DNA of 63,371 nucleotides from an uncultured virus (IMG/VR IMGVR_UViG_3300021399_004696) (taxonomy: Duplodnaviria > Heunggongvirae > Uroviricota > Caudoviricetes), in IMG/VR virus record IMGVR_UViG_3300021399_004696; one strand, written 5' to 3'. Of this stretch, positions 1-63,371 are shown one piece after another. Position numbers and translations under genes: made by a program. Every line of letters begins with the position of its first letter. Positions within the stretch are counted from its first letter, which is position 1. Under the pieces are notes generated by a model. It had not been told where the DNA came from. It saw nothing but the letters and a program-made list of their open reading frames with translations, and did no database searches.

Positions 1-28
1 AAAGAAGGTTGTCAATAACACAATTAAG

Positions 29-979
29 ATGAAGGATCTTGAGCCTTTCGTTGAAGGTTTGGATGAAAAAGATTCCAAGGCTTTGTTCGATCTGCTCGTA
101 GACAGGGGTATTGACATTATTGAAGAGGATGAGCCTTTGACATATACAGGCAATGACAGCAGCGTAGCCCAATATCTGAAGGAAATGGCACGCTATCCTC
201 TGTTGACCCACGAGGAAGAAATTGACCTGGCAAACAGAGTTCAGGCCGGGGATGAAGAAGCTAAGGAGATCTTAGTTTGCAGCAATCTTCGTCTGGTTGT
301 ATCCATTGCTAAGAAATATACTAACAGGGGTCTGCCTATCCTGGATCTCATACAGGAAGGAAATATAGGTCTTATGAAGGCTGTTTCTTACTTTGATCCA
401 GAAAAAGGATTCCACTTCAGTACTTATGCTACCTGGTGGATCAGGCAGTCTGTTACCAGAGCTATTGCGGACCAGGCCAGAACGATCAGGATTCCTGTTC
501 ATATGGTAGAGCAGATCAATAAGCTTGCCAGAACACAGAGAACTTTAACGCAGACCCTCGGCAGAGAGCCTACGATCGAAGAGCTTGCTGAAGCAACAGG
601 GCATTCAATAGAAAAGATTCAGGACATCCAGAAAGTGTCTCAGGACCCCATCTCTTTGGATATGCCGGTCGGGGAAGACAAAGAAACACCTCTTTCCGAG
701 TTTTTGAGTGTAAACGAAAGCACTTACAGTGCTCCGGATGAAGAAGCAAATCGAGAGGCGTTCAGAGAGGCGCTCAGTAAGAGTATGACTATTCTGTCCG
801 AAAGAGAACAGATCATACTTAATCTGCGTTTCGGTCTGGATGACGGCAGATCGAGAACTTTGGAAGAAGTCGGTAACAGACTTGGAATAACCAGAGAAAG
901 AGTCCGTCAGATAGAAGCAAAAGCTCTTAGAAAGCTTGGCAAGAATTCTCACGCAAGAATACTCCAGGGGTTCTATTAA
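29..979 (+). CDS. rpoD: RpoD/SigA-family sigma-70 factor (probably 5'-truncated by the window edge)
   Basis: Region 2 motifs NLRLVVSIAKKY, DLIQEGNIGLMKAV, FSTYATWWIRQ; region 4.2 RTLEEVG..TRERVRQIEAKALRKL; frame is open upstream to position 2. Confidence 0.93.
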   Translation: MKDLEPFVEGLDEKDSKALFDLLVDRGIDIIEEDEPLTYTGNDSSVAQYLKEMARYPLLTHEEEIDLANRVQAGDEEAKEILVCSNLRLVVSIAKKYTNRGLPILDLIQEGNIGLMKAVSYFDPEKGFHFSTYATWWIRQSVTRAIADQARTIRIPVHMVEQINKLARTQRTLTQTLGREPTIEELAEATGHSIEKIQDIQKVSQDPISLDMPVGEDKETPLSEFLSVNESTYSAPDEEANREAFREALSKSMTILSEREQIILNLRFGLDDGRSRTLEEVGNRLGITRERVRQIEAKALRKLGKNSHARILQGFY

Positions 980-1028
980 GTTGAATTTTGCTTTAAGCAT
1001 TTCATGTAACACGTATAAAAGCGTCATT

Positions 1029-1059
1029 CCGGGCGCTTTTATATTGTCATTTATATATT
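1029..1059 (+). promoter_or_regulatory. CCGGG-N20-TATATT element promoter
   Basis: Member of the recurrent fixed-spacing motif. Confidence 0.55.
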
Positions 1060-1084
1060 GAGATCAAGAAAGGACGGTGTAACA

Positions 1085-1330
1085 ATGTTACAAACACTGA
1101 AAAATATATCATATGAGCGGTTCGGTTCCAATTTAAGACAGGCTTTGGCCAACAACAAAATGTCTGACGAAGATTTCGGAAGATATGTTTTTGATCGCTT
1201 ATATTTTGCCAACGATAAGAAAATATTGGCAGCTAGAAAAGAAATGGTAGAGAGGATGTGTGGGGTGTCCGTCGCAGAAATGGCCGACAAGTCCCGCAGG
1301 ACAGATTTGAATGCTTCGGAAATATCGTGA
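1085..1330 (+). CDS. hypothetical protein
   Basis: ORF with RBS-like AAGGACGG upstream of ATG 1085. Confidence 0.6.
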   Translation: MLQTLKNISYERFGSNLRQALANNKMSDEDFGRYVFDRLYFANDKKILAARKEMVERMCGVSVAEMADKSRRTDLNASEIS

Positions 1331-1331
1331 C

Positions 1332-1805
1332 ATGGGTCTGGATGTCCAGGACATCATATTGACCATTATAGAAAAAGAAACAGACAGAGAGTTGTCGTAC
1401 GAGGAGGTTGTCAGCTTTTTACAGGATCAAGCAGATATTTTTTCTTTAGAATTAATAGATGAATTAAGTAACAGTTCCAATTCAAAAGTGAAAAAACTGG
1501 CCACAAAATGGCAAACAGTTTATAAGCAGATCGTTCGTGTGACGCCTGCTGTTTTTATTGCACGGATTTGGGGTTTGGCTTTGGGGCTTAATTATGAGTC
1601 TTACGAAGAAGAATGCTTGTTTTGTGACCTGGTAGGATATTTGATCTATGAAACTTTATTCCAAAACGGTTATGTTTCAGGAAATCTGCACCAAATAACA
1701 CCTCCGACAGCTAAAGATGAGAGACGCGACATTCAGCTGAAAGTTTATCAAAGAGCTTTTGAAATAGGAAAGCAGATTAAAAGTTTAGAGGAGGTAATTC
1801 GATGA
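1332..1805 (+). CDS. hypothetical protein
   Basis: ORF coupled to dut. Confidence 0.65.
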   Translation: MGLDVQDIILTIIEKETDRELSYEEVVSFLQDQADIFSLELIDELSNSSNSKVKKLATKWQTVYKQIVRVTPAVFIARIWGLALGLNYESYEEECLFCDLVGYLIYETLFQNGYVSGNLHQITPPTAKDERRDIQLKVYQRAFEIGKQIKSLEEVIR

Positions 1806-2242
1806 AAATCAAAAAATTGGCCCCGGATGCGAAGATTCCGGTAAAAGCTACCAGCAGCGCGGCAGGAGTGGATCTGTGTGCATATCTTCCCGAATACGGA
1901 GATAAGGATATTGATATCGAAAGCCATCAAACCATTAAAGTCCCGACCGGGATTGCAGTTGCCATACCGGAAGGCTATGTAGGGCTTATTTTTGCAAGAT
2001 CCGGAACAGCAACTAAAAAAGACCTGGCTCCGGCAAATAAGGTTGGTGTTATCGATTCTGATTACAGAGGTGAACTTATAGTAGCCTTGCACAACCACGG
2101 CAGACGTACACAGAGCTTTAAACATGGTGATCGTATTGCTCAGCTCGTAGTAGTACCCTGTTTGGATTATGAGTTTGAAGAGGTCGATGAGCTTCCTGCA
2201 ACGAACAGAGGAGAAGGGGGGTTCGGTTCCACAGGAGCCTGA
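1802..2242 (+). CDS. dut: trimeric dUTPase
   Basis: AAGVDL, ARSG, GVIDSDYRGE, DRIAQL, RGEGGFGSTG motifs. Confidence 0.96.
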   Translation: MKIKKLAPDAKIPVKATSSAAGVDLCAYLPEYGDKDIDIESHQTIKVPTGIAVAIPEGYVGLIFARSGTATKKDLAPANKVGVIDSDYRGELIVALHNHGRRTQSFKHGDRIAQLVVVPCLDYEFEEVDELPATNRGEGGFGSTGA

Positions 2243-2247
2243 TATAA

Positions 2248-2997
2248 ATGATCGCGCTTACAATCCCCGATATTCACTTAAAACCCGAAATCTTCGATCA
2301 GGCCGACACTATCATGGCTTCAGAACCTACGATAGACAAAGCTGTATGTTTAATGGACATAGCTGACGACTGGGGTAAACAGTTTGATGCAACTTTATAT
2401 GAGCAGACGTTTGCACGCGCCATCAAATTTACACAAGACCACCCCGATACTTTATGGTGTTGGGGCAACCACGATCTGTCGTATCTGTGGAAAAAACACG
2501 AGAGCGGGTACTCAAGCTTTGTTGAAGAGCTGGTCTTTAAAATGCTCCGTAAATTTACACATGTTGCTGCGGATACCCTGGATTATATGCATCTGGTTGA
2601 CAACACTTTATTTGTCCATGGAGGTCTTTCTGACGGCTACGTAAGTTACTATTGTCCTGACGAGTATGACGATCCAAAAGTGGTAGTAGATAAGATAAAC
2701 AATTCTTTCGCTTTAAAAGAATTATGGCTGGAAGATTCTCCTATCTGGCTCCGCCCACAGCTTTATCATCTGCCTATGTACAAGGAAGAATCTCTTCTTC
2801 AAGTTGTTGGCCACACACCCGTTCAAAGAGTGTATAAATGCGGATCGGTTCTTTCATGCGATTCTTTTTCAACGTCTTCAACAGGGCGTCATATAGGGGA
2901 ACAGTGTTTTGTTATTGTTGATACGGTTACTCATGAATGGCAAAAAATAAGTGCTTTGGCTTCTGTGGAATACGCGTTAGAAGGGAAAGAGACTTAA
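2248..2997 (+). CDS. calcineurin-like metallophosphoesterase
   Basis: DIH, GNHD, HGG, GHT motifs. Confidence 0.85.
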   Translation: MIALTIPDIHLKPEIFDQADTIMASEPTIDKAVCLMDIADDWGKQFDATLYEQTFARAIKFTQDHPDTLWCWGNHDLSYLWKKHESGYSSFVEELVFKMLRKFTHVAADTLDYMHLVDNTLFVHGGLSDGYVSYYCPDEYDDPKVVVDKINNSFALKELWLEDSPIWLRPQLYHLPMYKEESLLQVVGHTPVQRVYKCGSVLSCDSFSTSSTGRHIGEQCFVIVDTVTHEWQKISALASVEYALEGKET

Positions 2998-3013
2998 CGA
3001 AAGGAATGGCAAC

Positions 3014-3364
3014 ATGGAAAACGTCACTATATCTAACATCGCCGGGCTTATGATTTTGATTGCATTCGTTTTCTGTTTTACAGCTATCTTAGTCGGGATA
3101 AGAGTGCGCAAGAACAGATCGATATATGTTGCTTTATGTAAGCGTCTCGTATCCCGATACAACAATCAGGAACTCAAAGGTATAACAACGCCCGAAGCGC
3201 TTGCAACAGTCCGTCAAGAGATATTCGAAGCATTGATCATAAGCATGTCTAATCCGGCCCGACTCATGTTTCCGTTTATAGGCAGGCAGGAAATGGATAA
3301 TTTCTTTGCAATAGATGCGGATCTTGAAAGTCCGATAGAGGACTTCATAAAGAAATATTCGTAG
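3014..3364 (+). CDS. hypothetical membrane protein
   Basis: N-terminal hydrophobic helix. Confidence 0.65.
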   Translation: MENVTISNIAGLMILIAFVFCFTAILVGIRVRKNRSIYVALCKRLVSRYNNQELKGITTPEALATVRQEIFEALIISMSNPARLMFPFIGRQEMDNFFAIDADLESPIEDFIKKYS

Positions 3365-3404
3365 GAAAGAAGCAATAATATAAATGTAAAGCTCGGATAT
3401 CATT

Positions 3405-3435
3405 CCGGGCTTTTTTGTATTTTGCGGGCTAGAAT
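3405..3435 (+). promoter_or_regulatory. CCGGG-N20-TAGAAT element promoter
   Basis: Recurrent fixed-spacing motif upstream of RBS AAGGAGG. Confidence 0.65.
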
Positions 3436-3461
3436 CATAAAAATGAAGGAGGTTAGCAACT

Positions 3462-4022
3462 ATGGAACACAAAACACTTAGAAAAGAGATTTTGGAAGTT
3501 ACAGCCCCCAAGCAGCTGATCGTAGGAGACCCTATGTATTTTGATGACGGTTTGGAAGCTAAGCTTTGTTATGTTAATAACAAGCTCCCTAAGGATGCTT
3601 TTGCAGAACTTATTCTCGAAGAGGTTGAATGTTCGTCTAAGATGTTTGGGGATGAAAAAATGACTTTTTCTATGATCGAAGCCTCTTTAATCGTTAGAAA
3701 AAGATCCGTTCAAGGAATCAAGATTCAGGGGGCGCATGAAGAAGGATGTCATATACCTACTTTGGAAAAGGGGGAACAGGTTCTTGGTTGCGATACAGCT
3801 TCATTCGAACTTAATGGTGATGTTTTTCATATCGGCGGTGATGGAGCTTACGGATCTGTTACGGAATATAAGAATAACGAAGCTGTTATTTTAAGCGTGG
3901 CATTCCCGAGCGATCTGTTTGATTTTGATGAGATCAAAAACAGGCTGTCTTCTAACTTTGGGCCTGTCTTGGCAGAAAGAACGATCGTAGAAGCAGTTCC
4001 TGATGTTGATAGGAATCTATAA
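3462..4022 (+). CDS. hypothetical protein (C-terminus DRNL)
   Basis: ORF with strong RBS. Confidence 0.75.
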   Translation: MEHKTLRKEILEVTAPKQLIVGDPMYFDDGLEAKLCYVNNKLPKDAFAELILEEVECSSKMFGDEKMTFSMIEASLIVRKRSVQGIKIQGAHEEGCHIPTLEKGEQVLGCDTASFELNGDVFHIGGDGAYGSVTEYKNNEAVILSVAFPSDLFDFDEIKNRLSSNFGPVLAERTIVEAVPDVDRNL

Positions 4023-4038
4023 TCAATAGGGGGAATGT

Positions 4039-4476
4039 ATGAAAGTTATTGATTTTGATACGGCCGGCAATGTTATAAAGCTGTATTATGGCGCGGACGA
4101 TATAAAAGATTGGCACGGCGATGACTGGAATGATACACCGTATGAACATAATGCAGGAACAGTTTATTCCGAATTTGTAAAACAGTCTTGTGATTATGCG
4201 TTCCCTTTTGGATTTGCGGTTTTAACTCCCGCCACTGACTGGAATTATCAGGGCAATTCTCCGTTTTGTAAAGACGACATGAAGGCACGTAAATGCCCCT
4301 GTCTTGTCATTACTTCACACAAAGACTTTTTTGAAGCATATTCCAAATTGTACGGGGCAGAAGAGTCTGACGAGCTTATTAAGATCTATTTCGGAGATAC
4401 CGATAATGTTGTAGAACAAAAGATCAGAAAGCTCGGGGGTTTACGTATTAATATTGCTTGTGGAGGTGGACGCTGA
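4039..4476 (+). CDS. hypothetical protein
   Basis: ORF containing GDDWNDTPYEHNAG, a motif type seen in phage/MGE proteins. Confidence 0.7.
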   Translation: MKVIDFDTAGNVIKLYYGADDIKDWHGDDWNDTPYEHNAGTVYSEFVKQSCDYAFPFGFAVLTPATDWNYQGNSPFCKDDMKARKCPCLVITSHKDFFEAYSKLYGAEESDELIKIYFGDTDNVVEQKIRKLGGLRINIACGGGR

Positions 4477-5138
4477 TGCAGATAGTATGGCCTACAATAA
4501 GTTCTCAAATGTTTAATGAATATCGAGACCGGTATGAAGAAAGAAGACGTAGCTTTGGGGAAAGAGCCGCACTTCTAAAAGGAACCTTACAGGAACAGAC
4601 CGAAAACGCCAGGAAAGGTCTTATTGGAAACATCATTATCCTGATCGGCACTTGCTTGGTTTATGTTATATTACACAGCTATGCAAGAGATTTTATATCC
4701 AGACGCGCTGACTTTATCTGTGCCTTATTGTATTTTTCAATATCAGTCTTTATTGTCATAAGATCTTTTATGGCTGCAACCAAGATCGAAGCAACAAAAA
4801 ATCAGTTGCGTAATATAAATACGGAAACTACATGTTGTTTAAGTGAGTTTTATCTCTATCATAACGAGGCCGACTTTAATAAGCTTCAGCGGATCTTTAC
4901 GGAAGTTGAGTTTTTGCGAGGCAGTGCCAGCGATGTTGAGATAACCGAAGTAACCTATGATAAAAAAGAAAAAGTATTGTGCCTTATTGGTAAAGGTTGC
5001 CGTTTTAGTTGGGATCTCAGTTTCATCGAGAAAATAGATCAGTACATTACAGATAAATATGCAGAATACTATTTTACTAAAGATACGGCGGATCTGGCGT
5101 TTCTTGATTCTTGTGCATATTTTATCACGCAGGGTTAA
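4476..5138 (+). CDS. hypothetical membrane protein (2 TM)
   Basis: TGATG coupling, two hydrophobic segments. Confidence 0.65.
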   Translation: MQIVWPTISSQMFNEYRDRYEERRRSFGERAALLKGTLQEQTENARKGLIGNIIILIGTCLVYVILHSYARDFISRRADFICALLYFSISVFIVIRSFMAATKIEATKNQLRNINTETTCCLSEFYLYHNEADFNKLQRIFTEVEFLRGSASDVEITEVTYDKKEKVLCLIGKGCRFSWDLSFIEKIDQYITDKYAEYYFTKDTADLAFLDSCAYFITQG

Positions 5139-5141
5139 ATG

Positions 5142-5172
5142 CCGGGACTTTGGTTTCGTTAGTCTTTACAAT
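5142..5172 (+). promoter_or_regulatory. CCGGG-N20-TACAAT element promoter (ssb, possibly read through into the TnpB-CRISPR locus)
   Basis: Recurrent fixed-spacing motif. Confidence 0.65.
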
Positions 5173-5204
5173 TAAACCATAGATAAAACTTAGGAGGTAA
5201 TTCC

Positions 5205-5654
5205 ATGAACAGAGTAATCATTTCAGGCAGGCTTACAAAGGAACCCGAATTAAAGCAGGTGGGAGATGTCTCCAACTGTTCGTTCGCAGTTGCTGTAGAT
5301 CGTAAGTATAAGAACAAGGATGGCGTAAGAGAAGCGGATTTCTTTAACTGTGTTGCCTGGCGTTATCAGGCAGACTTCCTGGCCAGGTATTTCCATAAGG
5401 GCAGCAAGCTCATGCTTGAAGGTACGCTTCAGAGCAGATCTTATGAGAAGAACGGCCAGACAGTGTATGTCACTGAGATTGTAGCAGAACATATCGAGTT
5501 TGCCGAGTCCGCGCCTCAGAAGACAGTAGCAAGCACAGCTCCTACGGCCCCCGCAACGGCTCCGGCAGAAGCACCTGCAGTTCCTGCAGCTCCGGCACCC
5601 GTAGATGCTCCTCCTGAAGAGTTTGGCGCAGAGGATCTGCCTTTCGAACTTTAA
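5205..5654 (+). CDS. ssb: single-stranded DNA-binding protein
   Basis: MNRVIISGRLTKEPEL, ADFFNCVAW, Pro/Ala-rich linker, acidic DLPF tail. Confidence 0.95.
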   Translation: MNRVIISGRLTKEPELKQVGDVSNCSFAVAVDRKYKNKDGVREADFFNCVAWRYQADFLARYFHKGSKLMLEGTLQSRSYEKNGQTVYVTEIVAEHIEFAESAPQKTVASTAPTAPATAPAEAPAVPAAPAPVDAPPEEFGAEDLPFEL

Positions 5655-5739
5655 TAGACCACAATAACCAACGCCTCTAAATTGGGTGATATCATATTTT
5701 ACTCCATTTCCCATGGAAATTGAATTGCGGGGCTTAATT

Positions 5740-6948
5740 ATGATCAGAGCTTATAAGTACAGGATTTATCCTACAGAAGAGCAAGCAAAGCAGATTCGTA
5801 GTAATTGCGGGGCTGCGAGATTTGTATATAATTACGCGCTCGGCTATTTTCTTGAACAACGCAAGAAGGCCGAGGAAAGTAACGGCGAAAAGATATTTTA
5901 TAATAAGTATGAAATGTCAAGGGTCGTTCGTGCCTTAAAGACTTTCACAGACGAAGAAGGGAATCAGCCCTATGCTTGGCTTAACACTATAGATTCTATC
6001 CTGGTCAATTATGCTCTAGGAGATCTTGAGGCCGCATTTAAGAATATCTCTAAAAACGGTGCGGGCTTCCCGAACTTTAAGCGTAAGGGCAACTCTGGCT
6101 CGTATCACACGCAGAATATCAATCACAACATTTGGGTGAACGACGGCTATATCAAGCTGCCGAAGATCGGTCCTATGAAGATTGTTCTCCACAGATCGTT
6201 AGACGGTATCATCAAGAGCGTTATCGTTTCTTACACGGCTTCGGGCAAGTATTACGTCGCTATATCTCAGGATATCCCGGATGAGAAGATACTCGGTACA
6301 AATGCCGGAGGAGAAGTCGGCATAGATGTCGGGATCAAGGAATTCTACTCTGACAGTAACGGCAATGTTGTAGCCAACCCTAAGTTCCTGTCAAAGTCTG
6401 AAAAGAAACTTAAGAAGGAACAACGCAGACTTTCTAAGATGATCGAGAGTCATATTGTTGAATACAGGACCATAGGCGGTAAGCGCTATCCCGTTTATGA
6501 CAAGCCGATTAGCGAGTGCAAGAATATTCAAAAGCAACGTATCAAGCTTGCAAAGATCCACGAGCATATCTCAGCTCAGCGTGAATACCTGCATGATGTC
6601 GAAAGCGCGAAGATTGCCTCTGAAAATGCTCTGGTTTGCATGGAAGACCTCAAGATACAGAACATGCAAAAGAACCATAAGCTCGCAAAGTCAATTGCGG
6701 ATGCCGGCTGGTACAGTTTTAAGTCTAAGGTGGCTTACAAGGTGAAGGATCACGGCGGAGTCCTGGTTTCTGTCGAGACTTTCTTCCCGTCATCCCAGAC
6801 CTGTTCCTGCTGCGGATACCGGAACAAGGGTACCAAGGACTTAAGCGTCCGCAAGTGGACCTGTCCCGAGTGTGGCACGGAACACGACAGAGATGTTAAT
6901 GCCGGAAAGAACATCCTTGCCAGAGGTAAGGAAATATTAAGTGCCTGA
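5740..6948 (+). CDS. tnpB: CRISPR-associated TnpB-family RuvC nuclease, 402 aa (candidate miniature type V effector)
   Basis: AYKYRIYPT N-terminus; RuvC-I GIDVG, RuvC-II MEDL, zinc finger CSCC..CPEC, RuvC-III HDRDVNA; no adjacent tnpA; CRISPR array 145 bp downstream. Confidence 0.9.
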   Translation: MIRAYKYRIYPTEEQAKQIRSNCGAARFVYNYALGYFLEQRKKAEESNGEKIFYNKYEMSRVVRALKTFTDEEGNQPYAWLNTIDSILVNYALGDLEAAFKNISKNGAGFPNFKRKGNSGSYHTQNINHNIWVNDGYIKLPKIGPMKIVLHRSLDGIIKSVIVSYTASGKYYVAISQDIPDEKILGTNAGGEVGIDVGIKEFYSDSNGNVVANPKFLSKSEKKLKKEQRRLSKMIESHIVEYRTIGGKRYPVYDKPISECKNIQKQRIKLAKIHEHISAQREYLHDVESAKIASENALVCMEDLKIQNMQKNHKLAKSIADAGWYSFKSKVAYKVKDHGGVLVSVETFFPSSQTCSCCGYRNKGTKDLSVRKWTCPECGTEHDRDVNAGKNILARGKEILSA

Positions 6949-6949
6949 A

Positions 6950-7093
6950 AAGCACGTTTGAACCTTGATAATCAGACAGTGTAGGGCGGTTGTCTCCCGA
7001 ACACTATAAAACTAAACGCTTACGGAGATTCTAACATCGTAGCCGGTAACGGAGCGAGGTAGTCGAAGAAGTAAGAATTCTGTGTGATTTGAG
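6950..7093 (+). ncRNA. omega-RNA-derived scaffold / putative tracrRNA
   Basis: Blocks GTAGGG..CCCGAAC..AACGCTTACGGA..GAAGTAAGAA are collinear with the IS605 omega-RNA at 62873-62976; ends in CTGTGTGA, complementary to repeat TTGCACAG; boundaries approximate. Confidence 0.7.
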
Positions 7094-7758
7094 GGTTAAC
7101 AGTACGTTGATTTTGCACAGCAGTCAAACTAATGCCGTTGCCCCTTTCTGCAAAGAATGGTTAACAGTACGTTGATTTTGCACAGCAGTCAAACGATTCG
7201 CTTCCTCTTCCTTGGGAGTACGAGGTTAACAGTACGTTGATTTTGCACAGCAGTCAAACCGAGGAATCGAACTGCTATAGAATGATCGGGTTAACAGTAC
7301 GTTGATTTCTCACAGTAGTCAAACTCCCAAATCTCGGGTGGCTTCGCTGATATTGGTTAACAGTACGTTGATTTCTCACAGTAGTTAAACAGTTAATTAA
7401 AACGTATGGCGAAGCTGGTGGGTTAACAGTACGTTGATTTATCACAGTAGTCAAACCCCTTGCGCGCCTTTGCTGTGATGGTGGGAGGTTAACAGTACGT
7501 TGATTTATCACAGTAGTCAAACGTTATGTTTGCATTACATAAGAAGGGCAGGGATTAACAGTACGTTGATTTCTCACAGTAGTCAAACTCTTTGGATTCC
7601 GTTAAGTCTGCCGTTCAGGTTAACAGTACATTGATTTCTCACAGTAGTCAAACCCAAGCCATCATCGATGCAATTCAGGAGAAGATTAACAGTACGTTGA
7701 TTTCTCACAGTAGTCAAACAGCTCCTGAGCTGTCACCGTACCAAATGTGAGTTAACAG
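7094..7758 (+). CRISPR. CRISPR array: 10 full 36-bp repeats (GGTTAACAGTACGTTGATTT[TG/CT/AT]CACAG[C/T]AGTCAAAC), 10 spacers of 29-30 bp, truncated terminal repeat at 7750
   Basis: Repeat starts at 7094, 7159, 7224, 7289, 7355, 7421, 7487, 7553, 7618, 7684; all spacers unique; orientation inferred from the degenerate right end. Confidence 0.97.
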
Positions 7759-7799
7759 ACGTAATCAAGTTCAAGTGGGACACACAGAAAAGCAAACTC

Positions 7800-7830
7800 C
7801 CGGGTGTTTGTGTCCCAAAAATTATAAAAT
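7800..7830 (+). promoter_or_regulatory. CCGGG-N20-TAAAAT element promoter
   Basis: Recurrent fixed-spacing motif. Confidence 0.6.
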
Positions 7831-7867
7831 AATCGTGACGATAGAACACAGAAAAGGAGGGGCGTTT

Positions 7868-8164
7868 ATGTCAAATCAGGATAACACAACGAGCTTGAAA
7901 GTGCTTGGTGGTTCTTTCAGGGCAGAGGTTAATCAGGGAGCAGGGGAGATAGGCATATATTTCAGGACTCAGACCGGTGAAGAGATTGACATCTGCAATA
8001 TTGTTCTAAAGGATAAGTTCGGAAACTATCTGGAGAACAGTTCTAATAAGGTCGCTGCTACCGCGTCAGTATACGTCTTCTCAGATCCTTACAACGAAGA
8101 CTATACGCACAAGGTTAATATTTCGATCAACGAGATAATCAAAGCCGTTACGACCGTAGTATAA
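7868..8164 (+). CDS. hypothetical protein
   Basis: AAGGAGG RBS before ATG 7868. Confidence 0.7.
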   Translation: MSNQDNTTSLKVLGGSFRAEVNQGAGEIGIYFRTQTGEEIDICNIVLKDKFGNYLENSSNKVAATASVYVFSDPYNEDYTHKVNISINEIIKAVTTVV

Positions 8165-8211
8165 CTACACAGCCGCAAACTAAAACAAGCAGGCTTCGTA
8201 CTTCCACAATG

Positions 8212-8532
8212 CTAATTCATCAGTTCAAGTACCTTCAAAGTCCGTTCTTGCTCATCTTCTGACATCTCGGATATTTTCTTTATCAAATTCCTATTCAGTT
8301 TAGATTTTGGAATCAGACCTGCCATTTCATCAAGGCTCACACCACATTTCTTCGCATAGACGATAAAGGTCTGGGCGTTACATTTGTGGACCCCACGCTC
8401 GACACTGCTGATATAGTTTTTGGTCAGTCCTGTCGCATCTGCTATCTCTTGCTGTGTCACCTTTGCTGATTCTCTGTAACGCTGAAGCATCTGTCCGAAC
8501 TGCAATGCTTCGGCATCAATCTTTTCTGCCAT
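8212..8532 (-). CDS. XRE-family HTH regulator (possible R-M controller)
   Basis: VTQQEIADATGLTKNYISSVERG helix-turn-helix; divergent from the MTase. Confidence 0.88.
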   Translation of the reverse strand: MAEKIDAEALQFGQMLQRYRESAKVTQQEIADATGLTKNYISSVERGVHKCNAQTFIVYAKKCGVSLDEMAGLIPKSKLNRNLIKKISEMSEDEQERTLKVLELMN

Positions 8533-8667
8533 CTTTTTGTATCCTATCTCACATATTTATAATTGGAAAATTTTATTTTTCATATATAACAGAGAGCATT
8601 ATAAAGGAATCGTGGTACTGCATGCAATAATTTGTGCAGAAAATACCATTTTAATGTTACTCAATAG

Positions 8668-8696
8668 TTGCATTTACAACATTATAGTAGTATAAT
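8668..8696 (+). promoter_or_regulatory. canonical sigmaA promoter of the MTase operon
   Basis: TTGCAT-17bp-TATAAT. Confidence 0.7.
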
Positions 8697-8814
8697 CACT
8701 AATGGATAGTGATACTATAGTGGTACTGATTTGTCTGTCAGGGGACAGGCGTATTTCTTTACCCTTGGAGTACCACTATACCGTTACTTTATAAGAAAGG
8801 ATGTAACAATAGAT

Positions 8815-9810
8815 ATGGCAGCAAATGCAAATTTACATAAAGCAAAGGATGCGAAGAACGACGAATTCTATACTCAGCTCACAGATGTCAGCAAAGAACT
8901 GATGCATTATAAACCGCATTTTAAGGATAAGATTGTTCTTTGTAACTGTGACGACCCCACTTGGTCTGCTTTTTGGAAATATTTTCATTTGAATTTTAGT
9001 CAGCTTGGTTTAAAGAAGCTGATTTCCACTCATTATGATAAGACAGAACCCACATACAAAATGGTATATGAGGGTGGAGATGACAATGATATTGAAGTAG
9101 GTGTAAAGACTCCGCTTGAGGGTAATGGTGATTTTAGGAATCAGGAGTGTCTTGACCTGTTGGACGAGGCAGATATTGTCGTGACGAACCCGCCGTTTAG
9201 TTTATTCCGTGAGTATGTGGCTGTGTTGATGGAACACGAAAAAAAGTTTCTAATTATCGGGAATATGAACGCTATCACCTATAGAGATTTCTTCCCGTTA
9301 TTATCCTCTAATAAAATTTGGGGTGGCTATGAATTTAATAAAACTATGGAATTTATAATGCCTGATGATTATGTGTTGAAAGGTAAGGCTTATGTTGATT
9401 CCGAAGGTCGTAAACATGGTTTTGTTCCTGCAATATGTTGGTACACAAACATGGATATTGCCAAAAGGCATGAAAAAATAGTTTTATGGAAACACTACAC
9501 ACCTGACGAATATCCGCATTATGAAAATTATGATGCGATAGAGGTTAATAAAACCGCAGAAATACCTGTAGATTATGATGGTATCATGGGTGTTCCTATT
9601 ACATTTTTGGGAGCGTATAATCCTGAACAGTTTGAGATTGTGGGTATGGCACATGGAGACGCTGGGGTAGCATTAGGATTAAAACCTTATCCTCGTGAAT
9701 TAAAAAAATTGAACAAAGGAATGAGAGATGGCGATTTGTATTATATGGAAAATGGTATTCCTGTTCTTCCTTATAGGCGTATCCTTATTCGCAAAAAGAA
9801 AGGATGGTAA
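8815..9810 (+). CDS. adenine-specific DNA methyltransferase, EcoRI family
   Basis: AKNDEFYT, LCNCDDP, GDFR, VVTNPPFS, MGVPITF motifs. Confidence 0.9.
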   Translation: MAANANLHKAKDAKNDEFYTQLTDVSKELMHYKPHFKDKIVLCNCDDPTWSAFWKYFHLNFSQLGLKKLISTHYDKTEPTYKMVYEGGDDNDIEVGVKTPLEGNGDFRNQECLDLLDEADIVVTNPPFSLFREYVAVLMEHEKKFLIIGNMNAITYRDFFPLLSSNKIWGGYEFNKTMEFIMPDDYVLKGKAYVDSEGRKHGFVPAICWYTNMDIAKRHEKIVLWKHYTPDEYPHYENYDAIEVNKTAEIPVDYDGIMGVPITFLGAYNPEQFEIVGMAHGDAGVALGLKPYPRELKKLNKGMRDGDLYYMENGIPVLPYRRILIRKKKGW

Positions 9811-9816
9811 GTAATT

Positions 9817-10962
9817 ATGCAAATCACAGAAACAAAAATTAAAGTATCCGAACTCTGTCAGGGTTATACTGACGATGGTGATGGTGGTGTATATGGTTAT
9901 GATGATGGTAATCATAAGCTGACCATCAGACCTGCGTTTCAGAGAGAGTTTGTGTATAAGGACAAGCAGCGTGATGCTGTTATTGAAACTGTTCGTAAAG
10001 GTTATCCTTTGAATGTAATGTACTGGTCAAAGGTAACTGATACAGAGTTCGAGGTTCTTGATGGGCAGCAGAGAACTATTTCTCTTGGTCAATATCTCAA
10101 CGGAGATTTTGCTATCAAGATAAACGGTAATGATAAGTTCTATCATAATCTTACTGATACTGAAAAGCAGCAGATCAAAGATTATGAGCTGACTATTTAT
10201 ATCTGTGATGGCACAGAAGAAGAAAAACTCGAATGGTTCAAAGTCATCAATATTGCAGGCGAGACTCTTACCAATCAGGAACTTTTGAACGCCACCTACG
10301 CAGGAACATGGCTTGCCGATGCAAAGAATTTCTTCTCCAAGCGTAACTGCGTGGCAGGACAGTTTGCAGCCGGCTACATTAAGGGTAATCCTATCAGACA
10401 GGATTATCTTGAAAAGGCTCTTGCTTGGATTGCAGACCGTGACGGTCTTGAATCGGGCGGCACGTATATGGCTATCCATCAGCACGATGCAGACGCAAAT
10501 GACCTTTGGGTTTACTTTCAGGAAGTTATCGGTTGGGCGAAGCGTATGTTCCCGAACATGAGCAAGAAACTTACCGAGTGTCAGGACTGGGGAATCCTTT
10601 ATAACAAGTATCGTAACAAGCAGTACAACACCAACGAGATGCGTACTCTGATTGACAGGCTTCTTCAGGACGAGGATGTTACAAAGCAGACAGGTATCAT
10701 TCCTTATGTTCTCTCCGACAGACAGAAGCATGACGAGAAGTATCTTTCAATCCGTGCCTTCTCTGAACAGATTAAGCGTAGAGTTTATGAGCGTCAGGGT
10801 CACAAGTGTCCGTTCTGCGTAGCAAATGGTGTTGATACTGAATATGCCTTTGGGGAAATGCAGGGCGACCATATCATTCCTTGGTCACAGGGCGGTAGAA
10901 CAGTTGAAGATAACTGTCAGATGCTTTGTCAGAGGTGTAATAACGATAAGTCTGCACAGTGA
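9817..10962 (+). CDS. DUF262 (GmrSD-like) plus C-terminal HNH endonuclease
   Basis: RPAFQREFVY, DGQQRT; C-terminal CPFC..GDHIIPWSQGG..NCQMLCQRCN. Confidence 0.87.
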   Translation: MQITETKIKVSELCQGYTDDGDGGVYGYDDGNHKLTIRPAFQREFVYKDKQRDAVIETVRKGYPLNVMYWSKVTDTEFEVLDGQQRTISLGQYLNGDFAIKINGNDKFYHNLTDTEKQQIKDYELTIYICDGTEEEKLEWFKVINIAGETLTNQELLNATYAGTWLADAKNFFSKRNCVAGQFAAGYIKGNPIRQDYLEKALAWIADRDGLESGGTYMAIHQHDADANDLWVYFQEVIGWAKRMFPNMSKKLTECQDWGILYNKYRNKQYNTNEMRTLIDRLLQDEDVTKQTGIIPYVLSDRQKHDEKYLSIRAFSEQIKRRVYERQGHKCPFCVANGVDTEYAFGEMQGDHIIPWSQGGRTVEDNCQMLCQRCNNDKSAQ

Positions 10963-10972
10963 GGTAACGAAT

Positions 10973-11149
10973 ATGAAGAACAACGATAAGAAAGAAATCA
11001 AATATCTGAATGTCTGTATGGACAAGGCTCTGCACGAAGAATTTGAAGCGTTCTGCAAGGCTCACGGTATGAGCAAGGTTGGAGCGACAGAGCAGGCTAT
11101 CAGACAGTATATGGATAAAATGAACAAGGCACTCAAGAATGTGAAGTAA
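10973..11149 (+). CDS. ribbon-helix-helix (CopG-like) DNA-binding protein
   Basis: KYLNVCMDKALHEEFEAFCKAHGMSK..EQAIRQYM pattern; GAGG RBS. Confidence 0.65.
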   Translation: MKNNDKKEIKYLNVCMDKALHEEFEAFCKAHGMSKVGATEQAIRQYMDKMNKALKNVK

Positions 11150-11155
11150 AAAATA

Positions 11156-11199
11156 AAGCGCCCTTTCTCTTTGGTTGAGAATTGGGTGCTTTTGATTTA
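11156..11199 (+). terminator. intrinsic terminator
   Basis: AAAGCGCCC..GGGTGCTTTT stem plus T-tract. Confidence 0.65.
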
Positions 11200-11327
11200 C
11201 AGGATTTGATGCTTAACTTAACAGCATTGTCGTACTTCCGAGGCCTTCTTTCTTGTAACACCGATATTAAGCTTATAGCTTTCATACATGTAAAGATTAA
11301 GTTAGATATAAAAGGAGGTTTTTAATT

Positions 11328-12311
11328 ATGGACCGTATGACTTTTGAAGATTTTCAGGCTTATATACTTGAAAATATAGACAACTTTTTACCCCCTGAGT
11401 TTAAAGACGGGGATAAGGTTATTGAAGAGATAGCTTCCGCAAAAGGTGTATATACCGGTTTGCGAATTATGCCTAAAGAGGGGGCTATCCGAATATCTCC
11501 TGTTATAGATCTGACTACTATGTATATGTCTGACTATGTGTTAAACGAGAAAAACCTCGTTGCCGAGATCATGCCTAAGATAGCGGATATTTATATGCAC
11601 GCACCCCGTCCGAACATGGCAATGGACCCTTCAAAGTTTATAAAAATGCTGAAGGATTTTAATGCGTGCAAGGATCTGATCTTTCCTAAGGTTATTAACA
11701 AGGCACGTAACATTGAGTATATTTCCGACAAGCCTCATCTGGACTTCGAGGATCTGACCGTCATGTTTGCCGTTAAATTGCCCGGGGATGATAAGCGCGG
11801 GTGGTCGTCTGTTCCTATAACGGAAACGTTACTGGATGCGTGGGGCATTGATCAAAAAACTCTTGAGCAAACGACCTTAGCCAACATTGAAAAAAATTTT
11901 GAGGTCAATACGCTTGAAGGTGTTATAACCGGGCTGAAACCCGTTTCTGATGTAGACGAGCTGAATACAGAAAGTGTTTTGGGGGTTCCTCCAATATATG
12001 TTATAACCAGTCAAGCGGGTATGTTCGGTGCCAATATTATGTATATGGCTTTGCAGCAAAAAGATTCTTTGTTGGACGACGTTAATGATCTGGCCGGAGA
12101 TTTTTATATCATTCCTTCATCGGTGCATGAACTGCTTTTGATCCCCCAGGATTTTGGCGATCCAAGTGACTTGATCGAGATAGTTAAGAACATCAATGCA
12201 ACTGAAGTATCGCTTGAAGACTTCTTGTCAAACAGTATTTATGAATACGATTCGCTTTCTAAAGAAATCGCTAAAGTAAATATCGGTTTTGGAGCAGAAG
12301 ATTCTTTCTGA
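11328..12311 (+). CDS. DUF5688-family protein
   Basis: FYIIPSSVHELLLIP and INATEV..LSNSIYEYD motifs. Confidence 0.75.
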   Translation: MDRMTFEDFQAYILENIDNFLPPEFKDGDKVIEEIASAKGVYTGLRIMPKEGAIRISPVIDLTTMYMSDYVLNEKNLVAEIMPKIADIYMHAPRPNMAMDPSKFIKMLKDFNACKDLIFPKVINKARNIEYISDKPHLDFEDLTVMFAVKLPGDDKRGWSSVPITETLLDAWGIDQKTLEQTTLANIEKNFEVNTLEGVITGLKPVSDVDELNTESVLGVPPIYVITSQAGMFGANIMYMALQQKDSLLDDVNDLAGDFYIIPSSVHELLLIPQDFGDPSDLIEIVKNINATEVSLEDFLSNSIYEYDSLSKEIAKVNIGFGAEDSF

Positions 12312-12340
12312 TATTAAACAGAAAAAGTTTTTATAGTAAA

Positions 12341-12373
12341 GGCTCTCGGGCTTGACCGGCTCGGGGGCTTTTT
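12341..12373 (+). terminator. intrinsic terminator
   Basis: GGCTCTCGGGC..GCTCGGGGGC stem plus TTTTT. Confidence 0.65.
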
Positions 12374-12405
12374 AGTTGAAAAATCTTTATATACAGCGTG
12401 TTTTG

Positions 12406-12436
12406 CCGGGTGTTTATCCTCTGTTCCGGCTACAAT
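12406..12436 (+). promoter_or_regulatory. CCGGG-N20-TACAAT element promoter (dnaN)
   Basis: Recurrent fixed-spacing motif. Confidence 0.65.
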
Positions 12437-12477
12437 AAAGCTACATTAAATCTTAAGCAACAAAGGAGAAAAAGAAG

Positions 12478-13578
12478 ATGAAGTTTACAGCAGATCAGAA
12501 GAACCTAATCAATGCGATCAACACCGTAGCAAAGGCTATCAAGACCAGGACTACTGTTCCTATTCTTACCAACATGCTCATTACGGCAACGGAAGATAAG
12601 GTAACCTTTACGGGTTTTGATCTTGAACTCGGTATTCGTACTAATGTGGACGGCGTACAGATCGAAGAGGCCGGTACATATGCGGTACCCCATAAGAACT
12701 TCCTTGACTTTGTTAAGTCAATGCCTGCAGGCGAGATCACGATCTCTACTAAAGATACGGTAATGACCATTCAGTCGGGCAGATCTAAGATGCGTCTTAC
12801 GGTTCTTGACGGCGCAGAATACCCTAAGATGCCCGAACCTGATACAGATGCGGTATCGTTTGATCTTACTTCGGAGATCTTCTCTGACTGCGTTTCAAGG
12901 ATCATGTATGCCGTAGGTACCGACATGAGCAGAGCAATGCTTACAGGCGTGCATTTTGATGCTTCTGATAACAACCTGACAGTTGTAGCGATCGACGGTT
13001 TCAGGCTCGCTTTAAGAAGAACTAAGACAGACCTTACAGATGCTTTTAAGATGACTGTTCCGGCACAGACACTTGCTGAGATCATCAGACTTTGTCAGGA
13101 CTGGGAAAAGGTTGCTATCAGCAAGTCGGACAAGAACGCGATATTTACAGTAGGTAATACGGTTATCTATTCCAGGCTTATTGCACAGGAGTATGTTAAC
13201 TATCATTCGATCATTTCAGGTAATCCTAAGACAACCGCTACATTCGATAAGGAAAAGTTCCTTGAGTGCTGCGAGAGGGCAAATCTCGTAAGCAACACAT
13301 CGGACAGAAGAGTAGGTTTGGATATCAAGATCAATAACGATACATGCGAACTCAAGACTGTTACTGAAACTTCCGAGTTTGATGATAGCCTCGACTTCAC
13401 AAACTTTAGCGGAGAAAATGTCGATCTGACTGTTAACAGTAAGTATCTGACAGACACGCTGAAGAATATATCCGACAAGGAAGTAGTATTCCAGTTCTCC
13501 GGCGCAACAGCCCCCGTATTCATTAAGCCTACCGAGGGCGACGCATTCTTCTCTATGATTCTTCCTATCAGAAGATAA
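12478..13578 (+). CDS. dnaN: DNA polymerase III beta sliding clamp
   Basis: 366 aa; PILTN, FDLELGI, LTGV, VAIDGFRLA, SRLI..YVNY, C-terminal ILPIR. Confidence 0.93.
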   Translation: MKFTADQKNLINAINTVAKAIKTRTTVPILTNMLITATEDKVTFTGFDLELGIRTNVDGVQIEEAGTYAVPHKNFLDFVKSMPAGEITISTKDTVMTIQSGRSKMRLTVLDGAEYPKMPEPDTDAVSFDLTSEIFSDCVSRIMYAVGTDMSRAMLTGVHFDASDNNLTVVAIDGFRLALRRTKTDLTDAFKMTVPAQTLAEIIRLCQDWEKVAISKSDKNAIFTVGNTVIYSRLIAQEYVNYHSIISGNPKTTATFDKEKFLECCERANLVSNTSDRRVGLDIKINNDTCELKTVTETSEFDDSLDFTNFSGENVDLTVNSKYLTDTLKNISDKEVVFQFSGATAPVFIKPTEGDAFFSMILPIRR

Positions 13579-13604
13579 CTACTTCATCCTCTTTTTTCTC
13601 TGGG

Positions 13605-13642
13605 ACAGGGTTTTGTGCTTTAGGGTGCAAAGCCCTGTTTTT
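13605..13642 (+). terminator. intrinsic terminator
   Basis: ACAGGG..CCCTGT stem plus T-tract. Confidence 0.65.
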
Positions 13643-13651
13643 ATTAGGTTT

Positions 13652-13682
13652 CCGGGCGTTTTTATCTCGAAAATGCGATAAT
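13652..13682 (+). promoter_or_regulatory. CCGGG-N20-GATAAT element promoter
   Basis: Recurrent fixed-spacing motif. Confidence 0.7.
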
Positions 13683-13713
13683 TTATGTATCAAAGAGAAA
13701 GAGAGAAAAGAGT

Positions 13714-15006
13714 ATGAAAAAGACTGAGATCACCCCCATTAGTTTTAATAATCTGTACCCTCTTTACTGTAAAGTGGGGAATAATACCGATCTGGCACGC
13801 ATGTATCAGAAATCGGGTAACCACAGCGTGTTTTACGGCATAGCATGGGATTCTTTTTCCGACCGTTGTTATTTCAAAAAGTACACAAGGATTTACAGAT
13901 ATACTTTCGGTGAGCCTGAGCGTTATATCTGCGATCCTAAGATCGAACCGGTTACCAAGCTTCTGCAGAGCGTTGTGTTTATCAACAAGCAGGAATGGCT
14001 CGATCATCTTCGGGTAAACAAGCCTTATCTGTATGAGTTTCTTGCTGACAAGAATGATACCGAGGTGGTTATAACTGCCATGTTCCCTGGATATGAGATT
14101 CTTTGTAAGGCGGGCTTTAAGGGGTTTGCTCGTACGATCGTAGAAATTGTAGGCAGAAGTAACCGTTATATAGGCCCCGGTGATATAGATGCGTTAAATC
14201 GCCTTGTCGACATTTCAGGCACGAATCCCAAAACGATCTTTAAATGCGATAAGAGTTTGTGGTCTATTATCAAGACACGCGGTAGCCTGGGCATAAAGTT
14301 TTGGGATGAAGTCCGCAAGATGCTCAAGTTCGGTCGCATCAGTTCTGACGCGGTATTGGAGCTTCTCGACAGCCCGAACCTTTTACCTTACATTTCTAAC
14401 ATTTCAAGTATTCTCCGCAAAACATATCGCGGAAGAAAAGTTTTCACATTTGGTTCGCTCGTGAATTATCTGAACAGGATAGATCAGTATGAAGCCATAG
14501 AAGCCAAAGAGGGCCTGCAGCTTTTAGAAGATTACCTCGGGTGTTGTGATTATCTGGGCATGGAGCCTAAGGTTGACGGCGATTCTTTGAAGAGAGAACA
14601 CGATGTAGCAGCTCGTCTTTGCAGGCATCAGAGAAATGAAGTACTGCATAAGGTTCTCGCCGATCGTCTGCAGAAGTACAATGACGGCAGATATAACTAT
14701 CAGGATAAGACTTTCTTTATCAGAGCCATTACCAGTTACGACGATCTTATGGACGAAGCTACGCAACAACACAACTGCCTTGCTTCTTACGCAAACCGCA
14801 TCGCTAACGGAACTTCCAAGATATTCGTCATGAGAAGAGTGGAAAGCCCCAATAAGTCCCTCGTGTCTGTTGAGTTAAGTCCCGAGTGCAACCACATCAG
14901 ACAGAAGTACCTCGCATATAATCAGCCCATCCGAGATAAGGAGATTTCCGATTTCTTAGACACCTGGCTCAATCAATGTAAGAAGATATCTGCCGAGGTC
15001 GCTTAA
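13714..15006 (+). CDS. PcfJ-domain protein
   Basis: LEDYL..LKREHD..DLMDEATQQHNCLASY..IFVMR..SLVSVEL..Q..AYN. Confidence 0.8.
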   Translation: MKKTEITPISFNNLYPLYCKVGNNTDLARMYQKSGNHSVFYGIAWDSFSDRCYFKKYTRIYRYTFGEPERYICDPKIEPVTKLLQSVVFINKQEWLDHLRVNKPYLYEFLADKNDTEVVITAMFPGYEILCKAGFKGFARTIVEIVGRSNRYIGPGDIDALNRLVDISGTNPKTIFKCDKSLWSIIKTRGSLGIKFWDEVRKMLKFGRISSDAVLELLDSPNLLPYISNISSILRKTYRGRKVFTFGSLVNYLNRIDQYEAIEAKEGLQLLEDYLGCCDYLGMEPKVDGDSLKREHDVAARLCRHQRNEVLHKVLADRLQKYNDGRYNYQDKTFFIRAITSYDDLMDEATQQHNCLASYANRIANGTSKIFVMRRVESPNKSLVSVELSPECNHIRQKYLAYNQPIRDKEISDFLDTWLNQCKKISAEVA

Positions 15007-15064
15007 TCGTACTAAAAACAAAAAGGGGAGAGGGGCCTGTTAAGGCCCGGATCTTCCTGGTTTT

Positions 15065-15095
15065 CCGGGCTTTCAGGCCTTAAAAATAAGATAAT
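15065..15095 (+). promoter_or_regulatory. CCGGG-N20-GATAAT element promoter
   Basis: Recurrent fixed-spacing motif. Confidence 0.7.
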
Positions 15096-15127
15096 ATAAG
15101 TATCAAATAAGAGAGGAGATTTCCCCA

Positions 15128-15361
15128 ATGGCAAGACTCATACGATCGCAGAAATTCGAACAGCAGACCGTTTTCGGTAATATCCCGGTATTTGGCTATT
15201 GCATTGACGCCAATACCTACGAGGAAGCAGAAGCAATGGCAAAGGCTCTTTTTAATGTCGATGCCAAGGCGGAAGTAGAGAAGGCCAGAATACAGGCAGC
15301 TTTCGCCAATCAGCCCCCAGACAACGACGACGACTATCTCGACATTTACTTCGACGAGTAA
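15128..15361 (+). CDS. hypothetical protein with acidic tail
   Basis: GAGGAG RBS, own promoter. Confidence 0.7.
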   Translation: MARLIRSQKFEQQTVFGNIPVFGYCIDANTYEEAEAMAKALFNVDAKAEVEKARIQAAFANQPPDNDDDYLDIYFDE

Positions 15362-15592
15362 CAGTAATAGAATATTCAAGGTCGCCCAAACCACATAAAA
15401 ATATTAGAAAGTACCTTATAGGCGATTTGCAACCGGGTGATCTTGCGTATTATAAAAACCAACTGCAGAAAGGAGAAGTTTTTACAAATCAATATCAGAT
15501 TCAGACGGCTCTTTGGATAAGGGCCGTCATTTTTGTCTGTAAAACAACCCTTTAAGACCCCTTCAACTTTTCTTTTTTCAGCATCGTTTTTG

Positions 15593-15623
15593 CCGGGTGT
15601 TTTCCTTTTTGCAATGCCATAAT
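15593..15623 (+). promoter_or_regulatory. CCGGG-N20-CATAAT element promoter
   Basis: Recurrent fixed-spacing motif. Confidence 0.7.
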
Positions 15624-15655
15624 AAACATATCGAATACGAAAGGAGCATTCCCAC

Positions 15656-16660
15656 ATGGATGATGAAGAGATGAAGTTTACCGTATCTAAGGCGGAGATC
15701 GTTGAGTATGTCAAGGTTCCTGAAAACATTTTTGACCTAGCGCTCAAAATGAACGAGGACGAGGTTAAGTCCGAGTATTGCATCGGACTTGACGGAACCG
15801 TTACTTTTTCGCCTAAGGCTGTCGATGTCATGGACGCATACTTTGACGAGTATGAAGAGAAGAAGTTTACTTTCGGTGATATCGCCAAGGGTTACGACAA
15901 GAGCGCAGAGGAACTGGTCACACTTTTGACCGGTTACGCAAAGGCAATGGGCACAGAGGTATCAGAACTGATAACTTCATATAAGAAATCCGGACAGGGT
16001 GAAAAGGCGTTTTCGATCAAGGGTTCCGACCTGGGCATCGTGATCGACCTTATCAATCTTGCCGAAGAAGACAAAGGAGAAGAGAAGGACATGTCAGAAC
16101 AGACAAACACTACAAACACTCAGGGTGCGATCGATTTCGGAGAGGCAGATCTGCCCGTTGAGGTCAAGACAGACGAACCCGCTCCCGCCAAGACTGAAGC
16201 AGATCAGAAGACGAAAAAGATAAGCAAGCCTGAGGGCTGCGATCCTTTCTTTGATGCCGTAAATAAGTCCGGCGAGATCAAGGAGCAGGACAAGGCAGTA
16301 CAGGCTGACGCAGAAAAGACTGCTAAGGCTAATGCTGAGGCTGCGAAGAAGGTCGCAGAGAGCAAGCCTGTTAAGAGAGGGCGTAAGTCCAGATTCGCAC
16401 TTGATAAGAAGATCGTCGCTGAGGATATCGATCAGAATGCAGTTGAGATCAAGTCGATCCGTACTTTCCTTATTGACAGTAAGGTTATCAAGCTCGAAGA
16501 GATCGCAGTCATGAGCGATAAGGAGATCTTTGATCAGTTCAACAAGGATTACTTCGCATTTAACAGCGAGAAGGGCCTTGTATTCATCAACAGAGCTTGG
16601 CTCAAGGCGAACATCGCAGATATTACTGACAATGTATTTGTCATATCTGACGAGGCATAA
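15656..16660 (+). CDS. hypothetical protein
   Basis: Long ORF, AAGGAG RBS, strong codon bias. Confidence 0.8.
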   Translation: MDDEEMKFTVSKAEIVEYVKVPENIFDLALKMNEDEVKSEYCIGLDGTVTFSPKAVDVMDAYFDEYEEKKFTFGDIAKGYDKSAEELVTLLTGYAKAMGTEVSELITSYKKSGQGEKAFSIKGSDLGIVIDLINLAEEDKGEEKDMSEQTNTTNTQGAIDFGEADLPVEVKTDEPAPAKTEADQKTKKISKPEGCDPFFDAVNKSGEIKEQDKAVQADAEKTAKANAEAAKKVAESKPVKRGRKSRFALDKKIVAEDIDQNAVEIKSIRTFLIDSKVIKLEEIAVMSDKEIFDQFNKDYFAFNSEKGLVFINRAWLKANIADITDNVFVISDEA

Positions 16661-16784
16661 CAACAACTACGGTAATCCTTAGCGATCTTTTAAGGATTAT
16701 GGTGTTAAAGGAGGTGGTGAGCTTAATGCTCATTGAACCGGGCCTTCAATAGAAGGTTTCAGATTATTTGATCCATAAAACCAC

Positions 16785-16820
16785 GCAGAAGCATTCCGGA
16801 TTAAGGGGTGCTTCTGTTTT
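16785..16820 (+). terminator. intrinsic terminator
   Basis: GCAGAAGCA..TGCTTCTG stem plus TTTT. Confidence 0.65.
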
Positions 16821-16825
16821 ATATT

Positions 16826-16856
16826 CCGGGCGTTTTTTATCGGAAAATCCGATAAT
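16826..16856 (+). promoter_or_regulatory. CCGGG-N20-GATAAT element promoter
   Basis: Recurrent fixed-spacing motif. Confidence 0.7.
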
Positions 16857-16877
16857 AAAAGAGTAAGGAGAATATGT

Positions 16878-17090
16878 ATGTCTATAAATATCATGCAATG
16901 TTTTGAATACCAACTTGAATGCGATATATGCGGTGCTTGGGAAGTGGTCCACACCGGAGATTCTGACGATCACTATTCAAATGAATATGTTCACGACAGA
17001 CGAACGGCACTCAGGGTTTGCGGGTTTCATGAAAGCTATGGGCAGATCATATGTGATAAGTGCTTTAAGAAAAGAAAGAGCAAGCAATAA
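16878..17090 (+). CDS. small zinc-finger protein
   Basis: CDIC..CDKC; RBS. Confidence 0.7.
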   Translation: MSINIMQCFEYQLECDICGAWEVVHTGDSDDHYSNEYVHDRRTALRVCGFHESYGQIICDKCFKKRKSKQ

Positions 17091-17111
17091 CTTATAAGGG
17101 GGCTGTTTAAT

Positions 17112-17489
17112 ATGTCTTACACAAATCTTTGGGATGAAACAATAAAGGCTTTGAAAGAAAAAGGCTATGGTTGGGATGATGTAATCCATGTCTTTGTTAA
17201 GGACGGGTGCTGCATCACCAAGGAAACCTTCGAAAAGATTGCCAAGACAACCAATTATGATAACGGATTTGGGTGCGGAGTAGAGGGCGTTCCAATGGGG
17301 TTGATCATCGCCGGTACAGACTTCTGGTTTTCTCGCTGTGAATACGACGGAGCTACCTGGTGGGGATTCAATAAATATCCTGAGATCCCTAACCAGACCA
17401 GAGAAGTAAACAACATTTGGCAGGCAACCATTTACGACGGGTTTCAGAACTATCTAACTAACGGAGCGGAGGGGTATCATGGCTTGTAA
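17112..17489 (+). CDS. hypothetical protein (C-terminus YHGL)
   Basis: YDNGFG..RCEYDGATWW, a motif type seen in phage/MGE proteins. Confidence 0.75.
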   Translation: MSYTNLWDETIKALKEKGYGWDDVIHVFVKDGCCITKETFEKIAKTTNYDNGFGCGVEGVPMGLIIAGTDFWFSRCEYDGATWWGFNKYPEIPNQTREVNNIWQATIYDGFQNYLTNGAEGYHGL

Positions 17490-17787
17490 AGACGGTTCTT
17501 TTAACATTGAAGTTTTGAATAAGTGCCCGGTTTGCGGAGGCGCTTTATACACCAGTCAGATAGGGGAATATACTATCGACCACCGGATCGGGTTATTTGG
17601 GCGCGAGTTAAAAGCCACTAAGAAGAAAACAGACTTGGGGCCTGTTGAAGGACTTCAGATCTATTGCGAAAAGGGTGATTTCGTAACAGATTTTGATTTG
17701 CATATAGAAAAGCCTGAAAATATGGTGCGTTGTAATATTTATCGCGGTAAACAGGACGTGTTCTATCTGGAGAAGGAAGATGAATAG
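17479..17787 (+). CDS. hypothetical protein (CxxC)
   Basis: Coupled ORF. Confidence 0.65.
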   Translation: MACKDGSFNIEVLNKCPVCGGALYTSQIGEYTIDHRIGLFGRELKATKKKTDLGPVEGLQIYCEKGDFVTDFDLHIEKPENMVRCNIYRGKQDVFYLEKEDE

Positions 17788-17971
17788 GGCGTCTGCAAAC
17801 AAACCCTCCGAGAGTGCTGAAGACCGTTTCAGCGGTATAGAAGTCTTTTTCGTAATCATTTCTTTTATTATCCTTACCGCAACGCTTGCGCTTATAGTAC
17901 TCGGTTTTGATTCAGAGGCTCCTGAGTGGGTACAGCCTTTCTTATATACGAGTGTCAGGGAAAGCAAGTAA
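17780..17971 (+). CDS. small membrane protein
   Basis: Single TM helix; coupled ORF. Confidence 0.55.
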   Translation: MNRASANKPSESAEDRFSGIEVFFVIISFIILTATLALIVLGFDSEAPEWVQPFLYTSVRESK

Positions 17972-18033
17972 CACAATTTCCCCAAAGCCTTTTTTCAGCA
18001 CAGTATCATAAAATAAAAACGGAGGTCTTTGCA

Positions 18034-18480
18034 GTGTTTAGAAATTCTCTTTTTAAAGATTTTGTCAAAACCATTGAGCTTTCACTTAAAACCAAAGATT
18101 CTCCGTCATTTTCGGATCTGCCTCATCAGGCTCAAACAACGATCAGCGAACTTTTGACCGAGCGTAAATGTATGGATATAGATAAGTACAATCCGACCTT
18201 ATTATCTCCGCTTGCCAAGAAAGTCATGAAAGAGTACTGGCAAGACCCGAGATCATTAAGTAATCGCGAATACAAAGAGATCATTACTAAATATATAGTC
18301 AAGTACTGCCAGCCGTTAACAGCAGAAGAACGCCGATATCCTACGCTTGTTTACGAACGGGAAGATATGCTTAACGGAACAGTAGAAGACGCGATCAATC
18401 GGATCATTTATTGGGCAGACCTTGATGTAAGAGGAAAAGAAGAGGAAGGCATGAATAACAGCTGTAATCGCAGCTTATAA
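18034..18480 (+). CDS. hypothetical protein (C-terminus NRSL)
   Basis: GGAGG RBS before GTG 18034. Confidence 0.65.
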   Translation: MFRNSLFKDFVKTIELSLKTKDSPSFSDLPHQAQTTISELLTERKCMDIDKYNPTLLSPLAKKVMKEYWQDPRSLSNREYKEIITKYIVKYCQPLTAEERRYPTLVYEREDMLNGTVEDAINRIIYWADLDVRGKEEEGMNNSCNRSL

Positions 18481-18496
18481 AACAGGAGGTTTGTTT

Positions 18497-18745
18497 ATGG
18501 AGCGTAAATACGATCTTGTAGGCGTAGACGGCAACGCATTTTCTGTTGTCGGGTACACACAAAGGGCATTAAGGGAAACCGGGCATAAGGATCAGATAAA
18601 AGACTTGAAAGCGCGTGCTTTTTCAGGTGATTATAACCAGCTGATATGTGTTTGTCTGGCTTATATCGATCTGGCTAACGGAGATATCACTGTAGATGAA
18701 CTGGCAGACCATCTGCCTAACAACAGCAATGAACACGAACTGTAA
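18497..18745 (+). CDS. hypothetical protein (C-terminus EHEL)
   Basis: LVGVDGNAFSVVG..SGDY motif type common in MGE proteins; RBS. Confidence 0.75.
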   Translation: MERKYDLVGVDGNAFSVVGYTQRALRETGHKDQIKDLKARAFSGDYNQLICVCLAYIDLANGDITVDELADHLPNNSNEHEL

Positions 18746-18760
18746 GGAGGGTTTATACAA

Positions 18761-19120
18761 ATGAGCTATTCAACTTATATCAACTGGGGTACGATCCAGC
18801 TTAAAGCCGATATTCCCGAAGAAACCGTCAAGGAAATCGAAAAGATGTATATGGACGCTTTCGGTGACGAGGTAGATGTCGAATATATAACACCTGAAGA
18901 GGCGTGCGAGCCCGGAGGTTTTTTCAACATCCACGGATATCAGCGGGACTACAAGGCAAAGGAGATAAAAGATGCTTTGCGTAACACCGCACAATATGTC
19001 GCAAGCGGAGAGATCGAATGTACGGGCGAAGCCGATGAATTCTGGCAGTTTAAGTTTGAAGGCGATCAGTGGCTTGAAAAGCAGGGTTACAGAGCCTATG
19101 AGACCGGCTTTGGCATCTGA
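18761..19120 (+). CDS. hypothetical protein
   Basis: AAGGAGG RBS. Confidence 0.75.
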   Translation: MSYSTYINWGTIQLKADIPEETVKEIEKMYMDAFGDEVDVEYITPEEACEPGGFFNIHGYQRDYKAKEIKDALRNTAQYVASGEIECTGEADEFWQFKFEGDQWLEKQGYRAYETGFGI

Positions 19121-19138
19121 CAGAGGAGGAATACATAA

Positions 19139-19480
19139 ATGCGCATCAATATGACATGTAAGACGGCAGAGCAGTCATATGTTCCTTTTGTAAACGGGGC
19201 CGTCTTCCGCACGATTGCCGGTGAAGATGTCTTTATCGACCGCTTCCGGACCGAATTCAATAAAACGGCTCCTGATACTATCGTGATGGAGTGGAAGGGT
19301 TGCTATTTATGGGATGGTGAAAAAGAACAGAAGATCCCCGACGATTTTCTGGACGGAGCGACACTGTTGTGTCTTGAAATCGAAGATGATGCAGACCTCG
19401 GATATTTCTGTACGCCGATAAAATGTACGGTAGAGGGAAGAGCAGTAAATATAGCGGATCAGTTGTCGCACGACCTGTAA
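19139..19480 (+). CDS. hypothetical protein (C-terminus SHDL)
   Basis: GAGGAGG RBS. Confidence 0.72.
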   Translation: MRINMTCKTAEQSYVPFVNGAVFRTIAGEDVFIDRFRTEFNKTAPDTIVMEWKGCYLWDGEKEQKIPDDFLDGATLLCLEIEDDADLGYFCTPIKCTVEGRAVNIADQLSHDL

Positions 19481-19529
19481 AATTTTCCGCAAACTCAATA
19501 ACTTCAGTATCTTCGGAGGGTGGCGTTTA

Positions 19530-19560
19530 CCGGGCGTCACCCCTTCTTTTTCTGTATCAT
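19530..19560 (+). promoter_or_regulatory. CCGGG-N20-TATCAT element promoter
   Basis: Recurrent fixed-spacing motif. Confidence 0.6.
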
Positions 19561-19597
19561 AGACTTATAGAAATAAGAGAAAGAGAGTGCCCTGAAG

Positions 19598-20242
19598 ATG
19601 AAGAATATCAACGATTTTATCCCAAGTGTTATGGAAGATGCTGAAGCTCTCATTGCAAATCATTCCTGTTTTGCAAACCTGTCTATTCCGGGCAATCTGA
19701 CCTTTACTACATCTTCCAAAATGAGCCGGGCGCTGGGCAAGTGTTGCCGAAGAAGATCTCGTTACGGCGGTCTTGATAAGTTTATCATCGTGATCTCTGA
19801 AATGGTCCTGCAAGATCAGGTAGCGGATTTTCTGGTTGAGAACGTCATCATGCACGAACTGCTCCACGCTATCGACCGCAACGAGAATGGTCACAAAGGA
19901 CGCTGGGCACTTCTGGCATCTTATGTTAATCGAGACTACCCCGACCGTTATAATATAACCCGTTGTGAGGATCAGGAAAACCTAAAGGCGGCTAACTATA
20001 CAGAAGTTGAAGCCAAGTACACTATCTGCTGTACTAAGTGTGATAATAAGATAAAGAGAAATCGCGCATCAAACCTGACAAAGCACCCCGAGTGGTATCG
20101 TTGTAAGTGCGGGGGTACATTGGAAGTCCTCACTAAAAAGCCACATATTGAGGTTAAAGTGGCAGCTTGCGAAGTGCCGGATCTGCCGATCATCAAGCTG
20201 AATAATGAGGTATCCGGCCAGGTATCCATGATATTCGACTGA
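19598..20242 (+). CDS. SprT-like zinc metalloprotease with zinc ribbon
   Basis: RALGKC, HELLH..GH..W, CTKC..CKCGG. Confidence 0.85.
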   Translation: MKNINDFIPSVMEDAEALIANHSCFANLSIPGNLTFTTSSKMSRALGKCCRRRSRYGGLDKFIIVISEMVLQDQVADFLVENVIMHELLHAIDRNENGHKGRWALLASYVNRDYPDRYNITRCEDQENLKAANYTEVEAKYTICCTKCDNKIKRNRASNLTKHPEWYRCKCGGTLEVLTKKPHIEVKVAACEVPDLPIIKLNNEVSGQVSMIFD

Positions 20243-20272
20243 CTCCCTAAAAGGCTTGGAAACACTGGGTTT

Positions 20273-20303
20273 CCGGGCTTTTTAACTTCAAAGATGCGAT
20301 AAT
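20273..20303 (+). promoter_or_regulatory. CCGGG-N20-GATAAT element promoter
   Basis: Recurrent fixed-spacing motif. Confidence 0.7.
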
Positions 20304-20335
20304 CTAACTATCAAAGATGAAAGTGAGGAGCCTAT

Positions 20336-20821
20336 ATGCACAGCACAGTAGTTGAAATCGGCAAAACCCTGTTTACGGAAGAGACCGAAGACCGTCTCTC
20401 AGAGGCCGACCTTTATGATATGAAAGATACCAGCGTTGATTATTTTGATGAGTTATCTTCTTACGAAGGTGATGCCAAGCTGGTTGCCGGTTGGTATAAG
20501 GAGTCAGGTTTTCTGCTCCCGTCTGAAACGGAAACCGCCGTTAAGATTGGTGATGCGGAAGGTTTTTTGAAGAAAGCCTGGGAAGAAGTTGCCAAGCGTA
20601 TGCAGGAAGTCTTAGATGCAGGCGAAAAGGCTTTCATTGACGGCTCTAACGAATACAAATATTACAGCATCAGCGCCACCGCCGGACGCGAATTGTGGAC
20701 TGATGTGGTCTTCTACCTGAACGGTTGGGGGGCAATGAGCGATATAGACCTTGCCAGATATGTCCTGAAGAACGACATCAAAGAGCTTTATATTGGCAGA
20801 GTCTTTGATTATCACTTTTGA
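20336..20821 (+). CDS. hypothetical protein
   Basis: RBS; C-terminal YIGRVFDYHF. Confidence 0.75.
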   Translation: MHSTVVEIGKTLFTEETEDRLSEADLYDMKDTSVDYFDELSSYEGDAKLVAGWYKESGFLLPSETETAVKIGDAEGFLKKAWEEVAKRMQEVLDAGEKAFIDGSNEYKYYSISATAGRELWTDVVFYLNGWGAMSDIDLARYVLKNDIKELYIGRVFDYHF

Positions 20822-20933
20822 TAAATCAATAACCCGCAGTTGTTGCAGAGGGGAGGTAACACCCTTCTGTAGTTTTCTGCTCTTGGCATCAATATGATGA
20901 AAATACAAAGAGTCTAATAAGGAGGACGACAAA

Positions 20934-21284
20934 ATGCTCAAATATCAATCTGATTGGGGCGGGGAGTACGACATCGGTTTTAGTGTTTCTTCCTATCGCA
21001 ACAATTCCAACACCTATGTCGGCATGATCTGTGACGAAGGCCCGTTTGCAGACCTGACCGTCAATATCAGGGATCTGCCTGAAGGCTTTGCGTGCCTGGA
21101 TACCAATAACATCCCTAATGCAGAGGCTTTTGTTAAGGAAAACAATCTCGGCACACCGACCGGCACATACGCTCAGAGCGGGTTCTGTACTTATCCCATC
21201 TATAAGCTCAATATAGACGAGATCAACAAGCATCTGGGTTTGAGCCCTACAAACGAGATCGGCGAAACCGGGCACGGTCTGTAA
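20934..21284 (+). CDS. DUF4313-like protein (C-terminus GHGL)
   Basis: LTVN..ACLDTNN..F..EN.LG..TG..SGFCTYP.Y. Confidence 0.7.
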   Translation: MLKYQSDWGGEYDIGFSVSSYRNNSNTYVGMICDEGPFADLTVNIRDLPEGFACLDTNNIPNAEAFVKENNLGTPTGTYAQSGFCTYPIYKLNIDEINKHLGLSPTNEIGETGHGL

Positions 21285-21306
21285 GTAAAGAAAGGAGTGT
21301 AAACAC

Positions 21307-21759
21307 ATGAGTCAAGGTGTATTTGTTTCAGGTGAGTTGACAGGTGATATCATATCTTCCGTAATGATCGATTTGATCACACAGATGGTAGCTAAAGGCA
21401 CAAACGAAAAAGTGTTCGAGTGCAATCCCGATCCTTCTACGGGAACGGCTACTATCTGGACTAAGAAGGATGAATACTGGGGGTTGTCTCCCGAGGCCGA
21501 TTATATTTTCGATCCTCTTATGAGGCTTACAAAGCTCGCCGAGAAAAATGGCATAACCTTAAACGGGCATTTTATGCTGGAGCATTCCGACAGTAACGAC
21601 AAAACTTATCTTGATGTCAAAGATAACGAAATCTCGATCTTGAACGGGCATCTCGTTGAAGCGGATACGATGTCTTTGATCATGGAACTTGAGCGTAGAG
21701 GCGTTCTGCCTGAAGATTTCTCTTTAGACGATTTTGCCGATCCCAACGCCGGCCTTTGA
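21307..21759 (+). CDS. hypothetical protein
   Basis: AAGGAG RBS. Confidence 0.72.
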   Translation: MSQGVFVSGELTGDIISSVMIDLITQMVAKGTNEKVFECNPDPSTGTATIWTKKDEYWGLSPEADYIFDPLMRLTKLAEKNGITLNGHFMLEHSDSNDKTYLDVKDNEISILNGHLVEADTMSLIMELERRGVLPEDFSLDDFADPNAGL

Positions 21760-21795
21760 GTTAACAACAACTTTCAGTTTAGAAAGTACCCCATA

Positions 21796-21826
21796 CCGGG
21801 CTTTTCTCTTTGATTTTCAGTATCTT
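21796..21826 (+). promoter_or_regulatory. CCGGG-N20-TATCTT element promoter
   Basis: Recurrent fixed-spacing motif. Confidence 0.55.
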
Positions 21827-21851
21827 GATAGAAGAGAGGAGCCCGATTTTT

Positions 21852-23804
21852 ATGGATCTTTCAAGTCTTAACGAGCGACAAAAAGAAGTCGTACTTCATT
21901 CATCCGGCCCCGCGGTCGTTCTGGCAGGTGCGGGTTCGGGCAAAACGCATACGCTTATATCCCGCGTAGCCTATCTGATAGAGCAGGGGACTCCTGCGTC
22001 TTCTATCCTTGCCATAACTTTTACCAATGCGGCGGCGGACGAGCTTAAAAAGCGTTCTGCAGCGCTGGGTGCAGCGTCGAGTAAAAATGTTGTCGCCTGT
22101 ACTTACCACAAATTCTGTAACATGATCCTCCGACAATACGGGTACAAAGTCGGCCTCCCGTCTTTTACTATTCTTTCAGCATCCAAATATGTTGATCTGA
22201 TAAACTATGTTAAGTCCTCAAACCCCGTTTATGAGAACATCAAAAAGAAGTTCCCGTCCGGTAAAAAGGTATCGGAGATCATATCGATACAGCTCAATAA
22301 TGACATGGCTCTCGATGACATATTGAAAACGGAAAAGTTTGAGAAATACTATCCTTACCGCGATCTTATCGCCGAGCTTATCAAAGATGTGCATGAATAC
22401 TGTTTTAAGGAAAAGCTCCTGTCTTTTGATGACCTTCTGGTATATATGAACCGCCTTCTGGACGATCCGTACACCTGTCAGAAGGTTGCTGCCTTTTATC
22501 AGTACATCATGGTCGATGAGTTTCAGGATACCAACAACCTTCAGGAGCAGATCGTCTTTAAGATCTTTCAATACAACAGAAACATCATGGTAGTAGGGGA
22601 CATCTCCCAGTCTATCTATGCCTTTCGCGGCGCTAATGTCAAGAATTTAATGAATTTCTCGCACAAGATGGGTGACTGTCAAACCTACATTCTTGATTAT
22701 AATTACCGGTCCGTTCAGAAGATCCTCGATACGGCTAACTCCGTCATGCAGTCTAATGTATCATCATGGCGGTATTTCAATATGAAAAGCCCTTTTAAGA
22801 AGGGCAGTGCCCCGTACCTGATCCGTTGCGCCGATCCCGGAACAGAAGCCTTTACGGTGCTTAATCTGATCTGTACCCTCAATCTTGATATACCCCTTAA
22901 TGAGATAGCAGTAATAGAACGCAGTTCCCGTGAGTCATTCCAGCTTGAAAATGAGCTTACCAAGAACAAGATACCGTTCATTAAATACGGCGGTACTGCT
23001 TTTGCTGAACTGCAATGCATAGGTGATATTATTGCTTATCTTACCTTGATAACCGATCCGAAAGACCGGCTCAGCTGGCATCGTATATTACAGCTTCATC
23101 CGGGGATAGGGGAGACGATGGCCAAGAAGATAGCCGATCTGTGTGAAAACTCCGATTTCCTTATCAATAACGATTTTAAGAAAAGGAAATTCTATCCTGA
23201 ACTTACACTTCTGAATGAGAAGATATCCGACTGGAGCGGCATTACGGATCTGAAGACCGTATTCGATGCCGTTGCGGATTTTTACCTCACTCTCCGGCAG
23301 CGTCTTATCAATGAAGGTGCATTCCGTTCTGAAGAGGCGGTAGAGGAAGAAATATCACGGCTTATCAAGGACAGAGCAAACATTGAGGCCTTGCGATCAA
23401 TGACCGACGGCTATCATTCAGTAGGGGATTTCGTTGATGACATCGTTTTAGACAGCGTTTCCGATGATACGGATAAGGCTAATGCCCTGACTATCACTAC
23501 GGTGCATTCAGCCAAGGGGCTTGAGTGGGAAGCGGTCATCCTTCTGGATTGCGTAGAAGGCTTCTTCCCGGCTCATATTCCGGAGGAGATGCAGGGTTCT
23601 GAAGAAGACGAAGAAGAGTTGCGCTGCTTCTATGTGGCGATCACCCGGGCAAAAAAGCATTTGTTCCTCTGTGCCCCTGGTCGCGCTTTAACTCAATGCG
23701 GTTGGCAGATGACGGAACTTTCCCATTACCTGAAACCCGCTGTTAAAACTTGTAAAATTTTGCGTGAAACAGACATTGAAAAAATAACATCTTTCGAAGA
23801 TTAA
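21852..23804 (+). CDS. UvrD/PcrA-family SF1 DNA helicase
   Basis: LAGAGSGKT, TFTNAAA, VDEFQD, GDISQSIYAFRG, NYRS, TVHSAKGLEW, YVAITRAK. Confidence 0.93.
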   Translation: MDLSSLNERQKEVVLHSSGPAVVLAGAGSGKTHTLISRVAYLIEQGTPASSILAITFTNAAADELKKRSAALGAASSKNVVACTYHKFCNMILRQYGYKVGLPSFTILSASKYVDLINYVKSSNPVYENIKKKFPSGKKVSEIISIQLNNDMALDDILKTEKFEKYYPYRDLIAELIKDVHEYCFKEKLLSFDDLLVYMNRLLDDPYTCQKVAAFYQYIMVDEFQDTNNLQEQIVFKIFQYNRNIMVVGDISQSIYAFRGANVKNLMNFSHKMGDCQTYILDYNYRSVQKILDTANSVMQSNVSSWRYFNMKSPFKKGSAPYLIRCADPGTEAFTVLNLICTLNLDIPLNEIAVIERSSRESFQLENELTKNKIPFIKYGGTAFAELQCIGDIIAYLTLITDPKDRLSWHRILQLHPGIGETMAKKIADLCENSDFLINNDFKKRKFYPELTLLNEKISDWSGITDLKTVFDAVADFYLTLRQRLINEGAFRSEEAVEEEISRLIKDRANIEALRSMTDGYHSVGDFVDDIVLDSVSDDTDKANALTITTVHSAKGLEWEAVILLDCVEGFFPAHIPEEMQGSEEDEEELRCFYVAITRAKKHLFLCAPGRALTQCGWQMTELSHYLKPAVKTCKILRETDIEKITSFED

Positions 23805-23839
23805 AAAAGACCTCAAACCCCTGTGCCGGCGCGGTTTTA

Positions 23840-23897
23840 CCGGGCTTTCAACTCTTAAAAATGCGATAATCTAACTATCAAAAGAGGAAGAGAGGAT
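23840..23897 (+). promoter_or_regulatory. CCGGG-N20-GATAAT promoter plus conserved leader/RBS cassette
   Basis: Leader TAACTATCAAAAGAGGAAGAGAGGAT is shared with the 36674 and 38020 copies. Confidence 0.75.
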
Positions 23898-23905
23898 AAG
23901 AGGTT

Positions 23906-25435
23906 ATGGCAGACTTTAGAGCACTGGCTACAACGGTTTTGGAAGACCCTGTAACAGCAGAAACCAAGAAGGCATCGGTAAAGCCTACATATACGTGGGG
24001 TGTTGAGGTATCCGGTAACGATTTCGTCATCACAAAGAACGGGTGTCGTACCCTTACACAGTTGGTCGTTATGCTTTCACAGAGCAAGATCTTCTTGAGG
24101 AAGGAAAAGGCTAACGGAGAAGCAACGGCAGTTGCTGTCAATGAGGATCTCTGGAAGAGGTTTTTTAACGGCTGCAGAAGCGTAGAGTTTCCTGAAAATT
24201 TTTGGATCACTTCAGGGTCTTGTATGTTCACTCCCACTTTGAATTTCCTTCGGGCCTTATTTACAGAAGACAACAAAGCAGTTCGTAATCTTATTAATAA
24301 GGGTGCTATCGCGTTCTATTTTCAGGGTGATCGTTACGGTTGTAACAGTTACTTTGATGCAAAGTCCGGCAGGTATGTCATCAGGATCAAGGTCAATCCC
24401 CGCACAGAATATATCCCCAGTGATGCGGTAATTACCAGCTTATTCGAATACGGCCCTGCTCATGTTTATAAAGTGCTTCAGATCGACCATAAGTTCTTGA
24501 ATTATATCCACACCGGTATCGGAAAAAATTTTGTTTTAGACAATCTTAATTTCGTTGAGTGGCTTTACAGAACATTCGGTATCGATTGTGCAAGAGATTA
24601 TATCAGCACTTACGACACGGGCCGTGTTGCAATCCCCGGCGTAACCCAAGATTATATTCCTTGCCGCGGCAGATTTTGGGGAAACGGTAAGCACCACTAC
24701 ATTCACGGCGAGTGGGAGACGGAATTTGTTGATGGCATTTACGAAGGCGTTGATAACGAGTCTGCCGTCAGTCTGAAGATCCCCGGCATCAAGTTCGACT
24801 ACAAGACCTTCAGAAACTATACGATCTTTAAGTCTCGTTCTATGGGGTTTGAGGACTATAAGGAGTTCTTTGACACTTGGTATGACTACTGCAGTATGCA
24901 GTACGCGATCTACGGTAAGATCAAGGAAAAGTACCCCAATAACCTTCTTCTTGAGCATAACCTTCTTTCTATGAAAACAAAACTTATGCAGCAGGAGATT
25001 GATGCACAGAAGTTCGCAACGGCAGTAAAGAATAACCTTATATTCGAGGGAAGTTTCTACTATAACGGCAAGAAGATGCTCGTTACAGTTCCGAAGACAT
25101 CACAGGAAATGCTTGACGAAGCAGTAGAGCAGAGTAACTGTCTCGCATCTTATGTGAACAGAGTTATGGAAGGAAACTCGATAATCCTGTTCCTTCGCCC
25201 GGCATCTGATCCTGACACTTCTTATGTTACGGTTGAGACCGATTGCGACGGTAATGTCCTTCAGGCATATTTTGCATATAACAACCCGATCCCTGCAGAT
25301 CTTCGCTGCAAACTCGCAGACTTCCTGAAGAAGAAGGCACAGGGCATTCCTGAAGAGCCGGAGCCGATCAAAACGGATACTACGGATAATGCTGAAAGAA
25401 AACAGGTTTCCATCGAGGATCTGTTAGCATCATAA
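23906..25435 (+). CDS. PcfJ-domain protein
   Basis: WYDY..LLLEHN..EMLDEAVEQSNCLASY..ILFLR..SYVTVE..Q..AYN. Confidence 0.8.
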   Translation: MADFRALATTVLEDPVTAETKKASVKPTYTWGVEVSGNDFVITKNGCRTLTQLVVMLSQSKIFLRKEKANGEATAVAVNEDLWKRFFNGCRSVEFPENFWITSGSCMFTPTLNFLRALFTEDNKAVRNLINKGAIAFYFQGDRYGCNSYFDAKSGRYVIRIKVNPRTEYIPSDAVITSLFEYGPAHVYKVLQIDHKFLNYIHTGIGKNFVLDNLNFVEWLYRTFGIDCARDYISTYDTGRVAIPGVTQDYIPCRGRFWGNGKHHYIHGEWETEFVDGIYEGVDNESAVSLKIPGIKFDYKTFRNYTIFKSRSMGFEDYKEFFDTWYDYCSMQYAIYGKIKEKYPNNLLLEHNLLSMKTKLMQQEIDAQKFATAVKNNLIFEGSFYYNGKKMLVTVPKTSQEMLDEAVEQSNCLASYVNRVMEGNSIILFLRPASDPDTSYVTVETDCDGNVLQAYFAYNNPIPADLRCKLADFLKKKAQGIPEEPEPIKTDTTDNAERKQVSIEDLLAS

Positions 25436-25449
25436 GAACACAAGAGGTT

Positions 25450-25477
25450 GAAGCCCCGGTGTAAAAGCCGGGGTTTT
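25450..25477 (+). terminator. intrinsic terminator
   Basis: GCCCCGG..CCGGGG stem plus TTTT. Confidence 0.6.
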
Positions 25478-25503
25478 GATCTCCCTTGATGCAATATCGG
25501 CTT

Positions 25504-25534
25504 CCGGGCGTCTAATCGCTATAACTGGCATAAT
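25504..25534 (+). promoter_or_regulatory. CCGGG-N20-CATAAT element promoter
   Basis: Recurrent fixed-spacing motif. Confidence 0.65.
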
Positions 25535-25575
25535 ATAAGTATCTAAATAGTAAATAGGCATCTACAGAAGGGAGA

Positions 25576-25878
25576 ATGCAGATGAACCGTTGGCAACAGT
25601 ATTATTGTGATGAACTGTATGAAGGGAAGATGCCGAGAAATAAGATCGGTAAGTGTGAGTTTGACCTTTTGGGGAAGTGCAGCGACATAATCAAGGTGGA
25701 CTTTCCTCGCGGCTCTGAAATTTACACGATCACCCTGAACGAGTGCAATATGCCTAAAGGGAAGATAGATGTTCTTACTCTGGCAGCCAACCTTCGTCTC
25801 TGGGCGGCGCGTGGCTGGTCTATGACTACCAACAGCAGTGCCAAGCGGATATCTGCATCAAGGAGGTGTTGCAAGTGA
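25576..25878 (+). CDS. hypothetical protein
   Basis: ORF with RBS. Confidence 0.65.
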   Translation: MQMNRWQQYYCDELYEGKMPRNKIGKCEFDLLGKCSDIIKVDFPRGSEIYTITLNECNMPKGKIDVLTLAANLRLWAARGWSMTTNSSAKRISASRRCCK

Positions 25879-26105
25879 CTGATACCGATATCGATCTTAA
25901 CGCCCCGGTTTACGATGTTATCGAAATTATCGAGTATATAACGATAGTTCTTTTGACGGCATTGAACGCTTATGTGACCTATCTGGAGGGAAAGATGTTC
26001 TTTGCTGTGCTGTATGCCATAAATGTCTGCGTCTGGCTGGTTATAGCTTCCGTTAAAGCAGTCGGATCGGTGCATAAACGCAAACTGAAAAAGAAATATC
26101 CGTAG
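25866..26105 (+). CDS. small membrane protein
   Basis: AGGAGG RBS, two hydrophobic segments; start uncertain. Confidence 0.55.
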   Translation: MLQVTDTDIDLNAPVYDVIEIIEYITIVLLTALNAYVTYLEGKMFFAVLYAINVCVWLVIASVKAVGSVHKRKLKKKYP

Positions 26106-26149
26106 CCGGTTCAATTCCTACACTTAATCCTTTTTTGTAACACATTTTA

Positions 26150-26180
26150 CCGGGCTTTCAACCCTGAAATTCCCGATAAT
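26150..26180 (+). promoter_or_regulatory. CCGGG-N20-GATAAT element promoter
   Basis: Recurrent fixed-spacing motif. Confidence 0.7.
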
Positions 26181-26207
26181 AAAGGAAAACAAGAGAGGAT
26201 TATTTTT

Positions 26208-26855
26208 ATGTTTTTATCACACACTTTTGTTCCTCACGACAAGGAAAAGGCCAGTCTTGAGAGAACCACTCTGTTTTTCGATCTTGACGGAACTTGTGCA
26301 AAATTCCGTTCTATGAATGAGGAATACACCCTTCGCGGTGAGTCTCGCTTCTTCCACATGGAAGATCTGTATGAGCAGAACTACTTTGCAGAACTGCCTC
26401 CGCACAAAAATGTCGTCGAGACGGTAAGGCAACTTTTTAAGTTCAAAGACGACTTGCAGATAGATGTTGCCTGTTTGTCATCATATCTTCCCGATTCGGA
26501 TTTCGCGGCATCGGAAAAACTGAACTGGGTCGCCAAATATATCGGTGAAGATGTCCCCGTCATTTTAACTCCTTGCGGACATCCGAAGAAGGATTTTATA
26601 GAGACTAACGGTAACTATGCGATCCTTGTCGATGACTATTCAAAGAACCTCATTGACTGGCAGGACGATTCTATTTTCCAGAGCATCAAGATGAGAAACA
26701 CCATTAACGGTACACACGGTACTTGGATCGGCCCGGACTTGAGCGTACATGATAAGCCGCAGAAACAGTTTGGAAATCTGGTCAAGGTTCTCAAGTCTAT
26801 TAGGGAGTTCGGAGTCATCGGAAATAATCCTTTTGATAAGGATCATCAGTTATAA
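26208..26855 (+). CDS. HAD-superfamily 5'(3')-deoxyribonucleotidase-like protein (C-terminus DHQL)
   Basis: FFDLDGT, LSS, EKLNW, ILVDDY..NL..W. Confidence 0.78.
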   Translation: MFLSHTFVPHDKEKASLERTTLFFDLDGTCAKFRSMNEEYTLRGESRFFHMEDLYEQNYFAELPPHKNVVETVRQLFKFKDDLQIDVACLSSYLPDSDFAASEKLNWVAKYIGEDVPVILTPCGHPKKDFIETNGNYAILVDDYSKNLIDWQDDSIFQSIKMRNTINGTHGTWIGPDLSVHDKPQKQFGNLVKVLKSIREFGVIGNNPFDKDHQL

Positions 26856-26891
26856 ATAACGATTATAGACCAATAAAAAGGAGATGCCGGA

Positions 26892-27203
26892 ATGGACGAT
26901 AATATAAGAACAAACAAAAAGATCGAGTCTTCTAACGAAGCGATCGAGACCCTTAATGAGATCAAAGTGTCGGGCGGTATGCCCAAAAAAGCAGCAACGC
27001 TTGATCAGGTCATTGAATATATAAAAGCGGACGATGGCAAAAACACTCAAACTGCCATAGGGCTTCTTAACGATATACGATTGTCCGGATATATGTCGGA
27101 TAAAACAAATATTGATAGGGTTATTCGTTATCTGGAAACAAGACATTTTAAGCCCGAATCTCTTTCTTCGGATCATGAAATTTTTGGAGGTATCAGTATA
27201 TGA
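26892..27203 (+). CDS. hypothetical protein
   Basis: ORF with RBS. Confidence 0.65.
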   Translation: MDDNIRTNKKIESSNEAIETLNEIKVSGGMPKKAATLDQVIEYIKADDGKNTQTAIGLLNDIRLSGYMSDKTNIDRVIRYLETRHFKPESLSSDHEIFGGISI

Positions 27204-27757
27204 AACTTTTAGGCGCTAATACATTAAAAAGAGCTTTTGATGCGGCCAGCAACAACGGCACAAAACTGCTTGGCATAAAAGATATCTATAACACTATCAA
27301 CAAGACCGGTAATATGTTGCCGGAAAACGGCGTTGTGTTCTGGGTCAATCCTGACATCAACATGAATGACATTTCCGATTCCATGATGCTCGATTCCAAC
27401 CAGACCATCGCTTCTATGCTTACTGAAAACGATATCATGATCTATTTGGAAGTAAAAGGCGAGGTTCGAGTAACTTTTGAAGGAGAGACTTATAAAAGCT
27501 ACTCTGAATTTCCTCCTGAACTCAAAGACTTGATCGCCAATGACAGACAGTGGGAGCTGGACGACCGCGTATATGTCGGCAACAATAACTGGTTCGAAGC
27601 ATTCGTTTCAGGGTCTGCTTTAGAAGATGCCGGAATTGCTGAAGAATCTGATGTTGTCGATATTGAAAATTGCAGCTACGGCAGCTTATTCAATATCTGT
27701 AAAGATATTGCGGATCGTTACACCGAGCTGATAAAAGAGCAGGGAAAAGACCTGTAA
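27200..27757 (+). CDS. hypothetical protein (C-terminus GKDL)
   Basis: ATGA coupling; GGAGG RBS. Confidence 0.72.
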   Translation: MKLLGANTLKRAFDAASNNGTKLLGIKDIYNTINKTGNMLPENGVVFWVNPDINMNDISDSMMLDSNQTIASMLTENDIMIYLEVKGEVRVTFEGETYKSYSEFPPELKDLIANDRQWELDDRVYVGNNNWFEAFVSGSALEDAGIAEESDVVDIENCSYGSLFNICKDIADRYTELIKEQGKDL

Positions 27758-27770
27758 AACAGGAGGGCTT

Positions 27771-28040
27771 ATGGATATTTTTGTTAAGCAGGGTACTGGC
27801 CTATATGACAATGATGACCTTCAGAAAATGCTCAATACGCTCCAGGTTCCCGAATACAGGCATCAGTTTTTGGAATGCGTTTCGGAGGGCCATGATAAGA
27901 GTGCCATTATCGACTGCATTCTTGACGGTTTTTATGAGCGTTTTGAAAGGTATGACTCTGATGTTTGTGAGCAGTTTATAGCAGCGTATAAAGATTGGAC
28001 AGTCGGGTTGGGCTTGGCCGAACCTGAAAGAAATTTATAA
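27771..28040 (+). CDS. hypothetical protein (C-terminus ERNL)
   Basis: AGGAGG RBS. Confidence 0.7.
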   Translation: MDIFVKQGTGLYDNDDLQKMLNTLQVPEYRHQFLECVSEGHDKSAIIDCILDGFYERFERYDSDVCEQFIAAYKDWTVGLGLAEPERNL

Positions 28041-28058
28041 AAAAGGATTGTTTTTGAT

Positions 28059-28574
28059 ATGGCAAAACACAGAACAATAACAATTTTCGATAAAGACGCA
28101 ACTGTTACTAATGTACTCAACGCTTTTAACGGGCAACTTGCTGACGGGTGCGGAGAAAGCGGGGATTTCTATCCTGAGATCTGGAACTATCTGGATTATA
28201 AAAGAAGCAAAAAGAATCCTTCGGAGGGGTTGATCGTTATTCAGGATTATCCCAGTTGGGTCAATGTAAAAAACCCGTTTAAGAGTATAAATGATTCTGA
28301 CGCTCTTTTATATTTGGCAGATGCCCTGGACGACTTTGAATGTTTCTACCCTGAACTTATGGATCAGTTGGGCGGAAAGGAAAAGATCGACTATGTAATA
28401 GCATCTCTGAAGGCTCACGCGTTCCTTTACAGTAAGGACGGCGAGCATACTTTGATGGAACACGGAACTATGTTTGCTGAGTATTTAGGGCATAACGTGT
28501 CGGAGGCTAAAGAACAGCTCATTGAATATACGATCGGTACGTATTTAAGAGAAAAAAGCGGACATGAGTTATAA
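28059..28574 (+). CDS. hypothetical protein (C-terminus GHEL)
   Basis: ORF with RBS. Confidence 0.72.
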   Translation: MAKHRTITIFDKDATVTNVLNAFNGQLADGCGESGDFYPEIWNYLDYKRSKKNPSEGLIVIQDYPSWVNVKNPFKSINDSDALLYLADALDDFECFYPELMDQLGGKEKIDYVIASLKAHAFLYSKDGEHTLMEHGTMFAEYLGHNVSEAKEQLIEYTIGTYLREKSGHEL

Positions 28575-28589
28575 GGAGGAGTTTCGGTT

Positions 28590-29093
28590 ATGGAAATAAA
28601 TAACATTATTTGGGATACAGATGGAGAAGAGATCGCTGATCTTCCCGACAGAGTAACTGTCGATACGGATATTACACCGGATATGGCAGCAGACTGGTTA
28701 TCCGATAAATACGGGTTTTGTGTAGAAAGTCTTTCTGTCAGTGGCTTGTGGTTTGAAGCGGATAACTATGATCTTACGGCTTATTTTGATAATATCGCCA
28801 TTATGTCCCTGGGTCTTGTTGACGGGTCGGTTCTTTGCCATGCTAACGATCCTGAGTTGAAAGCGGACTTCAAAGAGTGGAACAGTATGGGGGATAAGAC
28901 GATTAATGGGCTTAACAACCCTGATAATGTTCTCATTCCCGGCGCAGAACGGGTGTTCAAAGATTACTGCCGAGATTTTGTTTCCTTTATCAGAATCCAG
29001 GGCCCGGAAAAGTATAATTATTCTTTTGGCGCTAAAGAAGAAAGTCCGGATTTCTTCGTTAACACCAGACCGGTGGTCGAGCGTTCCTTGTAA
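28590..29093 (+). CDS. hypothetical protein (C-terminus ERSL)
   Basis: IIWDTDG..ADWLSDKYGFCV motif type common in MGE proteins. Confidence 0.72.
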   Translation: MEINNIIWDTDGEEIADLPDRVTVDTDITPDMAADWLSDKYGFCVESLSVSGLWFEADNYDLTAYFDNIAIMSLGLVDGSVLCHANDPELKADFKEWNSMGDKTINGLNNPDNVLIPGAERVFKDYCRDFVSFIRIQGPEKYNYSFGAKEESPDFFVNTRPVVERSL

Positions 29094-29144
29094 GGCTAAA
29101 ACCCCGTATTTTCAAGGCTTTCCGGGTATTTGTAACACCAATTA

Positions 29145-29175
29145 CCGGGTTATTTAGGCTTATCCCTTTTATACT
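29145..29175 (+). promoter_or_regulatory. CCGGG-N20-TATACT element promoter
   Basis: Recurrent fixed-spacing motif; a second CCGGG at 29122. Confidence 0.65.
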
Positions 29176-29209
29176 ATAAGCACAAAGATAAACAAGGAGG
29201 ATAAGCCCT

Positions 29210-29299
29210 ATGACTAACACTAACTACACCAGACCTAAAGCGACAGAACCAGATCCTATCGAGACCGATGCTTGGGTAATCTACATCACAGGTTTCTAA
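29210..29299 (+). CDS. 29-aa peptide MTNTNYTRPKATEPDPIETDAWVIYITGF
   Basis: Own promoter, AAGGAGG RBS, downstream terminator; below the ORF-track size cutoff. Confidence 0.65.
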   Translation: MTNTNYTRPKATEPDPIETDAWVIYITGF

Positions 29300-29313
29300 T
29301 AAAGATCAGAAGG

Positions 29314-29342
29314 GCAGGGGAGATTAAGATCCCCTGCTTTGT
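29314..29342 (+). terminator. intrinsic terminator
   Basis: GCAGGGGA..TCCCCTGC stem plus TTTGT. Confidence 0.6.
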
Positions 29343-29365
29343 TATGGAGAGATGGGGTGACAAAT

Positions 29366-30049
29366 ATGCAGGACACGTTTAAGACGAAAAACGATGCTTT
29401 TACAGGTAAATATGCAGACTTTAACCGTCAGATGGAAAAGTACGACCGTCTGGACGAGATCATGCAGACCTGTAAAGGGAAGATCAAGGATACAGATCCG
29501 ATAATAGATGCTACCTACTCGTTAAGAAACAGCATACCTGAAGGCTTTAATTTCCTATATGACACTATGCATGACGGTAACGGAGCCGGTTATGGTATTT
29601 TTGTTCCGGCTCGCGTCTGGGGCGATAAGATGAAGCCTTACATGATCGCCATCAAGATGAATGATGATGAGCTTAAACTCCTTGGTAAAGCCCATAAGTA
29701 TTGCATGAGAGGGATCAAATCCGTAAAGGAGACTTTAGGGCTTCCTATTAATTATGAGTCCCTTCACGACCGTCGCAAGCATAAATGCGCGAAAGAAGTA
29801 ATCGGTATATATGAAAAATATTTGGATAAAAATGTTTCATATGATGTCGAAAAGTATTCACTTAAAAAGGAAATGAAAATAGATAAAAACCGTGAATTGA
29901 AATTCGACACTACTTTATATATCAATCCGTTGGAAGGGGAGAGTGAAGAACAGACGGTTGCAAGGTTGACTAAGATCCTTGAAGATAACGGTATAAGTAT
30001 TCTAGACGGTACTTTAGATCCCAATCATTATGAGATGCGGGATTTATAA
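29366..30049 (+). CDS. hypothetical protein (C-terminus MRDL)
   Basis: ORF. Confidence 0.7.
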   Translation: MQDTFKTKNDAFTGKYADFNRQMEKYDRLDEIMQTCKGKIKDTDPIIDATYSLRNSIPEGFNFLYDTMHDGNGAGYGIFVPARVWGDKMKPYMIAIKMNDDELKLLGKAHKYCMRGIKSVKETLGLPINYESLHDRRKHKCAKEVIGIYEKYLDKNVSYDVEKYSLKKEMKIDKNRELKFDTTLYINPLEGESEEQTVARLTKILEDNGISILDGTLDPNHYEMRDL

Positions 30050-30058
30050 AAGACTATT

Positions 30059-30089
30059 CCGGGTTATCGGACGGGATAAAATATAGAAT
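30059..30089 (+). promoter_or_regulatory. CCGGG-N20-TAGAAT element promoter
   Basis: Recurrent fixed-spacing motif. Confidence 0.6.
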
Positions 30090-30123
30090 CAATATAGACT
30101 TAAATAAAGAGGAGTTAAGCGTC

Positions 30124-30522
30124 ATGGAAACAATTTCATATGAAACCAGATGGGGTACTACATACACTTTCAAAGTTGTAGATTCGGCTCCTGATGAGGA
30201 ATACCGTGTATGGAATATCGGGGACAATATGATCGATGGGTACCTTCCGCTGGCCCGCGTTAATATAGGACTTTCGTATAATGTCGATGTGGACACTCTC
30301 GTAGCTATTGACATGTCAGCAGATCCCGAATTGCTTCAGGATTTCCGCAAAGCAGCTTCTGTCGGGGTTGGCTCTTTGAAAGATGCTCGGAAGTATGCAA
30401 AGATCTCGCCTACTACGAATCTGACAAAGGAGCAGCACGACTACGCAATAAAGCTTTTGCCTGCGTTTGAAAAGATGTATGATGACGGATTCGGATTTAA
30501 TACAGAAGAGAGATCTTTATAA
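30124..30522 (+). CDS. hypothetical protein (C-terminus ERSL)
   Basis: GAGGAG RBS. Confidence 0.72.
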   Translation: METISYETRWGTTYTFKVVDSAPDEEYRVWNIGDNMIDGYLPLARVNIGLSYNVDVDTLVAIDMSADPELLQDFRKAASVGVGSLKDARKYAKISPTTNLTKEQHDYAIKLLPAFEKMYDDGFGFNTEERSL

Positions 30523-30540
30523 AGTGAGGGCCTAATAAAG

Positions 30541-30918
30541 ATGCTTCTTTGTAAGGATTGTGAGAAATACAAAAATACTGCTACCGAGACGGTCGGGGTG
30601 TGTTCACTCCCCGAATGCTATTTTCCGGTATGCGGCACAGATCCTTGTGCTTTTTTACATGTTGATAAAAAGACTTGCGGGAAATGTGACCGTTTCGGTC
30701 AGGACTTTGCCTGTATGACGCAGATGCCCGACGATGACGCAACAAAATGTCCCGGATTTATAGACCGTAACGATATCGTATTTCAAACAATCCTCTGCGA
30801 GTGGCTTAAAACAGGGGAATACAATAAGGAGAAGATCCGAAATCTTTGTACTGAGTTTGAAAGCACGGAGCTTTATAAATTCATTTTACAACATTTGGAT
30901 AAGGAGGAAGAGAGATGA
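30541..30918 (+). CDS. Cys-rich hypothetical protein
   Basis: Multiple CxxC motifs. Confidence 0.68.
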   Translation: MLLCKDCEKYKNTATETVGVCSLPECYFPVCGTDPCAFLHVDKKTCGKCDRFGQDFACMTQMPDDDATKCPGFIDRNDIVFQTILCEWLKTGEYNKEKIRNLCTEFESTELYKFILQHLDKEEER

Positions 30919-31193
30919 AGATAACAAATCCGTACGAGGGAAAAACGATCAAGGAGATTGAGATAGGAGATGTCATTACAGCCTTGGGCTGTTCCTATGA
31001 AGTTCACAAGATCCTGCATCAGGACTATTTTGAGCACGGCAATGACTGGGATATCGAGTATTTTGATATAGAGTTCCTGGATAAAGGCGGGGGATACCAT
31101 CACTATAAATCTGATTTTGATCACGGATCTATCATGGACTGGAAGACTAAAGAGACTGTCTTTGAGCACCCCGGGATCAATAGAGACCTTTGA
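30915..31193 (+). CDS. hypothetical protein (C-terminus NRDL)
   Basis: ATGA coupling, RBS. Confidence 0.7.
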   Translation: MKITNPYEGKTIKEIEIGDVITALGCSYEVHKILHQDYFEHGNDWDIEYFDIEFLDKGGGYHHYKSDFDHGSIMDWKTKETVFEHPGINRDL

Positions 31194-31211
31194 TAAGAGG
31201 AGGGCTTTGTT

Positions 31212-31439
31212 ATGTCATATGATTACTGGCAGACCGTAGGAGGGCAGGAGACGGCGCATTTTATTCAGCAGATCGGACGCGTGGCTCCTGATATAAACGA
31301 CCATCTTCAAGCCCTTATCAAGTTGAAAGAAAAAGATATCGCTCTTCGAGAGGCTGAGATCAAACTTCAATGTACGATCAACGGTTTAGATCCTGCAGAG
31401 TTCTTGCCGGGTTCGTTGGGGCAGGAGCGTTCTTTATAA
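31212..31439 (+). CDS. hypothetical protein (C-terminus ERSL)
   Basis: GAGGAGG RBS. Confidence 0.68.
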   Translation: MSYDYWQTVGGQETAHFIQQIGRVAPDINDHLQALIKLKEKDIALREAEIKLQCTINGLDPAEFLPGSLGQERSL

Positions 31440-31672
31440 TGGCCGGAACAGCAGATCAGCAGCAAACAGTTGCTTGTAAGTATTGTGAATGGTTTGATAG
31501 CCATAAAGCTCAATGTATCATAGACTACAGCAGCTGTTACCAGGGCGGCCTTTGTATTAAGAAGGACTGCCATACTTTTGTGTCTTCTAAAAAGACGGGC
31601 GCTAAAGAAAAAGATGTGGCTAAAGTGCTGTTGCTTACTAAGTTGAAAGGCAGGGTGGGGATGTTACGATGA
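31439..31672 (+). CDS. Cys-rich hypothetical protein
   Basis: TAATG coupling. Confidence 0.5.
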   Translation: MAGTADQQQTVACKYCEWFDSHKAQCIIDYSSCYQGGLCIKKDCHTFVSSKKTGAKEKDVAKVLLLTKLKGRVGMLR

Positions 31673-32187
31673 GTGTTTCTGCCGACATGTTAAGCGAGGA
31701 GACCAGAAAGAGACTGTATAAAAATATACATGTCTACTATATGCCTCTTACGATCATTACGGGTCTGTTTACTTTCCTTCCTTTGCTCGGGCTTATTGGC
31801 GTAATGTATAAAACTTTTATCCTGAAAGATACAGATCCATGGATCTTCGGCGTTATTGCGACCGGCACGATCCTTTTCTGTTCTTTACTTTGCCTGATAT
31901 TTATCAAACCGTTTCTGGTAGTATATAACATCAAGAATAACAACTTTGATTGCAGATATCTTTATGTCAACAGAGTTGAAAGAAAAAATTGTCTTTCTTT
32001 GGATAAGATGACCACTGGTAGCCATCACAGGATCGCCAAAAAGGTCACATCTTATTATGACGTATTCTACTGGGACGGGCAGGAAGTGCGCATTCCGGAA
32101 ATGCTCGAAAAAACCTGCCCCGGTATGCCTATGTATGTCCTCAAGATCAAGAACGAATTTTATATGGTAAAGCCTTCAAACACCTGA
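31669..32187 (+). CDS. membrane protein (2 TM)
   Basis: Two hydrophobic helices. Confidence 0.68.
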   Translation: MSVSADMLSEETRKRLYKNIHVYYMPLTIITGLFTFLPLLGLIGVMYKTFILKDTDPWIFGVIATGTILFCSLLCLIFIKPFLVVYNIKNNNFDCRYLYVNRVERKNCLSLDKMTTGSHHRIAKKVTSYYDVFYWDGQEVRIPEMLEKTCPGMPMYVLKIKNEFYMVKPSNT

Positions 32188-32191
32188 TCCA

Positions 32192-32222
32192 CCGGGCTTT
32201 TCTCTTTCTAACATGGGACAAT
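32192..32222 (+). promoter_or_regulatory. CCGGG-N20-GACAAT element promoter
   Basis: Recurrent fixed-spacing motif. Confidence 0.65.
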
Positions 32223-32254
32223 TAGAGTATCAAAAGAGAAAGAGAGGTCTTGAT

Positions 32255-32857
32255 ATGGGACTTGATATGTTTGCTTTTAAGATTCGTAAGGTTACTGCAG
32301 AGGAGTTGGCTTCCATTAATTCTTATGAAGATGTCAGAAATGGTCTGAATGCTATTTCTGTTGCGGATTTTAACGACAACCCCGAAATGTTTAATGATCT
32401 CGGGCCGTATGTTACTAAGAAGGCTCTGTCCACTTCATACATCAACTATGACAAGATCCGCGAGGACTTCGGTATTCCCGAAAAGGCCCATTGCGTTGGA
32501 GAACGTTATTCGGCTGAGGGTTGGAGCTTTTCATATCGTTGGGAAGACGGCGAGGAGAAGCAGAATAAGAAGGTTTCTATTTCTGCAGAGAGTAAGGATG
32601 AGTATTTAATAACCAAGGATACGGATTTCTTCCTTTTCCATTGCACAGATGTAGGCTATTGGAGAAAGGATTACGAGCTTCAGGATGAGATCTATGATGG
32701 GTTCCATTTTGCCGGCACGGAAGTAGAGAACTGCGGTTATTACAAGGTTAATGACGATGTCTTTGACCTTATCAGGGATGATCTGTCAGAAGAGGGCGTG
32801 GACGCTTATCTTTCTGAAGACGCTGATACAGGACTTTTCTATCACGAGTGGTATTAA
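32255..32857 (+). CDS. hypothetical protein (MGLDM..YWRK..WY type)
   Basis: Motif type common in phage/MGE proteins. Confidence 0.75.
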   Translation: MGLDMFAFKIRKVTAEELASINSYEDVRNGLNAISVADFNDNPEMFNDLGPYVTKKALSTSYINYDKIREDFGIPEKAHCVGERYSAEGWSFSYRWEDGEEKQNKKVSISAESKDEYLITKDTDFFLFHCTDVGYWRKDYELQDEIYDGFHFAGTEVENCGYYKVNDDVFDLIRDDLSEEGVDAYLSEDADTGLFYHEWY

Positions 32858-32870
32858 CGAGAGGGTTCAT

Positions 32871-33236
32871 ATGAATGAATGTGGCTTTTTATCACCTGAA
32901 GCTGTTTTATATGAGTGTGCATCATATGACCATTTAAGTACAGCGATAAAGATTTGTGAAGGTCTTGGTAAGGTGTGTTATAACGGAATCGAGGCAGAGG
33001 ATTACTTAATGGATCTGGGTTGGGTGGTCGTCAGAGCGCGTGATGTGTATGGCAGGATAGGATATCCGAGGCTAGATAATGGGCAGAAAATAGTTCGTTT
33101 AACAGATGTGCAGAAAGCGTGGCTTGTAGGGCACTATGAAGATATGCCGACTGATAAGCAGCGTAGCGTAGATCGAATGATAGACTACTCAGACAGTGTT
33201 AATAGAAGATATCTTACTGAAAAAGGGCTGATATAG
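32871..33236 (+). CDS. hypothetical protein
   Basis: GFLSP..H..GWV..LT..Q pattern; RBS. Confidence 0.68.
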   Translation: MNECGFLSPEAVLYECASYDHLSTAIKICEGLGKVCYNGIEAEDYLMDLGWVVVRARDVYGRIGYPRLDNGQKIVRLTDVQKAWLVGHYEDMPTDKQRSVDRMIDYSDSVNRRYLTEKGLI

Positions 33237-33276
33237 GAAACCTGCACAATTATAAAAGCAGAAAAGGAGGCAGAGA

Positions 33277-33519
33277 ATGAGTAAGTGTAAAGAAGCGAGT
33301 GAGAAATTAAAAGAAATATTGTTTATGACGGGTTACAAAGAGACTCTTAACCTTGCTATCAAGGCTCTTGATATGGTTGAGCAGTTAGAGAATATGAGAG
33401 ATAACTTATATCGCTTGTATGAAGTAGAAAAAGGAAATGACGATTGTTCTTATGGAAGAAAGCAAGTATTAGGTACTGTTCATTCTGATTTAGAAGAATT
33501 GCTCGAAAGGTTTGATTGA
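33277..33519 (+). CDS. hypothetical protein
   Basis: AAGGAGG RBS. Confidence 0.65.
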   Translation: MSKCKEASEKLKEILFMTGYKETLNLAIKALDMVEQLENMRDNLYRLYEVEKGNDDCSYGRKQVLGTVHSDLEELLERFD

Positions 33520-33530
33520 GGAGGCAGAGA

Positions 33531-33914
33531 ATGAGCAGTAATACTCACGAGTTAAAGATATTGCCACAGTGGTTTGCGGATGTATCGACAGGCAAGAAGA
33601 ACTTTGAAATTCGCAGGAATGACCGAGCTTTTAAGGTAGGCGATTATCTCCTGCTCAAAGAATACGAGAGAGGACACTACACAGGTAGAGAGCTCAAGAA
33701 ACGAATTCAGTATATATATCAAGGCGATGGGAACTATGGCTTGCCGGAGGAGTTCTGCATACTTGGCTTAGAGGACAGACCGACAGGCGAGTGGGAAAAA
33801 GTCACCGAAGCACATGAGGATATTGGCTATGACAGAGGCTTCCGTGACGGATATGCTCAATGTATTGCCGATAAAGAAGAGAGAAAGGAAAGGAACAGAC
33901 TGTTTGGTCGTTGA
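33531..33914 (+). CDS. DUF3850/ASCH (PUA-like) domain protein
   Basis: HELKILP..F..V..GKKNFEIRRNDRAFKVGD.L.L.E..YTGR. Confidence 0.82.
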   Translation: MSSNTHELKILPQWFADVSTGKKNFEIRRNDRAFKVGDYLLLKEYERGHYTGRELKKRIQYIYQGDGNYGLPEEFCILGLEDRPTGEWEKVTEAHEDIGYDRGFRDGYAQCIADKEERKERNRLFGR

Positions 33915-33969
33915 TGAAAGTCGGCGAAGAGAAATAAAAAAATAATTGAAAGAAAAGGGGGGTTCGCTC

Positions 33970-34302
33970 ATGACTATCAACGAATTGCTTGAAAAGATCA
34001 CCGAAAAGTTTAACGAGAAGGATCTCAGCTTTGTAGAGATATTCTCTATGGACATTCCTGAAGACGCAGGACATCTGGAGCCTGACGAAGCTCTCATAGT
34101 TGCAGAGATCGTCTGGGGCGACTGGAAACACGTTCATGCTTATACTAACCAACTGATGGAAGCGGTTTTGAAAGAAAATAACATCTCTCTTCTGGATACT
34201 CACGAAACCGTAACCGAACAGGACGGTTCTGACTGCTACTCGGCGAATCACTACTTTATCGTCGGCGGTCTGGAGATTACTTCGCCGGAACCCCATTTAT
34301 AA
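33970..34302 (+). CDS. hypothetical protein
   Basis: WGDWKH..DGSDCYSA.H motif. Confidence 0.7.
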   Translation: MTINELLEKITEKFNEKDLSFVEIFSMDIPEDAGHLEPDEALIVAEIVWGDWKHVHAYTNQLMEAVLKENNISLLDTHETVTEQDGSDCYSANHYFIVGGLEITSPEPHL

Positions 34303-34537
34303 CAAGTCCACTCCTGGCACCACAGGTTTATTGGAAGAGGGTCTTCATTACCGAAGGCTCTTTTTTGTTATTTCTAAAACATTCCTGTCTACCGGTCTTT
34401 TCGACCGGGGCTGTACAATAATGAATGCAGATAGATTTCAAAGATCCTTCCCCTGGATTTCGTGGGATTTTACCCAAGGTCAAGGAGCCTGAAACGCAGC
34501 TTCGCGTTTGTTTACAGTAAAGGAGATTTTTAATATC

Positions 34538-34957
34538 ATGTTCTATTCAACCACTTTCTGGCCCTGTCTTTTGGTGTGGCTTTTTACCCTTTTTACTTGC
34601 GGCTTCCTTATTGCCGGGGGCTTGCACTACATCCGAGACCTTAACGAAAGCGCAGATGAGAGGATCACCAGGTATGATGCGGTCAAAGCCCAGGAGGAAG
34701 CTGACAACTACATCTACACTGTATCCGGCAAGGACATCAGGACAGTCGGCATTATCGGTAAGCAGACCCGCTACGTTCTTTACTACGACGTTACTTACAC
34801 TTTTAACGGTGAGACTGACGTTCACACCGATGAGGTCTTTGTTACGGAATCCGTATTTGACTCCGTTTCGATCGGTGACCTCTTCGATGTGGCAAGCGTT
34901 GCTCCGGTCGAGTCCGCCCCTGAAGCCTCCGAGCCTTCGATCGAGATAGCGGTCTGA
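34538..34957 (+). CDS. membrane-anchored hypothetical protein
   Basis: N-terminal TM; AAGGAG RBS. Confidence 0.68.
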   Translation: MFYSTTFWPCLLVWLFTLFTCGFLIAGGLHYIRDLNESADERITRYDAVKAQEEADNYIYTVSGKDIRTVGIIGKQTRYVLYYDVTYTFNGETDVHTDEVFVTESVFDSVSIGDLFDVASVAPVESAPEASEPSIEIAV

Positions 34958-35040
34958 CCGCCACCCCTGAAACGCCCTGTACTGCTTGATCCGGCGCCCT
35001 CTTTTCTTTTTCAGAATCCTTTCTTTATTGACTCTTTTAA

Positions 35041-35071
35041 CCGGGTCTTTTACCCCGGATCGTGAGACAAT
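35041..35071 (+). promoter_or_regulatory. CCGGG-N20-GACAAT element promoter
   Basis: Recurrent fixed-spacing motif. Confidence 0.65.
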
Positions 35072-35101
35072 ATAAGTAACTTAGAAAGGAGCTTTTCTCT
35101 T

Positions 35102-35605
35102 ATGGCTACTAATCAGATGAGTATCTTTGACGTATCCCTCAATGTTTTACCCATTGCCGAACTCTTAAAGCCAGGCGACAGTATTGATGACCGGTCCCTT
35201 ATCGGCTCCGAGATCCCCTTTCACGATCTCAATTCTTATATAAACAAGACCGTTATCTACTTTGACGGTCGGGATTCGTATAAGGTCGTCAAGATCGTTT
35301 CCTTTTCTGAAGATGTCCAGACGGTTTACCGCTTAAAAGCCTCTTCCGCTATTCCGGACAATTTTCAATACCCCGATTTCGTTAATGAGCTTATCCGTAA
35401 CTACTATATGAGCCCGAAGTATCGTGATCTGTATGAAGAAGCATACCAGTCCTCTACGGTCCTGTTCTCGTCAGATCCGAGAAAGCGGGGCGGGGGCGAG
35501 TCCTATTTATCCAGTATCGCAGAGCATTACTGCAGTAACGGCAGACACGCACCTTTACAATGTTATCCTTATTCATTCTTTGAGATAAACGAAGTTGAAA
35601 GATAA
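35102..35605 (+). CDS. hypothetical protein (N-terminal QMSIF, clamp-binding-like)
   Basis: AAGGAG RBS. Confidence 0.7.
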   Translation: MATNQMSIFDVSLNVLPIAELLKPGDSIDDRSLIGSEIPFHDLNSYINKTVIYFDGRDSYKVVKIVSFSEDVQTVYRLKASSAIPDNFQYPDFVNELIRNYYMSPKYRDLYEEAYQSSTVLFSSDPRKRGGGESYLSSIAEHYCSNGRHAPLQCYPYSFFEINEVER

Positions 35606-35620
35606 AGGAGGCTTTCGCTT

Positions 35621-35917
35621 ATGCCTTTTCGCAACCAGCATGGCAGACACGCGCAGCAGAAGAGAAGACGCTTGAACAACCGAGGCGTTCCCAGACAGAC
35701 AGAAGACTATCAGCTCATTACAGGTGATTTTTCCAGACAGCCCTATGCCTACTGTTGCCGGTACAGGGGCTATCTGACAAAGAATATGGCTGATCTTCAC
35801 AAATGTAACTGCAGGAAGTGTCAGCATTATAAACCTTTGGAGTGGGCGGTAAAAAGGAACAAGGGGTTCCGTTGTGACCTTAGCTGTATGCCGGAAACAC
35901 AGGCAGAAGTGGTCTGA
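35621..35917 (+). CDS. Cys/His-rich hypothetical protein
   Basis: PYAYC..GYLT..HKC..C; similar to 58639-59073. Confidence 0.7.
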   Translation: MPFRNQHGRHAQQKRRRLNNRGVPRQTEDYQLITGDFSRQPYAYCCRYRGYLTKNMADLHKCNCRKCQHYKPLEWAVKRNKGFRCDLSCMPETQAEVV

Positions 35918-35968
35918 TAACAACCGACAACTAACCGGATAAATAATCATATTAAGGAGGTTTCTCTT

Positions 35969-36172
35969 ATGAGTGATTCATGTTTTTGCAAGGTAACCAT
36001 CGGCGTTGATGTAACGCTTGAAGAGCTTGAAGAGTATGCGAGGAAGAACGGTATCGAGTACGATCCGACCGAGCTGTTCAGTCTTGTGGACAGTTACATG
36101 GACAGCAAGTTCGGACAGGGGCTTGGTTGTGAAACAGAAATAATTTCACGTTCTAATGATAAGGAGATCTGA
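35969..36172 (+). CDS. hypothetical protein
   Basis: AAGGAGG RBS. Confidence 0.68.
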   Translation: MSDSCFCKVTIGVDVTLEELEEYARKNGIEYDPTELFSLVDSYMDSKFGQGLGCETEIISRSNDKEI

Positions 36173-36175
36173 TAT

Positions 36176-36406
36176 ATGAAACAGATATTACTTGCTGATG
36201 TCTATGCAGGGGATACCTATGTCGGTGCGATCCAGAGCAATACCCTGGAGTCCCTTAAAGCTAAAGCGTCCAAGCTTTGCAGCAGTTATAATACAGCACA
36301 GGACCGTATGGAAGTCTATAAGCCTTCGGATGACCACGCCGTAACCTTCTGGCGTATCAATCGCAAGTGCCCGAATAACACTAACATACGAGGATCTTGG
36401 AAATAA
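36176..36406 (+). CDS. hypothetical protein
   Basis: AAGGAG RBS. Confidence 0.65.
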   Translation: MKQILLADVYAGDTYVGAIQSNTLESLKAKASKLCSSYNTAQDRMEVYKPSDDHAVTFWRINRKCPNNTNIRGSWK

Positions 36407-36424
36407 AGATCGGAGGGCAGTACC

Positions 36425-36625
36425 ATGAGTAAAAACGACTTCATGAAGTATAAGGAATATGAGAATGCTACAAGCGGTGATCCGTCCGGAGGCGGAAGCG
36501 GCGCGGGTTGCGCAATACTCTTTTTCCTTGCCGGGATCGGCTTTATCATTCTGGTCTTTTCCACCGGTTACTGGTACATAGCCCTCTTTCTTCTTTTAAT
36601 ATTTTTAGCAGTCCTGGGCAGCTGA
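36425..36625 (+). CDS. small membrane protein
   Basis: Gly-rich linker plus 2 TM. Confidence 0.65.
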   Translation: MSKNDFMKYKEYENATSGDPSGGGSGAGCAILFFLAGIGFIILVFSTGYWYIALFLLLIFLAVLGS

Positions 36626-36673
36626 TCCGTGCGGCACACCCAGTTAATTTCAAGGCTTTAACGTCCGGATCTC

Positions 36674-36736
36674 CCGGGCGTTCTTTTTTGTAAGATGAGA
36701 TAATTTAACTATCAAAAGAGGAAGAGAGGATCTTTT
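36674..36736 (+). promoter_or_regulatory. CCGGG-N20-GATAAT promoter plus conserved leader/RBS cassette
   Basis: GATAATTTAACTATCAAAAGAGGAAGAGAGGATCTTTT identical to the 38045 copy. Confidence 0.75.
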
Positions 36737-36738
36737 CA

Positions 36739-36870
36739 ATGGAGGTATATCTTGAAGATAACAGACCTACTATTGATGAAGTGTGTAAGTCGTATGATGA
36801 ATGTAATAAAGAGTGTCCTTTGTATGGATTTTGCCACCCACGGGCAGATAAGAAAGGGGAAGAAGAATGA
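36739..36870 (+). CDS. 43-aa Cys-rich peptide
   Basis: MEVYLEDN..C..C..CPLYGFC; first ORF after the cassette, coupled to the next ORF. Confidence 0.55.
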   Translation: MEVYLEDNRPTIDEVCKSYDECNKECPLYGFCHPRADKKGEEE

Positions 36871-37070
36871 CTAAAATACGAGTTACTCGTGCATATGTTG
36901 AAAATGAATATGAAGTTGTGGAGGTGTTTAATGATATTGAATACAATCTTCATAACCTCGAACAAGGATTGGGAGATTTTCTCGTTCTCCATACAATAGA
37001 CGGGAAAACGATTACTATAAATCCATCGAATTGCGTAAGTGTCGAAATTGCAAAGGAGGAAGAAGAATGA
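36867..37070 (+). CDS. hypothetical protein
   Basis: ATGA coupling. Confidence 0.65.
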   Translation: MTKIRVTRAYVENEYEVVEVFNDIEYNLHNLEQGLGDFLVLHTIDGKTITINPSNCVSVEIAKEEEE

Positions 37071-37558
37071 AAAAATCTGCTCAGACTCCAACAGCTCCAG
37101 CTAAGTCATATCTGCGATTCTTACCGAAAAACATGCGTTTAAGTGCGGATATGCATGTCGGCTGCTTCTTTATCGCTACTACAGATGGTGATGAGAAGTA
37201 CGATTCTATTCTCAAAAAGTACACGTTCACGTCAATACGAGGCGGTATGTACTGGCATAACGATAGCGGTTATGCAGCCCTATCATGTATGGAAGAACTC
37301 ATCAAAAACGGATATGTTGTTCAGGTAGAGTATGAAGAGCTCGGCTATGTACTTATCGGCAAGCACGGATCTGAAACCATACATGAATATAATCAGCGTA
37401 CATTCACATCGCCCCTTGATCTTAACCATTTCATTCAGGATTACTGGTGGAAAGCTGAGAAAGAAAAGTGCAGTGATTGGTGGGACGGCACGCTTGAGCC
37501 CATTGTGCAGGAACAGGCAAAGCATCGTAAAGTATTCAAAAAGGGAGTGAGTGTATGA
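37067..37558 (+). CDS. hypothetical protein
   Basis: ATGA coupling, AAGGAGG RBS. Confidence 0.68.
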   Translation: MKKSAQTPTAPAKSYLRFLPKNMRLSADMHVGCFFIATTDGDEKYDSILKKYTFTSIRGGMYWHNDSGYAALSCMEELIKNGYVVQVEYEELGYVLIGKHGSETIHEYNQRTFTSPLDLNHFIQDYWWKAEKEKCSDWWDGTLEPIVQEQAKHRKVFKKGVSV

Positions 37559-37719
37559 AGAAAAAGAAAGAAGAGATCAATACTGTAGCCGACTTAAAAG
37601 CTAAGCTGGCTGAATTCCCCGACGACTATCCTCTGCATATATTCAAGTCTGATGATGACTATATGTTTATAAGAGATATCGTCGATTACGACGACACATG
37701 CGAGATCGAACTCATTTAA
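37555..37719 (+). CDS. 54-aa hypothetical protein
   Basis: TVADLKAKLAEFPDD, a phage-type small-protein motif; ATGA coupling. Confidence 0.6.
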   Translation: MKKKKEEINTVADLKAKLAEFPDDYPLHIFKSDDDYMFIRDIVDYDDTCEIELI

Positions 37720-37743
37720 CTAACACTGTAGGAAGTTTTTGTT

Positions 37744-37974
37744 ATGAATAACGCCAGAAGAAAAGAACTCAATGAGGCTCTCGAATTGATCTACCAGGCT
37801 CAGGACATTATCAATTCCTGCAAGGATGACGAGGAGATGTATCGAGACAACATGCCGGAAAACCTTCAGGGGTCGGAAAAGTATGAGCGTGCAGATGAGG
37901 TTATCGATACTCTTCAGGAAGCAGTTGACGGTCTGGATGAAGTGATCGGAAAGGTAGAAGAAGCTGCAGAATAA
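37744..37974 (+). CDS. hypothetical protein
   Basis: MNNARRKEL..DNMPENLQGSEKYE, a common phage/MGE motif type. Confidence 0.78.
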   Translation: MNNARRKELNEALELIYQAQDIINSCKDDEEMYRDNMPENLQGSEKYERADEVIDTLQEAVDGLDEVIGKVEEAAE

Positions 37975-38019
37975 AGCAGTCGGAAACGTTGATTTTACGG
38001 GGTCGAACGCTCTTTCTTA

Positions 38020-38082
38020 CCGGGTGTTCGGCCCTTAAAAATGCGATAATTTAACTATCAAAAGAGGAAGAGAGGATCTTTT
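38020..38082 (+). promoter_or_regulatory. CCGGG-N20-GATAAT promoter plus conserved leader/RBS cassette
   Basis: Shared with the 23840 and 36674 copies. Confidence 0.75.
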
Positions 38083-38083
38083 T

Positions 38084-38722
38084 ATGGGTCAGTATTACAA
38101 GACACTTCTCACCAGACCGGACGGCACAAAAGAGGCTTATTGCTCTCATAACTGTCACATTACTTATCATTTTGATAACGGCAGAGAGTTCAGATCTTTT
38201 GTCGGCATCAAGCTGATGGAACACTCCTGGATCGGCAATCCTTTCGTTAACAGGATCTGCAAGAACATCCTTAATAATCCCGCAAGAGTTGCCTGGGTCG
38301 GCGACTATGCAGACGCCGAGGATGTTTATGTTAACAAGGACGAATCCTTCACCGCCGAGCTGATCACACAACTTTCCTCTGACTGCTGGGGTGGTGAAAA
38401 CGAAGAAGCAGAGATCAAAGAATCCCCTTCGCCGGCTCTCCACAGATTCAGATATAGGGGCCGTTATCTGGTCAACCACACCAAGAAAGAGATCCTGGAT
38501 TTCGACTCCTATCTTGATCAGTACACAGCAGAAGAAAAGGAGTACGGTATCCCGCATCCGCTTTCACTCCTGACCGCTATCGGTAATGGTAAGGGCGGGG
38601 GAGACTACAGAGGAGACGAGGTCAAAGACGGTGTCGGTTCCTGGGCTAACGACCTTCTGGAGATCACGGATGATTACCCGACACAAGGTTACAACTGGGT
38701 AATGTTCAAGTTCCTCGAATAA
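38084..38722 (+). CDS. hypothetical protein
   Basis: MGQYY..KLMEHSW..HPLSLLTA.GNG.GGGDY..VGSWA.D, a conserved MGE motif type. Confidence 0.78.
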   Translation: MGQYYKTLLTRPDGTKEAYCSHNCHITYHFDNGREFRSFVGIKLMEHSWIGNPFVNRICKNILNNPARVAWVGDYADAEDVYVNKDESFTAELITQLSSDCWGGENEEAEIKESPSPALHRFRYRGRYLVNHTKKEILDFDSYLDQYTAEEKEYGIPHPLSLLTAIGNGKGGGDYRGDEVKDGVGSWANDLLEITDDYPTQGYNWVMFKFLE

Positions 38723-38887
38723 CTTGAAACGCCGAATGAATTGAACCGAACGGGTTCGGAGGCACCTTACTTCCGGGCCCGTTTTTAGCGGCTGATCCGC
38801 AGCGTTTGAAACTACAAAAAAGACGATCTTTAGACCAATATCTTTAACCGGTAATTCCCGCTAAACCCCTGTGCCGGTGCGGTTTTG

Positions 38888-38918
38888 CCGGGCTTTGTTG
38901 TGCTGTTCTCTTTATAAT
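38888..38918 (+). promoter_or_regulatory. CCGGG-N20-TATAAT element promoter
   Basis: Recurrent fixed-spacing motif with perfect -10. Confidence 0.72.
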
Positions 38919-38951
38919 TAAAGTATAAAAATATATAAGGAGGGCGGAGCG

Positions 38952-39200
38952 ATGACAACTACTGTTTACTTCTCGAACACTTCACATCTTGAACCTAAAC
39001 CCATCCCCATGCGTGTTGCCATCCGCAACGCCGAGGGTTCCTTTAAATCAGAAGACGGACGCTTTTTTACTATTGTCGCAGAGCTGGTTTCGGTATCAGA
39101 AGACGGCACTCTTATCTTCCGCAAGGTGCCCGGTTCAGACGAACTTTCCGACTATGCCGACTACTTCAACACCGACTCAAAAGTGGTCTTCTGTTTCTAA
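38952..39200 (+). CDS. hypothetical protein
   Basis: AAGGAGG RBS. Confidence 0.65.
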   Translation: MTTTVYFSNTSHLEPKPIPMRVAIRNAEGSFKSEDGRFFTIVAELVSVSEDGTLIFRKVPGSDELSDYADYFNTDSKVVFCF

Positions 39201-39239
39201 TATCTTAATCGGACTAAGCAGGGAAGAGGTGCAGCTTTT

Positions 39240-39737
39240 ATGACGAATATGGCTATGATCAACAAGTGCCTGGATCACTTTTTTACATCACTTTGTATCT
39301 TGAACCACTGGCACCCCCTGTTTAAAAAGGGCCGGAACGAATTTGTCGAGCGGTTCGTTATCTGCAAGATCTACACTTTTTTCAGTGAAGCTTCTGCCTA
39401 CAATTCGATCCTTATCGTCTACGGTTTCGTCGCCGAGGATTTGAACGTCAACAGCTCCGGCTTGAGCTATATCGAGTACGTCATTTCCGATGACGGAACG
39501 ATCATAATCCCGATGCTTCCGTTCGAGTTTTCCGTTAACAGGCTCGAAGAGATCGACACCTACATTGATGACTTTAATACGGCTTGGGCCGGCACGGCAG
39601 GGAAGATTATTAACCACACGGATCTCTTTCCGACTCTTCGCAAAAACCTTGACCGCATAATAGAAAACCGCTACCCCGTATCCAGCTCCGAGGCCTTTAA
39701 CAATATCCGAAACACTTTTAAAAAGCATAGTAACTAA
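39240..39737 (+). CDS. hypothetical protein
   Basis: ORF in operon context. Confidence 0.6.
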   Translation: MTNMAMINKCLDHFFTSLCILNHWHPLFKKGRNEFVERFVICKIYTFFSEASAYNSILIVYGFVAEDLNVNSSGLSYIEYVISDDGTIIIPMLPFEFSVNRLEEIDTYIDDFNTAWAGTAGKIINHTDLFPTLRKNLDRIIENRYPVSSSEAFNNIRNTFKKHSN

Positions 39738-39750
39738 GGAGACAGACTAC

Positions 39751-40272
39751 ATGAATGATCCCGCAAATCCTTTAACCGAAGTTCGCTTCATCGCTTCAAA
39801 AGATCTCCAGGCGTTGGAGTCTTTTTTGAATATCTATTCCAAAGCCCCCGAACTGTTTTTCTTCAACTGGGAGCTGAAAGACATCTTAAACGACGCCCCG
39901 GAAGACGGTCAGGACTACTGGGTCGGCATCTTCCGCGACTCCACGTTATGCGGTATTTGTTCTATAGGTCAGGACGAAGAATTTGATTGGCAGGCAGCAA
40001 AGCTTACCCCTATTAAGGGCCGTCTTTTACTCTCCGACGTGTATGTCTTACCCGAGTTCCGTCATCAGAACCTGGGCTCCGATCTGGTACGCGGTACTCT
40101 GGCTCTGGCCTCCGAATCGTACCCCTCGCACGAGATCCGTCTCTCTGTTTTAGAGGATTCCCTCGTACCCTTTTACGAGAACCTCGGCTTCACTTTGATC
40201 GATCCCGACTGCGGGGAGATGTCCTATTTAATGCCTGAACTTACTTCTGCCCCCGACGGAAGAGAGCTATAA
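39751..40272 (+). CDS. GNAT-family acetyltransferase (C-terminus GREL)
   Basis: VYVLPEFRHQNLGS..FYENLGF. Confidence 0.85.
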   Translation: MNDPANPLTEVRFIASKDLQALESFLNIYSKAPELFFFNWELKDILNDAPEDGQDYWVGIFRDSTLCGICSIGQDEEFDWQAAKLTPIKGRLLLSDVYVLPEFRHQNLGSDLVRGTLALASESYPSHEIRLSVLEDSLVPFYENLGFTLIDPDCGEMSYLMPELTSAPDGREL

Positions 40273-40289
40273 TGTTCACCCCCAATCCT

Positions 40290-42080
40290 TCAGCCCAAAT
40301 CCCTTTTTCTTTTCAACATCTTTTGTTTAAAAACATTCAAGCCCCTGTACTGTCTGTCCATACAGGCCGTCTTTTTTGCCCGCCTTTATTAATGGCCCTC
40401 AGTACTGTTTTCTCTTAACCAAACTTCCTGAACCGTCTTATCCATTCCGACTTTTTCTTACTACCTTCCGTATCGACATGCTCTGTACTATATATCACTT
40501 TTGTATCAACGGGGCTGATATGTCGCGGGCGTTTTCGTGCAGCACTGCTCCCGTCAACTCGGCCTTCTTCGGCACGATCTTTCATATCCGAGCCCTCGGT
40601 TTTGTTTCGGCAGGGAAGACCTGTCATTGCCATCTCGCCAGGATAAGATCGTTCTTTTTCGGCACATCGATCTTGTTTTTCTTGTTTTTCCCATCCTTAA
40701 TTATCCGCAACGAGGGCCTCCGAAATGCTCCTTCGGATCTGCCTCTTTCTTCTCTGTCTATTCCGTTCTTCCTATCCGAATCGACCCGTCAGTTCGGGGG
40801 CCTGCTCATTAATATCATCTCAGAAACCAGTCTTCAGTTCTTCTTTTTTCAGCATCGGTTTTCTTTACTGCAGTCCTCAAAACTACTATCAGAACCACTC
40901 TTCATTTCGGGGGCTTTCCTTAATGATTGTCCTGCACTTATGAACATTTTATCTACAATATCTACACTGCCTCATCTCCATTACCCGGCCCTCGGTTATG
41001 TTCTTTTCGAAACGCTCAAGCCTTACCCGAAGCCTGAATCGCCGTCTCGGTTCTGACCCTCATTTCGTACTGTCCATTCATTTCCGAATTGGCATAACGG
41101 GGGCCTCTTTATTGTCCCCCTTATCATTTCTTCTGACTTGACTTTACCCCGAAAATCTGCTTCGACACCGCCTTTCGAATCGTTCTTTTGATTCCCGTTC
41201 TCTGACCTGATATCTTCATACCGGCCCATCAATATCTCCATATCTTTCACGCTGATCTTATCTGATCCTTTTTATAAAGAGCACTCAGAAATGCTCTCTC
41301 ATTTCTCATTCTTTGAGCCGATATCATCCGTATTGCCACCCTCGTTTTTGCGCCTTCATCTGCACGATTTGGCAGAAATGTATTGGCATTTCGGGGGCCT
41401 CTTTAATGATCTTTCATGGTCACTTTTATCGGAAATGCTCCCATAATTCCGACTGCTTTTACTTGACTTTCACCCGGATCTGTGCGTTGAAATGCAGGTG
41501 GAAATACGCATTCGATTCTCTATTTTCACAATAAATTTCATGACGGTTTTTGGTGACGAATCTCGGATTTGGACGGCAGAATCGGGAGTGCATTTCGGGG
41601 GGCTGTTGATAGATTTTTTCTTTAATGTTGGCGTTTATTTTGAACAATTTCATGCCGAAGTTCTTCTCTGAAAAGCTTGATTGCTTATCTGATTTTATAG
41701 GCTGAACTGTATGTTTCAGACTGCTGACTTCGATCTGTTTTCTCCTTCTGTCGGCCTGTCTTGTCTGATTTTTGAATGCCTTTTTTGAGATGCTATCTGC
41801 ATTGGGCTCGACCTCTGACCGCCACCTCTACCCGAATCTTACCCGGAGCAAAACACCGACTCGAAAATCTTACCCACACACCCTCAAAAGGCCTACCCGG
41901 AGAAAATCTCGGTGTGCGAGCGGTTTACCTTCGGTGTGCATTAGGTGTGCATATATTGTGCATTGTTTATGCGAGTGTTATGCGTGGGTAATGTAACTGT
42001 TATGCACGAAAAATGGAGCAAGCATACCGGGCGAAACGTGTGTAACACACAATAAAGCGCTTTTTTCTACCCGCGATTTA
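40290..42080. other. long non-coding pyrimidine-rich region with dispersed short repeats; candidate origin (oriV or oriT)
   Basis: No credible CDS; repeated TTCGGGGGC, GAAATGCTC and TACCC motifs; C-rich to G-rich switch near 41.9 kb. Confidence 0.4.
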
Positions 42081-42115
42081 TACTGAAATCAGCACAAAAA
42101 GTGGAGGTGTTAAAG

Positions 42116-42604
42116 ATGAAGAACTTCGACCTTTTTGGAACACAGGCCAGATTCCAGTTGATCGTTGAGAAGGATAGGAGAGGGAACGGTATCAACATTT
42201 GCTTCGTCGATGTACAGGATCAGTTCAATCTCATAAGGGGTACAAAAACAGTCCCCTTTTCACTCCCGACCGGAACCGCATTTGTTCCTTTCATAAGTGA
42301 TGGTGTTGATGTAGCCCGCCTGCTGTTTGACGACAAGCTGGCTATCCCGGATAACCACCCGGATTCAAAAGCAACACAAGAGATGTTGGACAAAAGGGAA
42401 GACGGAATTTTTATGAGATTTGATGTCGAGCGTTTGAAGGAGTTCGACGCCCAGGGTGTAACCCGCTATTCGAAAAAAGTCGGGATACCTACAGACGATC
42501 TTGAGGACTGCTTCATGATCGCCGAGGGCAACTGGGGCGGAGAGGATTCCATGATCGATTATTTCGCAAACAAGAGCGAAGCTTCCGTTGAGTACGGTCT
42601 ATAA
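42116..42604 (+). CDS. hypothetical protein
   Basis: GGAGG RBS. Confidence 0.7.
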   Translation: MKNFDLFGTQARFQLIVEKDRRGNGINICFVDVQDQFNLIRGTKTVPFSLPTGTAFVPFISDGVDVARLLFDDKLAIPDNHPDSKATQEMLDKREDGIFMRFDVERLKEFDAQGVTRYSKKVGIPTDDLEDCFMIAEGNWGGEDSMIDYFANKSEASVEYGL

Positions 42605-42649
42605 GATCTCTTTTCGGTGCATTCATTTTACATAAGGAGAATTTCAGAA

Positions 42650-44728
42650 ATGGGCATTAATCAAAACAGACTTACTGAGAAGATCGGGGGCGAACATAAA
42701 CCTTTTATAGTTTACAATGTTGAGACCACCGGTTGTATGAACGGAAACAACAATAAGGTTACTCAGATAGCTCTTGCTTCCTATGAGTGGAACAAGTCAG
42801 CTAAGAGGTACGAACTTCAGGATCACATCTTTATGCTGGCCAAACCCGATCCCGAGATCCTGAGACAGATCCAGCAGGCGGAGAAGCCTACTGCAGATAA
42901 TGTATATCGTAATATCAAGTCTCAGTATGAGTACGAATTCTTGGCTGAGATTAAGTCGGCGCTTAAGTACAATTCAAAGCAGTTGGAAAAATACAAAGCC
43001 GATTTTGATGCGGTTAAAGCCGGTACTTACAAGGGGCGTTTTTCTGCAACGGTCGTCAAGACTCGTTATGAGACTTATCTGAAAAAGCATCAGTCTCTTC
43101 AGGACGAATACGATCGCAAGGTTGCTCTGAAAGAATCCCTCGGCGATAAGTTGTTTGATACACCTGAATTTGATGCGTACGCCAAAGAGCATTTCGATGA
43201 AGTTCAGAAGGATATGAAAACAGCTCCTAAGCTTGAGAAGGTTTTGCAGACACAGGGTCTTGATCTTGATTCTTACATTAAAGAGGGAAAAGGTCTCGAT
43301 GCAAAAGAGATGCAGACCGGTATCGCGGCCTTCCTGAAAAAATATGATAGTAAGGATACATATTTTATAACTAATGGCACTTATTATCAGAATCACTATC
43401 TGGCTAAAGAGGGCATGAAGATCGACAAGGATTCTGACCACATCATAGATTACGCCATCATAGCTAAAGAACAGACAGCTCTGCACTATTACACGGAAGT
43501 AGTCGATTTCGCCGATGCCTATTTCACTTCTACTGGCAAGAAGATCGAAACGTTCGACGCCTTCACCAAAGCTTTGTGCTATGCGGAGATGGCGGCGCGT
43601 AACTGTAATATCGATCTGGTTAATCGCAGCTTGGAGCATCTGACCAACGAAGCGGCTAACTGCGCATTTAATAACGATGATAATTATGTTATGTCTTTAG
43701 CATGTATGGCAAACAAGAATTGGACTTCCATTAACGAAGCTATCCTGGCTGACTATACTTTCGATTCTTTGCAGTATGTTGAGTTTGGCAACGACAGAAG
43801 GTATGTGGATCTTGATAAGATGTTTGAAGTAAACAACAATTTCGAGATTACACTCGAAGGCGACAAGACTCCCATTAAGAGTTGGGAAGAACTTGAAAAC
43901 AAGATCAAGGCTTTGAACAGCCACATTTCTCCCGACCTTTTGGACAGGATCAAAACAAAATACATGGAGATCGAAAACGACCTTCAGGTAAAGAAGGGAG
44001 CCAAGGTTCCTGAAAAGAAAGTTGCTGCGACTAAGGCAGTGCCTAAAAAGGAAAAGCCTCAGCCGGCACCTCAACAGGTTGCAGACAAAGAACCCGAAGA
44101 AGCTCCTATAGATTTCGGAGATCTTCCTCTGGTCGAAGAGATCAATAAAGCTGAAAAAGAAAGAGAAGCTCAGAAGGTTGAAGATAAGCCTGCAGTTGAG
44201 CCTGAGAAGACCGAGGTAGAAAAGGTACTGGATCTGGATGCTAAGCTCAGACAGATGGATGCTACGATCCTTCGTGTTTCTCAGAAACAGCAGAATGCAG
44301 TTGAAAGAGCATATAAGCAGATGGTTAATGTCGCTCGTGTACTTCTGCCCGAGATGTCTGTTCTGGTTAAGTTGAACGAAAAAGGCTTTGGTAATCATAC
44401 CGAGATAGAAGTCGGAGGGGTAATGTATACCGAAGAGCTTTGCAAGACACTTATCAATCAAGCATCAACGAAGCCTGACGAGGTCCCGTATAACAGTAGT
44501 CAAAGTTGTCAAGATCTTATCGAAATCTGCGCACAAAACCAGGTCAGTCGCACAACGTTCAAACAGTTGTTTGATAAGGAATATATTGCTACAACAGTTA
44601 GTGATATAAGATCATACGCTTTGGATATCTTGGAGAAAGAACTTAAAAAGAACCTTCAACAGGAAGAACTCTTTGCTGAAATTCCCGAAAACGTAGAGTT
44701 TGATCCGAAAGACTTTCAAGGACTTTAA
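42650..44728 (+). CDS. large protein with degenerate DnaQ/DEDDh exonuclease-like N-terminus
   Basis: IVYNVETTG..VTQIA (first catalytic Asp replaced by Asn). Confidence 0.65.
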   Translation: MGINQNRLTEKIGGEHKPFIVYNVETTGCMNGNNNKVTQIALASYEWNKSAKRYELQDHIFMLAKPDPEILRQIQQAEKPTADNVYRNIKSQYEYEFLAEIKSALKYNSKQLEKYKADFDAVKAGTYKGRFSATVVKTRYETYLKKHQSLQDEYDRKVALKESLGDKLFDTPEFDAYAKEHFDEVQKDMKTAPKLEKVLQTQGLDLDSYIKEGKGLDAKEMQTGIAAFLKKYDSKDTYFITNGTYYQNHYLAKEGMKIDKDSDHIIDYAIIAKEQTALHYYTEVVDFADAYFTSTGKKIETFDAFTKALCYAEMAARNCNIDLVNRSLEHLTNEAANCAFNNDDNYVMSLACMANKNWTSINEAILADYTFDSLQYVEFGNDRRYVDLDKMFEVNNNFEITLEGDKTPIKSWEELENKIKALNSHISPDLLDRIKTKYMEIENDLQVKKGAKVPEKKVAATKAVPKKEKPQPAPQQVADKEPEEAPIDFGDLPLVEEINKAEKEREAQKVEDKPAVEPEKTEVEKVLDLDAKLRQMDATILRVSQKQQNAVERAYKQMVNVARVLLPEMSVLVKLNEKGFGNHTEIEVGGVMYTEELCKTLINQASTKPDEVPYNSSQSCQDLIEICAQNQVSRTTFKQLFDKEYIATTVSDIRSYALDILEKELKKNLQQEELFAEIPENVEFDPKDFQGL

Positions 44729-44750
44729 GATATAAAGGGAAGGATAATTG

Positions 44751-45128
44751 ATGGATTCACAAGTTAAGGCTCAATACGATTATTATCAAAGTCTTATCTA
44801 TGGTGAAATAGAACACCACAAGAAAAACGATGCCACTCCATCGGGGTGGCATGCTCTTGTGAAAGAATTTCAGTTATACTGCAAAGCTATCGAGGATGAT
44901 GGAGATAAAAACTTGAAGATCAAAGCAGTGTTATCCCAACAGATCCCCGACGCCGTTCCTGAAGATACTATCATCCGCGAAGGGGACATCGTCTATATGT
45001 ATACGTTTGCTCGGTACTATGCCACTCGCGACGATCTGTTTATTTACAGAACACAGAACGGCCGTACTTATCTGCTGAATCCTGAAGAGCCTCCTGACGA
45101 CTTGGGTTTCTTGGGTTTTTATGAATAA
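44751..45128 (+). CDS. hypothetical protein
   Basis: ORF with RBS. Confidence 0.65.
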   Translation: MDSQVKAQYDYYQSLIYGEIEHHKKNDATPSGWHALVKEFQLYCKAIEDDGDKNLKIKAVLSQQIPDAVPEDTIIREGDIVYMYTFARYYATRDDLFIYRTQNGRTYLLNPEEPPDDLGFLGFYE

Positions 45129-45163
45129 TTTTGTAACTGTCCTATAAAACGGGCTAAAAAAGA

Positions 45164-45192
45164 TTGACAAGAACAAATGTACTTACTATAAT
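45164..45192 (+). promoter_or_regulatory. canonical sigmaA promoter with LexA/DinR-like box in the spacer
   Basis: TTGACA-17bp-TATAAT; GAACAAATGTAC at 45171-45182. Confidence 0.65.
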
Positions 45193-45269
45193 CCGGATAC
45201 ATACTACAGCTGACAAGGGGAAAGGAGGTTGTACACATGTATCCGTATTTTAATACGTCTTAGGTGTTA

Positions 45270-45300
45270 CCGGGCATTTTGTTTGTTTATGCAATAAATT
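45270..45300 (+). promoter_or_regulatory. CCGGG-N20-TAAATT element promoter
   Basis: Recurrent motif, weak -10. Confidence 0.45.
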
Positions 45301-45382
45301 ATTGGTATGAACAAACTGGGAAAGGATGCATTTCTTAATAATCGGCGATCGGCTACGCCTTTAAGAAATTAATTGTGGAACT

Positions 45383-46846
45383 ATGTCAGAGGTTTTTGTC
45401 CCTCACGACTATCAACGAATGGCCATAGATAAGATCAAGCGATGCAGGTCTGTGGCTCTGCTTTTGGATTGCGGTCTTGGTAAAACCCCGATCATATTAA
45501 ATTCGATAGTTGAAATGGGTTTAAAAAATGTATTGGTAATTGCTCCTAAAAATGTTGCGGAAACCGTATGGGAACAAGAGGCCAGAAAATGGAAACAGAC
45601 AGAACATCTTAAATTTGCACGCGTTTTGGGTAATCAAAAGCAACGTTTAGCGGCTTTAAGAGAGAAGGATGTAGATATATATCTGATTTCCAGGGACAAT
45701 CTGGTCTGGTTTAAAAATCTTGAACAGCCCAGAATACACCTCGACAGGTTCTCAATGATCGTTATTGACGAATCGTCCTCTTTTAAGAATCCTGAAGCAA
45801 AGAGGACTATGGCTCTCTACGATCTTCCTCATCCCCGTAAGGTTATCTTGACGGCAACACCGGCCCCCAAAAATCTGCTGGATCTTTTTTCTCAGTATAA
45901 GATCTTGGATTGTGGTTGGTCGCTGGGCGACAATTATTATGAATTCCGCGGTCAGTATTTTTACGACAAAAACGGAGGTTTTGGAAAATATAAGAATTGG
46001 CAGCCCGTCAAAGGTGCAGAGCAGGAGATCTTCCGCTTGATAGATCCTATTACACTGTCTATGCGAAGTAAGGATCTGTTGCATTTGCCCCCTAAGATAG
46101 ACCTTGTTAATACTGTGTGTTTGAGTGAAGGGGAGAGGGCAGCATATAACAAATTGAAAAAGGAATGCATACTCAAATTTATTGAGTCGGCAGATCCCGA
46201 AAGAAACATAAGAGAAGTAGTAGCAAAGAATTCGGGAGTTTTGACCATGAAGCTCACCCAGTTTGCTAACGGTTTTGTTTATTCGAAAGATAAAGGTACA
46301 AACGAGTTTCATGTTACAGACATTCATCAACGTAAGCTTGATGCTTTAGAGGCCATTTTAGAAGCGTGTAATAACGAGTGTGTCTTGGTTGCATATCAAT
46401 TCACACATGATGCAGAGCGTTTAGCGGAACTTGCGACAAAAATGGGGCTTAATTGGCTTAACCTCAAAGAACCTAAAAACGTACTTAAACTTCAAAACGA
46501 GGGATGCGATGTCGCGTTCTTGCATCCGAAGTCTGCCGGTTTCGGACTGAATCTTCAGGGGGCTTCACACCGATTGGTATGGTATTCGCTTCCTTGGTCT
46601 TATGAAGAGGCCGAACAAACTCTTAAGCGTGTATACAGACAGGGCCAAAAAGAAACAACTTATATACACACTTTACTTTGTAAAGATTCTAAAGACGAAG
46701 ATATCGTACAAGCCTTGAGTTGCAAGGAAGGATTTAACGAAAGGCTGAAGGAGCAAACGTTGGCATATGTTGTTAATGAAGTCGGGCTTTCAGTTAACGA
46801 CATAAAAGAAAACACGAAGATGATTACATTAAAGGAGCGTATTTGA
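45383..46846 (+). CDS. SNF2-family (phage-type) DEAD/H helicase
   Basis: LDCGLGKT, VIDESS, LTATP, SAGFGLNLQ, RVYRQGQ. Confidence 0.9.
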   Translation: MSEVFVPHDYQRMAIDKIKRCRSVALLLDCGLGKTPIILNSIVEMGLKNVLVIAPKNVAETVWEQEARKWKQTEHLKFARVLGNQKQRLAALREKDVDIYLISRDNLVWFKNLEQPRIHLDRFSMIVIDESSSFKNPEAKRTMALYDLPHPRKVILTATPAPKNLLDLFSQYKILDCGWSLGDNYYEFRGQYFYDKNGGFGKYKNWQPVKGAEQEIFRLIDPITLSMRSKDLLHLPPKIDLVNTVCLSEGERAAYNKLKKECILKFIESADPERNIREVVAKNSGVLTMKLTQFANGFVYSKDKGTNEFHVTDIHQRKLDALEAILEACNNECVLVAYQFTHDAERLAELATKMGLNWLNLKEPKNVLKLQNEGCDVAFLHPKSAGFGLNLQGASHRLVWYSLPWSYEEAEQTLKRVYRQGQKETTYIHTLLCKDSKDEDIVQALSCKEGFNERLKEQTLAYVVNEVGLSVNDIKENTKMITLKERI

Positions 46847-46848
46847 TT

Positions 46849-47190
46849 ATGGACAGACTTAAGATTTCTATTACAGACGACCAGAGAAGTATAGTAGAGG
46901 CCAGATATAGCGAGTCCGAGTTGAATCAAGCTTTTTATGATGCAGGCTCCATTTTAGCGATCTTGATCAAAATGTGCGGTGTCATCTTAAAGGGCGGGGC
47001 AAAAGACCCTGACGCACTCACGCCCGAGGAGCAAAATGCGATCCTTTTAACCATCGTTTCTCAAGCTAATTACATTCTGGACATGTCTAAGATCACCGGG
47101 GATGAGCAGATCTCGGTTCAAGAGATTTCCATCCCTAAGGGCATTGTCGAACTCCTTAAAAACGGAGGTTTGCCCAATGACGATTCGTGA
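46849..47190 (+). CDS. hypothetical protein
   Basis: AAGGAG RBS. Confidence 0.62.
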   Translation: MDRLKISITDDQRSIVEARYSESELNQAFYDAGSILAILIKMCGVILKGGAKDPDALTPEEQNAILLTIVSQANYILDMSKITGDEQISVQEISIPKGIVELLKNGGLPNDDS

Positions 47191-47524
47191 CTATATCGTA
47201 AGTAAAGATCTGCTAAAGCACATGGCTCGGCAGAAAGCTTCATTCGGGGATAACGAATTGCTGACAAGGATCACTTTAATAGAAGATCACTGGAATGAAG
47301 CTTGTCAGTGCTTGACCGAGCCTGAGCGCATCATCATTCGCAAGATGACTAAACAGTTTGATCCGACGCACCCCGACAATGAGGCGATTGCAGCTGAAAT
47401 GGGGGTAGGTGTTCGATACGTACAAAAGCATCGGAAAAACGCCTATATAAAGATGACTACTTATTTGAATGATAACTATAAGACAGACTTGGAATTTGAG
47501 AGGGCATACAGTAAAAGGAGTTAA
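47177..47524 (+). CDS. sigma-70 region-4-like HTH protein (RinA/ArpU-like activator)
   Basis: LTEPERIII..NEAIAAEMGVGVRYVQKHRKNAYIKM. Confidence 0.65.
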   Translation: MTIRDYIVSKDLLKHMARQKASFGDNELLTRITLIEDHWNEACQCLTEPERIIIRKMTKQFDPTHPDNEAIAAEMGVGVRYVQKHRKNAYIKMTTYLNDNYKTDLEFERAYSKRS

Positions 47525-47525
47525 T

Positions 47526-48011
47526 ATGGGGATATTTAACAAAAAGAAAAAGCTGAAAAAGAGCGACCCGAAGAAAGAGGGTAAGCAGACCGAGGAAGCT
47601 AAAAAAAGGATTGAAACTTTAGCCGAGTTTGAGCAAAGGATGGACAAGTCCGAGCAGGAAAGGCGTGAAAAAGAAAGTCTTGTCAATAAGCAGGGCGGGT
47701 ATAAAGTTGAAACTATTCAGATCGGATATTGTTCAGGTATTCCGGTCAAGGGGTCTGAAGATGAGATCGAATTCAGCTCTTTAAACGACATTAGGCGCTG
47801 GGTAAGAAATTCCTTACTGGCCACCAATAATTTTGGTTGGTATAGCGCAACATTCCCCTGGCTGTTTATTCCTTTTAAAGTAGAATTTGTGGACGGGGAT
47901 AAGATCATTCGTATCACCAAGATAACCGGCCCGCGCGATGTGGTTGAATTTGATAGCCAAGCAAGGGATGTTACAGAAAAAATGAAAAACTTTTTAAGAA
48001 GTCTGCCGTAG
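47526..48011 (+). CDS. hypothetical protein
   Basis: AAGGAG RBS. Confidence 0.68.
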   Translation: MGIFNKKKKLKKSDPKKEGKQTEEAKKRIETLAEFEQRMDKSEQERREKESLVNKQGGYKVETIQIGYCSGIPVKGSEDEIEFSSLNDIRRWVRNSLLATNNFGWYSATFPWLFIPFKVEFVDGDKIIRITKITGPRDVVEFDSQARDVTEKMKNFLRSLP

Positions 48012-48026
48012 TCAAAAAAGAGTCCA

Positions 48027-48057
48027 CCGGGTATTTTTTGAGTCGCTTTCCCATAAT
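48027..48057 (+). promoter_or_regulatory. CCGGG-N20-CATAAT element promoter
   Basis: Recurrent fixed-spacing motif. Confidence 0.68.
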
Positions 48058-48073
48058 GTAAAGGAAAGGCAAG

Positions 48074-48520
48074 GTGAAACGTATGAGTGTGACTTTTGAC
48101 TTTGATGCAACAACATATCTGCAAAGCAGAAAAGAGATAATTAAATTTATTGGGGTTCAAGAACAGCATCTGGAGGTAATGTCCGGTAAGCTTGAAACTA
48201 ATACTGTTGTCGATTTTTCCAAAATACAGGTCCAATCCCGTTTTAATCCTGCACACGTAGAGAACCTTGCCATAGCTATTGCTTCGTTTGATAGGGATGT
48301 AAAAAAGCTCAAGCAACGTTTAAGTTATTATGATCAGTGCTTTTTTGACGCCTTAAAGTCTTTCAATGACTTGGAGCAGTTGGTGTTGTACAGCCATTAT
48401 TATTTATGTCTGCCTCTGAAAGAGGCGTTGATCACTGCACACTGCAGGGGTGAAAACTTCGGGAAAAATACATGCGACCGCTTCAAAAAGGTTTTTTATG
48501 ACCTGGTTGAGCAAACTTAA
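48074..48520 (+). CDS. hypothetical protein, weak RinA/ArpU-like regulator
   Basis: ALKSFNDLEQLVLYSHYY resembles the ArpU/RinA C-terminal region. Confidence 0.55.
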   Translation: MKRMSVTFDFDATTYLQSRKEIIKFIGVQEQHLEVMSGKLETNTVVDFSKIQVQSRFNPAHVENLAIAIASFDRDVKKLKQRLSYYDQCFFDALKSFNDLEQLVLYSHYYLCLPLKEALITAHCRGENFGKNTCDRFKKVFYDLVEQT

Positions 48521-48650
48521 GTGTGCATATATTGTGCATTCCCGTTCGTTTGGGAGACAGATTTTTATAAATAAATATTTTATAATATAGCATATAAAAG
48601 TTTGTTCAGACCCAGCGATCGAGCGTTTAGCAGATCGCTTTTTTATTGCA

Positions 48651-49220
48651 ATGAAAAGGAGAATTCCCATGAAAGACAACTATTTGCCGAGTTCGAGAGG
48701 AAAACGTACAGTTTCTTATTTTGATCCGCCCGCAGCCCCCGGTGACAGCCGAAAAGGGCAGATGGCCGTGCTTGATGACAATAAAGAAAGCATGGTCTGG
48801 GTTCTGTCCGAATATGTTGATTGTTCAAAGGTGACAGCAGTTTATGCCATTTCTTCTGAATACGGGAAGTGGTTTGCTCATCGATATGATAACGGAATTC
48901 CTTGTTCTGGCTTCTTTGAAAATCCTAACGAAGCGGCAAAATGCGCGGCTAAGGAGATGAAGTTGACTTTGAAGGAAGCTCAAAAAGTATGGAAATCGAT
49001 GGGGCTTTATAGAGAAACGCCCAGCGGAACATTTTATACAACAGCGATTCGATCCAAAAATCACAAGGAAACGGTCAGAGAAGAGAAGAGAGAACATTTT
49101 GAACAGCATCAGGAAAAGTTGAAGCAGGCTATGAAAGATTCAGAGGTGAAACGTTCACCTGATGTTTCTTTTGAAGATGTATTTGATGCCGAAAAGCTTT
49201 CCAAGCACTTCAATCTGTAA
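48651..49220 (+). CDS. hypothetical protein
   Basis: ORF; start may be ATG 48669. Confidence 0.68.
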   Translation: MKRRIPMKDNYLPSSRGKRTVSYFDPPAAPGDSRKGQMAVLDDNKESMVWVLSEYVDCSKVTAVYAISSEYGKWFAHRYDNGIPCSGFFENPNEAAKCAAKEMKLTLKEAQKVWKSMGLYRETPSGTFYTTAIRSKNHKETVREEKREHFEQHQEKLKQAMKDSEVKRSPDVSFEDVFDAEKLSKHFNL

Positions 49221-49241
49221 TCAGTCAAGGAGGAAAAGCGT

Positions 49242-50156
49242 ATGCAGGAATTTAATTTTGATACGGATAAGACAAAACCTTTTATAGCAGAAGCCCCTTC
49301 TTTGGTTCCTGCTGATGAAACCAGCGACTATGCATCAGAGCTTTATAAAAAAGGCTGGATGCTTGTCGTCAAAAAAGACGCAAATGCAGGGGTAATCCCT
49401 GTTTGGACCAGGAAAGAAAAGATAACGCCCGACACTATGCGGGTGCTTGCTCTTTCAGTTGAATTTGATAACTATGTACTTACTTTTGTAGATAGTGGGG
49501 ATACACTTAGAGACTCGTTCAAGATCAAAACTCAGGGCGAGGAGGCAATCCGCACGGCGGCTAAGTATATGGGTCTTAGCGTAAACGAAACAGAAGGGTT
49601 GTGGATGAGACTTGATCTCATGTATTGCGGAGTGCCTGTATCGTACAGACCTGTGCTTATCGATGGAGACGACGCTTCGGAAGTAACTTTCGGTATCAAG
49701 CAGGAGTTTTTAAGGGAGCACAAGGACTATAAAAACCGCACATATGAAGAAGAATGGATCGCCTTCAATCGTGTCGATGTGTGTCCGCCCAGCACTGATG
49801 TAAAAATCAATAAGTATTTTGATGCCGACAGAAATAAGATTCTTCCTGAGTATCCCGGCCTGTCGCCTGCCAGACGTGAACAGATAATGAAAATGGATCT
49901 TTCTCCTGAGGGTATTCAGAAATACTACGAAGAAAACGGTATCGGAACTTTGCGTAAAAAAGGTAAGACACCTGTGGTTACAACAGCAGCCCGTGAAGTT
50001 AAAAAGATCAAAGATAAGAGGGAAGAGGGGTTCCTTGATCGTCTTAAGGAGCATAAGCTCATCGAAGTTGAAACGATTCCCGCCAGGAAGGGCCAGATCA
50101 GTTTCGATGATATCTTCCAAACAATGAATCTTGACGCTAACGGATTGGAGGGATAA
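49242..50156 (+). CDS. hypothetical protein (QISF clamp-binding-like motif near C-terminus)
   Basis: AAGGAGG RBS; shares a segment type with 48651-49220 (AAKYMGLSVNE / AAKEMKLTLKE). Confidence 0.75.
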   Translation: MQEFNFDTDKTKPFIAEAPSLVPADETSDYASELYKKGWMLVVKKDANAGVIPVWTRKEKITPDTMRVLALSVEFDNYVLTFVDSGDTLRDSFKIKTQGEEAIRTAAKYMGLSVNETEGLWMRLDLMYCGVPVSYRPVLIDGDDASEVTFGIKQEFLREHKDYKNRTYEEEWIAFNRVDVCPPSTDVKINKYFDADRNKILPEYPGLSPARREQIMKMDLSPEGIQKYYEENGIGTLRKKGKTPVVTTAAREVKKIKDKREEGFLDRLKEHKLIEVETIPARKGQISFDDIFQTMNLDANGLEG

Positions 50157-50158
50157 AC

Positions 50159-50683
50159 ATGAAACAGTTTGCGATCGCGATTGAAACTACCGGTCTCGGT
50201 AAGAACAGAGTTGATGAAATATTAGCTTTAGCGGTTGTGGATTGTGCTACCGAAAAGTGTTTATCTAACTCTCTTTTCCGTCCCCAGTTTGTTACAGAGT
50301 GGGTAGAATCGGAAAAATTTAATCACATTTCTTTCCAAGATGTAATGCAAAAGCGTAGCTTGATCGAGGTTGCTCCTCAGGTTTCGGCTTTTCTTAAGCA
50401 GGCGGATGAATTGATTGCCTTTAACGGGCCGTTTACAGCGAACTTTTTAAATAGCGCGGGGGTTAAGTATCCGTCTATTGTAGACGTTCAGGGAATGTTT
50501 TCTGAAGTTTTCCAAGGCTCGCCGAACTTTAGCTTCGTAAATCTTAAGACTATGTGCAGATATTACGGGATTGACAGTTCTTTATCTACACCCGTTGAAA
50601 AGGCAGTAGCTCTGGCACAATGCTACAAGCAACTCGAACAAAATCTGACCTTGTTTGAAACGCCCGGTGACCACGATCTGTAA
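50159..50683 (+). CDS. degenerate DnaQ/DEDDh 3'-5' exonuclease-like protein (C-terminus DHDL)
   Basis: AIAIETTGL..DEILALAVVD..FNHI..LIAFNGPF..LKTMCRYYGI; catalytic acidic residues and His missing. Confidence 0.75.
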   Translation: MKQFAIAIETTGLGKNRVDEILALAVVDCATEKCLSNSLFRPQFVTEWVESEKFNHISFQDVMQKRSLIEVAPQVSAFLKQADELIAFNGPFTANFLNSAGVKYPSIVDVQGMFSEVFQGSPNFSFVNLKTMCRYYGIDSSLSTPVEKAVALAQCYKQLEQNLTLFETPGDHDL

Positions 50684-50761
50684 CCGTCCGCTTGTTATTA
50701 AAACACTTATAGAAGCTCTGTACATAACAGGGCTCTTATTTATGAAAGGTGGGTGATGATA

Positions 50762-51184
50762 ATGGATAAACAGTTGGCAGTTGATAAAAAATATAAGAAT
50801 CTTCATAACAAGGCGGTAGATTTCTACCTGAAAACTTTAGATAAAGAGCCCGCTGAAAAATACCAAATGTGGAAAACACTTTCGGTTGGAGTTCAGTCCG
50901 TTATTAATGACATCGAGCTTGAGCAAGATCCTGTTCCTGTTCAGGATAAAGAGACTGCAACATACGTAATGACGCTATTAGGATATACGACCGAAGACGG
51001 TTTAACTTTCATAAATAACACAGAAACAGGCGTTACGGTTCAAGAAGTATATCTATCTTCAGAGGATCTCATTTCACATGTTAACAAAAAGATTCTTAGT
51101 GAAGAACAGTACGACATGATCGAATCGGCTCTCAGGGAAGAGCAGGCGCAAGCGTTAGGCATACAAGCAGCAATCTCACTGTAA
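50762..51184 (+). CDS. hypothetical protein
   Basis: ORF; start uncertain. Confidence 0.65.
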   Translation: MDKQLAVDKKYKNLHNKAVDFYLKTLDKEPAEKYQMWKTLSVGVQSVINDIELEQDPVPVQDKETATYVMTLLGYTTEDGLTFINNTETGVTVQEVYLSSEDLISHVNKKILSEEQYDMIESALREEQAQALGIQAAISL

Positions 51185-51197
51185 AGAGGTTTTACTT

Positions 51198-52097
51198 ATG
51201 GTTTTACGAGACATTATTAACGAAACTTATTCTTTAGCACGTAGCAAGTGCAACAAAGCTCATTTAAATCAAGAGGTCTTTGAAGGGAAGAAACTTATTT
51301 ATAAGTCTATCGATCCTTACGAAAAAACAGGTTCTCATGAAGGCTATATAGAGCTGTTATGGAGAACCTGTTATAACCTTCAGGCTTTTTGCGGGGTTAA
51401 TGATATTGTTTCCAAATATGAAGCTTTAAACGGCACGCCGTCGTTTGCTACCGTAGACAGCATGGTCGAAAAACTTGCCCGAGCCTGCATTGAAAAGGCC
51501 GGCGACAAAAACTACAGTGCTGCGGTAGCATTAGGGCCCATGATATACATGTCAGCTCAAGAGGCTGCACGAGATATGAATGCAACATCGGACTATTTTA
51601 ACCGTGCTTATAGGATGTATGAAAATCCTACTGCCATGTATTTTTTGACCAAGTCCAGTAATGATAAAGAGATCGGATATAAAAGGCTTTTGAAGACCAA
51701 CGATTTCATGGTTTTTATGGAGTGTTTTAAAGAGGCGGTAAGAAACAACTGTCTTCACAACGGGGTTGTTGACGAAAACGCTGTTTTTGGCTTTATTCAA
51801 GATAGTTTAGCCATTACGCAAAACACTATTCAGTCCTTGAATCTGCTGTTTCCGCCGTCTTTTAAAGAGTTCGATTCCGAAGATTTTTCTACTATGACTT
51901 CCGAAAGGTTTTTATCTCTTTTGGAAGATATTAACGACGCTTGTTGCACTATATCGACATTTACCTCTACGCCGCTTAAACAGGTCTGGCAGGAATTGGG
52001 TATGGCTACCGGGCTTTCAAACGAGTTCGTTCCGGGATTTATTTTCCCGGATGATGCAATATCAGTATTAGAGAACAATGACAGAATATCTTTATAA
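51198..52097 (+). CDS. hypothetical protein
   Basis: Long ORF with RBS. Confidence 0.72.
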   Translation: MVLRDIINETYSLARSKCNKAHLNQEVFEGKKLIYKSIDPYEKTGSHEGYIELLWRTCYNLQAFCGVNDIVSKYEALNGTPSFATVDSMVEKLARACIEKAGDKNYSAAVALGPMIYMSAQEAARDMNATSDYFNRAYRMYENPTAMYFLTKSSNDKEIGYKRLLKTNDFMVFMECFKEAVRNNCLHNGVVDENAVFGFIQDSLAITQNTIQSLNLLFPPSFKEFDSEDFSTMTSERFLSLLEDINDACCTISTFTSTPLKQVWQELGMATGLSNEFVPGFIFPDDAISVLENNDRISL

Positions 52098-52572
52098 CAA
52101 TCCGCCCATAACAAAGTGGGCGCTCATAATACTGTCGGGGATAGTGGTTTTTGCATGGTTTAGCAGTTGGGCTAAGCGCAAGTTAATAACCAGTATTCCA
52201 CTGTCACGTATCGATCGGATGTCCGGAACGGCATTTGAGCAGTATTTGGTGAAGCTTTACAGAGCGGCAGGTTATAACGTAACGCATTTAGGAGGTTCAG
52301 GCGATTACGGAGCGGATCTGATCATAAGCCAAGGCAATAAACGGGTTGCAATACAGGCTAAACGATACTCAAACAAAGTATCTTTACCTGCGGTTCAACA
52401 GATCTATACAGCCTGTGCCTTTTATGATTGCAACAGAGCGATAGTAGTAACTAACAGCTATTTTACCCGCAATGCCAGGCGTCTGGCAGATAAAGTCGGG
52501 GTAGAGCTGATAGATAGAGATGAACTAACAGATTTTATAAACGACTTACAGAAAGGAGTGGCAAGACTATGA
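52078..52572 (+). CDS. membrane-anchored Mrr-family restriction endonuclease domain protein
   Basis: N-terminal TM; MSGTAFE..GY..GDYGADL..IQAKRY..VVTNSYFT. Confidence 0.85.
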   Translation: MTEYLYNNPPITKWALIILSGIVVFAWFSSWAKRKLITSIPLSRIDRMSGTAFEQYLVKLYRAAGYNVTHLGGSGDYGADLIISQGNKRVAIQAKRYSNKVSLPAVQQIYTACAFYDCNRAIVVTNSYFTRNARRLADKVGVELIDRDELTDFINDLQKGVARL

Positions 52573-52766
52573 CATTCGAAGAAAAGGTAAAGGTTTTGAA
52601 AAAGCTTAAGACGGCAGGAATTACTGATCTTAAGTCGTTGGCAGCTTTAGATACAAAGGCCATTATCAATCTCGCGAACAAAAATTTTAACACCATTGAA
52701 GGCATTGTAGATCTTCAGGAAAACGCTAAAGATTTGTTCAGTTACTTGATGGATGACGCAAAGTAA
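52569..52766 (+). CDS. hypothetical protein
   Basis: ATGA coupling, AAGGAG RBS. Confidence 0.62.
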   Translation: MTFEEKVKVLKKLKTAGITDLKSLAALDTKAIINLANKNFNTIEGIVDLQENAKDLFSYLMDDAK

Positions 52767-52837
52767 TCTTTCTGCATAACAGGGAAGAGAGGGCAACCCC
52801 CTCTTTTCTTTTGCAGATTTTTTAGAGGAGAATAACT

Positions 52838-53899
52838 ATGAACGAAATATCTTTGATTGATTATTTTGATAGAGCCGGCATTCAGTATAGAAGGACCGGT
52901 AGCTCTACATATGAACTTGAAGAGCATGATTCGTTTAAGTTTGATATTGAAAAGAACACTTTTAACTGGTTTTCGCGCGGCATAGGCGGGCGCAGTGCTT
53001 GGGATTACGTAAAAAAGGTTGAGTTCAATGGTAACGCCACTAATAAAGAGATCGCGGATCGTATCAAGCAGGTAATGGGCGAACAGTCTTTGGACGACGG
53101 TTCTACCGACTTTAAACCTGTAGAGCACAGTGCTGAAATAAAAGATGCCAAGAGCGCTGAGAGGACTTTTGAAAAAGGCGCTTTCAAGTTGCCTGCGGCC
53201 TCTACCAGTACCAGACAGTTAAAACAGTATTTGTGTAACGAACGCGGTCTGGCTGAGACGGTTGTAAATGCTTTTATTGCTACCAGGCAGCTTTATGAAT
53301 CTAATGTGCCTAAAGAGATTAACGGGCGCATGTTATATATACATAACGCAGTCTTTGTTAGATTTGACGAGAGTGGCGTTCCTGTTGCAGCGCATCAGAA
53401 AGGCTTGCGAGTAAGTAAAGACGGCACAAAGTTTTCAGGCGACGTGCCTAATTCGGCTAAGGAAGCTAACCTTTTTACTTTTCCGCTTAATCCGCCTGAG
53501 AGCACTACAAGTATTTTCCTTTGTGAAGCTGAAGTGGATCTTATGTCATTCCTTACTTTGCAGCTTGAAGGAGGGAGACAGTGGAATCAGTTTTGTTGTG
53601 GTTCGTTAGGTGGTGTCAACAAGCAGCAATCTATTACTACCGGGCTCGAAAAGTTTTTGGATAGTCATCCGAACATAGAAACAGTAGTTATTGGATTTGA
53701 CAAAGATGAGACCGGGCAGCTGGCGGCTGAATCGCTGAAAGGACATTTGATCGAACGCGGTATTACTGACGTACGTATTCAGATCCCGAAGGATGGTATT
53801 GATGGTACACACTGTAAGGACTGGAATGACTGTCTGGTTCAGTTCCGTAAGGGGAACTTTGAGATCTCAAACAAAAGGCCTGAAAGACGGGGCTTATAA
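52838..53899 (+). CDS. Toprim-domain primase-like protein (DUF3991 type; C-terminus RRGL)
   Basis: EHDS..FNWFS, YLCNERGL, EAEVDLMS, FDKDETG, KDWND. Confidence 0.85.
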   Translation: MNEISLIDYFDRAGIQYRRTGSSTYELEEHDSFKFDIEKNTFNWFSRGIGGRSAWDYVKKVEFNGNATNKEIADRIKQVMGEQSLDDGSTDFKPVEHSAEIKDAKSAERTFEKGAFKLPAASTSTRQLKQYLCNERGLAETVVNAFIATRQLYESNVPKEINGRMLYIHNAVFVRFDESGVPVAAHQKGLRVSKDGTKFSGDVPNSAKEANLFTFPLNPPESTTSIFLCEAEVDLMSFLTLQLEGGRQWNQFCCGSLGGVNKQQSITTGLEKFLDSHPNIETVVIGFDKDETGQLAAESLKGHLIERGITDVRIQIPKDGIDGTHCKDWNDCLVQFRKGNFEISNKRPERRGL

Positions 53900-53933
53900 C
53901 AAAAATTTTGGCTAAAACAGAAAGGAATTGAGT

Positions 53934-54848
53934 ATGAACTGTTTTTATATTGATTATTTTAAGGATCTTCGTAACGCAAGTGCTGAAGCGATAAGTGTGA
54001 TCCTCGGGGCGGAAGCCGGTGCTTCTAAAAACACAAAAATGTCTCGATACAACAGAATAGTTAATCAGCACTATCCTTTCCCTGAAGAAGTCGCTGATAA
54101 GCTCGGTGAGTTTTTTAAGGTTTCTCCGCACTGGTTTACCATTGCACCTAATCTTTTAACGTTTGGAAATCTTTTTTATTATCTGTTGCTCGGACTTCAG
54201 CAACTTCCCGGAGCGGTTTTGGAAGTAGAAGGTAAGCCTGAATCTCGGCAGATCAACGATTCCACGCTGGAAAAATATTTGGAAGAATATAACCAGAAGA
54301 AGTACGAGTTGTGGGATAAGAAGATTACCGAAGATGAGTGGCATGAATATCAGTATAACTGTCTTAAGAGGTCGGATAAGTTCGTAATGAACTCTAACCG
54401 CATGATGATCGACTATGTAAAATCCCAGAATATCAAGATCCCTGTATTGGCAAAAGCCTTAAGTAAAGATCTTCATTCATCTGAAGAACTTACGTTGCGT
54501 GCTTTACGTAAAGCTTTAAACAGTGTAGGAAGACCCAGCAGAAGCTTTATCAAGGCGTTCTGCAACCAGATGGGACTTATTGAAGATGACTGGGATTGTG
54601 AGTTCTATTTCAGTGCTCCCGAAGATTATTTCAATCTGTTTGTAGTAGCAGATGTTATGATCTGCCCTTTTAATTGCTTCAGGGAAAAGAATCTGGATAA
54701 CAGTCTTATAGTTGCTTTTGATAGAGAAACTTTTATGAACGCCTGGATGAGCTCCAAACTTAATGAAGACGAAGAAGTCAATGCTTGGGAAGTAAATGCC
54801 GAAGAGCTTAATGACTTTGATGTTTTCCGCGATACTGAAGGAGACTAA
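53934..54848 (+). CDS. hypothetical protein, possible HTH domains
   Basis: KMSRY..ADKLGEFFKVSPHW resembles an XRE-type domain. Confidence 0.62.
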   Translation: MNCFYIDYFKDLRNASAEAISVILGAEAGASKNTKMSRYNRIVNQHYPFPEEVADKLGEFFKVSPHWFTIAPNLLTFGNLFYYLLLGLQQLPGAVLEVEGKPESRQINDSTLEKYLEEYNQKKYELWDKKITEDEWHEYQYNCLKRSDKFVMNSNRMMIDYVKSQNIKIPVLAKALSKDLHSSEELTLRALRKALNSVGRPSRSFIKAFCNQMGLIEDDWDCEFYFSAPEDYFNLFVVADVMICPFNCFREKNLDNSLIVAFDRETFMNAWMSSKLNEDEEVNAWEVNAEELNDFDVFRDTEGD

Positions 54849-54850
54849 AA

Positions 54851-55465
54851 ATGCCTCATAGATATTACTTTTATAAAAGTACTGATCCGTTTATCGGAGG
54901 TAACAGTAACGGGTATTCAAGTAATTATCGCCTTGTTAATGTATGCAATAAATTGGATCGACTGCGTTTAAATGGTTGTTTAGTCATTTCTAAAAGTAGG
55001 GTCATTCCAATAAATTCTGCAATTCAAACCTTTACTCAAGCAGTTCAGATAATAAAGCAAAACTCTGAATATTCCGAGATAATGGGGTATTCGTGGAAAA
55101 AGTGCGACCGCAAAGCCGGACTTAACGGGGTCGGTATGGATGTTTTGCAAGAAACCGGAATGTTCAGACTGTTTTTTGAAGAGGATAAACCTTTACATAT
55201 GTCGTCTATAAGCACGACTCCTGACAAACTGTTCTGGAAAGAAAGTGCGTTTTTTGAGTTTGATAAAAACGTGCCTTTGAAAGAGCAAGGCCTTATATAT
55301 GAGTCTTTAAGTGATGGGTCGGTAAGCCCTGAACAGATAAAACACTGTTTAACCGATTTTTCCAAAAAACTTCTTGCTTATGAATTCAAAGCAGGAATAG
55401 TGAAAACGGAAAACATCGAAAAAGCTAAGGAGGTGTATATAAATGAAAGAGGGTTACATAGTTAA
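54851..55465 (+). CDS. hypothetical protein
   Basis: ORF; weakly similar to the next ORF (IQTFTQAV / IHDFQEAV). Confidence 0.65.
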   Translation: MPHRYYFYKSTDPFIGGNSNGYSSNYRLVNVCNKLDRLRLNGCLVISKSRVIPINSAIQTFTQAVQIIKQNSEYSEIMGYSWKKCDRKAGLNGVGMDVLQETGMFRLFFEEDKPLHMSSISTTPDKLFWKESAFFEFDKNVPLKEQGLIYESLSDGSVSPEQIKHCLTDFSKKLLAYEFKAGIVKTENIEKAKEVYINERGLHS

Positions 55466-56000
55466 CAAAGGTGTATTGGGGGTGAGTAATTGCCGAACAT
55501 CCGTACCCGAGATGCATTTTGTATCAGATACAGTGGTCAAGGAAAGCGCCAAGAAAGGTTTTCTTGTACAAAAAACAACCCGCATTTACGGCGTTAACGA
55601 AGAAAGTTATATTCATGATTTTCAGGAAGCCGTTCTATTGATCAAAGCTTATGACGATCTGGAAGTACCTCGAAAAGAATCCTATAAGTTCTGCGAGAGC
55701 GCCGACATCAAACCTTTTTTGGATGCGCTCCAAGGTGTTAACAGGATCTCTATCACTGATAAAGATTCATTAAGTGTTGTTACCTTGAACTACGATCTTG
55801 AAAACAGTGACGTGCTTCTCACTAAATACAACGTGTTTGAACTCAAAAAGGAGCTTTCCTACGACGATAAACAAAGATTATCGGAAGAGCTGAATGCTTC
55901 GCGTATGGGGGTAGATGCTTTGATTCCGGATATAGTTGAGAGCATAGCAGGGAAGACTTCGTTGCCCATTTTGCATAACAACAATTTAAACATAGGATGA
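55443..56000 (+). CDS. hypothetical protein
   Basis: AAGGAGG RBS. Confidence 0.68.
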   Translation: MKEGYIVNKGVLGVSNCRTSVPEMHFVSDTVVKESAKKGFLVQKTTRIYGVNEESYIHDFQEAVLLIKAYDDLEVPRKESYKFCESADIKPFLDALQGVNRISITDKDSLSVVTLNYDLENSDVLLTKYNVFELKKELSYDDKQRLSEELNASRMGVDALIPDIVESIAGKTSLPILHNNNLNIG

Positions 56001-56013
56001 GGAGGACAGATGT

Positions 56014-57060
56014 ATGTACAACAAAAGTAAATCGGGTTCAAAAGACACAAGATATGAAGATTTTCAGAAAAAGCTCGTACAGTATATAGTAGATAATCTG
56101 GATCAGGGCTTTTTGTGGAAGCCCGGATGGAACAGAGCCGACGGCGGCCTTAATCCGTACAGCTTAGTAAGAGGCACTGAATACTCTGGTCTAAACGCCA
56201 TGATGTTGTGGTGTGTTGCTGATGATAAGACATACTCTACTAACGGGTGGTTAACATTCAACGATGCAAAAAAGCTTGAAGGCAATGTTAAGAAGGGGGA
56301 ACACGGTGTTCCTTGTTTCAGAGCCATTTTTAAGCCTGTTGAAAGAGAGGTTTGTGACCTTTCAGGCAAGCCTATCAAGAACGAAGACGGCACTATCAAG
56401 ACTAAGAAGGTAAGTGAATTTAAAGGTATTAACTGGTTCACTTTGTTTAATTACGATCAGTGTGAAAATCTGCCTCCTTTGGATTCTTTTAAGACCTATA
56501 ATGAAAGAGTTTTTACCGCTGGCCAGATCCCTTCTGATGAATATATGGCTTTGACAGAAGAGTTGTGTTCACAGGCGTTTGTTCCTGTCAGATGGTATGG
56601 CAACAAGGCTTATTACAGACCTTCTACAGATACAGTTACCATTCCTGAGAAAGAACGCTGGGATTCAGGGCAACACGCTTTTTCAGTTGCTACACACGAG
56701 TTGTCTCATGCAAGCGGGCATGAATCTCGCCTGAATCGAGATACGTTGAACATGTTTGGAACAGAAGCATATGCGTTTGAAGAGCTGGTCGCAGAACTTT
56801 CAAGTTCGTTTATATGCGCTAAATATGGTGTTAACCGCGAGATCGAAGAATCTTCCGTAGCTTATATAAAGAGCTGGTCCAAGCGCATTAAAGACACTCC
56901 TGAGTTCTTTTTCAAAGAAGTCATGCCTTTGGCCAACGCAGCTTATAAATTTGTAGTTAGTGAATGCGGGATTGATGATCTGGCCAAAAAGCATATTGGA
57001 GACTTTTCTACTTTCAGTCCTGAAGAAAGCTCCATTGAAGAGGGGGTTCCCAGTTTATAA
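56014..57060 (+). CDS. ardC: antirestriction protein ArdC (ssDNA-binding plus zincin domain)
   Basis: YSGLN, WLTFN..VKKGEHG, LFNYDQ, AYYRPSTD, HELSHASGHESRLNR, YAFEELVAEL, YIKSW. Confidence 0.9.
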   Translation: MYNKSKSGSKDTRYEDFQKKLVQYIVDNLDQGFLWKPGWNRADGGLNPYSLVRGTEYSGLNAMMLWCVADDKTYSTNGWLTFNDAKKLEGNVKKGEHGVPCFRAIFKPVEREVCDLSGKPIKNEDGTIKTKKVSEFKGINWFTLFNYDQCENLPPLDSFKTYNERVFTAGQIPSDEYMALTEELCSQAFVPVRWYGNKAYYRPSTDTVTIPEKERWDSGQHAFSVATHELSHASGHESRLNRDTLNMFGTEAYAFEELVAELSSSFICAKYGVNREIEESSVAYIKSWSKRIKDTPEFFFKEVMPLANAAYKFVVSECGIDDLAKKHIGDFSTFSPEESSIEEGVPSL

Positions 57061-57072
57061 GGAGGTATTGAT

Positions 57073-57774
57073 ATGGGCGTAGGTAGTTTTGTTTTAGATT
57101 CCAACACGGATATGGATTATATAGACAAGGCGTTGAGAAAAGCGATTGCCAGCGGGGAACCTGACAAACAGTTGGAAGCTTTGTATTTTGCAAGATTTGC
57201 AAACGAAAACAAGATCTTTAAGATAGATGCTGATAACCTTTGTTTGAGCATCTTCAGGCACACTTCAAAATACGCCGAAAACGATTGGGCTAACCTTGCT
57301 AACGAGATGCATACTTTTGATTTTAGTGAGATAACTGCCAGAACCATAGGTTTAGGTTTAGTCGAGCACGCACCTGTTCATTCTCTGGCAAGCGGTAAAT
57401 GGTTGGCCAGCAGGGAAGTGGTAGCAAGTTTTACGGAAAAATGTGTAAATCCTGACGATCTGGGGTTGGTCATAACTAATGTTTATGTCACCCAGGATTC
57501 AAGAGGCGACATAGATCGACATATTTCATCCCGCATCAGATTGCTGTCCAACGCATTGTTAGGTATGAATGATGAAAAGAAAAAGCTGGCCTTAAAGAAG
57601 GACATCATGAAATATCAGCAGATCCAAAAGGATAATCTGACACGGATGCAAGAGGAAAATTTTGATTTCTTTGAAAATCACGTAGAAGCTCAGATGCAAA
57701 GCCAGTCGACTGGGCTTCCTTACGATAAAACTGTCGGGCATGAGCGTTACAGACGCGGTCCCAGAGGGGCTTAA
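57073..57774 (+). CDS. hypothetical protein
   Basis: AAGGAGG RBS. Confidence 0.72.
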   Translation: MGVGSFVLDSNTDMDYIDKALRKAIASGEPDKQLEALYFARFANENKIFKIDADNLCLSIFRHTSKYAENDWANLANEMHTFDFSEITARTIGLGLVEHAPVHSLASGKWLASREVVASFTEKCVNPDDLGLVITNVYVTQDSRGDIDRHISSRIRLLSNALLGMNDEKKKLALKKDIMKYQQIQKDNLTRMQEENFDFFENHVEAQMQSQSTGLPYDKTVGHERYRRGPRGA

Positions 57775-57809
57775 AGAAATCAGTACCAAATGTTAAGTAA
57801 CACCTTTTA

Positions 57810-57840
57810 CCGGGCTTTCGGTCACAAAATCCTCGATAAT
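57810..57840 (+). promoter_or_regulatory. CCGGG-N20-GATAAT element promoter
   Basis: Recurrent fixed-spacing motif. Confidence 0.7.
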
Positions 57841-57868
57841 ATAAGAAATAAAAAAGGAGGTATCGGTT

Positions 57869-58261
57869 ATGGACCCTAATAGTTTGTTTGGTGGTGGAGC
57901 AGTACAGGATTCTGTTGCTTCTTATAGAGATAAGTTCGAAGATCTTACCGGTGAGTATGCCGATCTTCAGCAGGCCATAGATGAACTCAAGGCAAGACAG
58001 GATGAGATCAAAGAAGATCTTATGAAAGAAATGAATAGCTTCGGGCTGAAGTCTGAAAAGAGTTCAACTTGTACTTTCTATCTGACTGGCGGATCTACAA
58101 AGAAGTCTATTAAGGCTTCTGATGTTGAGAAGAAGTTGCCTGGTGTTTATAAGATGATCGAAAAGGCAGGCCTTGTTAATGTAAGTACCAGTAAGCCTGG
58201 TATTACGGTAAAGGTTAATAAGCCTGAAAAGAACCCTGATGGTAACGCTAAAGATCTTTAA
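57869..58261 (+). CDS. hypothetical coiled-coil protein (C-terminus AKDL)
   Basis: AAGGAGG RBS. Confidence 0.75.
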   Translation: MDPNSLFGGGAVQDSVASYRDKFEDLTGEYADLQQAIDELKARQDEIKEDLMKEMNSFGLKSEKSSTCTFYLTGGSTKKSIKASDVEKKLPGVYKMIEKAGLVNVSTSKPGITVKVNKPEKNPDGNAKDL

Positions 58262-58272
58262 GAGGTGAACTT

Positions 58273-58587
58273 ATGATCCCCACGGAAGGAAGCAGAATAC
58301 TGTATATCAAGGCGGATTCGCCTGAGCATCTTGCTTTAAAACTTTCAGCTTTTACAGGGATTCACAGAGTTATAGACATCAACTATAGAGAGCATATTAA
58401 CAACAATTATGATCGAGAGTACGGTGCGTACGTTATGTATACTCCAATGGCTGATGATGATGATCTCGTTAAAGATGAAACTCAAGCCTATTTAGAGCTG
58501 AAAGAGAAAGAAGAACAGAAAGTTAATGAATACAAAACGTTGCTTGGGGAAATCCCCCGAGAAAGCGGATTGTATGTAGAAGACTAA
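58273..58587 (+). CDS. hypothetical protein
   Basis: GAGGTG RBS. Confidence 0.68.
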   Translation: MIPTEGSRILYIKADSPEHLALKLSAFTGIHRVIDINYREHINNNYDREYGAYVMYTPMADDDDLVKDETQAYLELKEKEEQKVNEYKTLLGEIPRESGLYVED

Positions 58588-58608
58588 AAAAACACATATC
58601 TACATGTT

Positions 58609-58640
58609 GGCCGACTCGATTATTTCGGGTCGGTCTTTTT
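58609..58640. terminator. terminator between convergent genes
   Basis: GGCCGACTCGA..TCGGGTCGGTC stem plus TTTT. Confidence 0.6.
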
Positions 58641-59073
58641 ATTCGTCATCTAAATCAGGAATGAGTTCTGAATACACGGTTTCGGGGATATCCATATTTC
58701 GAGTAAAAGTTAAATAATCACAAAAGCGGATCAGATCTTCTACCGTTTTGCAGTTATCAAACTGCTTTCTGAGCTTTTCATAAGCAGGGCGGGAGATCTG
58801 GTCAATAAGATAGGCTTTTTTCAATATTTTGCCTATTTTCTTTTGTGACTTAGCGCACTTTTTCTGATTCCATATCGGATGTTCATGATTACGCTCCAGA
58901 AAAGGACACTGCTTTTTCAAGCAATCGTGGGATTTTAACAGTTTTGTCGTTAAATAGCCCGGATGTGTATGCAAATGACAATAACCGACAGGAACAGCAG
59001 CCGGCACACCTTTTGTAATAGTCAATTTCATTCGATGATTAGGTCTGTCTGTAAAGGGAACTTGATTCTCCAT
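58639..59073 (-). CDS. Cys/His-rich hypothetical protein
   Basis: PVGYC..H.GYLT..HDC..C; similar to 35621-35917. Confidence 0.7.
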   Translation of the reverse strand: MENQVPFTDRPNHRMKLTITKGVPAAVPVGYCHLHTHPGYLTTKLLKSHDCLKKQCPFLERNHEHPIWNQKKCAKSQKKIGKILKKAYLIDQISRPAYEKLRKQFDNCKTVEDLIRFCDYLTFTRNMDIPETVYSELIPDLDDE

Positions 59074-59085
59074 ACTTTGTACCTC

Positions 59086-60126
59086 TTACTCATCAAAAGA
59101 CAATAGATTCCGGTTTGCTTCTTTTCTTTTGTCTGAAAGGTTGGCGTAATGATTTTTAGTCGTCGAAACATCTTTGTGTCCCAACGATTCAGCTACTAAA
59201 TATATATCACCGGTCTTTTCATATAACTGCGTTGCAAAGGTAGCCCTGAGCTTATGAGGGGTTATATGTTTGCCAGGCAGGGAAGAGGAGGCGTATTTTT
59301 TGATGATTACTTCAATACTACGCACCGAAAGACGGGTGTATCTGGATGATAAAAAGAGAGCTTTTTCTTCTTTATCAACCTTTTTCAGATCTTTTCGCCA
59401 GTCCATATAATCAACTAAATACGCAGAAGCCTCGTCGGAAAAGTACACAGTAGCTTCATTACCGCCTTTCCTTGTAATATGAATGCACGAACGGTTAAGA
59501 TCTACATCGTTTACGTCCAATTCAGAGCATTCAGATACACGTATTCCGGACGAAAGCATCAGATAAACTATTGCCAGATCCCTTTTTGATTGTATTTTAT
59601 GGTATTGGCGCTGTTTTTCGGTCATAGAGGCATTTCCTTTGACCGCAGCAATAAAAGTTTTAGTTTCATCCTCGTCCATCTTTATGATCTCTTTTTTGGG
59701 AATCTTGGGCTGAGGTACCTTACTGATCTCATATGAATTGATAAGCTCTTCAGAATAAAGATACTTGAAAAAAGCTTTTAAAGCGGACAATTTGCGGGAA
59801 AGAGACCGACGGCCGTTTGTTATTTCGGTTTCTTCATGTTCGTAATGTTCAAGATATTCCAGATATTCTTCATAAAAGGTTCTCTTCAAATCTTGAAGAA
59901 CCGTAAGCTCGATCGACGAGCATCGATCCTGTACATAACGCAAAAACATCTGAATATCTTTCAAGTATTCATAACGAGTTCTTGGCGAAGTCCGGTTATG
60001 GATCGACCGGATGTAATCCTTAACATAAGCCGGCATCTGAACCATCAATTCGTTACATTTGTCGATATATTTGATTTCTGTTTGTTTATGACTTCCCATG
60101 GCTTCGTAATAGCATATTTCAAACAT
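59086..60126 (-). CDS. tyrosine recombinase, XerC/XerD family
   Basis: GIRVSE, RKGG, HKLR, LGH..TT..Y catalytic set; start uncertain. Confidence 0.92.
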   Translation of the reverse strand: MFEICYYEAMGSHKQTEIKYIDKCNELMVQMPAYVKDYIRSIHNRTSPRTRYEYLKDIQMFLRYVQDRCSSIELTVLQDLKRTFYEEYLEYLEHYEHEETEITNGRRSLSRKLSALKAFFKYLYSEELINSYEISKVPQPKIPKKEIIKMDEDETKTFIAAVKGNASMTEKQRQYHKIQSKRDLAIVYLMLSSGIRVSECSELDVNDVDLNRSCIHITRKGGNEATVYFSDEASAYLVDYMDWRKDLKKVDKEEKALFLSSRYTRLSVRSIEVIIKKYASSSLPGKHITPHKLRATFATQLYEKTGDIYLVAESLGHKDVSTTKNHYANLSDKRKEANRNLLSFDE

Positions 60127-60273
60127 ATATTCAATACCTTTGCGTTTAATCTGTATTTTCCGCAAAGATAAGTATTTTCAGTTTTACTCTTCCCTTTATA
60201 GAATTCTGCAAAAGAAAAGCGCCGAGGGACCGACGCTGATCTTTTTGATTAGGTAGTGATTTGACATCACTTA

Positions 60274-60747
60274 TCATAAAGCCGAAACTTTAGCTTCGTG
60301 ATCTTCTGCAGGCACCGCGGTATCAATAAGAAGATCCACGGTCTTAGGAGTGCATACAAATGTAGTCTTTACAGGCGTAGGCTCTATCTTACCTTCGAAT
60401 GCATATACTGCACCGGATATATAATCGACTACACGCTGGTTATTGGCATTAGGTGTAAGATTGCATATTACGATATGGCCCATCCTTACATGGTCACACA
60501 CGATCTGACTTGTTCTTATATCATAAGGTGTAAGCATTACGACCGTAGCTGCGGGCGTAGGCGGAACTATAGGTGTAGGTTCAGGATTGATCGGAGGTTG
60601 CTCCGACTGTCCTTCGTCGTACCCGTAAGGAATCTCTTCACTATCGTAGTCCATATACTCCCCCACCCTTTCTTCAGAATCGTCGTCACGATCGTAAATG
60701 TATTCGTAATCAATGAATTTGTTTATAAGCGAACTGAACTTTCCCAT
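60274..60747 (-). CDS. sepF: cell-division protein SepF homologue
   Basis: IVCDHVRMGHIVICNL..QRVVDYISGAVYAFEGKI..FVCTP..V; amphipathic N-terminus MGKFSSLINKF. Confidence 0.82.
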   Translation of the reverse strand: MGKFSSLINKFIDYEYIYDRDDDSEERVGEYMDYDSEEIPYGYDEGQSEQPPINPEPTPIVPPTPAATVVMLTPYDIRTSQIVCDHVRMGHIVICNLTPNANNQRVVDYISGAVYAFEGKIEPTPVKTTFVCTPKTVDLLIDTAVPAEDHEAKVSAL

Positions 60748-60939
60748 CCTTGTCAAACCCTCCTGTATCGGCTTTATACATTGAATGTAGATTTACTTAA
60801 TTAACTATTCAACACCAAAATGACTATTGTAAAGAAAACGCAGCATTGACCCCCTTCCCAGAAGTAACACGTTTTGGTCCGAACCTATAAATTATAAAGT
60901 TAGTATTTTTATATATAATAATACAGGGGGTATTTTAAG

Positions 60940-61203
60940 ATGCAGCTAAATGAAGTTAAAGATAAAAAGAGTCTGTCTGAATACATACATTCCAACTTTA
61001 CCGTTGACGGTACGACAGCGAGGATATTAGACAGTGTTATCAACTACGCCGATCGCATCACAGATGATCTGGAAAGAGCAAAGTTCCTGGATGAGATCTT
61101 TTCTAATATAGGAATGGAACCTGAAGAGACTGCGTTTATAGCATGTAAGGTTTATGAACCTTTTACTGAAGACCTGCACCCTATTTCCGATCTTTTTAAC
61201 TAA
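60940..61203 (+). CDS. hypothetical protein
   Basis: ORF with RBS. Confidence 0.62.
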   Translation: MQLNEVKDKKSLSEYIHSNFTVDGTTARILDSVINYADRITDDLERAKFLDEIFSNIGMEPEETAFIACKVYEPFTEDLHPISDLFN

Positions 61204-61328
61204 ATTTTGCAAGAAATCTCCCACCTCTATAGGTGGTGGGATAAATTGCAAGCTATCTTGACATCATATTTTTCTTTTATTATAATCTAATTAAAATTCA
61301 GTCGTAATCTGAAAGGTGCCGTATTTTT

Positions 61329-61736
61329 ATGGATTTTGACACTAATAATCATTCAGTATTCAAATTACATTATCATCTTATTATGTGCGTGAAATATCGT
61401 AATAAAGTTATTACAGATGATATATCTTTGCGACTAAAGAATATTTTTGAATATATTGCGCCTAATTACAATATAGTGTTAGAAGAATGGAATCACGACA
61501 TAGATCATGTACATATACTTTTTAGAGGAGCACCAAATACAGAAATAAGTAAATTTATTAACGCTTATAAGTCTGCGAGTAGCCGACTTATCAAAAAAGA
61601 ATATCCTCAAATACGGAAATCTCTTTGGAAAGAGATGTTCTGGTCGCAGAGCTTTTGTCTTATATCTACGGGAGGAGCAACCACAGATACAATTAAACAA
61701 TATATACAATCGCAGGGCAAGAAAAATGGCAAATAA
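61329..61736 (+). CDS. tnpA: IS200-type Y1 HUH transposase
   Basis: YHLIMCVKYR, DHVHILF, KSASSR, FWSQSF, YIQSQ. Confidence 0.95.
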   Translation: MDFDTNNHSVFKLHYHLIMCVKYRNKVITDDISLRLKNIFEYIAPNYNIVLEEWNHDIDHVHILFRGAPNTEISKFINAYKSASSRLIKKEYPQIRKSLWKEMFWSQSFCLISTGGATTDTIKQYIQSQGKKNGK

Positions 61737-62859
61737 AGCAATTAAGTTCAGATTATATCCGACTTCCGAGCAAGAAGTTATATTTGCCAAAACTTTCGGT
61801 TGTTGTCGAAAGATCTATAATCTGATGCTTGAAGATAAGATTGCATTATACAGGAATAATAAAACTTTTGGTAAGCAAACCCCGGCTATGTATAAAACAA
61901 CATATCCTTTTCTTAAAGAAGTAGACAGCCTTGCGCTTGCTAATGTTCAGTTAAATTTGCAAAGTGCTATGAGAAATTGCTTTGATAAGAAACGCAAAAA
62001 GAAAAATGGCTTCCCTAAATTCAGATCATCAAAGCATAGTCGTAAATCCTATACCACCAATAATCAAAATGGCACTATTGCAATAATTGATAATAGGTAT
62101 ATCAAACTCCCCAAAATTGGAGAAGTCAAAGCAGTAATTCATAGAGAACCTGAGTTAGACTGGATAATTAAGTCTGCCACTATATCACAGGATAGTAATG
62201 GAAAGTTTTATGCATCTATTTTGTTTGAGTTTGATAAGACAATCGCTAAAGTTCCTATATCTGACAATGCTATTGGGTTGGATTATGCTTCTGATGGATT
62301 ATATGTTGATGATAATGGAAACATAGGTTCTAATCATAAATTCTACAAAGAAAGTCATAAGAAACTTGCTAAAGAACAGAGAAGATTGTCCAGAAGAGTA
62401 GGTTCTAAAAAGAACTCGGTGAAATCTAATAACTATCTAAAGCAGCTTCGCAAGGTAAATAAGATACATAAGCATATCGCAAATCAGCGTTTGGATAATC
62501 TTCACAAGAAGTCAACTGCGATAGCCAAGCAGTATGATGTTGTTTGTGTTGAAAGTCTGAATATGAAGTCTATGTCAAATAAAGGTTTTGGTAATGGGAA
62601 AGCCACTATGGATAACGGTTATGGTATGTTTCTTAATATGCTTGAATACAAATTAGCAGAAAGAGGAAAATACTTTGTCAAGGTTGATAAGTGGTTTCCA
62701 TCTAGTCAATTGTGTCATTGTTGTGGAACTCTGCACAAAGAAATGAAAGACTTATCCATCAGGACTTTGCGATGCGCGTGTGGTACAGTGATTAGCCGTG
62801 ATCAAAATGCCGCTATAAACATCAGAAATGAAGGGTTGCGGATATTAAATTCTGCATAA
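61726..62859 (+). CDS. tnpB: TnpB RNA-guided endonuclease
   Basis: GLDYA, VCVESL, CHCC..CAC, RDQNAAINI. Confidence 0.95.
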   Translation: MANKAIKFRLYPTSEQEVIFAKTFGCCRKIYNLMLEDKIALYRNNKTFGKQTPAMYKTTYPFLKEVDSLALANVQLNLQSAMRNCFDKKRKKKNGFPKFRSSKHSRKSYTTNNQNGTIAIIDNRYIKLPKIGEVKAVIHREPELDWIIKSATISQDSNGKFYASILFEFDKTIAKVPISDNAIGLDYASDGLYVDDNGNIGSNHKFYKESHKKLAKEQRRLSRRVGSKKNSVKSNNYLKQLRKVNKIHKHIANQRLDNLHKKSTAIAKQYDVVCVESLNMKSMSNKGFGNGKATMDNGYGMFLNMLEYKLAERGKYFVKVDKWFPSSQLCHCCGTLHKEMKDLSIRTLRCACGTVISRDQNAAINIRNEGLRILNSA

Positions 62860-62864
62860 CTTCA

Positions 62865-63020
62865 ACCATATGGTAGGGTTGGAGCAACCCGAACCTAACG
62901 CCTGTGGACATTGTGTAAGACGCAGATTATAGTAATTTCTATGAGATGCGCAGTAGTGGTTGAAGCAGGAAGCTCCGACTTCTATAAGTCGGGGTAGTTC
63001 ACATAAGAGTTTGATACTGT
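62865..63020 (+). ncRNA. omega-RNA (reRNA) of the IS605 TnpB, guide from 63003
   Basis: GTAGGG..CCCGAAC..ACGCCTGTGGA..TGAAGCAGGAAGC..hairpin..GTTCAC; boundaries approximate. Confidence 0.75.
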
Positions 63021-63153
63021 TTTAAATATCTTATCTAAAGTTTCCTGAGACGCTTCCTTTGCCGGAGGCGTTTTGATTTTAAGGGCATTTTCAGATTCTG
63101 CAGAGATAATTTTCAGCAGTCATAGCGACCTCTTCTCTCCGTTGAAAGTCTTC

Positions 63154-63371
63154 TCGAAGACGAATTGCATTGAACTTAAAGTTCAACGTTAACAGACCAT
63201 TAAACTTCGAGGTAAACAAGGACTCAATACCCTCAATTCGAGAGTATTTACTTGATATTGGATCGGAGTTCTACATGATTTTTCCTGTCGAAGACGAATT
63301 GTATTGAACTTTAAGTTCAACGGTAACAGACCATTAAACTTTGAGGTAAACAAGGACTCAATATCCTCAAT
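63154..63371. repeat. tandem direct repeat, 134-bp period, truncated by the window end
   Basis: 63154-63237 vs 63288-63371: 79/84 identical; each unit has palindrome TTGAACT-N3-AGTTCAA. Confidence 0.85.

Follow-up and report, generated by a model that had tools for sequence, protein, structure and literature searches.

Middle promoters of phage T4 consist of a -10 box and an activator box that replaces the -35 element, with TGn in about half of them (PMC2988021). The SigN regulon has a SigA-dependent promoter plus an auto-activated promoter (PMC6751061), and Ltr proteins activate element promoters (PMC3753634). In p576, Reg operators lie beside establishment promoters, and the ribbon-helix-helix repressor of this plasmid recognizes repeats that adjoin the -35 box (PMC8708921). 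We analyzed a stretch of 63,371 nucleotides (the window) from a large mobile element of an animal-gut bacterium, in which about 25 genes or small operons appear to stand under one unusual promoter type. With a probability of roughly 0.55, we propose that 25 sites containing CCGGG form one element-specific promoter family, in which the -10 box is recognized by a sigmaA-type factor and the CCGGG box by a factor that the element encodes. Given a normal -10 box and CCGGG in the place of a -35 element, the element probably turns on its cargo via a factor of its own.

An earlier note had placed CCGGG at 25 positions, each followed after exactly 20 nt by a -10-like hexamer. All 25 copies are present, every one on the + strand, and the spacing holds at 25 of 25. 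The window contains 93 copies of CCGGG on both strands, compared with 55.0 ± 7.9 (maximum, 79) in 100 shuffles. The pattern CCGGG-N20-[TGC]ANNNT has 26 matches on the + strand (the 25 sites and 52032) and three on the - strand; at other spacings from 12 to 28, the + strand yields 0 to 6 matches each, except for 15 at spacing 22, which we read as an echo of the same GATAAT and CATAAT sites. With the stricter hexamer NA[TCG]AAT, 19 + strand matches fall at spacing 20 and 0 to 2 at any other spacing, and the - strand has 0 to 1. An unbiased count of 5-mers 14 to 27 nt upstream of all [TGC]A[TC]AAT hexamers returned CCGGG at offset 20 as the top 5-mer (n = 17). A weight matrix scored the same 25 sites on which it was trained at 15.9 to 48.0 bits. 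Its + strand runners-up are 34392 (15.3 bits), 52032 (9.8 bits), and 11238 (CCGAG, 7.7 bits), with all others at ≤4.1 bits; the best - strand score is 9.5 bits. The first of these, at 34390..34429 (+ strand; CCGGT, AATAAT), is possibly a decayed copy of the promoter, and the second, a doubtful 26th match at 52030..52069 (+ strand; CAATAT) within the end of ORF 51198-52097, is probably a chance occurrence or a weak internal promoter.

Pairwise identity is 0.72 and 0.74 in the two conserved blocks, 0.32 in the intervening spacer, and 0.26 for random 20-mers; because the spacers are near random, the two boxes at their fixed distance appear to be under selection. Five cassettes are near-identical (72 to 86% identity across 64 nt), and this, together with the zero variance in spacing, indicates that part of the regularity reflects shared descent. 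The promoters at 26148, 29143, and 57808 additionally carry GTAACAC 6 nt upstream of the CCGGG box. Control by methylation of CCGGG, which the earlier note had considered, finds no support: the sole methyltransferase detected is an EcoRI-type adenine enzyme, and + strand CCGGG outside the promoters is at chance level (27 copies versus ~27.5 expected, taken as half of the both-strand shuffle mean).

All 25 sites lie on the + strand and are given here from the box to the predicted +1, with the hexamer (and TGn where present) and score. The first, 1027..1066 (TATATT, 25.7 bits), precedes ORF 1085-1330. At 3403..3442 (TAGAAT, 27.1 bits), upstream of ORF 3462-4022, CCGGGC forms the 3' arm of a terminator-like hairpin. 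The SSB gene 5205-5654 follows 5140..5179 (TACAAT, 28.6 bits), ORF 7868-8164 follows 7798..7837 (TAAAAT, 33.1 bits), and the dnaN-like gene 12478-13578 follows 12404..12443 (TACAAT, 30.9 bits). A strong hairpin (13602-13641) immediately precedes 13650..13689 (TGcGATAAT, 46.9 bits), which lies upstream of the PcfJ-like gene 13714-15006. Next are 15063..15102 (GATAAT, 45.3 bits), ahead of ORF 15128-15361; 15591..15630 (TGcCATAAT, 38.8 bits), ahead of ORF 15656-16660; and 16824..16863 (GATAAT, 37.0 bits), with a hairpin upstream (16785-16817) and ORF 16878-17090 downstream. Sites at 19528..19567 (TATCAT, 24.8 bits), 20271..20310 (TGcGATAAT, 46.2 bits), and 21794..21833 (TATCTT, 27.3 bits) precede, respectively, the SprT-like gene 19598-20242, ORF 20336-20821, and the UvrD-like helicase gene 21852-23804.

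The highest-scoring site, 23838..23877 (TGcGATAAT, 48.0 bits), lies upstream of the PcfJ-like gene 23906-25435 and is followed by 25502..25541 (TGgCATAAT, 38.2 bits; ORF 25576-25878) and 26148..26187 (GATAAT, 38.3 bits; ORF 26208-26855). After 29143..29182 (TATACT, 29.5 bits) come AGGAGG and the ATG of a short ORF. Further sites are found upstream of ORF 30124-30522 (30057..30096; TAGAAT, 18.0 bits), ORF 32255-32857 (32190..32229; TGgGACAAT, 39.9 bits), ORF 35102-35605 (35039..35078; TGaGACAAT, 32.1 bits), the 43-aa ORF 36739-36870 (36672..36711; TGaGATAAT, 43.0 bits), ORF 38084-38722 (38018..38057; TGcGATAAT, 47.1 bits), and ORF 38952-39200 (38886..38925; TATAAT, 37.5 bits). A weaker site at 45268..45307 (TAAATT, 29.0 bits) stands 76 nt ahead of the SNF2-like gene 45383-46846, and the lowest-scoring of the 25, 48025..48064 (CATAAT, 15.9 bits), lies upstream of ORF 48074-48520. 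From there to 57810, a stretch whose genes include an exonuclease, Mrr, a Toprim primase-like protein, and ArdC, the weight-matrix scan gave no site above 9.8 bits; the last site, 57808..57847 (GATAAT, 36.6 bits), is upstream of ORF 57869-58261.

The full consensus is T-n-CCGGG-C-k-T-T-N16-(G/T/C)ATAAT. As a promoter, it would have its T-n-CCGGG-C-k-T-T box between about -39 and -29, then 16 nt in which the sequence is free, then a sigmaA-type -10 hexamer close to consensus, (G/T/C)ATAAT. Transcription would start at a conserved A six nt past the hexamer, giving a leader of ~26 nt with a strong RBS. A T occurs at offset +36 in 17 of the 26 matches and an A at +37 in 22 of 26, six nt past the hexamer; this conserved T-A is the expected transcription start, and the distance from it to the ATG is ~26 nt. 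Consistent with the reported position of the sites shortly before an RBS, a script located an RBS-like motif plus a start codon 10 to 35 nt beyond the predicted start at 21 of 25 sites, and for 13652 and 19530 the distance to the listed ATG is 25 and 31 nt, respectively. TTGACA is indeed missing: at spacings of 16 to 18 nt, the best match reaches at most 3 of 6 positions at all 25 sites. The restriction-modification cassette, as had been noted, has a canonical-type promoter upstream (TTGCAT-N17-TATAAT), and the TnpB insertion (5686-6948) contains no copy of the motif.

TGn (extended -10) is present at 9 sites and absent from 16. It accompanies 9 of the 14 hexamers that begin with G or C and none of the 11 that begin with T (Fisher p = 0.001, calculated on sites of which several are related copies). 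The occurrence of TG only beside hexamers not starting with T matches reading of the DNA by a sigmaA-type factor. A hairpin of -12 kcal/mol or stronger lies within -45 to +11 at 12 of 25 sites, versus 22% of 500 random windows, so that the description of the sites as often standing just after a terminator holds in part. CCGGG is the 3' arm of a stable hairpin at 9 sites and is not a hairpin arm at 14 of 25, and in none of the predicted hairpins at the sites is the -10 box paired. Within region 12001-32000, canonical promoter-like sites number 30 (37.3 ± 5.3 in shuffles) and terminator-like sites number 25 (16.0 ± 4.0). The geometry of these sites (-10 box, TG, predicted start, RBS and ATG, orientation, hairpins, and lack of a canonical -35) supports their assignment as promoters well.

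In public collections, the motif is absent beyond chance. The pattern TNCCGGGNNTT-N17-ATAAT occurs 11 times in the window, 0 times in shuffles, and 0 to 3 times per genome across 401 genomes sampled from one class. A stricter 18-base pattern had no match in viral contigs, 17 single matches in genome contigs (approximately chance by estimate), and 29 single matches in metagenome contigs, one of the latter being a stretch of this same element with identical sequence. The collections searched yielded no relative of the element that carries the motif.

Two genes on which the earlier note was silent are a SigA-like sigma gene at 2..979 and an orphan sigma-region-4-like ORF at 47177-47524. The former (SigA/RpoD-like, + strand, truncated by the window start) covers regions 1.2, 2, 3, and 4. 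Its recognition helix, TRERVRQIEAKALRKL, equals that of B. subtilis SigA but for one conservative change (V for I), and it retains the SigA residues in regions 2.4, 3.0, and 4.2; it can therefore read the -10 box and should not read CCGGG. Its C-terminal tail (GKNSHARILQGF) is unlike that of SigA and of its nearest relatives, and the gene ends 49 nt ahead of the first CCGGG site. At a Pfam E value of ≤0.05, the window showed no further sigma.

The second gene (47177..47524, + strand) encodes an orphan basic 115-aa protein with a sigma-70 region-4/LuxR-type helix-turn-helix. All 10 of its nearest structure rows in the ESM Atlas belong to sigma-70 r4, r4_2, ECF, or LuxR clusters (TM by query, 0.59 to 0.71; pTM of the Atlas's own model, 0.59), and it matches PHROG sigma-factor families with E values of 0.012 and 0.035. 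In Pfam, it matches GerE (E = 0.044) and HTH_36 (E = 0.0024) and no sigma family significantly. With hhalign, residues 39 to 93 align gaplessly with region 4 of SigA-like sigmas (single-comparison P = 0.0055, with a reported probability of only 6.6%), and BLASTP against region 4 of the element's own sigma gave no match. Two large searches returned no homologues, and the single-sequence AlphaFold model is poor (pLDDT, 45.5). A perfect canonical promoter, TTGACA-N17-TATAAT, occurs just once in the element part of the window, at 45164..45192 (+ strand). Downstream of it come a mini-ORF of 8 codons (45237-45263), the CCGGG site at 45270, and a run of overlapping or abutting ORFs (45383-48011) that contains 47177-47524, which overlaps or abuts its neighbor on each side. 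On these weak signals, it is the best candidate in the window for the CCGGG reader. The window covers ~63 kb of an element, one gene of which occurs on a contig as long as 198,822 bases, and the true reader may therefore be encoded outside it.

The RNA data at hand are sparse contigs, a form in which 5' ends are not visible. From the sequence, we infer that transcription starts at the CCGGG sites, that the reader acts positively, and that 47177-47524 may encode it. The -10 box, plus TG where present, would be read by a group-1-type sigma, either host SigA or the SigA-like paralogue at 2..979, whose region 4 would be unable to read the CCGGG box; that box would be read at -35 by an element-encoded factor that is part of the polymerase or bound against it. 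Host polymerase would first make the 47177-47524 protein from the canonical promoter at 45164; acting back on the CCGGG site at 45270, the protein would then turn on the whole set. Under the control of this set would be numerous short units, set apart by hairpins, with cargo for establishment, anti-defence, and replication: SSB, a DnaN-like clamp, PcfJ-like proteins, an SprT-like protein, helicases, ArdC, and dozens of small acidic proteins.

The most serious competitor, possible if rather unlikely, is that a repressor encoded by the element uses the CCGGG box as its operator. The promoters would then be -35-independent sigmaA promoters (consensus -10, sometimes with TG), firing on entry into a cell that lacks the repressor and falling silent as the repressor builds up (zygotic induction), as in plasmid p576. 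pLS20-family plasmids have conserved regulatory sequences upstream of several establishment operons, ardC included (PMC8708921); genes of the establishment type are present here (SSB, ArdC, a methyltransferase, and many small acidic proteins), and the -10 boxes are near consensus, nine of them with TGn. The p576 promoters, however, retain a canonical -35 with a direct heptamer repeat alongside as operator (PMC8708921), whereas no site here has a usable -35 and 16 lack TGn, so that host polymerase alone should use the CCGGG promoters poorly. Each site has a single, asymmetric box whose distance to the -10 box is constant to the base pair, a constancy that a repressor would not require; the asymmetry and strict orientation of the box appear to favor a monomeric reader bound to polymerase over a dimeric repressor. 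Near the sites, neither a ribbon-helix-helix protein nor any other repressor was detected, and the only clear HTH_3 protein adjoins the restriction-modification cassette.

Somewhat less probable still is a complete alternative sigma, resembling gp28 and gp34 of SPO1, that uses the box as its -35 element, also reads the -10 box, and is encoded by the host or in the ~135 kb of the element outside the window. The SigN regulon of pBS32 is essentially plasmid-restricted and has its own -35/-10 consensus, which ends in GATATAAT (PMC6751061); the invariant spacing of the CCGGG sites would fit a single polypeptide that contacts both boxes, and the window is only part of the element. Against such a factor, the one sigma detected in the window is SigA-like, the trade-off between TGn and the first base of the TATAAT-like hexamer points to group-1-type regions 2.4 and 3.0, and the box centre lies ~2 bp upstream of a normal -35, implying a 19- to 20-bp spacer.

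Direct reading of CCGGG by region 4 of the sigma at 2..979 is very improbable. This is the only full sigma in the window, with its divergent tail and its end close to the first site, but its recognition helix and LEEVG motif are those of B. subtilis SigA at all presumed -35-contacting positions, which we take from work on sigma70 residues 573 to 593, and these positions are invariant in seven relatives without a nearby CCGGG motif. Least probable of all is that the sites are not primarily promoters and instead mark recombination cassette boundaries (like PeSLs or attC), terminator halves, or single-stranded DNA signals of the transferred strand: T4-like phages have composite terminator/promoter motifs that mediate gene shuffling (PMC4122927; PMC2839356), and the adjoining hairpins and five similar cassettes fit this reading, but PeSLs are also promoters, so that recombination would add to the promoter reading without replacing it, most CCGGG boxes lie outside hairpin arms, the -10 box is unpaired, unlike in single-strand promoters, and the conserved predicted start, RBS distance, and TGn trade-off play no part in recombination.

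The preferred reading, a promoter family shared between a sigmaA-type factor and an element-encoded one, resembles T4 middle promoters in its stringent sigma70-type -10, element-specific box instead of a -35, partial TGn, and dozens of copies (PMC2988021). The private regulon that the earlier note had likened to T4 MotA/AsiA is partly supported: a private reader at -35 working with a sigmaA-type -10 reader fits the data, and the ORFs scanned in the window gave no hit to the MotA or AsiA family. The T4 MotA box has its centre at -30 and is separated from the -10 by 12 ± 1 bp (PMC2988021), whereas the CCGGG box differs in sequence and lies farther upstream, with an invariant 16 bp from its last conserved T to the hexamer. 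The candidate reader is of the sigma-region-4 helix-turn-helix type and not the double-wing domain of the T4 system, and the host, judged from the RBS, is a Firmicute.

As with SigN of pBS32 (Bacillus subtilis), the promoter set is element-restricted, and the regulator gene (here a candidate) has a host-SigA promoter and a promoter of its own class (PMC6751061). SigN, in contrast, is a complete divergent sigma with a normally spaced -35 (PMC6751061); in the window, the one complete sigma is of the canonical SigA-like type, and the candidate reader has region 4 only. The establishment regulons of the pLS20 family (EGeRS1 and EGeRS2/Reg of p576) likewise place a conserved sequence upstream of several small variable operons, including ardC, and block upstream readthrough, with 4 to 5 copies per plasmid (PMC8708921) versus 25 here. 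EGeRS2 combines a canonical sigmaA promoter with repeats for a repressor, and EGeRS1 is a structured region of 420 to 750 bp without a promoter (PMC8708921), whereas the unit here is a 40-nt promoter without a -35 box. The Ltr late activators of Gram-positive phages (LtrA, of the Sigma70_r4 family; RinA; ArpU) are, like the 47177-47524 protein, small and of limited sigma-region-4 similarity, but they govern one late promoter upstream of terS (PMC3753634), as opposed to 25 sites before non-structural genes. By Pfam, PHROG, and homologue search, 47177-47524 did not emerge as a member of the Ltr family.

The promoters of PeSL cassettes are host-type early promoters, whereas those described here are non-canonical and have a hairpin at only about half of the sites. 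As in the PeSL cassettes of T4-like phages, short hairpin-plus-promoter units flank small variable genes (PMC4122927).

The CCGGG-N20-hexamer pattern is real and lies far beyond chance. All 25 positions at which the earlier note had placed a promoter motif (first C from 1029 to 57810) carry CCGGG on the plus strand with a -10-like hexamer exactly 20 nt further on. CCGGG itself is over-represented in the window (93 copies on both strands versus 55.0 ± 7.9 in shuffles), and the pattern CCGGG-N20-[TGC]ANNNT has 26 matches on the plus strand versus 3 on the minus strand. Other spacings from 12 to 28 nt give 0 to 6 plus-strand matches each, save for 15 at a spacing of 22, which we read as an echo of GATAAT-type hexamers in the spacing-20 sites; restricting the hexamer to NA[TCG]AAT leaves 19 matches at spacing 20 and 0 to 2 at any other spacing. 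When the 5-mers upstream of every -10-like hexamer are counted without bias, CCGGG at offset 20 ranks first (17 occurrences). A weight-matrix scan scored the 25 sites at 15.9 to 48 bits; because the matrix was built from these sites, their own scores are circular and the informative part is the gap to other positions. Below the 25 come two near misses, 34392 (CCGGT) and 11238 (CCGAG), and a doubtful 26th match at 52032, and all remaining positions on both strands score less than 10 bits.

Aligned on CCGGG (offset 0), 26 sites share a longer upstream box with T at offset -2 (23 sites), C (16) or T (8) at +5, and T at +7 (23) and +8 (24). The spacer that follows is pyrimidine-rich and then A-rich, and its sequence is barely conserved. 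The hexamer, at +25 to +30, begins with G in 11 sites, T in 11, and C in 4; its A at position 2 and T at position 6 were fixed by the search pattern, beyond which position 3 is T in 17/26 sites, position 4 is A in 23/26, and position 5 is A in 22/26. Further downstream, +36 is T in 17/26 sites and +37 is A in 22/26, putting an A six nucleotides past the hexamer; a sigma70-type polymerase starts at such a distance, usually with a pyrimidine preceding. Compared pairwise, the 25 sites have a mean identity of 0.72 over the box and 0.74 over the hexamer, versus 0.32 in the spacer and 0.27 upstream (0.26 for random 20-mers). With both blocks conserved and the intervening DNA near random, what is being kept is two blocks at a fixed distance. 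Five sites (20273, 23840, 32192, 36674, and 38020) share 72 to 86% identity over 64 nt, which probably marks them as recent copies of a single cassette.

The sites have the TATAAT-like -10 of group 1 sigma70-family promoters and lack the TTGACA-like -35: as the earlier note had it, there is no TTGACA, the best match at 16- to 18-nt spacing reaching at most 3/6 in all 25 sites. An extended -10 (TGn) accompanies 9 of the 14 hexamers with an initial G or C and 0 of the 11 with an initial T (Fisher P = 0.001, for sites partly related by descent). A TG that makes up for an absent first T is the behavior of primary-type sigma regions 2.4 and 3.0, and we take this trade-off as the best internal evidence that a SigA-type factor would read the downstream half of the site. 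On motif geometry, we predict that the sites very probably function as promoters.

Their surroundings were in part as previously described. An RBS does come soon after the site: an RBS-like motif and a start codon follow 10 to 35 nt past the predicted start in 21 of 25 cases, most commonly at 26 nt. At 13652 and 19530, ATGs lie 25 and 31 nt downstream; site 45270 has a leader of 76 nt. The terminator often placed just before the site is borne out in part, 12 of the 25 adjoining a stable hairpin (versus 22% of random windows; Mann-Whitney P = 0.008). Across the 20 kb from 12001 to 32000, in which 13 CCGGG sites fall, terminator-like sites are enriched (25 versus 16.0 ± 4.0) and canonical sigma70-type promoter-like sites are not (30 versus 37.3 ± 5.3). 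CCGGG forms the 3' arm of a hairpin at just 9 of 25 sites, so the box is not simply one half of a terminator, and that reading was ruled out. Two other promoter types were rejected as well: a single-strand (Frpo-like) promoter, since the -10 box is paired in no predicted hairpin, and a MerR-type promoter, a class whose long spacer holds a conserved dyad that the present spacer lacks. Control by methylation, suggested previously, found no support, as no cytosine methyltransferase was detected and plus-strand CCGGG outside the promoters is not depleted. Two RNA runs gave at least 16 short, low-depth contig pieces, whose listed coordinates span no box-to-hexamer stretch; this cover, sparse and carrying no information on ends, has no bearing on transcription starts.

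We propose that the CCGGG sites would form a private promoter family of the element, in which a SigA-type factor would take the -10 box and an element-encoded positive factor would take the CCGGG box; we give this full model a probability of roughly 0.55. The interpretation offered previously survives in outline, as a private promoter family, and gains two candidate players, a SigA-like sigma (2..979) and a small open reading frame at 47177-47524. Alternatively, the box could be a repressor operator, giving zygotic induction as described for p576 (PMC8708921). We consider this rather unlikely, because the box is asymmetric in sequence and invariant to the base pair in its position, no usable -35 box is present, and 16 of 25 sites are without TGn.

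It is unlikely that a complete alternative sigma factor encoded outside the window reads the sites. One protein of the element is also seen on a 198,822-base contig, which suggests that the window is about one-third of a large element, be it a plasmid, an integrative element, or a temperate phage, and about two-thirds of the element would thus lie beyond it; within the window, no divergent complete sigma (SigN type, with regions 2 and 4) was found apart from the canonical SigA-like gene. That gene, on the plus strand and cut by the window start, encodes a protein that aligns to B. subtilis SigA at 4e-94. The SigA residues of regions 2.4 and 3.0 are retained, as is the entire region 4.2 recognition helix (TRERVRQIEAKALRKL) but for a single conservative I-to-V change, and the columns of these three regions do not vary among seven relatives, all of which lack the CCGGG motif nearby. 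Given this canonical helix and the residues that we take to make the -35 contacts (sigma70 residues 573 to 593), the SigA-like sigma should read TTGACA rather than CCGGG, and direct reading of the box by this factor is very improbable. The protein lacks region 1.1, its alignment beginning at B. subtilis SigA residue 100, and its tail after RKL is altered (GKNSHARILQGF), while IMG/VR relatives of 49 to 51% identity keep an RHPSR-type tail. The C-terminal tail is unlike those of both SigA and the relatives; in sigma70, this tail is the region touched by activators. That the sites are recombination cassettes or structural signals is hardly credible as a replacement for the promoter reading, to which such roles may nevertheless add.

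A candidate for the positive factor of the preferred model is an orphan protein encoded at 47177-47524 on the plus strand (115 amino acids; RBS GGAGG), one of the few basic proteins of the window. All 10 of its nearest structure rows in the ESM Atlas belong to sigma-70 region 4, ECF, or LuxR-type clusters (TM by query, 0.59 to 0.71), and its feature neighbors there are viral proteins of about 100 amino acids, some from clusters with Sigma70_r4_2. PHROG sigma-factor families match it at E = 0.012 and 0.035 and Pfam GerE at E = 0.044, and the Pfam scan gave no Sigma70_r4 match. By hhalign, residues 39 to 93 align gap-free to region 4 of SigA-like sigmas, pairing LTEPERIII with LSEREQIIL and VRYVQKHRKNAYIKM with the recognition helix (P = 0.0055 for a single comparison; reported probability, 6.6%). 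The single-sequence AlphaFold model is poor (pLDDT 45.5). A word-based search returned nothing but the protein itself; phmmer over 1.84 billion representatives returned four other matches, all to much longer proteins (345 to 4,076 amino acids) and each in several short stretches, which we took as spurious. Nothing relevant came from phmmer against PDB sequences, and BLASTP against region 4 of the element's own sigma gave no match. Each of these similarity signals is weak, and together they provide a lead rather than a finding.

The position of this gene is suggestive. It overlaps the preceding open reading frame and abuts the next in a run from 45383 to 48011, which lies after canonical promoter 45164, a perfect match, and CCGGG site 45270, a weak one, as might be expected of a regulator that is primed by host polymerase and then activates itself. 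Such a host-primed, then auto-activated layout is described for sigN on pBS32 (PMC6751061). We regard the protein as a candidate, at a fairly low probability, for the element-encoded positive factor at the box. A more specific and rather improbable version would be a two-part private sigma, in which the SigA-like paralog or host SigA would supply -10 recognition and the free-standing 115-amino-acid protein would replace sigma region 4 on the polymerase and read CCGGG at no fewer than 25 promoters. If true, T4 sigma appropriation would have a counterpart in Gram-positive bacteria, built on a helix-turn-helix and used to fire the whole establishment and anti-defense gene set of a gut Firmicute element at once.

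Several further features were seen, most of them near this gene. The spacer of promoter 45164 holds AGAACAAATGTACT, which resembles a Firmicute LexA/DinR box (consensus CGAACN4GTTCG) with half sites GAAC-N4-GTAC. Between this promoter and CCGGG site 45270 lie an RBS and an 8-codon mini-open reading frame (45237-45263), the latter right ahead of the site; there may be SOS control or a leader peptide here. The ESM Atlas had no usable match for the neighboring basic open reading frame 47469-48008 (Atlas entry from residue 20). The open reading frame after the candidate (47526-48011) has a FecR_C-like structure row (TM by query, 0.31), and that at 26892-27200 has a FecR_C-like Pfam match (E = 0.0053); these signals could hint at anti-sigma-like partners and are too weak to use.

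The window is a run of small plus-strand genes with strong Firmicute-type ribosome-binding sites. Its Pfam content comprises the truncated SigA/RpoD-like sigma, a dUTPase, SSB, a DnaN-like clamp, two PcfJ-like proteins, DUF5688, DUF4313, DUF3850/ASCH, an SprT-like protein, UvrD-like and SNF2-like helicases, an exonuclease, Mrr, a Toprim/DUF3991 primase-like protein, and ArdC; an integrase lies near the right end on the minus strand, and no virion or packaging family was annotated in a PHROG scan of the window. Among about 49 small open reading frames between 1085 and 58584, most unknown proteins are strongly acidic (pI 4.1 to 5.0) and about nine are basic; such acidity fits DNA-mimic or anti-defense cargo. 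A restriction-modification-like cassette at 8212-10962 (an HTH_3 gene on the minus strand, an EcoRI-type adenine methyltransferase, and a GmrSD_N+HNH nuclease) has, as previously noted, its own SigA-like promoter, TTGCAT-N17-TATAAT. IS200/IS605-type insertions lie at 5686-6948 (TnpB alone) and 61329-62859 (TnpA and TnpB). The perfect sequence TTGACA-N17-TATAAT occurs at 61258, before the IS200 transposase gene, and at 45164, the only one inside the element part. Because the IS and restriction-modification genes have canonical-type promoters, the CCGGG type is specific to the element's own cargo. A second sequence, GTAACAC, occurs 10 times on the plus strand and once on the minus strand (against an expectation of 4.25 ± 2.1 for the two strands together). 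Three CCGGG promoters have it exactly 6 nt before the box (26137, 29132, and 57797), and at 17968, 20856, and 42042 it stands, without CCGGG, 29 to 30 nt ahead of a -10-like hexamer that is followed by an RBS; a further copy is at 1006. The sequence may be a second upstream element or mark a second promoter class.

Near-identical DNA is present in animal-gut and rumen metagenome runs, with shares of at least 0.21 in five studies, of which one may be the source, and two metagenome runs cover 30/30 and 29/30 bins of the window, mostly at 95 to 99% identity. Within the collections searched, the motif itself is largely confined to this element. A 13-base version occurs 11 times in the window, 0 times in shuffles, and 0 to 3 times per genome in 401 genomes sampled evenly from the class of one Firmicute genome. 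An 18-base version, with five copies in the window, has 0 matches in IMG/VR, 17 scattered single matches in 185,579 species genomes (about chance by our estimate), and 29 single matches in metagenome contigs, one being an identical 2.2-kb fragment of this element. A 20-kb megablast query had no match in phage and plasmid collections, and tblastn of a PcfJ-like protein against plasmids gave just distant ones (24 to 52% identity; Clostridium, Clostridioides, Alicyclobacillus, Paenibacillus, and Ruminococcus). IMG/VR loci with a sigma 49 to 51% identical carry neither the CCGGG motif nor another enriched upstream 5-mer, and IMG/VR yielded no relative when queried with ArdC and DnaN. A literature search on CCGGG/sigma-factor promoters of conjugative elements and on Butyrivibrio megaplasmid promoter motifs did not find the motif described.

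If the sites are promoters, this is one of the densest private sets of promoters on record apart from those of virulent phages, with a site roughly every 2.3 kb. Each stands at the front of a short, insulated unit that encodes mostly unknown, very acidic proteins, near SSB, ArdC, and helicase genes. The motif would then mark an early or establishment regulon, offering a direct way to pick candidate anti-defense genes, and would provide a compact orthogonal promoter-and-factor pair for Firmicutes. Replacement of -35 recognition, worked out so far for T4, would extend to mobile elements of anaerobic gut bacteria.

Several known systems share parts of this arrangement. The establishment regulons of pLS20-family plasmids (PMC8708921) are alike in role and layout, with a conserved sequence repeated upstream of several establishment operons; here there are 25 such sites, and SSB, ArdC, and PcfJ genes are among those served. 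The EGeRS2/Reg type combines a canonical SigA promoter with dual heptamer operators and a ribbon-helix-helix repressor gene; in contrast, the consensus of the CCGGG sites contains no repeated heptamers, and no ribbon-helix-helix match was found among the scanned open reading frames. PeSL cassettes of T4-like phages, which are hairpin-plus-promoter units (PMC4122927), are likewise similar in role and layout. The candidate reader at 47177-47524 may resemble the LtrA activators of Gram-positive phages, which are of the Sigma70_r4 type (PMC3753634); LtrA, however, activates a late (terS) operon promoter, whereas the CCGGG sites precede replication and anti-defense-type genes. No MotA or AsiA Pfam family was found among the 95 and 74 open reading frames scanned, which are fast-evolving, so that distant analogs could escape, and both the sequence of the CCGGG box and its distance differ from those of the MotA box; for these reasons, we judge that the CCGGG system is not a member of the T4 MotA/AsiA system. 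In its working, it is nevertheless most like the T4 middle promoters, which have a stringent -10 box, TGn in about half of cases, and an activator box in place of the -35 (PMC2988021). Common to both is an activator-type box that would replace the -35 at a fixed short distance from a stringent -10.

Follow-up and report, generated by a model that had tools for sequence, protein, structure and literature searches.

How a TnpB-like nuclease would be guided when its gene lies beside a CRISPR array is the question raised by a locus in a 63,371-nt stretch of DNA, referred to here as the window. A preliminary description had proposed that the region between gene and array is a TnpB omega-RNA whose 3' hairpin arm is supplied by the CRISPR repeat. 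Homology to omega-RNA models, the position within the 3' module, pairing at a fixed register and a related locus (L219) all bear this out. We consider it probable (roughly 0.8) that the locus is a TranC-type (type V-U-like) system, that is, a domesticated TnpB with a split omega-RNA; this reading rests on the homology of the scaffold, the position of the split, the complementarity of the arms, conservation in L219 and the aligned catalytic residues of the effector. Coordinates are collected in Table 1.

Table 1. Features of the CRISPR locus and of the IS605 element in the same window (window positions).
Feature	Position	Strand	Basis or description
TnpB-like effector gene	5740..6948	+	402 aa from ATG at 5740; Pfam, NCBIfam, ISDra2 TnpB alignment
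CTTGATAAT	6964..6972	+	Identical in window and L219; possible -10-like element (GATAAT) or RNA pairing element
Omega-RNA-derived scaffold (tracrRNA-like)	6979..7093	+	CM R1, nhmmer, MFE helices
5' arm of split terminal hairpin (stem 4 in ISDra2 terms), CUGUGUGA	7080..7087	+	Family 3' modules; read as CTGTGTGA
CRISPR array, 10 repeats of 36 nt	7094..7719	+	Spacing 65-66 nt; spacers 29-30 nt
3' arm UUGCACAG (7113-7120) and tail CAGUCAAAC (7121-7129)	7113..7129	+	Repeat 1; repeat positions 20-36 in every repeat
Truncated terminal (11th) repeat AGTTAACAGACGT	7750..7762	+	5' half only, without arm or tail
Intact IS605 for comparison	61329..63004	+	tnpA 61329-61736, tnpB 61726-62859, omega-RNA ~62860-63004; Pfam Y1_Tnp and TnpB domains

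Upstream of the ATG the effector frame stays open as far as a GTG at 5686, and a start there would make the protein 420 aa long. Its Pfam domains are HTH_OrfB_IS605, OrfB_IS605 and Cas12f1-like_TNB, and among NCBIfam models it scores 297 bits with guided_TnpB (cut-off 100) and 379 bits with IS200_TnpB (cut-off 425). ISDra2 TnpB matches over the full length (E 1e-57), aligning D196, E302 and D385 of the effector with D191, E278 and D361, the RuvC D/E/D triad that we take to be catalytic in ISDra2 TnpB. The three residues are invariant in 16/16 members of a protein clade (clusters P0001-P0016) whose identity to the effector runs from 89% down to 51% and whose nearest members, P0001-P0003, are 402 aa each; a CxxC...CxxC motif is also present in the effector. 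Mobile TnpBs are 46-48% identical to it, with two small REC insertions as the sole difference, and the TnpB of the window's own IS605 is 35% identical. A "bridge-helix" insertion relative to ISDra2 was considered as a mark of the CRISPR-linked clade and dropped, being common to IS-type relatives too. The neighbours of the gene are SSB and an unknown ORF. tnpA is not adjacent, and no Y1_Tnp domain was found in 16 ORFs scanned around 29-10962, the sole one in the window being that of the IS605 tnpA.

The ancestry of the intergenic DNA was examined with a covariance model built from 6 omega-RNAs, all IS-type (CM R1). In a search of the 63-kb window the model matched 6942-7110 at 32.3 bits (E ~2e-8), and the only other match at E<=10 was the IS605 omega-RNA (114.3 bits). 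The alignment begins at 6942, the predicted start of the scaffold being at about 6979. With nhmmer, which uses sequence only, 6975-7091 matched at E 1.1e-7 and L219 at E 7.1e-7; 78 CM matches were found 3' of tnpB homologues, and Rfam at gathering thresholds gave no family anywhere in the window. Across 53 IS-type rows, 91.4% of cells in the family structure are paired, compared with 69.1% in shuffles and 41-46% when the structure is slid, and compensatory changes occur at 27 of 29 pairs.

The scaffold carries a first hairpin (GUGU-A-GGG...CCC-GA-ACAC, 6979-7004) and a stem 2 of CUUAC (7019-7023) with GUAAG (7071-7075), as well as an inner helix and a variable stem 3, and the MFE structure of 6979-7129 recovers the family helices. 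The motifs by which the region had been likened to the IS605 omega-RNA can all be read directly: GTAGGG at 6981-6986 and 62873, CCCGAAC at 6996-7002 and 62888, ACG-CTTAC-GGA against ACG-CCTGT-GGA in the IS, and GAA-GTAAG-AA against GAA-GCAGG-AA, as can CTGTGTGA and, further upstream, GTTTGA at 6956-6961. The suggestion that the CTTAC/GTAAG stem covaries was likewise upheld, since the helix to which it belongs is 97% paired across 53 IS-type omega-RNAs and shows compensatory changes at 4/5 of its pairs.

The 3' end is where the locus departs from the family. In IS-type elements GAAGCAAGAAUC is followed by a hairpin, then by AGUGUCAA or UAGUUCAC, and then by the guide; a closed hairpin, a tail and variable sequence follow one another in 52/52 distinct IS-type 3' modules listed. 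In the IS605 omega-RNA stem 4 is closed, as CUCCGACUU-CUAU-AAGUCGGGG, with UAGUUCAC after it, and a closed hairpin is present in each of the nearest IS-type protein relatives among the matches listed (L012, 46% identity; L040, 54% over the C-terminal part; L149, 49%). An omega-RNA in one molecule, with its terminal hairpin closed and a tail next to one guide at the right transposon end, is present in the IS605 element (62860-63004) and was not found at the CRISPR locus. There the scaffold ends, unpaired, after the 5' arm, and the 36-nt repeats each end with the complementary 3' arm and the tail (C/U)AGUCAAAC, which is homologous to the guide-abutting family tail. The arm begins right after GAAUU, IS-type hairpins beginning after GAAUC or GAAGC. 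UUUG is kept after the scaffold arm and UUUU before each repeat arm, at the place of the family tetraloop, UUUA. CM R1 agrees with the locus up to GAAGUAAGAA, beyond which the local hairpin is absent, and although it aligns as far as 7110 it flags the stem-4 pairs as non-standard. A short model of stem 4 and tail from 42 IS-type sequences (R2) did not bridge the 25-nt insert; it matched the 5' part alone, at 7061-7102 (16.4 bits) and at L219 470-500 (20.6 bits), and left out the hairpin entirely when aligned to the scaffold.

The array starts 146 nt past the effector stop codon, on the same strand. Repeats 1-3 are GGTTAACAGTACGTTGATTTTGCACAGCAGTCAAAC; in repeats 4-10, CTC or ATC replaces TGC and T replaces C at repeat position 28. 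With the register fixed, the scaffold arm pairs 8/8 with the repeat arm in 3 of the 10 repeats, 7/8 in 5 and 6/8 in 2. The background is 0.014% (1.4e-4) of window 8-mers for 8/8 and 1.7e-3 for 7/8, and 7080-7087 is the sole 8-mer of 6940-7087 that pairs 8/8 with the repeat arm.

In folding of the scaffold with the repeat, the split stem put forward in the preliminary description forms in cis within 6979-7129, where the arm pairs have probabilities of 0.87-0.98, and when the scaffold is dimerised with the repeat 4 or repeat 6 unit the MFE structure contains CUGUG:CACAG. Once 6955-6978 is included, however, the probability of the split stem drops to 0.08 and there are competing pairings, which counts against a split guide. 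Also against it, the cis construct is no more stable than its shuffles (z 0.00 in the window and -0.86 in L219, compared with -4.27 for the intact IS605 omega-RNA), and in 7/10 repeats the trans duplex would consist of 5 contiguous pairs and 1-2 more, and no longer.

One CRISPR-linked relative was found among the matches listed. This locus, L219, encodes a protein 72% identical to the effector over its C-terminal 103 residues and retains the order of gene, scaffold and array, with 4 degenerate repeats. Its stem 2 is CCUGC/GCAGG, two compensatory changes away from CUUAC/GUAAG, and in 4/4 repeats 7/8 pairs link its 5' arm CUGUGUAA to UUACACUG or UUACACAA; the 3' halves of these repeats are conserved while the 5' halves drift. 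In the split stem this one relative differs from the window by one-sided changes (G.U to A-U, U.G to U-A) and by no double compensatory changes, and the L219 MFE structure is without the split stem. Metagenome contigs searched with generic patterns gave only L219 and L220 above 50% identity among the matches listed. Viral contigs searched with the protein, the clade alignment and P0016 yielded relatives of 30-52% identity or none, the best match in genome contigs was 46% identical, and no relative was found in phage and plasmid collections. A pattern for the scaffold retrieved 9 stretches, 1 of them a true omega-RNA (L230); the 5' half of the repeat gave 2 chance matches, both in coding DNA, and the 3' half 44 single matches, 0 of them with an omega-RNA.

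RNA libraries also contain the locus. In X19, a library of another study, contigs cover 6990-7185 at a depth of 112.6, 6990-7120 at 27.7 and the gene at 13.4, although such data are assembled contigs, cannot show ends, strand or level, and may include DNA. The X19 relative carries T>C at 7114, which makes G7086.U7114 a G-C pair, and X8 and X7 contain array units at 100% identity. Uncovered parts, and the end at 6990 that contigs share, are features of assembly and are not taken for RNA ends.

We infer transcription, processing, pairing in trans, activity and a defensive role from the arrangement just described. DNA 3' of the gene would still encode an omega-RNA scaffold through the 5' arm of its last hairpin, and the loop remnant, 3' arm and short guide-abutting tail would now make up the 20 nt at the 3' end of a CRISPR repeat, with a spacer after each. 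Scaffold and array may be co-transcribed, with the upstream gene or a weak promoter (-10, GATAAT at 6967-6972) as the source of the transcript. The scaffold would close its hairpin with repeat 1 in cis, giving an omega-RNA-like single guide that carries spacer 1; spacers 2-10 would require pairing in trans between scaffold and repeat, by way of CUGUG:CACAG and the pairs on either side. Beside the GA of CCCGAAC, the pseudoknot position would be filled by the conserved ..GUCAA tail, and the 402-aa nuclease would then cut DNA matching the spacer. Both proposals of the preliminary description, that the scaffold serves as a tracrRNA in trans and that scaffold, repeat 1 and spacer 1 form a natural single guide, are reasonable inferences from the sequence.

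In a more specific form of the same scheme, the array would have been caught close to its birth: the scaffold is fused to repeat 1, the unit "loop remnant, 3' arm, tail, guide" would have been duplicated in tandem to give the array, the effector would work both in cis and in trans, and a UUGAUU:AAUCAG helix may replace stem 1. The loop sequences flanking the two arms, set against the UUUA tetraloop of the family, fit this history, as do the co-evolution of repeats 1-3 with the scaffold (8/8) while older units drift (6-7/8) and the effector's small difference from mobile TnpBs. The primary transcript would, on this view, itself be an omega-RNA guided by spacer 1, and we regard the history as a whole as possible but doubtful.

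A narrower reading would dispense with trans pairing. Scaffold, repeat 1 and spacer 1 would be the sole guide, in effect an omega-RNA whose stem-4 loop has grown, with no trans tracrRNA, and the downstream units would be inert duplications or a reservoir recombined into the first position; we think this quite unlikely. Only 6 nt separate the scaffold arm from repeat 1, the cis stem is complete while 7/10 repeats pair less well, repeats 1-3 fit the scaffold best, and an X19 contig joins scaffold, repeat 1, spacer and repeat 2. There is also one scaffold to ten repeats, barring a promoter and terminator of its own, and neither is convincing; this last point, with the weak promoter match, counts against a split guide. 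However, the CACAG core and the tail are kept in 10/10 repeats with a single exception, C>U in the repeat 5 tail, the pattern of conserved 3' and drifting 5' halves in L219 argues for selection on every unit, and published TranC systems, as described in the sources cited, use a crRNA with a tracrRNA (10.64898/2026.03.27.714800, PMC13565253). Coincidence or decay, in which the array works for another CRISPR-Cas system or for nothing and has a dead omega-RNA remnant as its neighbour, is highly improbable. Chance neighbours do exist, as in L220 and L147, where a tnpB with an intact omega-RNA lies near an array with unrelated repeats; none of cas1, cas2 and cas4 was seen, and 0/10 spacers had a protospacer in a phage collection (searched with the array region at E<=10, giving 2 weak chance matches only) or in the window and loci L001-L233 at <=5 mismatches. 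Coincidence would nonetheless leave the 3' end of the repeat homologous to exactly the piece that the scaffold lacks, in register, in an arrangement that recurs in L219, beside an effector whose catalytic residues are intact and whose clade is conserved across its 16 clusters, and at a locus found in runs of 13 studies.

The region just upstream of the scaffold raises the remaining alternative, that the main anti-repeat is 6955-6976 (GUUUGAACCUUGAUAAUCAG) and not the stem-4 arm, forming a longer interrupted duplex with the 3' two-thirds of the repeat as in classical tracrRNAs. The lowest-energy duplexes of 6900-7093 with the repeat do use 6955-6988 (-12.9 to -15.3 kcal/mol, compared with -10.3 for 7074-7093), AAUCAG:UUGAUU pairs 6/6 in 10/10 repeats, the corresponding L219 strand, AAUUGC, pairs at 5, 6, 5 and 5 of 6, and CTTGATAAT is conserved in L219. 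Within it, UUGAU can pair with the GUCAA of the repeat at 5/5 in 10/10 window repeats and at 5, 5, 5 and 4 of 5 in L219. These pairings were found by search and not predicted, though, and at least 5/6 is reached at fixed register by 7.4% of window 6-mers. GTTTGA, which the preliminary description had noted as complementary to the end of the repeat, does pair with TCAAAC in the window but is absent from L219 and is not the pseudoknot partner expected from homology to ISDra2. Nothing in the family alignment corresponds to the region either, and it may be a promoter in the DNA and not part of an RNA; L002 and L003 have a perfect TTGACA-17-TATAAT promoter at the equivalent place, and pairing of the tail with CUUGAC-like motifs seen there by eye was dropped, the motif being the -35 of that promoter. 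In the window itself a promoter scan found CTGAAA-16-GATAAT (9/12 matches), of a quality no commoner than chance (4 found, 5.1 expected in shuffles). An anti-repeat in this region would leave the exact stop of the scaffold at the 5' arm unexplained, and we judge it unlikely as the principal one; CTTGATAAT itself may be either a -10-like element of a promoter belonging to the scaffold or a pairing element in the RNA.

The preferred reading, a domesticated TnpB with a split omega-RNA, matches published systems in several respects. TranC systems were introduced as transposon-CRISPR intermediates (Jin et al., Cell 2025, doi 10.1016/j.cell.2025.09.004; abstract 10.1101/2025.09.28.678669), and two later sources cite both TranC and "functional RNA splitting" as published and derive the TranC guide from the transposon right end or omega-RNA, split into tracrRNA and crRNA (10.64898/2026.03.27.714800, PMC13565253). 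The first of these gives repeats of 32-38 nt, arrays of 3-20 repeats and, for some systems, a location on phages (10.64898/2026.03.27.714800). The likeness lies in a TnpB-sized nuclease beside a CRISPR array, the lack of adaptation genes and the split, omega-derived guide, as far as these accounts go. At our locus the effector is a TnpB homologue with RuvC catalytic residues, the array lies downstream on the same strand, here as in L219, and at sequence level the guide is split, with a homologous scaffold that lacks stem 4 and an arm and tail in the repeat. LaTranC, whose structure is solved, matches the C-terminal part of the effector only (residues 256-400, E 8e-37), whereas ISDra2 TnpB matches throughout; the effector is therefore not of LaTranC's clade. 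Type V-U* candidate subtypes (V-U6 to V-U45) are classed by protein tree in the portion of Altae-Tran et al. 2023 (PMC10691335) used here, which places their arrays downstream of the V-U genes and suggests that they may arise by serial duplication of omega-RNA segments. Our locus shares with them a TnpB-like protein conserved next to a downstream array, without cas1, cas2 or cas4 (PMC10691335).

Besides the full-length protein homology, the ISDra2 omega-RNA shares with our locus the layout of stem 2, stem 3, stem 4 and a short pseudoknot tail beside the guide, and its stem 4 tetraloop, described as joining a tracrRNA-like and a crRNA-like part (Nakagawa et al. 2023, PMC10097598, as far as considered here), is UUUA, also the family consensus here. 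In ISDra2, on that account, one RNA with a closed stem 4 carries just one guide, dictated by the flank of the transposon, whereas our locus has an open stem 4 and ten copies of its 3' half, each with a different spacer.

A likeness to Cas12f (V-F) lies in the combination of a miniature effector with a long structured tracrRNA. The scaffold described here can be aligned to omega-RNAs at the sequence level, whereas to our knowledge Cas12f tracrRNAs cannot. PADLOC Cas12f models score at best 192.8 bits on the effector and 170.5 bits on the window's ordinary IS605 TnpB, Cas12f chains in the PDB match the effector weakly (E 5e-7 to 3e-4), and its NCBIfam name is TnpB. In Cas12f, repeat:anti-repeat helices are described as occupying pseudoknot and stem-4-like positions (PMC10097598, in the part considered).

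In conclusion, the locus is in keeping with the published TranC / type V-U kind and so counts as a new member of it, with added anatomical detail; the principle is not new and the current picture is unchanged. It is an unusually legible natural case of the passage from an omega-RNA to a tracrRNA and CRISPR repeats: the split falls at the loop of the terminal hairpin, which structural work on ISDra2, in the portion referred to here, calls a natural linker, and comparison is aided by a scaffold that can still be aligned to transposon omega-RNAs and by an intact IS605 in the same 63-kb window. Being only 402 aa and close to mobile TnpBs, the effector, with its predicted nuclease activity, is a candidate compact editor with multiplex guides. 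The locus is carried by a mobile element of ruminant-gut bacteria and adjoins a type II restriction-modification pair, a setting that suggests use in conflicts between mobile elements.

We put at roughly four in five, from sequence and comparative anatomy, the probability that the non-coding scaffold between the TnpB-like gene and the CRISPR array is an omega-RNA whose 3' hairpin arm is supplied by the CRISPR repeat, as the preliminary description proposed. Direct reading of the sequence found every motif listed there in its place. Resemblance to omega-RNAs was tested independently of the CRISPR side, with omega-RNAs gathered 3' of tnpB homologues in public contigs; an alignment of six of them (the window's IS605, L002, L003, L087, L092 and L230) gave a consensus fold with compensatory changes at 15 of 29 pairs. 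The resulting covariance model matches 6942-7110 (32.3 bits, E about 2e-8), and its sole other match at E<=10 in the 63-kb window is the IS605 omega-RNA (114.3 bits); a sequence-only profile recovers 6975-7091 at E 1.1e-7. The family comprises 78 model matches from 74 sources. Among 53 IS-type members (window excluded), 91.4% of cells are paired, versus 69.1% when shuffled and 41-46% with slid partners, and two-sided changes occur at 27 of 29 pairs, although this alignment was fitted to the covariance model and is thus biased in favour of structure. The stem earlier noted as covarying, CUUAC (7019-7023) with GUAAG (7071-7075), proved to be helix 2 of the family structure, which is 97% paired. 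The IS605 omega-RNA itself folds well above its shuffles in stability (z -4.27), and its TnpB is 35% identical to the array-linked protein.

Features of the array-linked locus, its surroundings and the intact IS605
Feature	Coordinates	Strand	Remarks
TnpB-like gene	5740-6948	+	402 aa; stop TGA
Non-coding DNA (scaffold)			~145 nt; between TnpB-like TGA and CRISPR array
CRISPR array	7094-7719		10 repeats of 36 nt; spacing 65-66 nt; spacers 29-30 nt
Terminal repeat, 5' half alone	7750-7762		cut-down copy after array
Type II restriction-modification pair	8731-10962		1 kb downstream of array
IS605 tnpA	61329-61736
IS605 tnpB	61726-62859
IS605 omega-RNA	ends ~63004

In the covariance alignment the window sequence fits well as far as GAAGUAAGAA, beyond which the terminal hairpin is missing as a local structure. 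The 3' module is highly regular across the family: its main form runs from GAAGCAAGAAUC through a hairpin, such as CCCCGGC-UUUA-GCCGUGGGG, to AGUGUCAA, and a second subgroup runs from GAAGC through a hairpin to UAGUUCAC or UAGUUCAA; the sequence that follows, variable from copy to copy, is the guide. In ISDra2 the stem-4 tetraloop joins the 'tracrRNA-like' and 'crRNA-like' parts, and a few bases preceding the guide form a pseudoknot (PMC10097598); that linking tetraloop corresponds to the UUUA loop of the family module here. The window scaffold ends in GAAGUAAGAAUU-CUGUGUGA-UUUGAG and passes directly into repeat 1, and the repeat reads GGUUAACAGUACGUUGA-UUUU-GCACAG-CAGUCAAAC. Read against the family module, the scaffold thus keeps the 5' arm, and each repeat ends in 20 nt made up of a loop remnant, the 3' arm and the tail, as the preliminary description proposed.

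With the arm register set by homology (the 8 nt following GAAUU against the 8 nt preceding the 9-nt tail), all 8 positions pair in repeats 1-3 (6 Watson-Crick and 2 G.U pairs); five further repeats reach 7/8, and the remaining two 6/8. Among all window 8-mers, 8/8 pairing with the repeat arm is reached by 0.014% and 7/8 by 0.17%, and the sole scaffold 8-mer with 8/8 is 7080-7087. Repeats 1-3 (7094-7259) are mutually identical and differ from repeats 4-10 (7289-7719) at repeat positions 21-23 and 28, with TGC..C versus CTC or ATC..T; their better fit to the scaffold arm might be due to co-evolution of the two or to recombination of the array. Provided that the RNA begins at 6979, the minimum-energy form of 6979-7129 has the family helices and a closed split stem (pair probabilities 0.87-0.98), and when the scaffold was co-folded with the repeat 4 or the repeat 6 unit, the dimers contained CUGUG:CACAG. 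Counting against over-reading of this pairing, the cis construct gains nothing in stability over its shuffles (z 0.00), and the split-stem probability drops to 0.08 once 6955-6978 is included. A short hairpin-module model did not bridge the 25-nt insert and is neutral on the split stem. The scaffold would act in trans as a tracrRNA and, together with repeat 1, in cis.

The repeat might instead pair with the region 6955-6988, through AAUCAG:UUGAUU. A duplex search placed the best scaffold-repeat energies there, and this pairing is complete (6/6) in all ten window repeats and reaches 5, 6, 5 and 5 of 6 on the homologous strand of L219, a 1234-bp metagenome contig; however, 7.4% of window 6-mers pair equally well, and CTTGATAAT, which is conserved, could alternatively be a -10 element, its promoter match being at chance level. 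In the position matching CTTGATAAT, the omega-RNA loci L002 (4240-4290) and L003 (4060-4110) have a perfect sigma-70 promoter (TTGACA, 17 nt, TATAAT) directly 5' of the omega-RNA core, which suggests independent transcription of these omega-RNAs from the GUAGGG hairpin onwards. The nearby GTTTGA (6956-6961) had also been noted as complementary to the last 6 nt of the repeat; this complementarity stands in 9 of 10 repeats (one G.U in repeat 5), but the motif is absent from L219. By homology with ISDra2, the tail would rather be expected to meet the GA of CCCGAAC, beside hairpin 1; these bases are invariant and hence give no covariation signal.

L219, with 72% identity over 103 residues at the end of its gene, is the one relative with an array among the matches listed, and it has the same scaffold as the window (CTTGATAAT, ACAGTGTAGGG, CCCGAACACTATAA), with two compensatory changes in stem 2 (CCUGC/GCAGG versus CUUAC/GUAAG). 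After the scaffold come CUGUGUAA, GAUUUGAG and four degenerate repeats conserved only in their 3' halves (..UUUUACACUGUUGUCAAAC). For the split hairpin, arm pairing is 7/8 in all four; the arm changes between window and L219 are one-sided (G.U to A-U, U.G to U-A), none double, and the split stem is absent from the L219 minimum-energy fold (z -0.86). The closed hairpin and tail are kept in all nearest IS-type protein relatives among the matches listed: L012 (46% identity), L040 (54% over its C-terminal part) and L149 (49%). In the contrast loci L220 (453-1270) and L147 (1-480), a TnpB gene and intact omega-RNA with closed hairpin and tail AGUGUCAA have an array at a distance of 250-400 nt, but its repeats (..ATCTCGCG..ATGCGGGAAATGAAAG) bear no relation to the omega-RNA; this is probably an IS inserted beside the array of another system. 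On the IMG/VR contig L141 (767-1150), a gene for a TnpB-like protein, 37% identical over residues 136-402, precedes an omega-like scaffold (GCCUGUGGACA...GAUGAAGCAGGAAGC) and four 37-nt repeats CTAGCAATTTACATAAAGATAAGATGTAGATTGCCAC; since an entire hairpin (CAAUUUACAU/AUGUAGAUUG) with tail CCAC lies inside this repeat, and the scaffold includes AAAUUGCUA, complementary to the repeat start, its split point seems to be other than that of the window.

A 2-kb stretch of the locus is present in runs of 13 studies, all recorded as animal gut or rumen material. Array units occur at 100% identity in two RNA libraries (X7, X8) of the study with the best DNA representation. In X19, an RNA library of another study, one contig runs from the scaffold through repeat 1 and a different spacer into repeat 2, and 7114 T>C in this relative gives G7086:C7114. 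Contig depths in X19 (112.6 for 6990-7185, 27.7 for 6990-7120, 13.4 for the gene contig) and the other RNA-library contigs hint at transcription of the locus, such contigs being blind to RNA level, ends and strand, with DNA possibly in the libraries. A 4.9-kb X19 contig from another organism has only the 55-nt scaffold core 6977-7031 in common with the locus, at 4 differences, and its sequence to either side diverges, so the core is more widely conserved than its flanks.

The TnpB-like protein carries HTH_OrfB_IS605, OrfB_IS605 and Cas12f1-like TNB domains (Pfam) and would be named a TnpB family protein by NCBIfam. ISDra2 TnpB matches it over its full length (E 1e-57), with D196, E302 and D385 aligned to the RuvC residues, and nuclease activity is predicted; the match to LaTranC, a published transposon-CRISPR intermediate (TranC), is confined to residues 256-400 (E 8e-37). 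PADLOC Cas12f models also match, but they match the window's ordinary IS605 TnpB too. The reading frame extends back to a GTG at 5686, but the closest relatives have 402 aa. Sixteen related clusters in public data (89-51% identity, contigs up to 235 kb) share two small N-terminal (REC) insertions relative to IS-type relatives of 46-48% identity; a larger insertion relative to ISDra2 is also present in IS-type relatives. A hairpin, GUGC-CUGAAAA-GCAC (6941-6955), straddles the stop codon, is not conserved in L219 and was scored as terminator-like on the minus strand.

There is no tnpA beside the TnpB-like gene; its upstream neighbour is an SSB gene, and downstream lie an HTH regulator and the methyltransferase-endonuclease pair. 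The methyltransferase is of the EcoRI-like adenine type (Pfam E 2.4e-128) and the endonuclease has GmrSD_N and HNH domains (PADLOC REase_II, E 6e-123); array and pair form a small defence cluster on the element. The window encodes a sigma factor, dUTPase, clamp, helicases, primase, anti-restriction protein and integrase but no structural genes; overall it resembles a large phage or plasmid-like element. No protospacers for the array spacers were found in the phage collection, the window or loci L001-L233. Just beyond the IS605 end, a ~130-nt unit (..CGAAGACGAATTGNATTGAACTTNAAGTTCAACG.TAACAGACCATTAAACTT.GAGGTAAACAAGGACTCAATA.CCTCAAT) occurs in two copies (63140-63371), running off the window.

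Altae-Tran et al. 2023 (PMC10691335) describe 40 type V-U branches with an array downstream of the gene and propose that such arrays originated by duplication of omega-RNA segments. Jin et al. 2025 named TranC and showed that their right-end RNA is split into a tracrRNA and a crRNA (as cited in 10.64898/2026.03.27.714800, PMC13565253); the supplements of Jin et al. may already list the clade of the array-linked protein. With the idea of omega-RNA splitting thus in print, the locus adds a further member rather than a new principle. Its value is that the split can be located at the stem-4 loop with base resolution, in a scaffold still alignable to transposon omega-RNAs and fused to repeat 1, with the window's own intact IS605 as internal reference.
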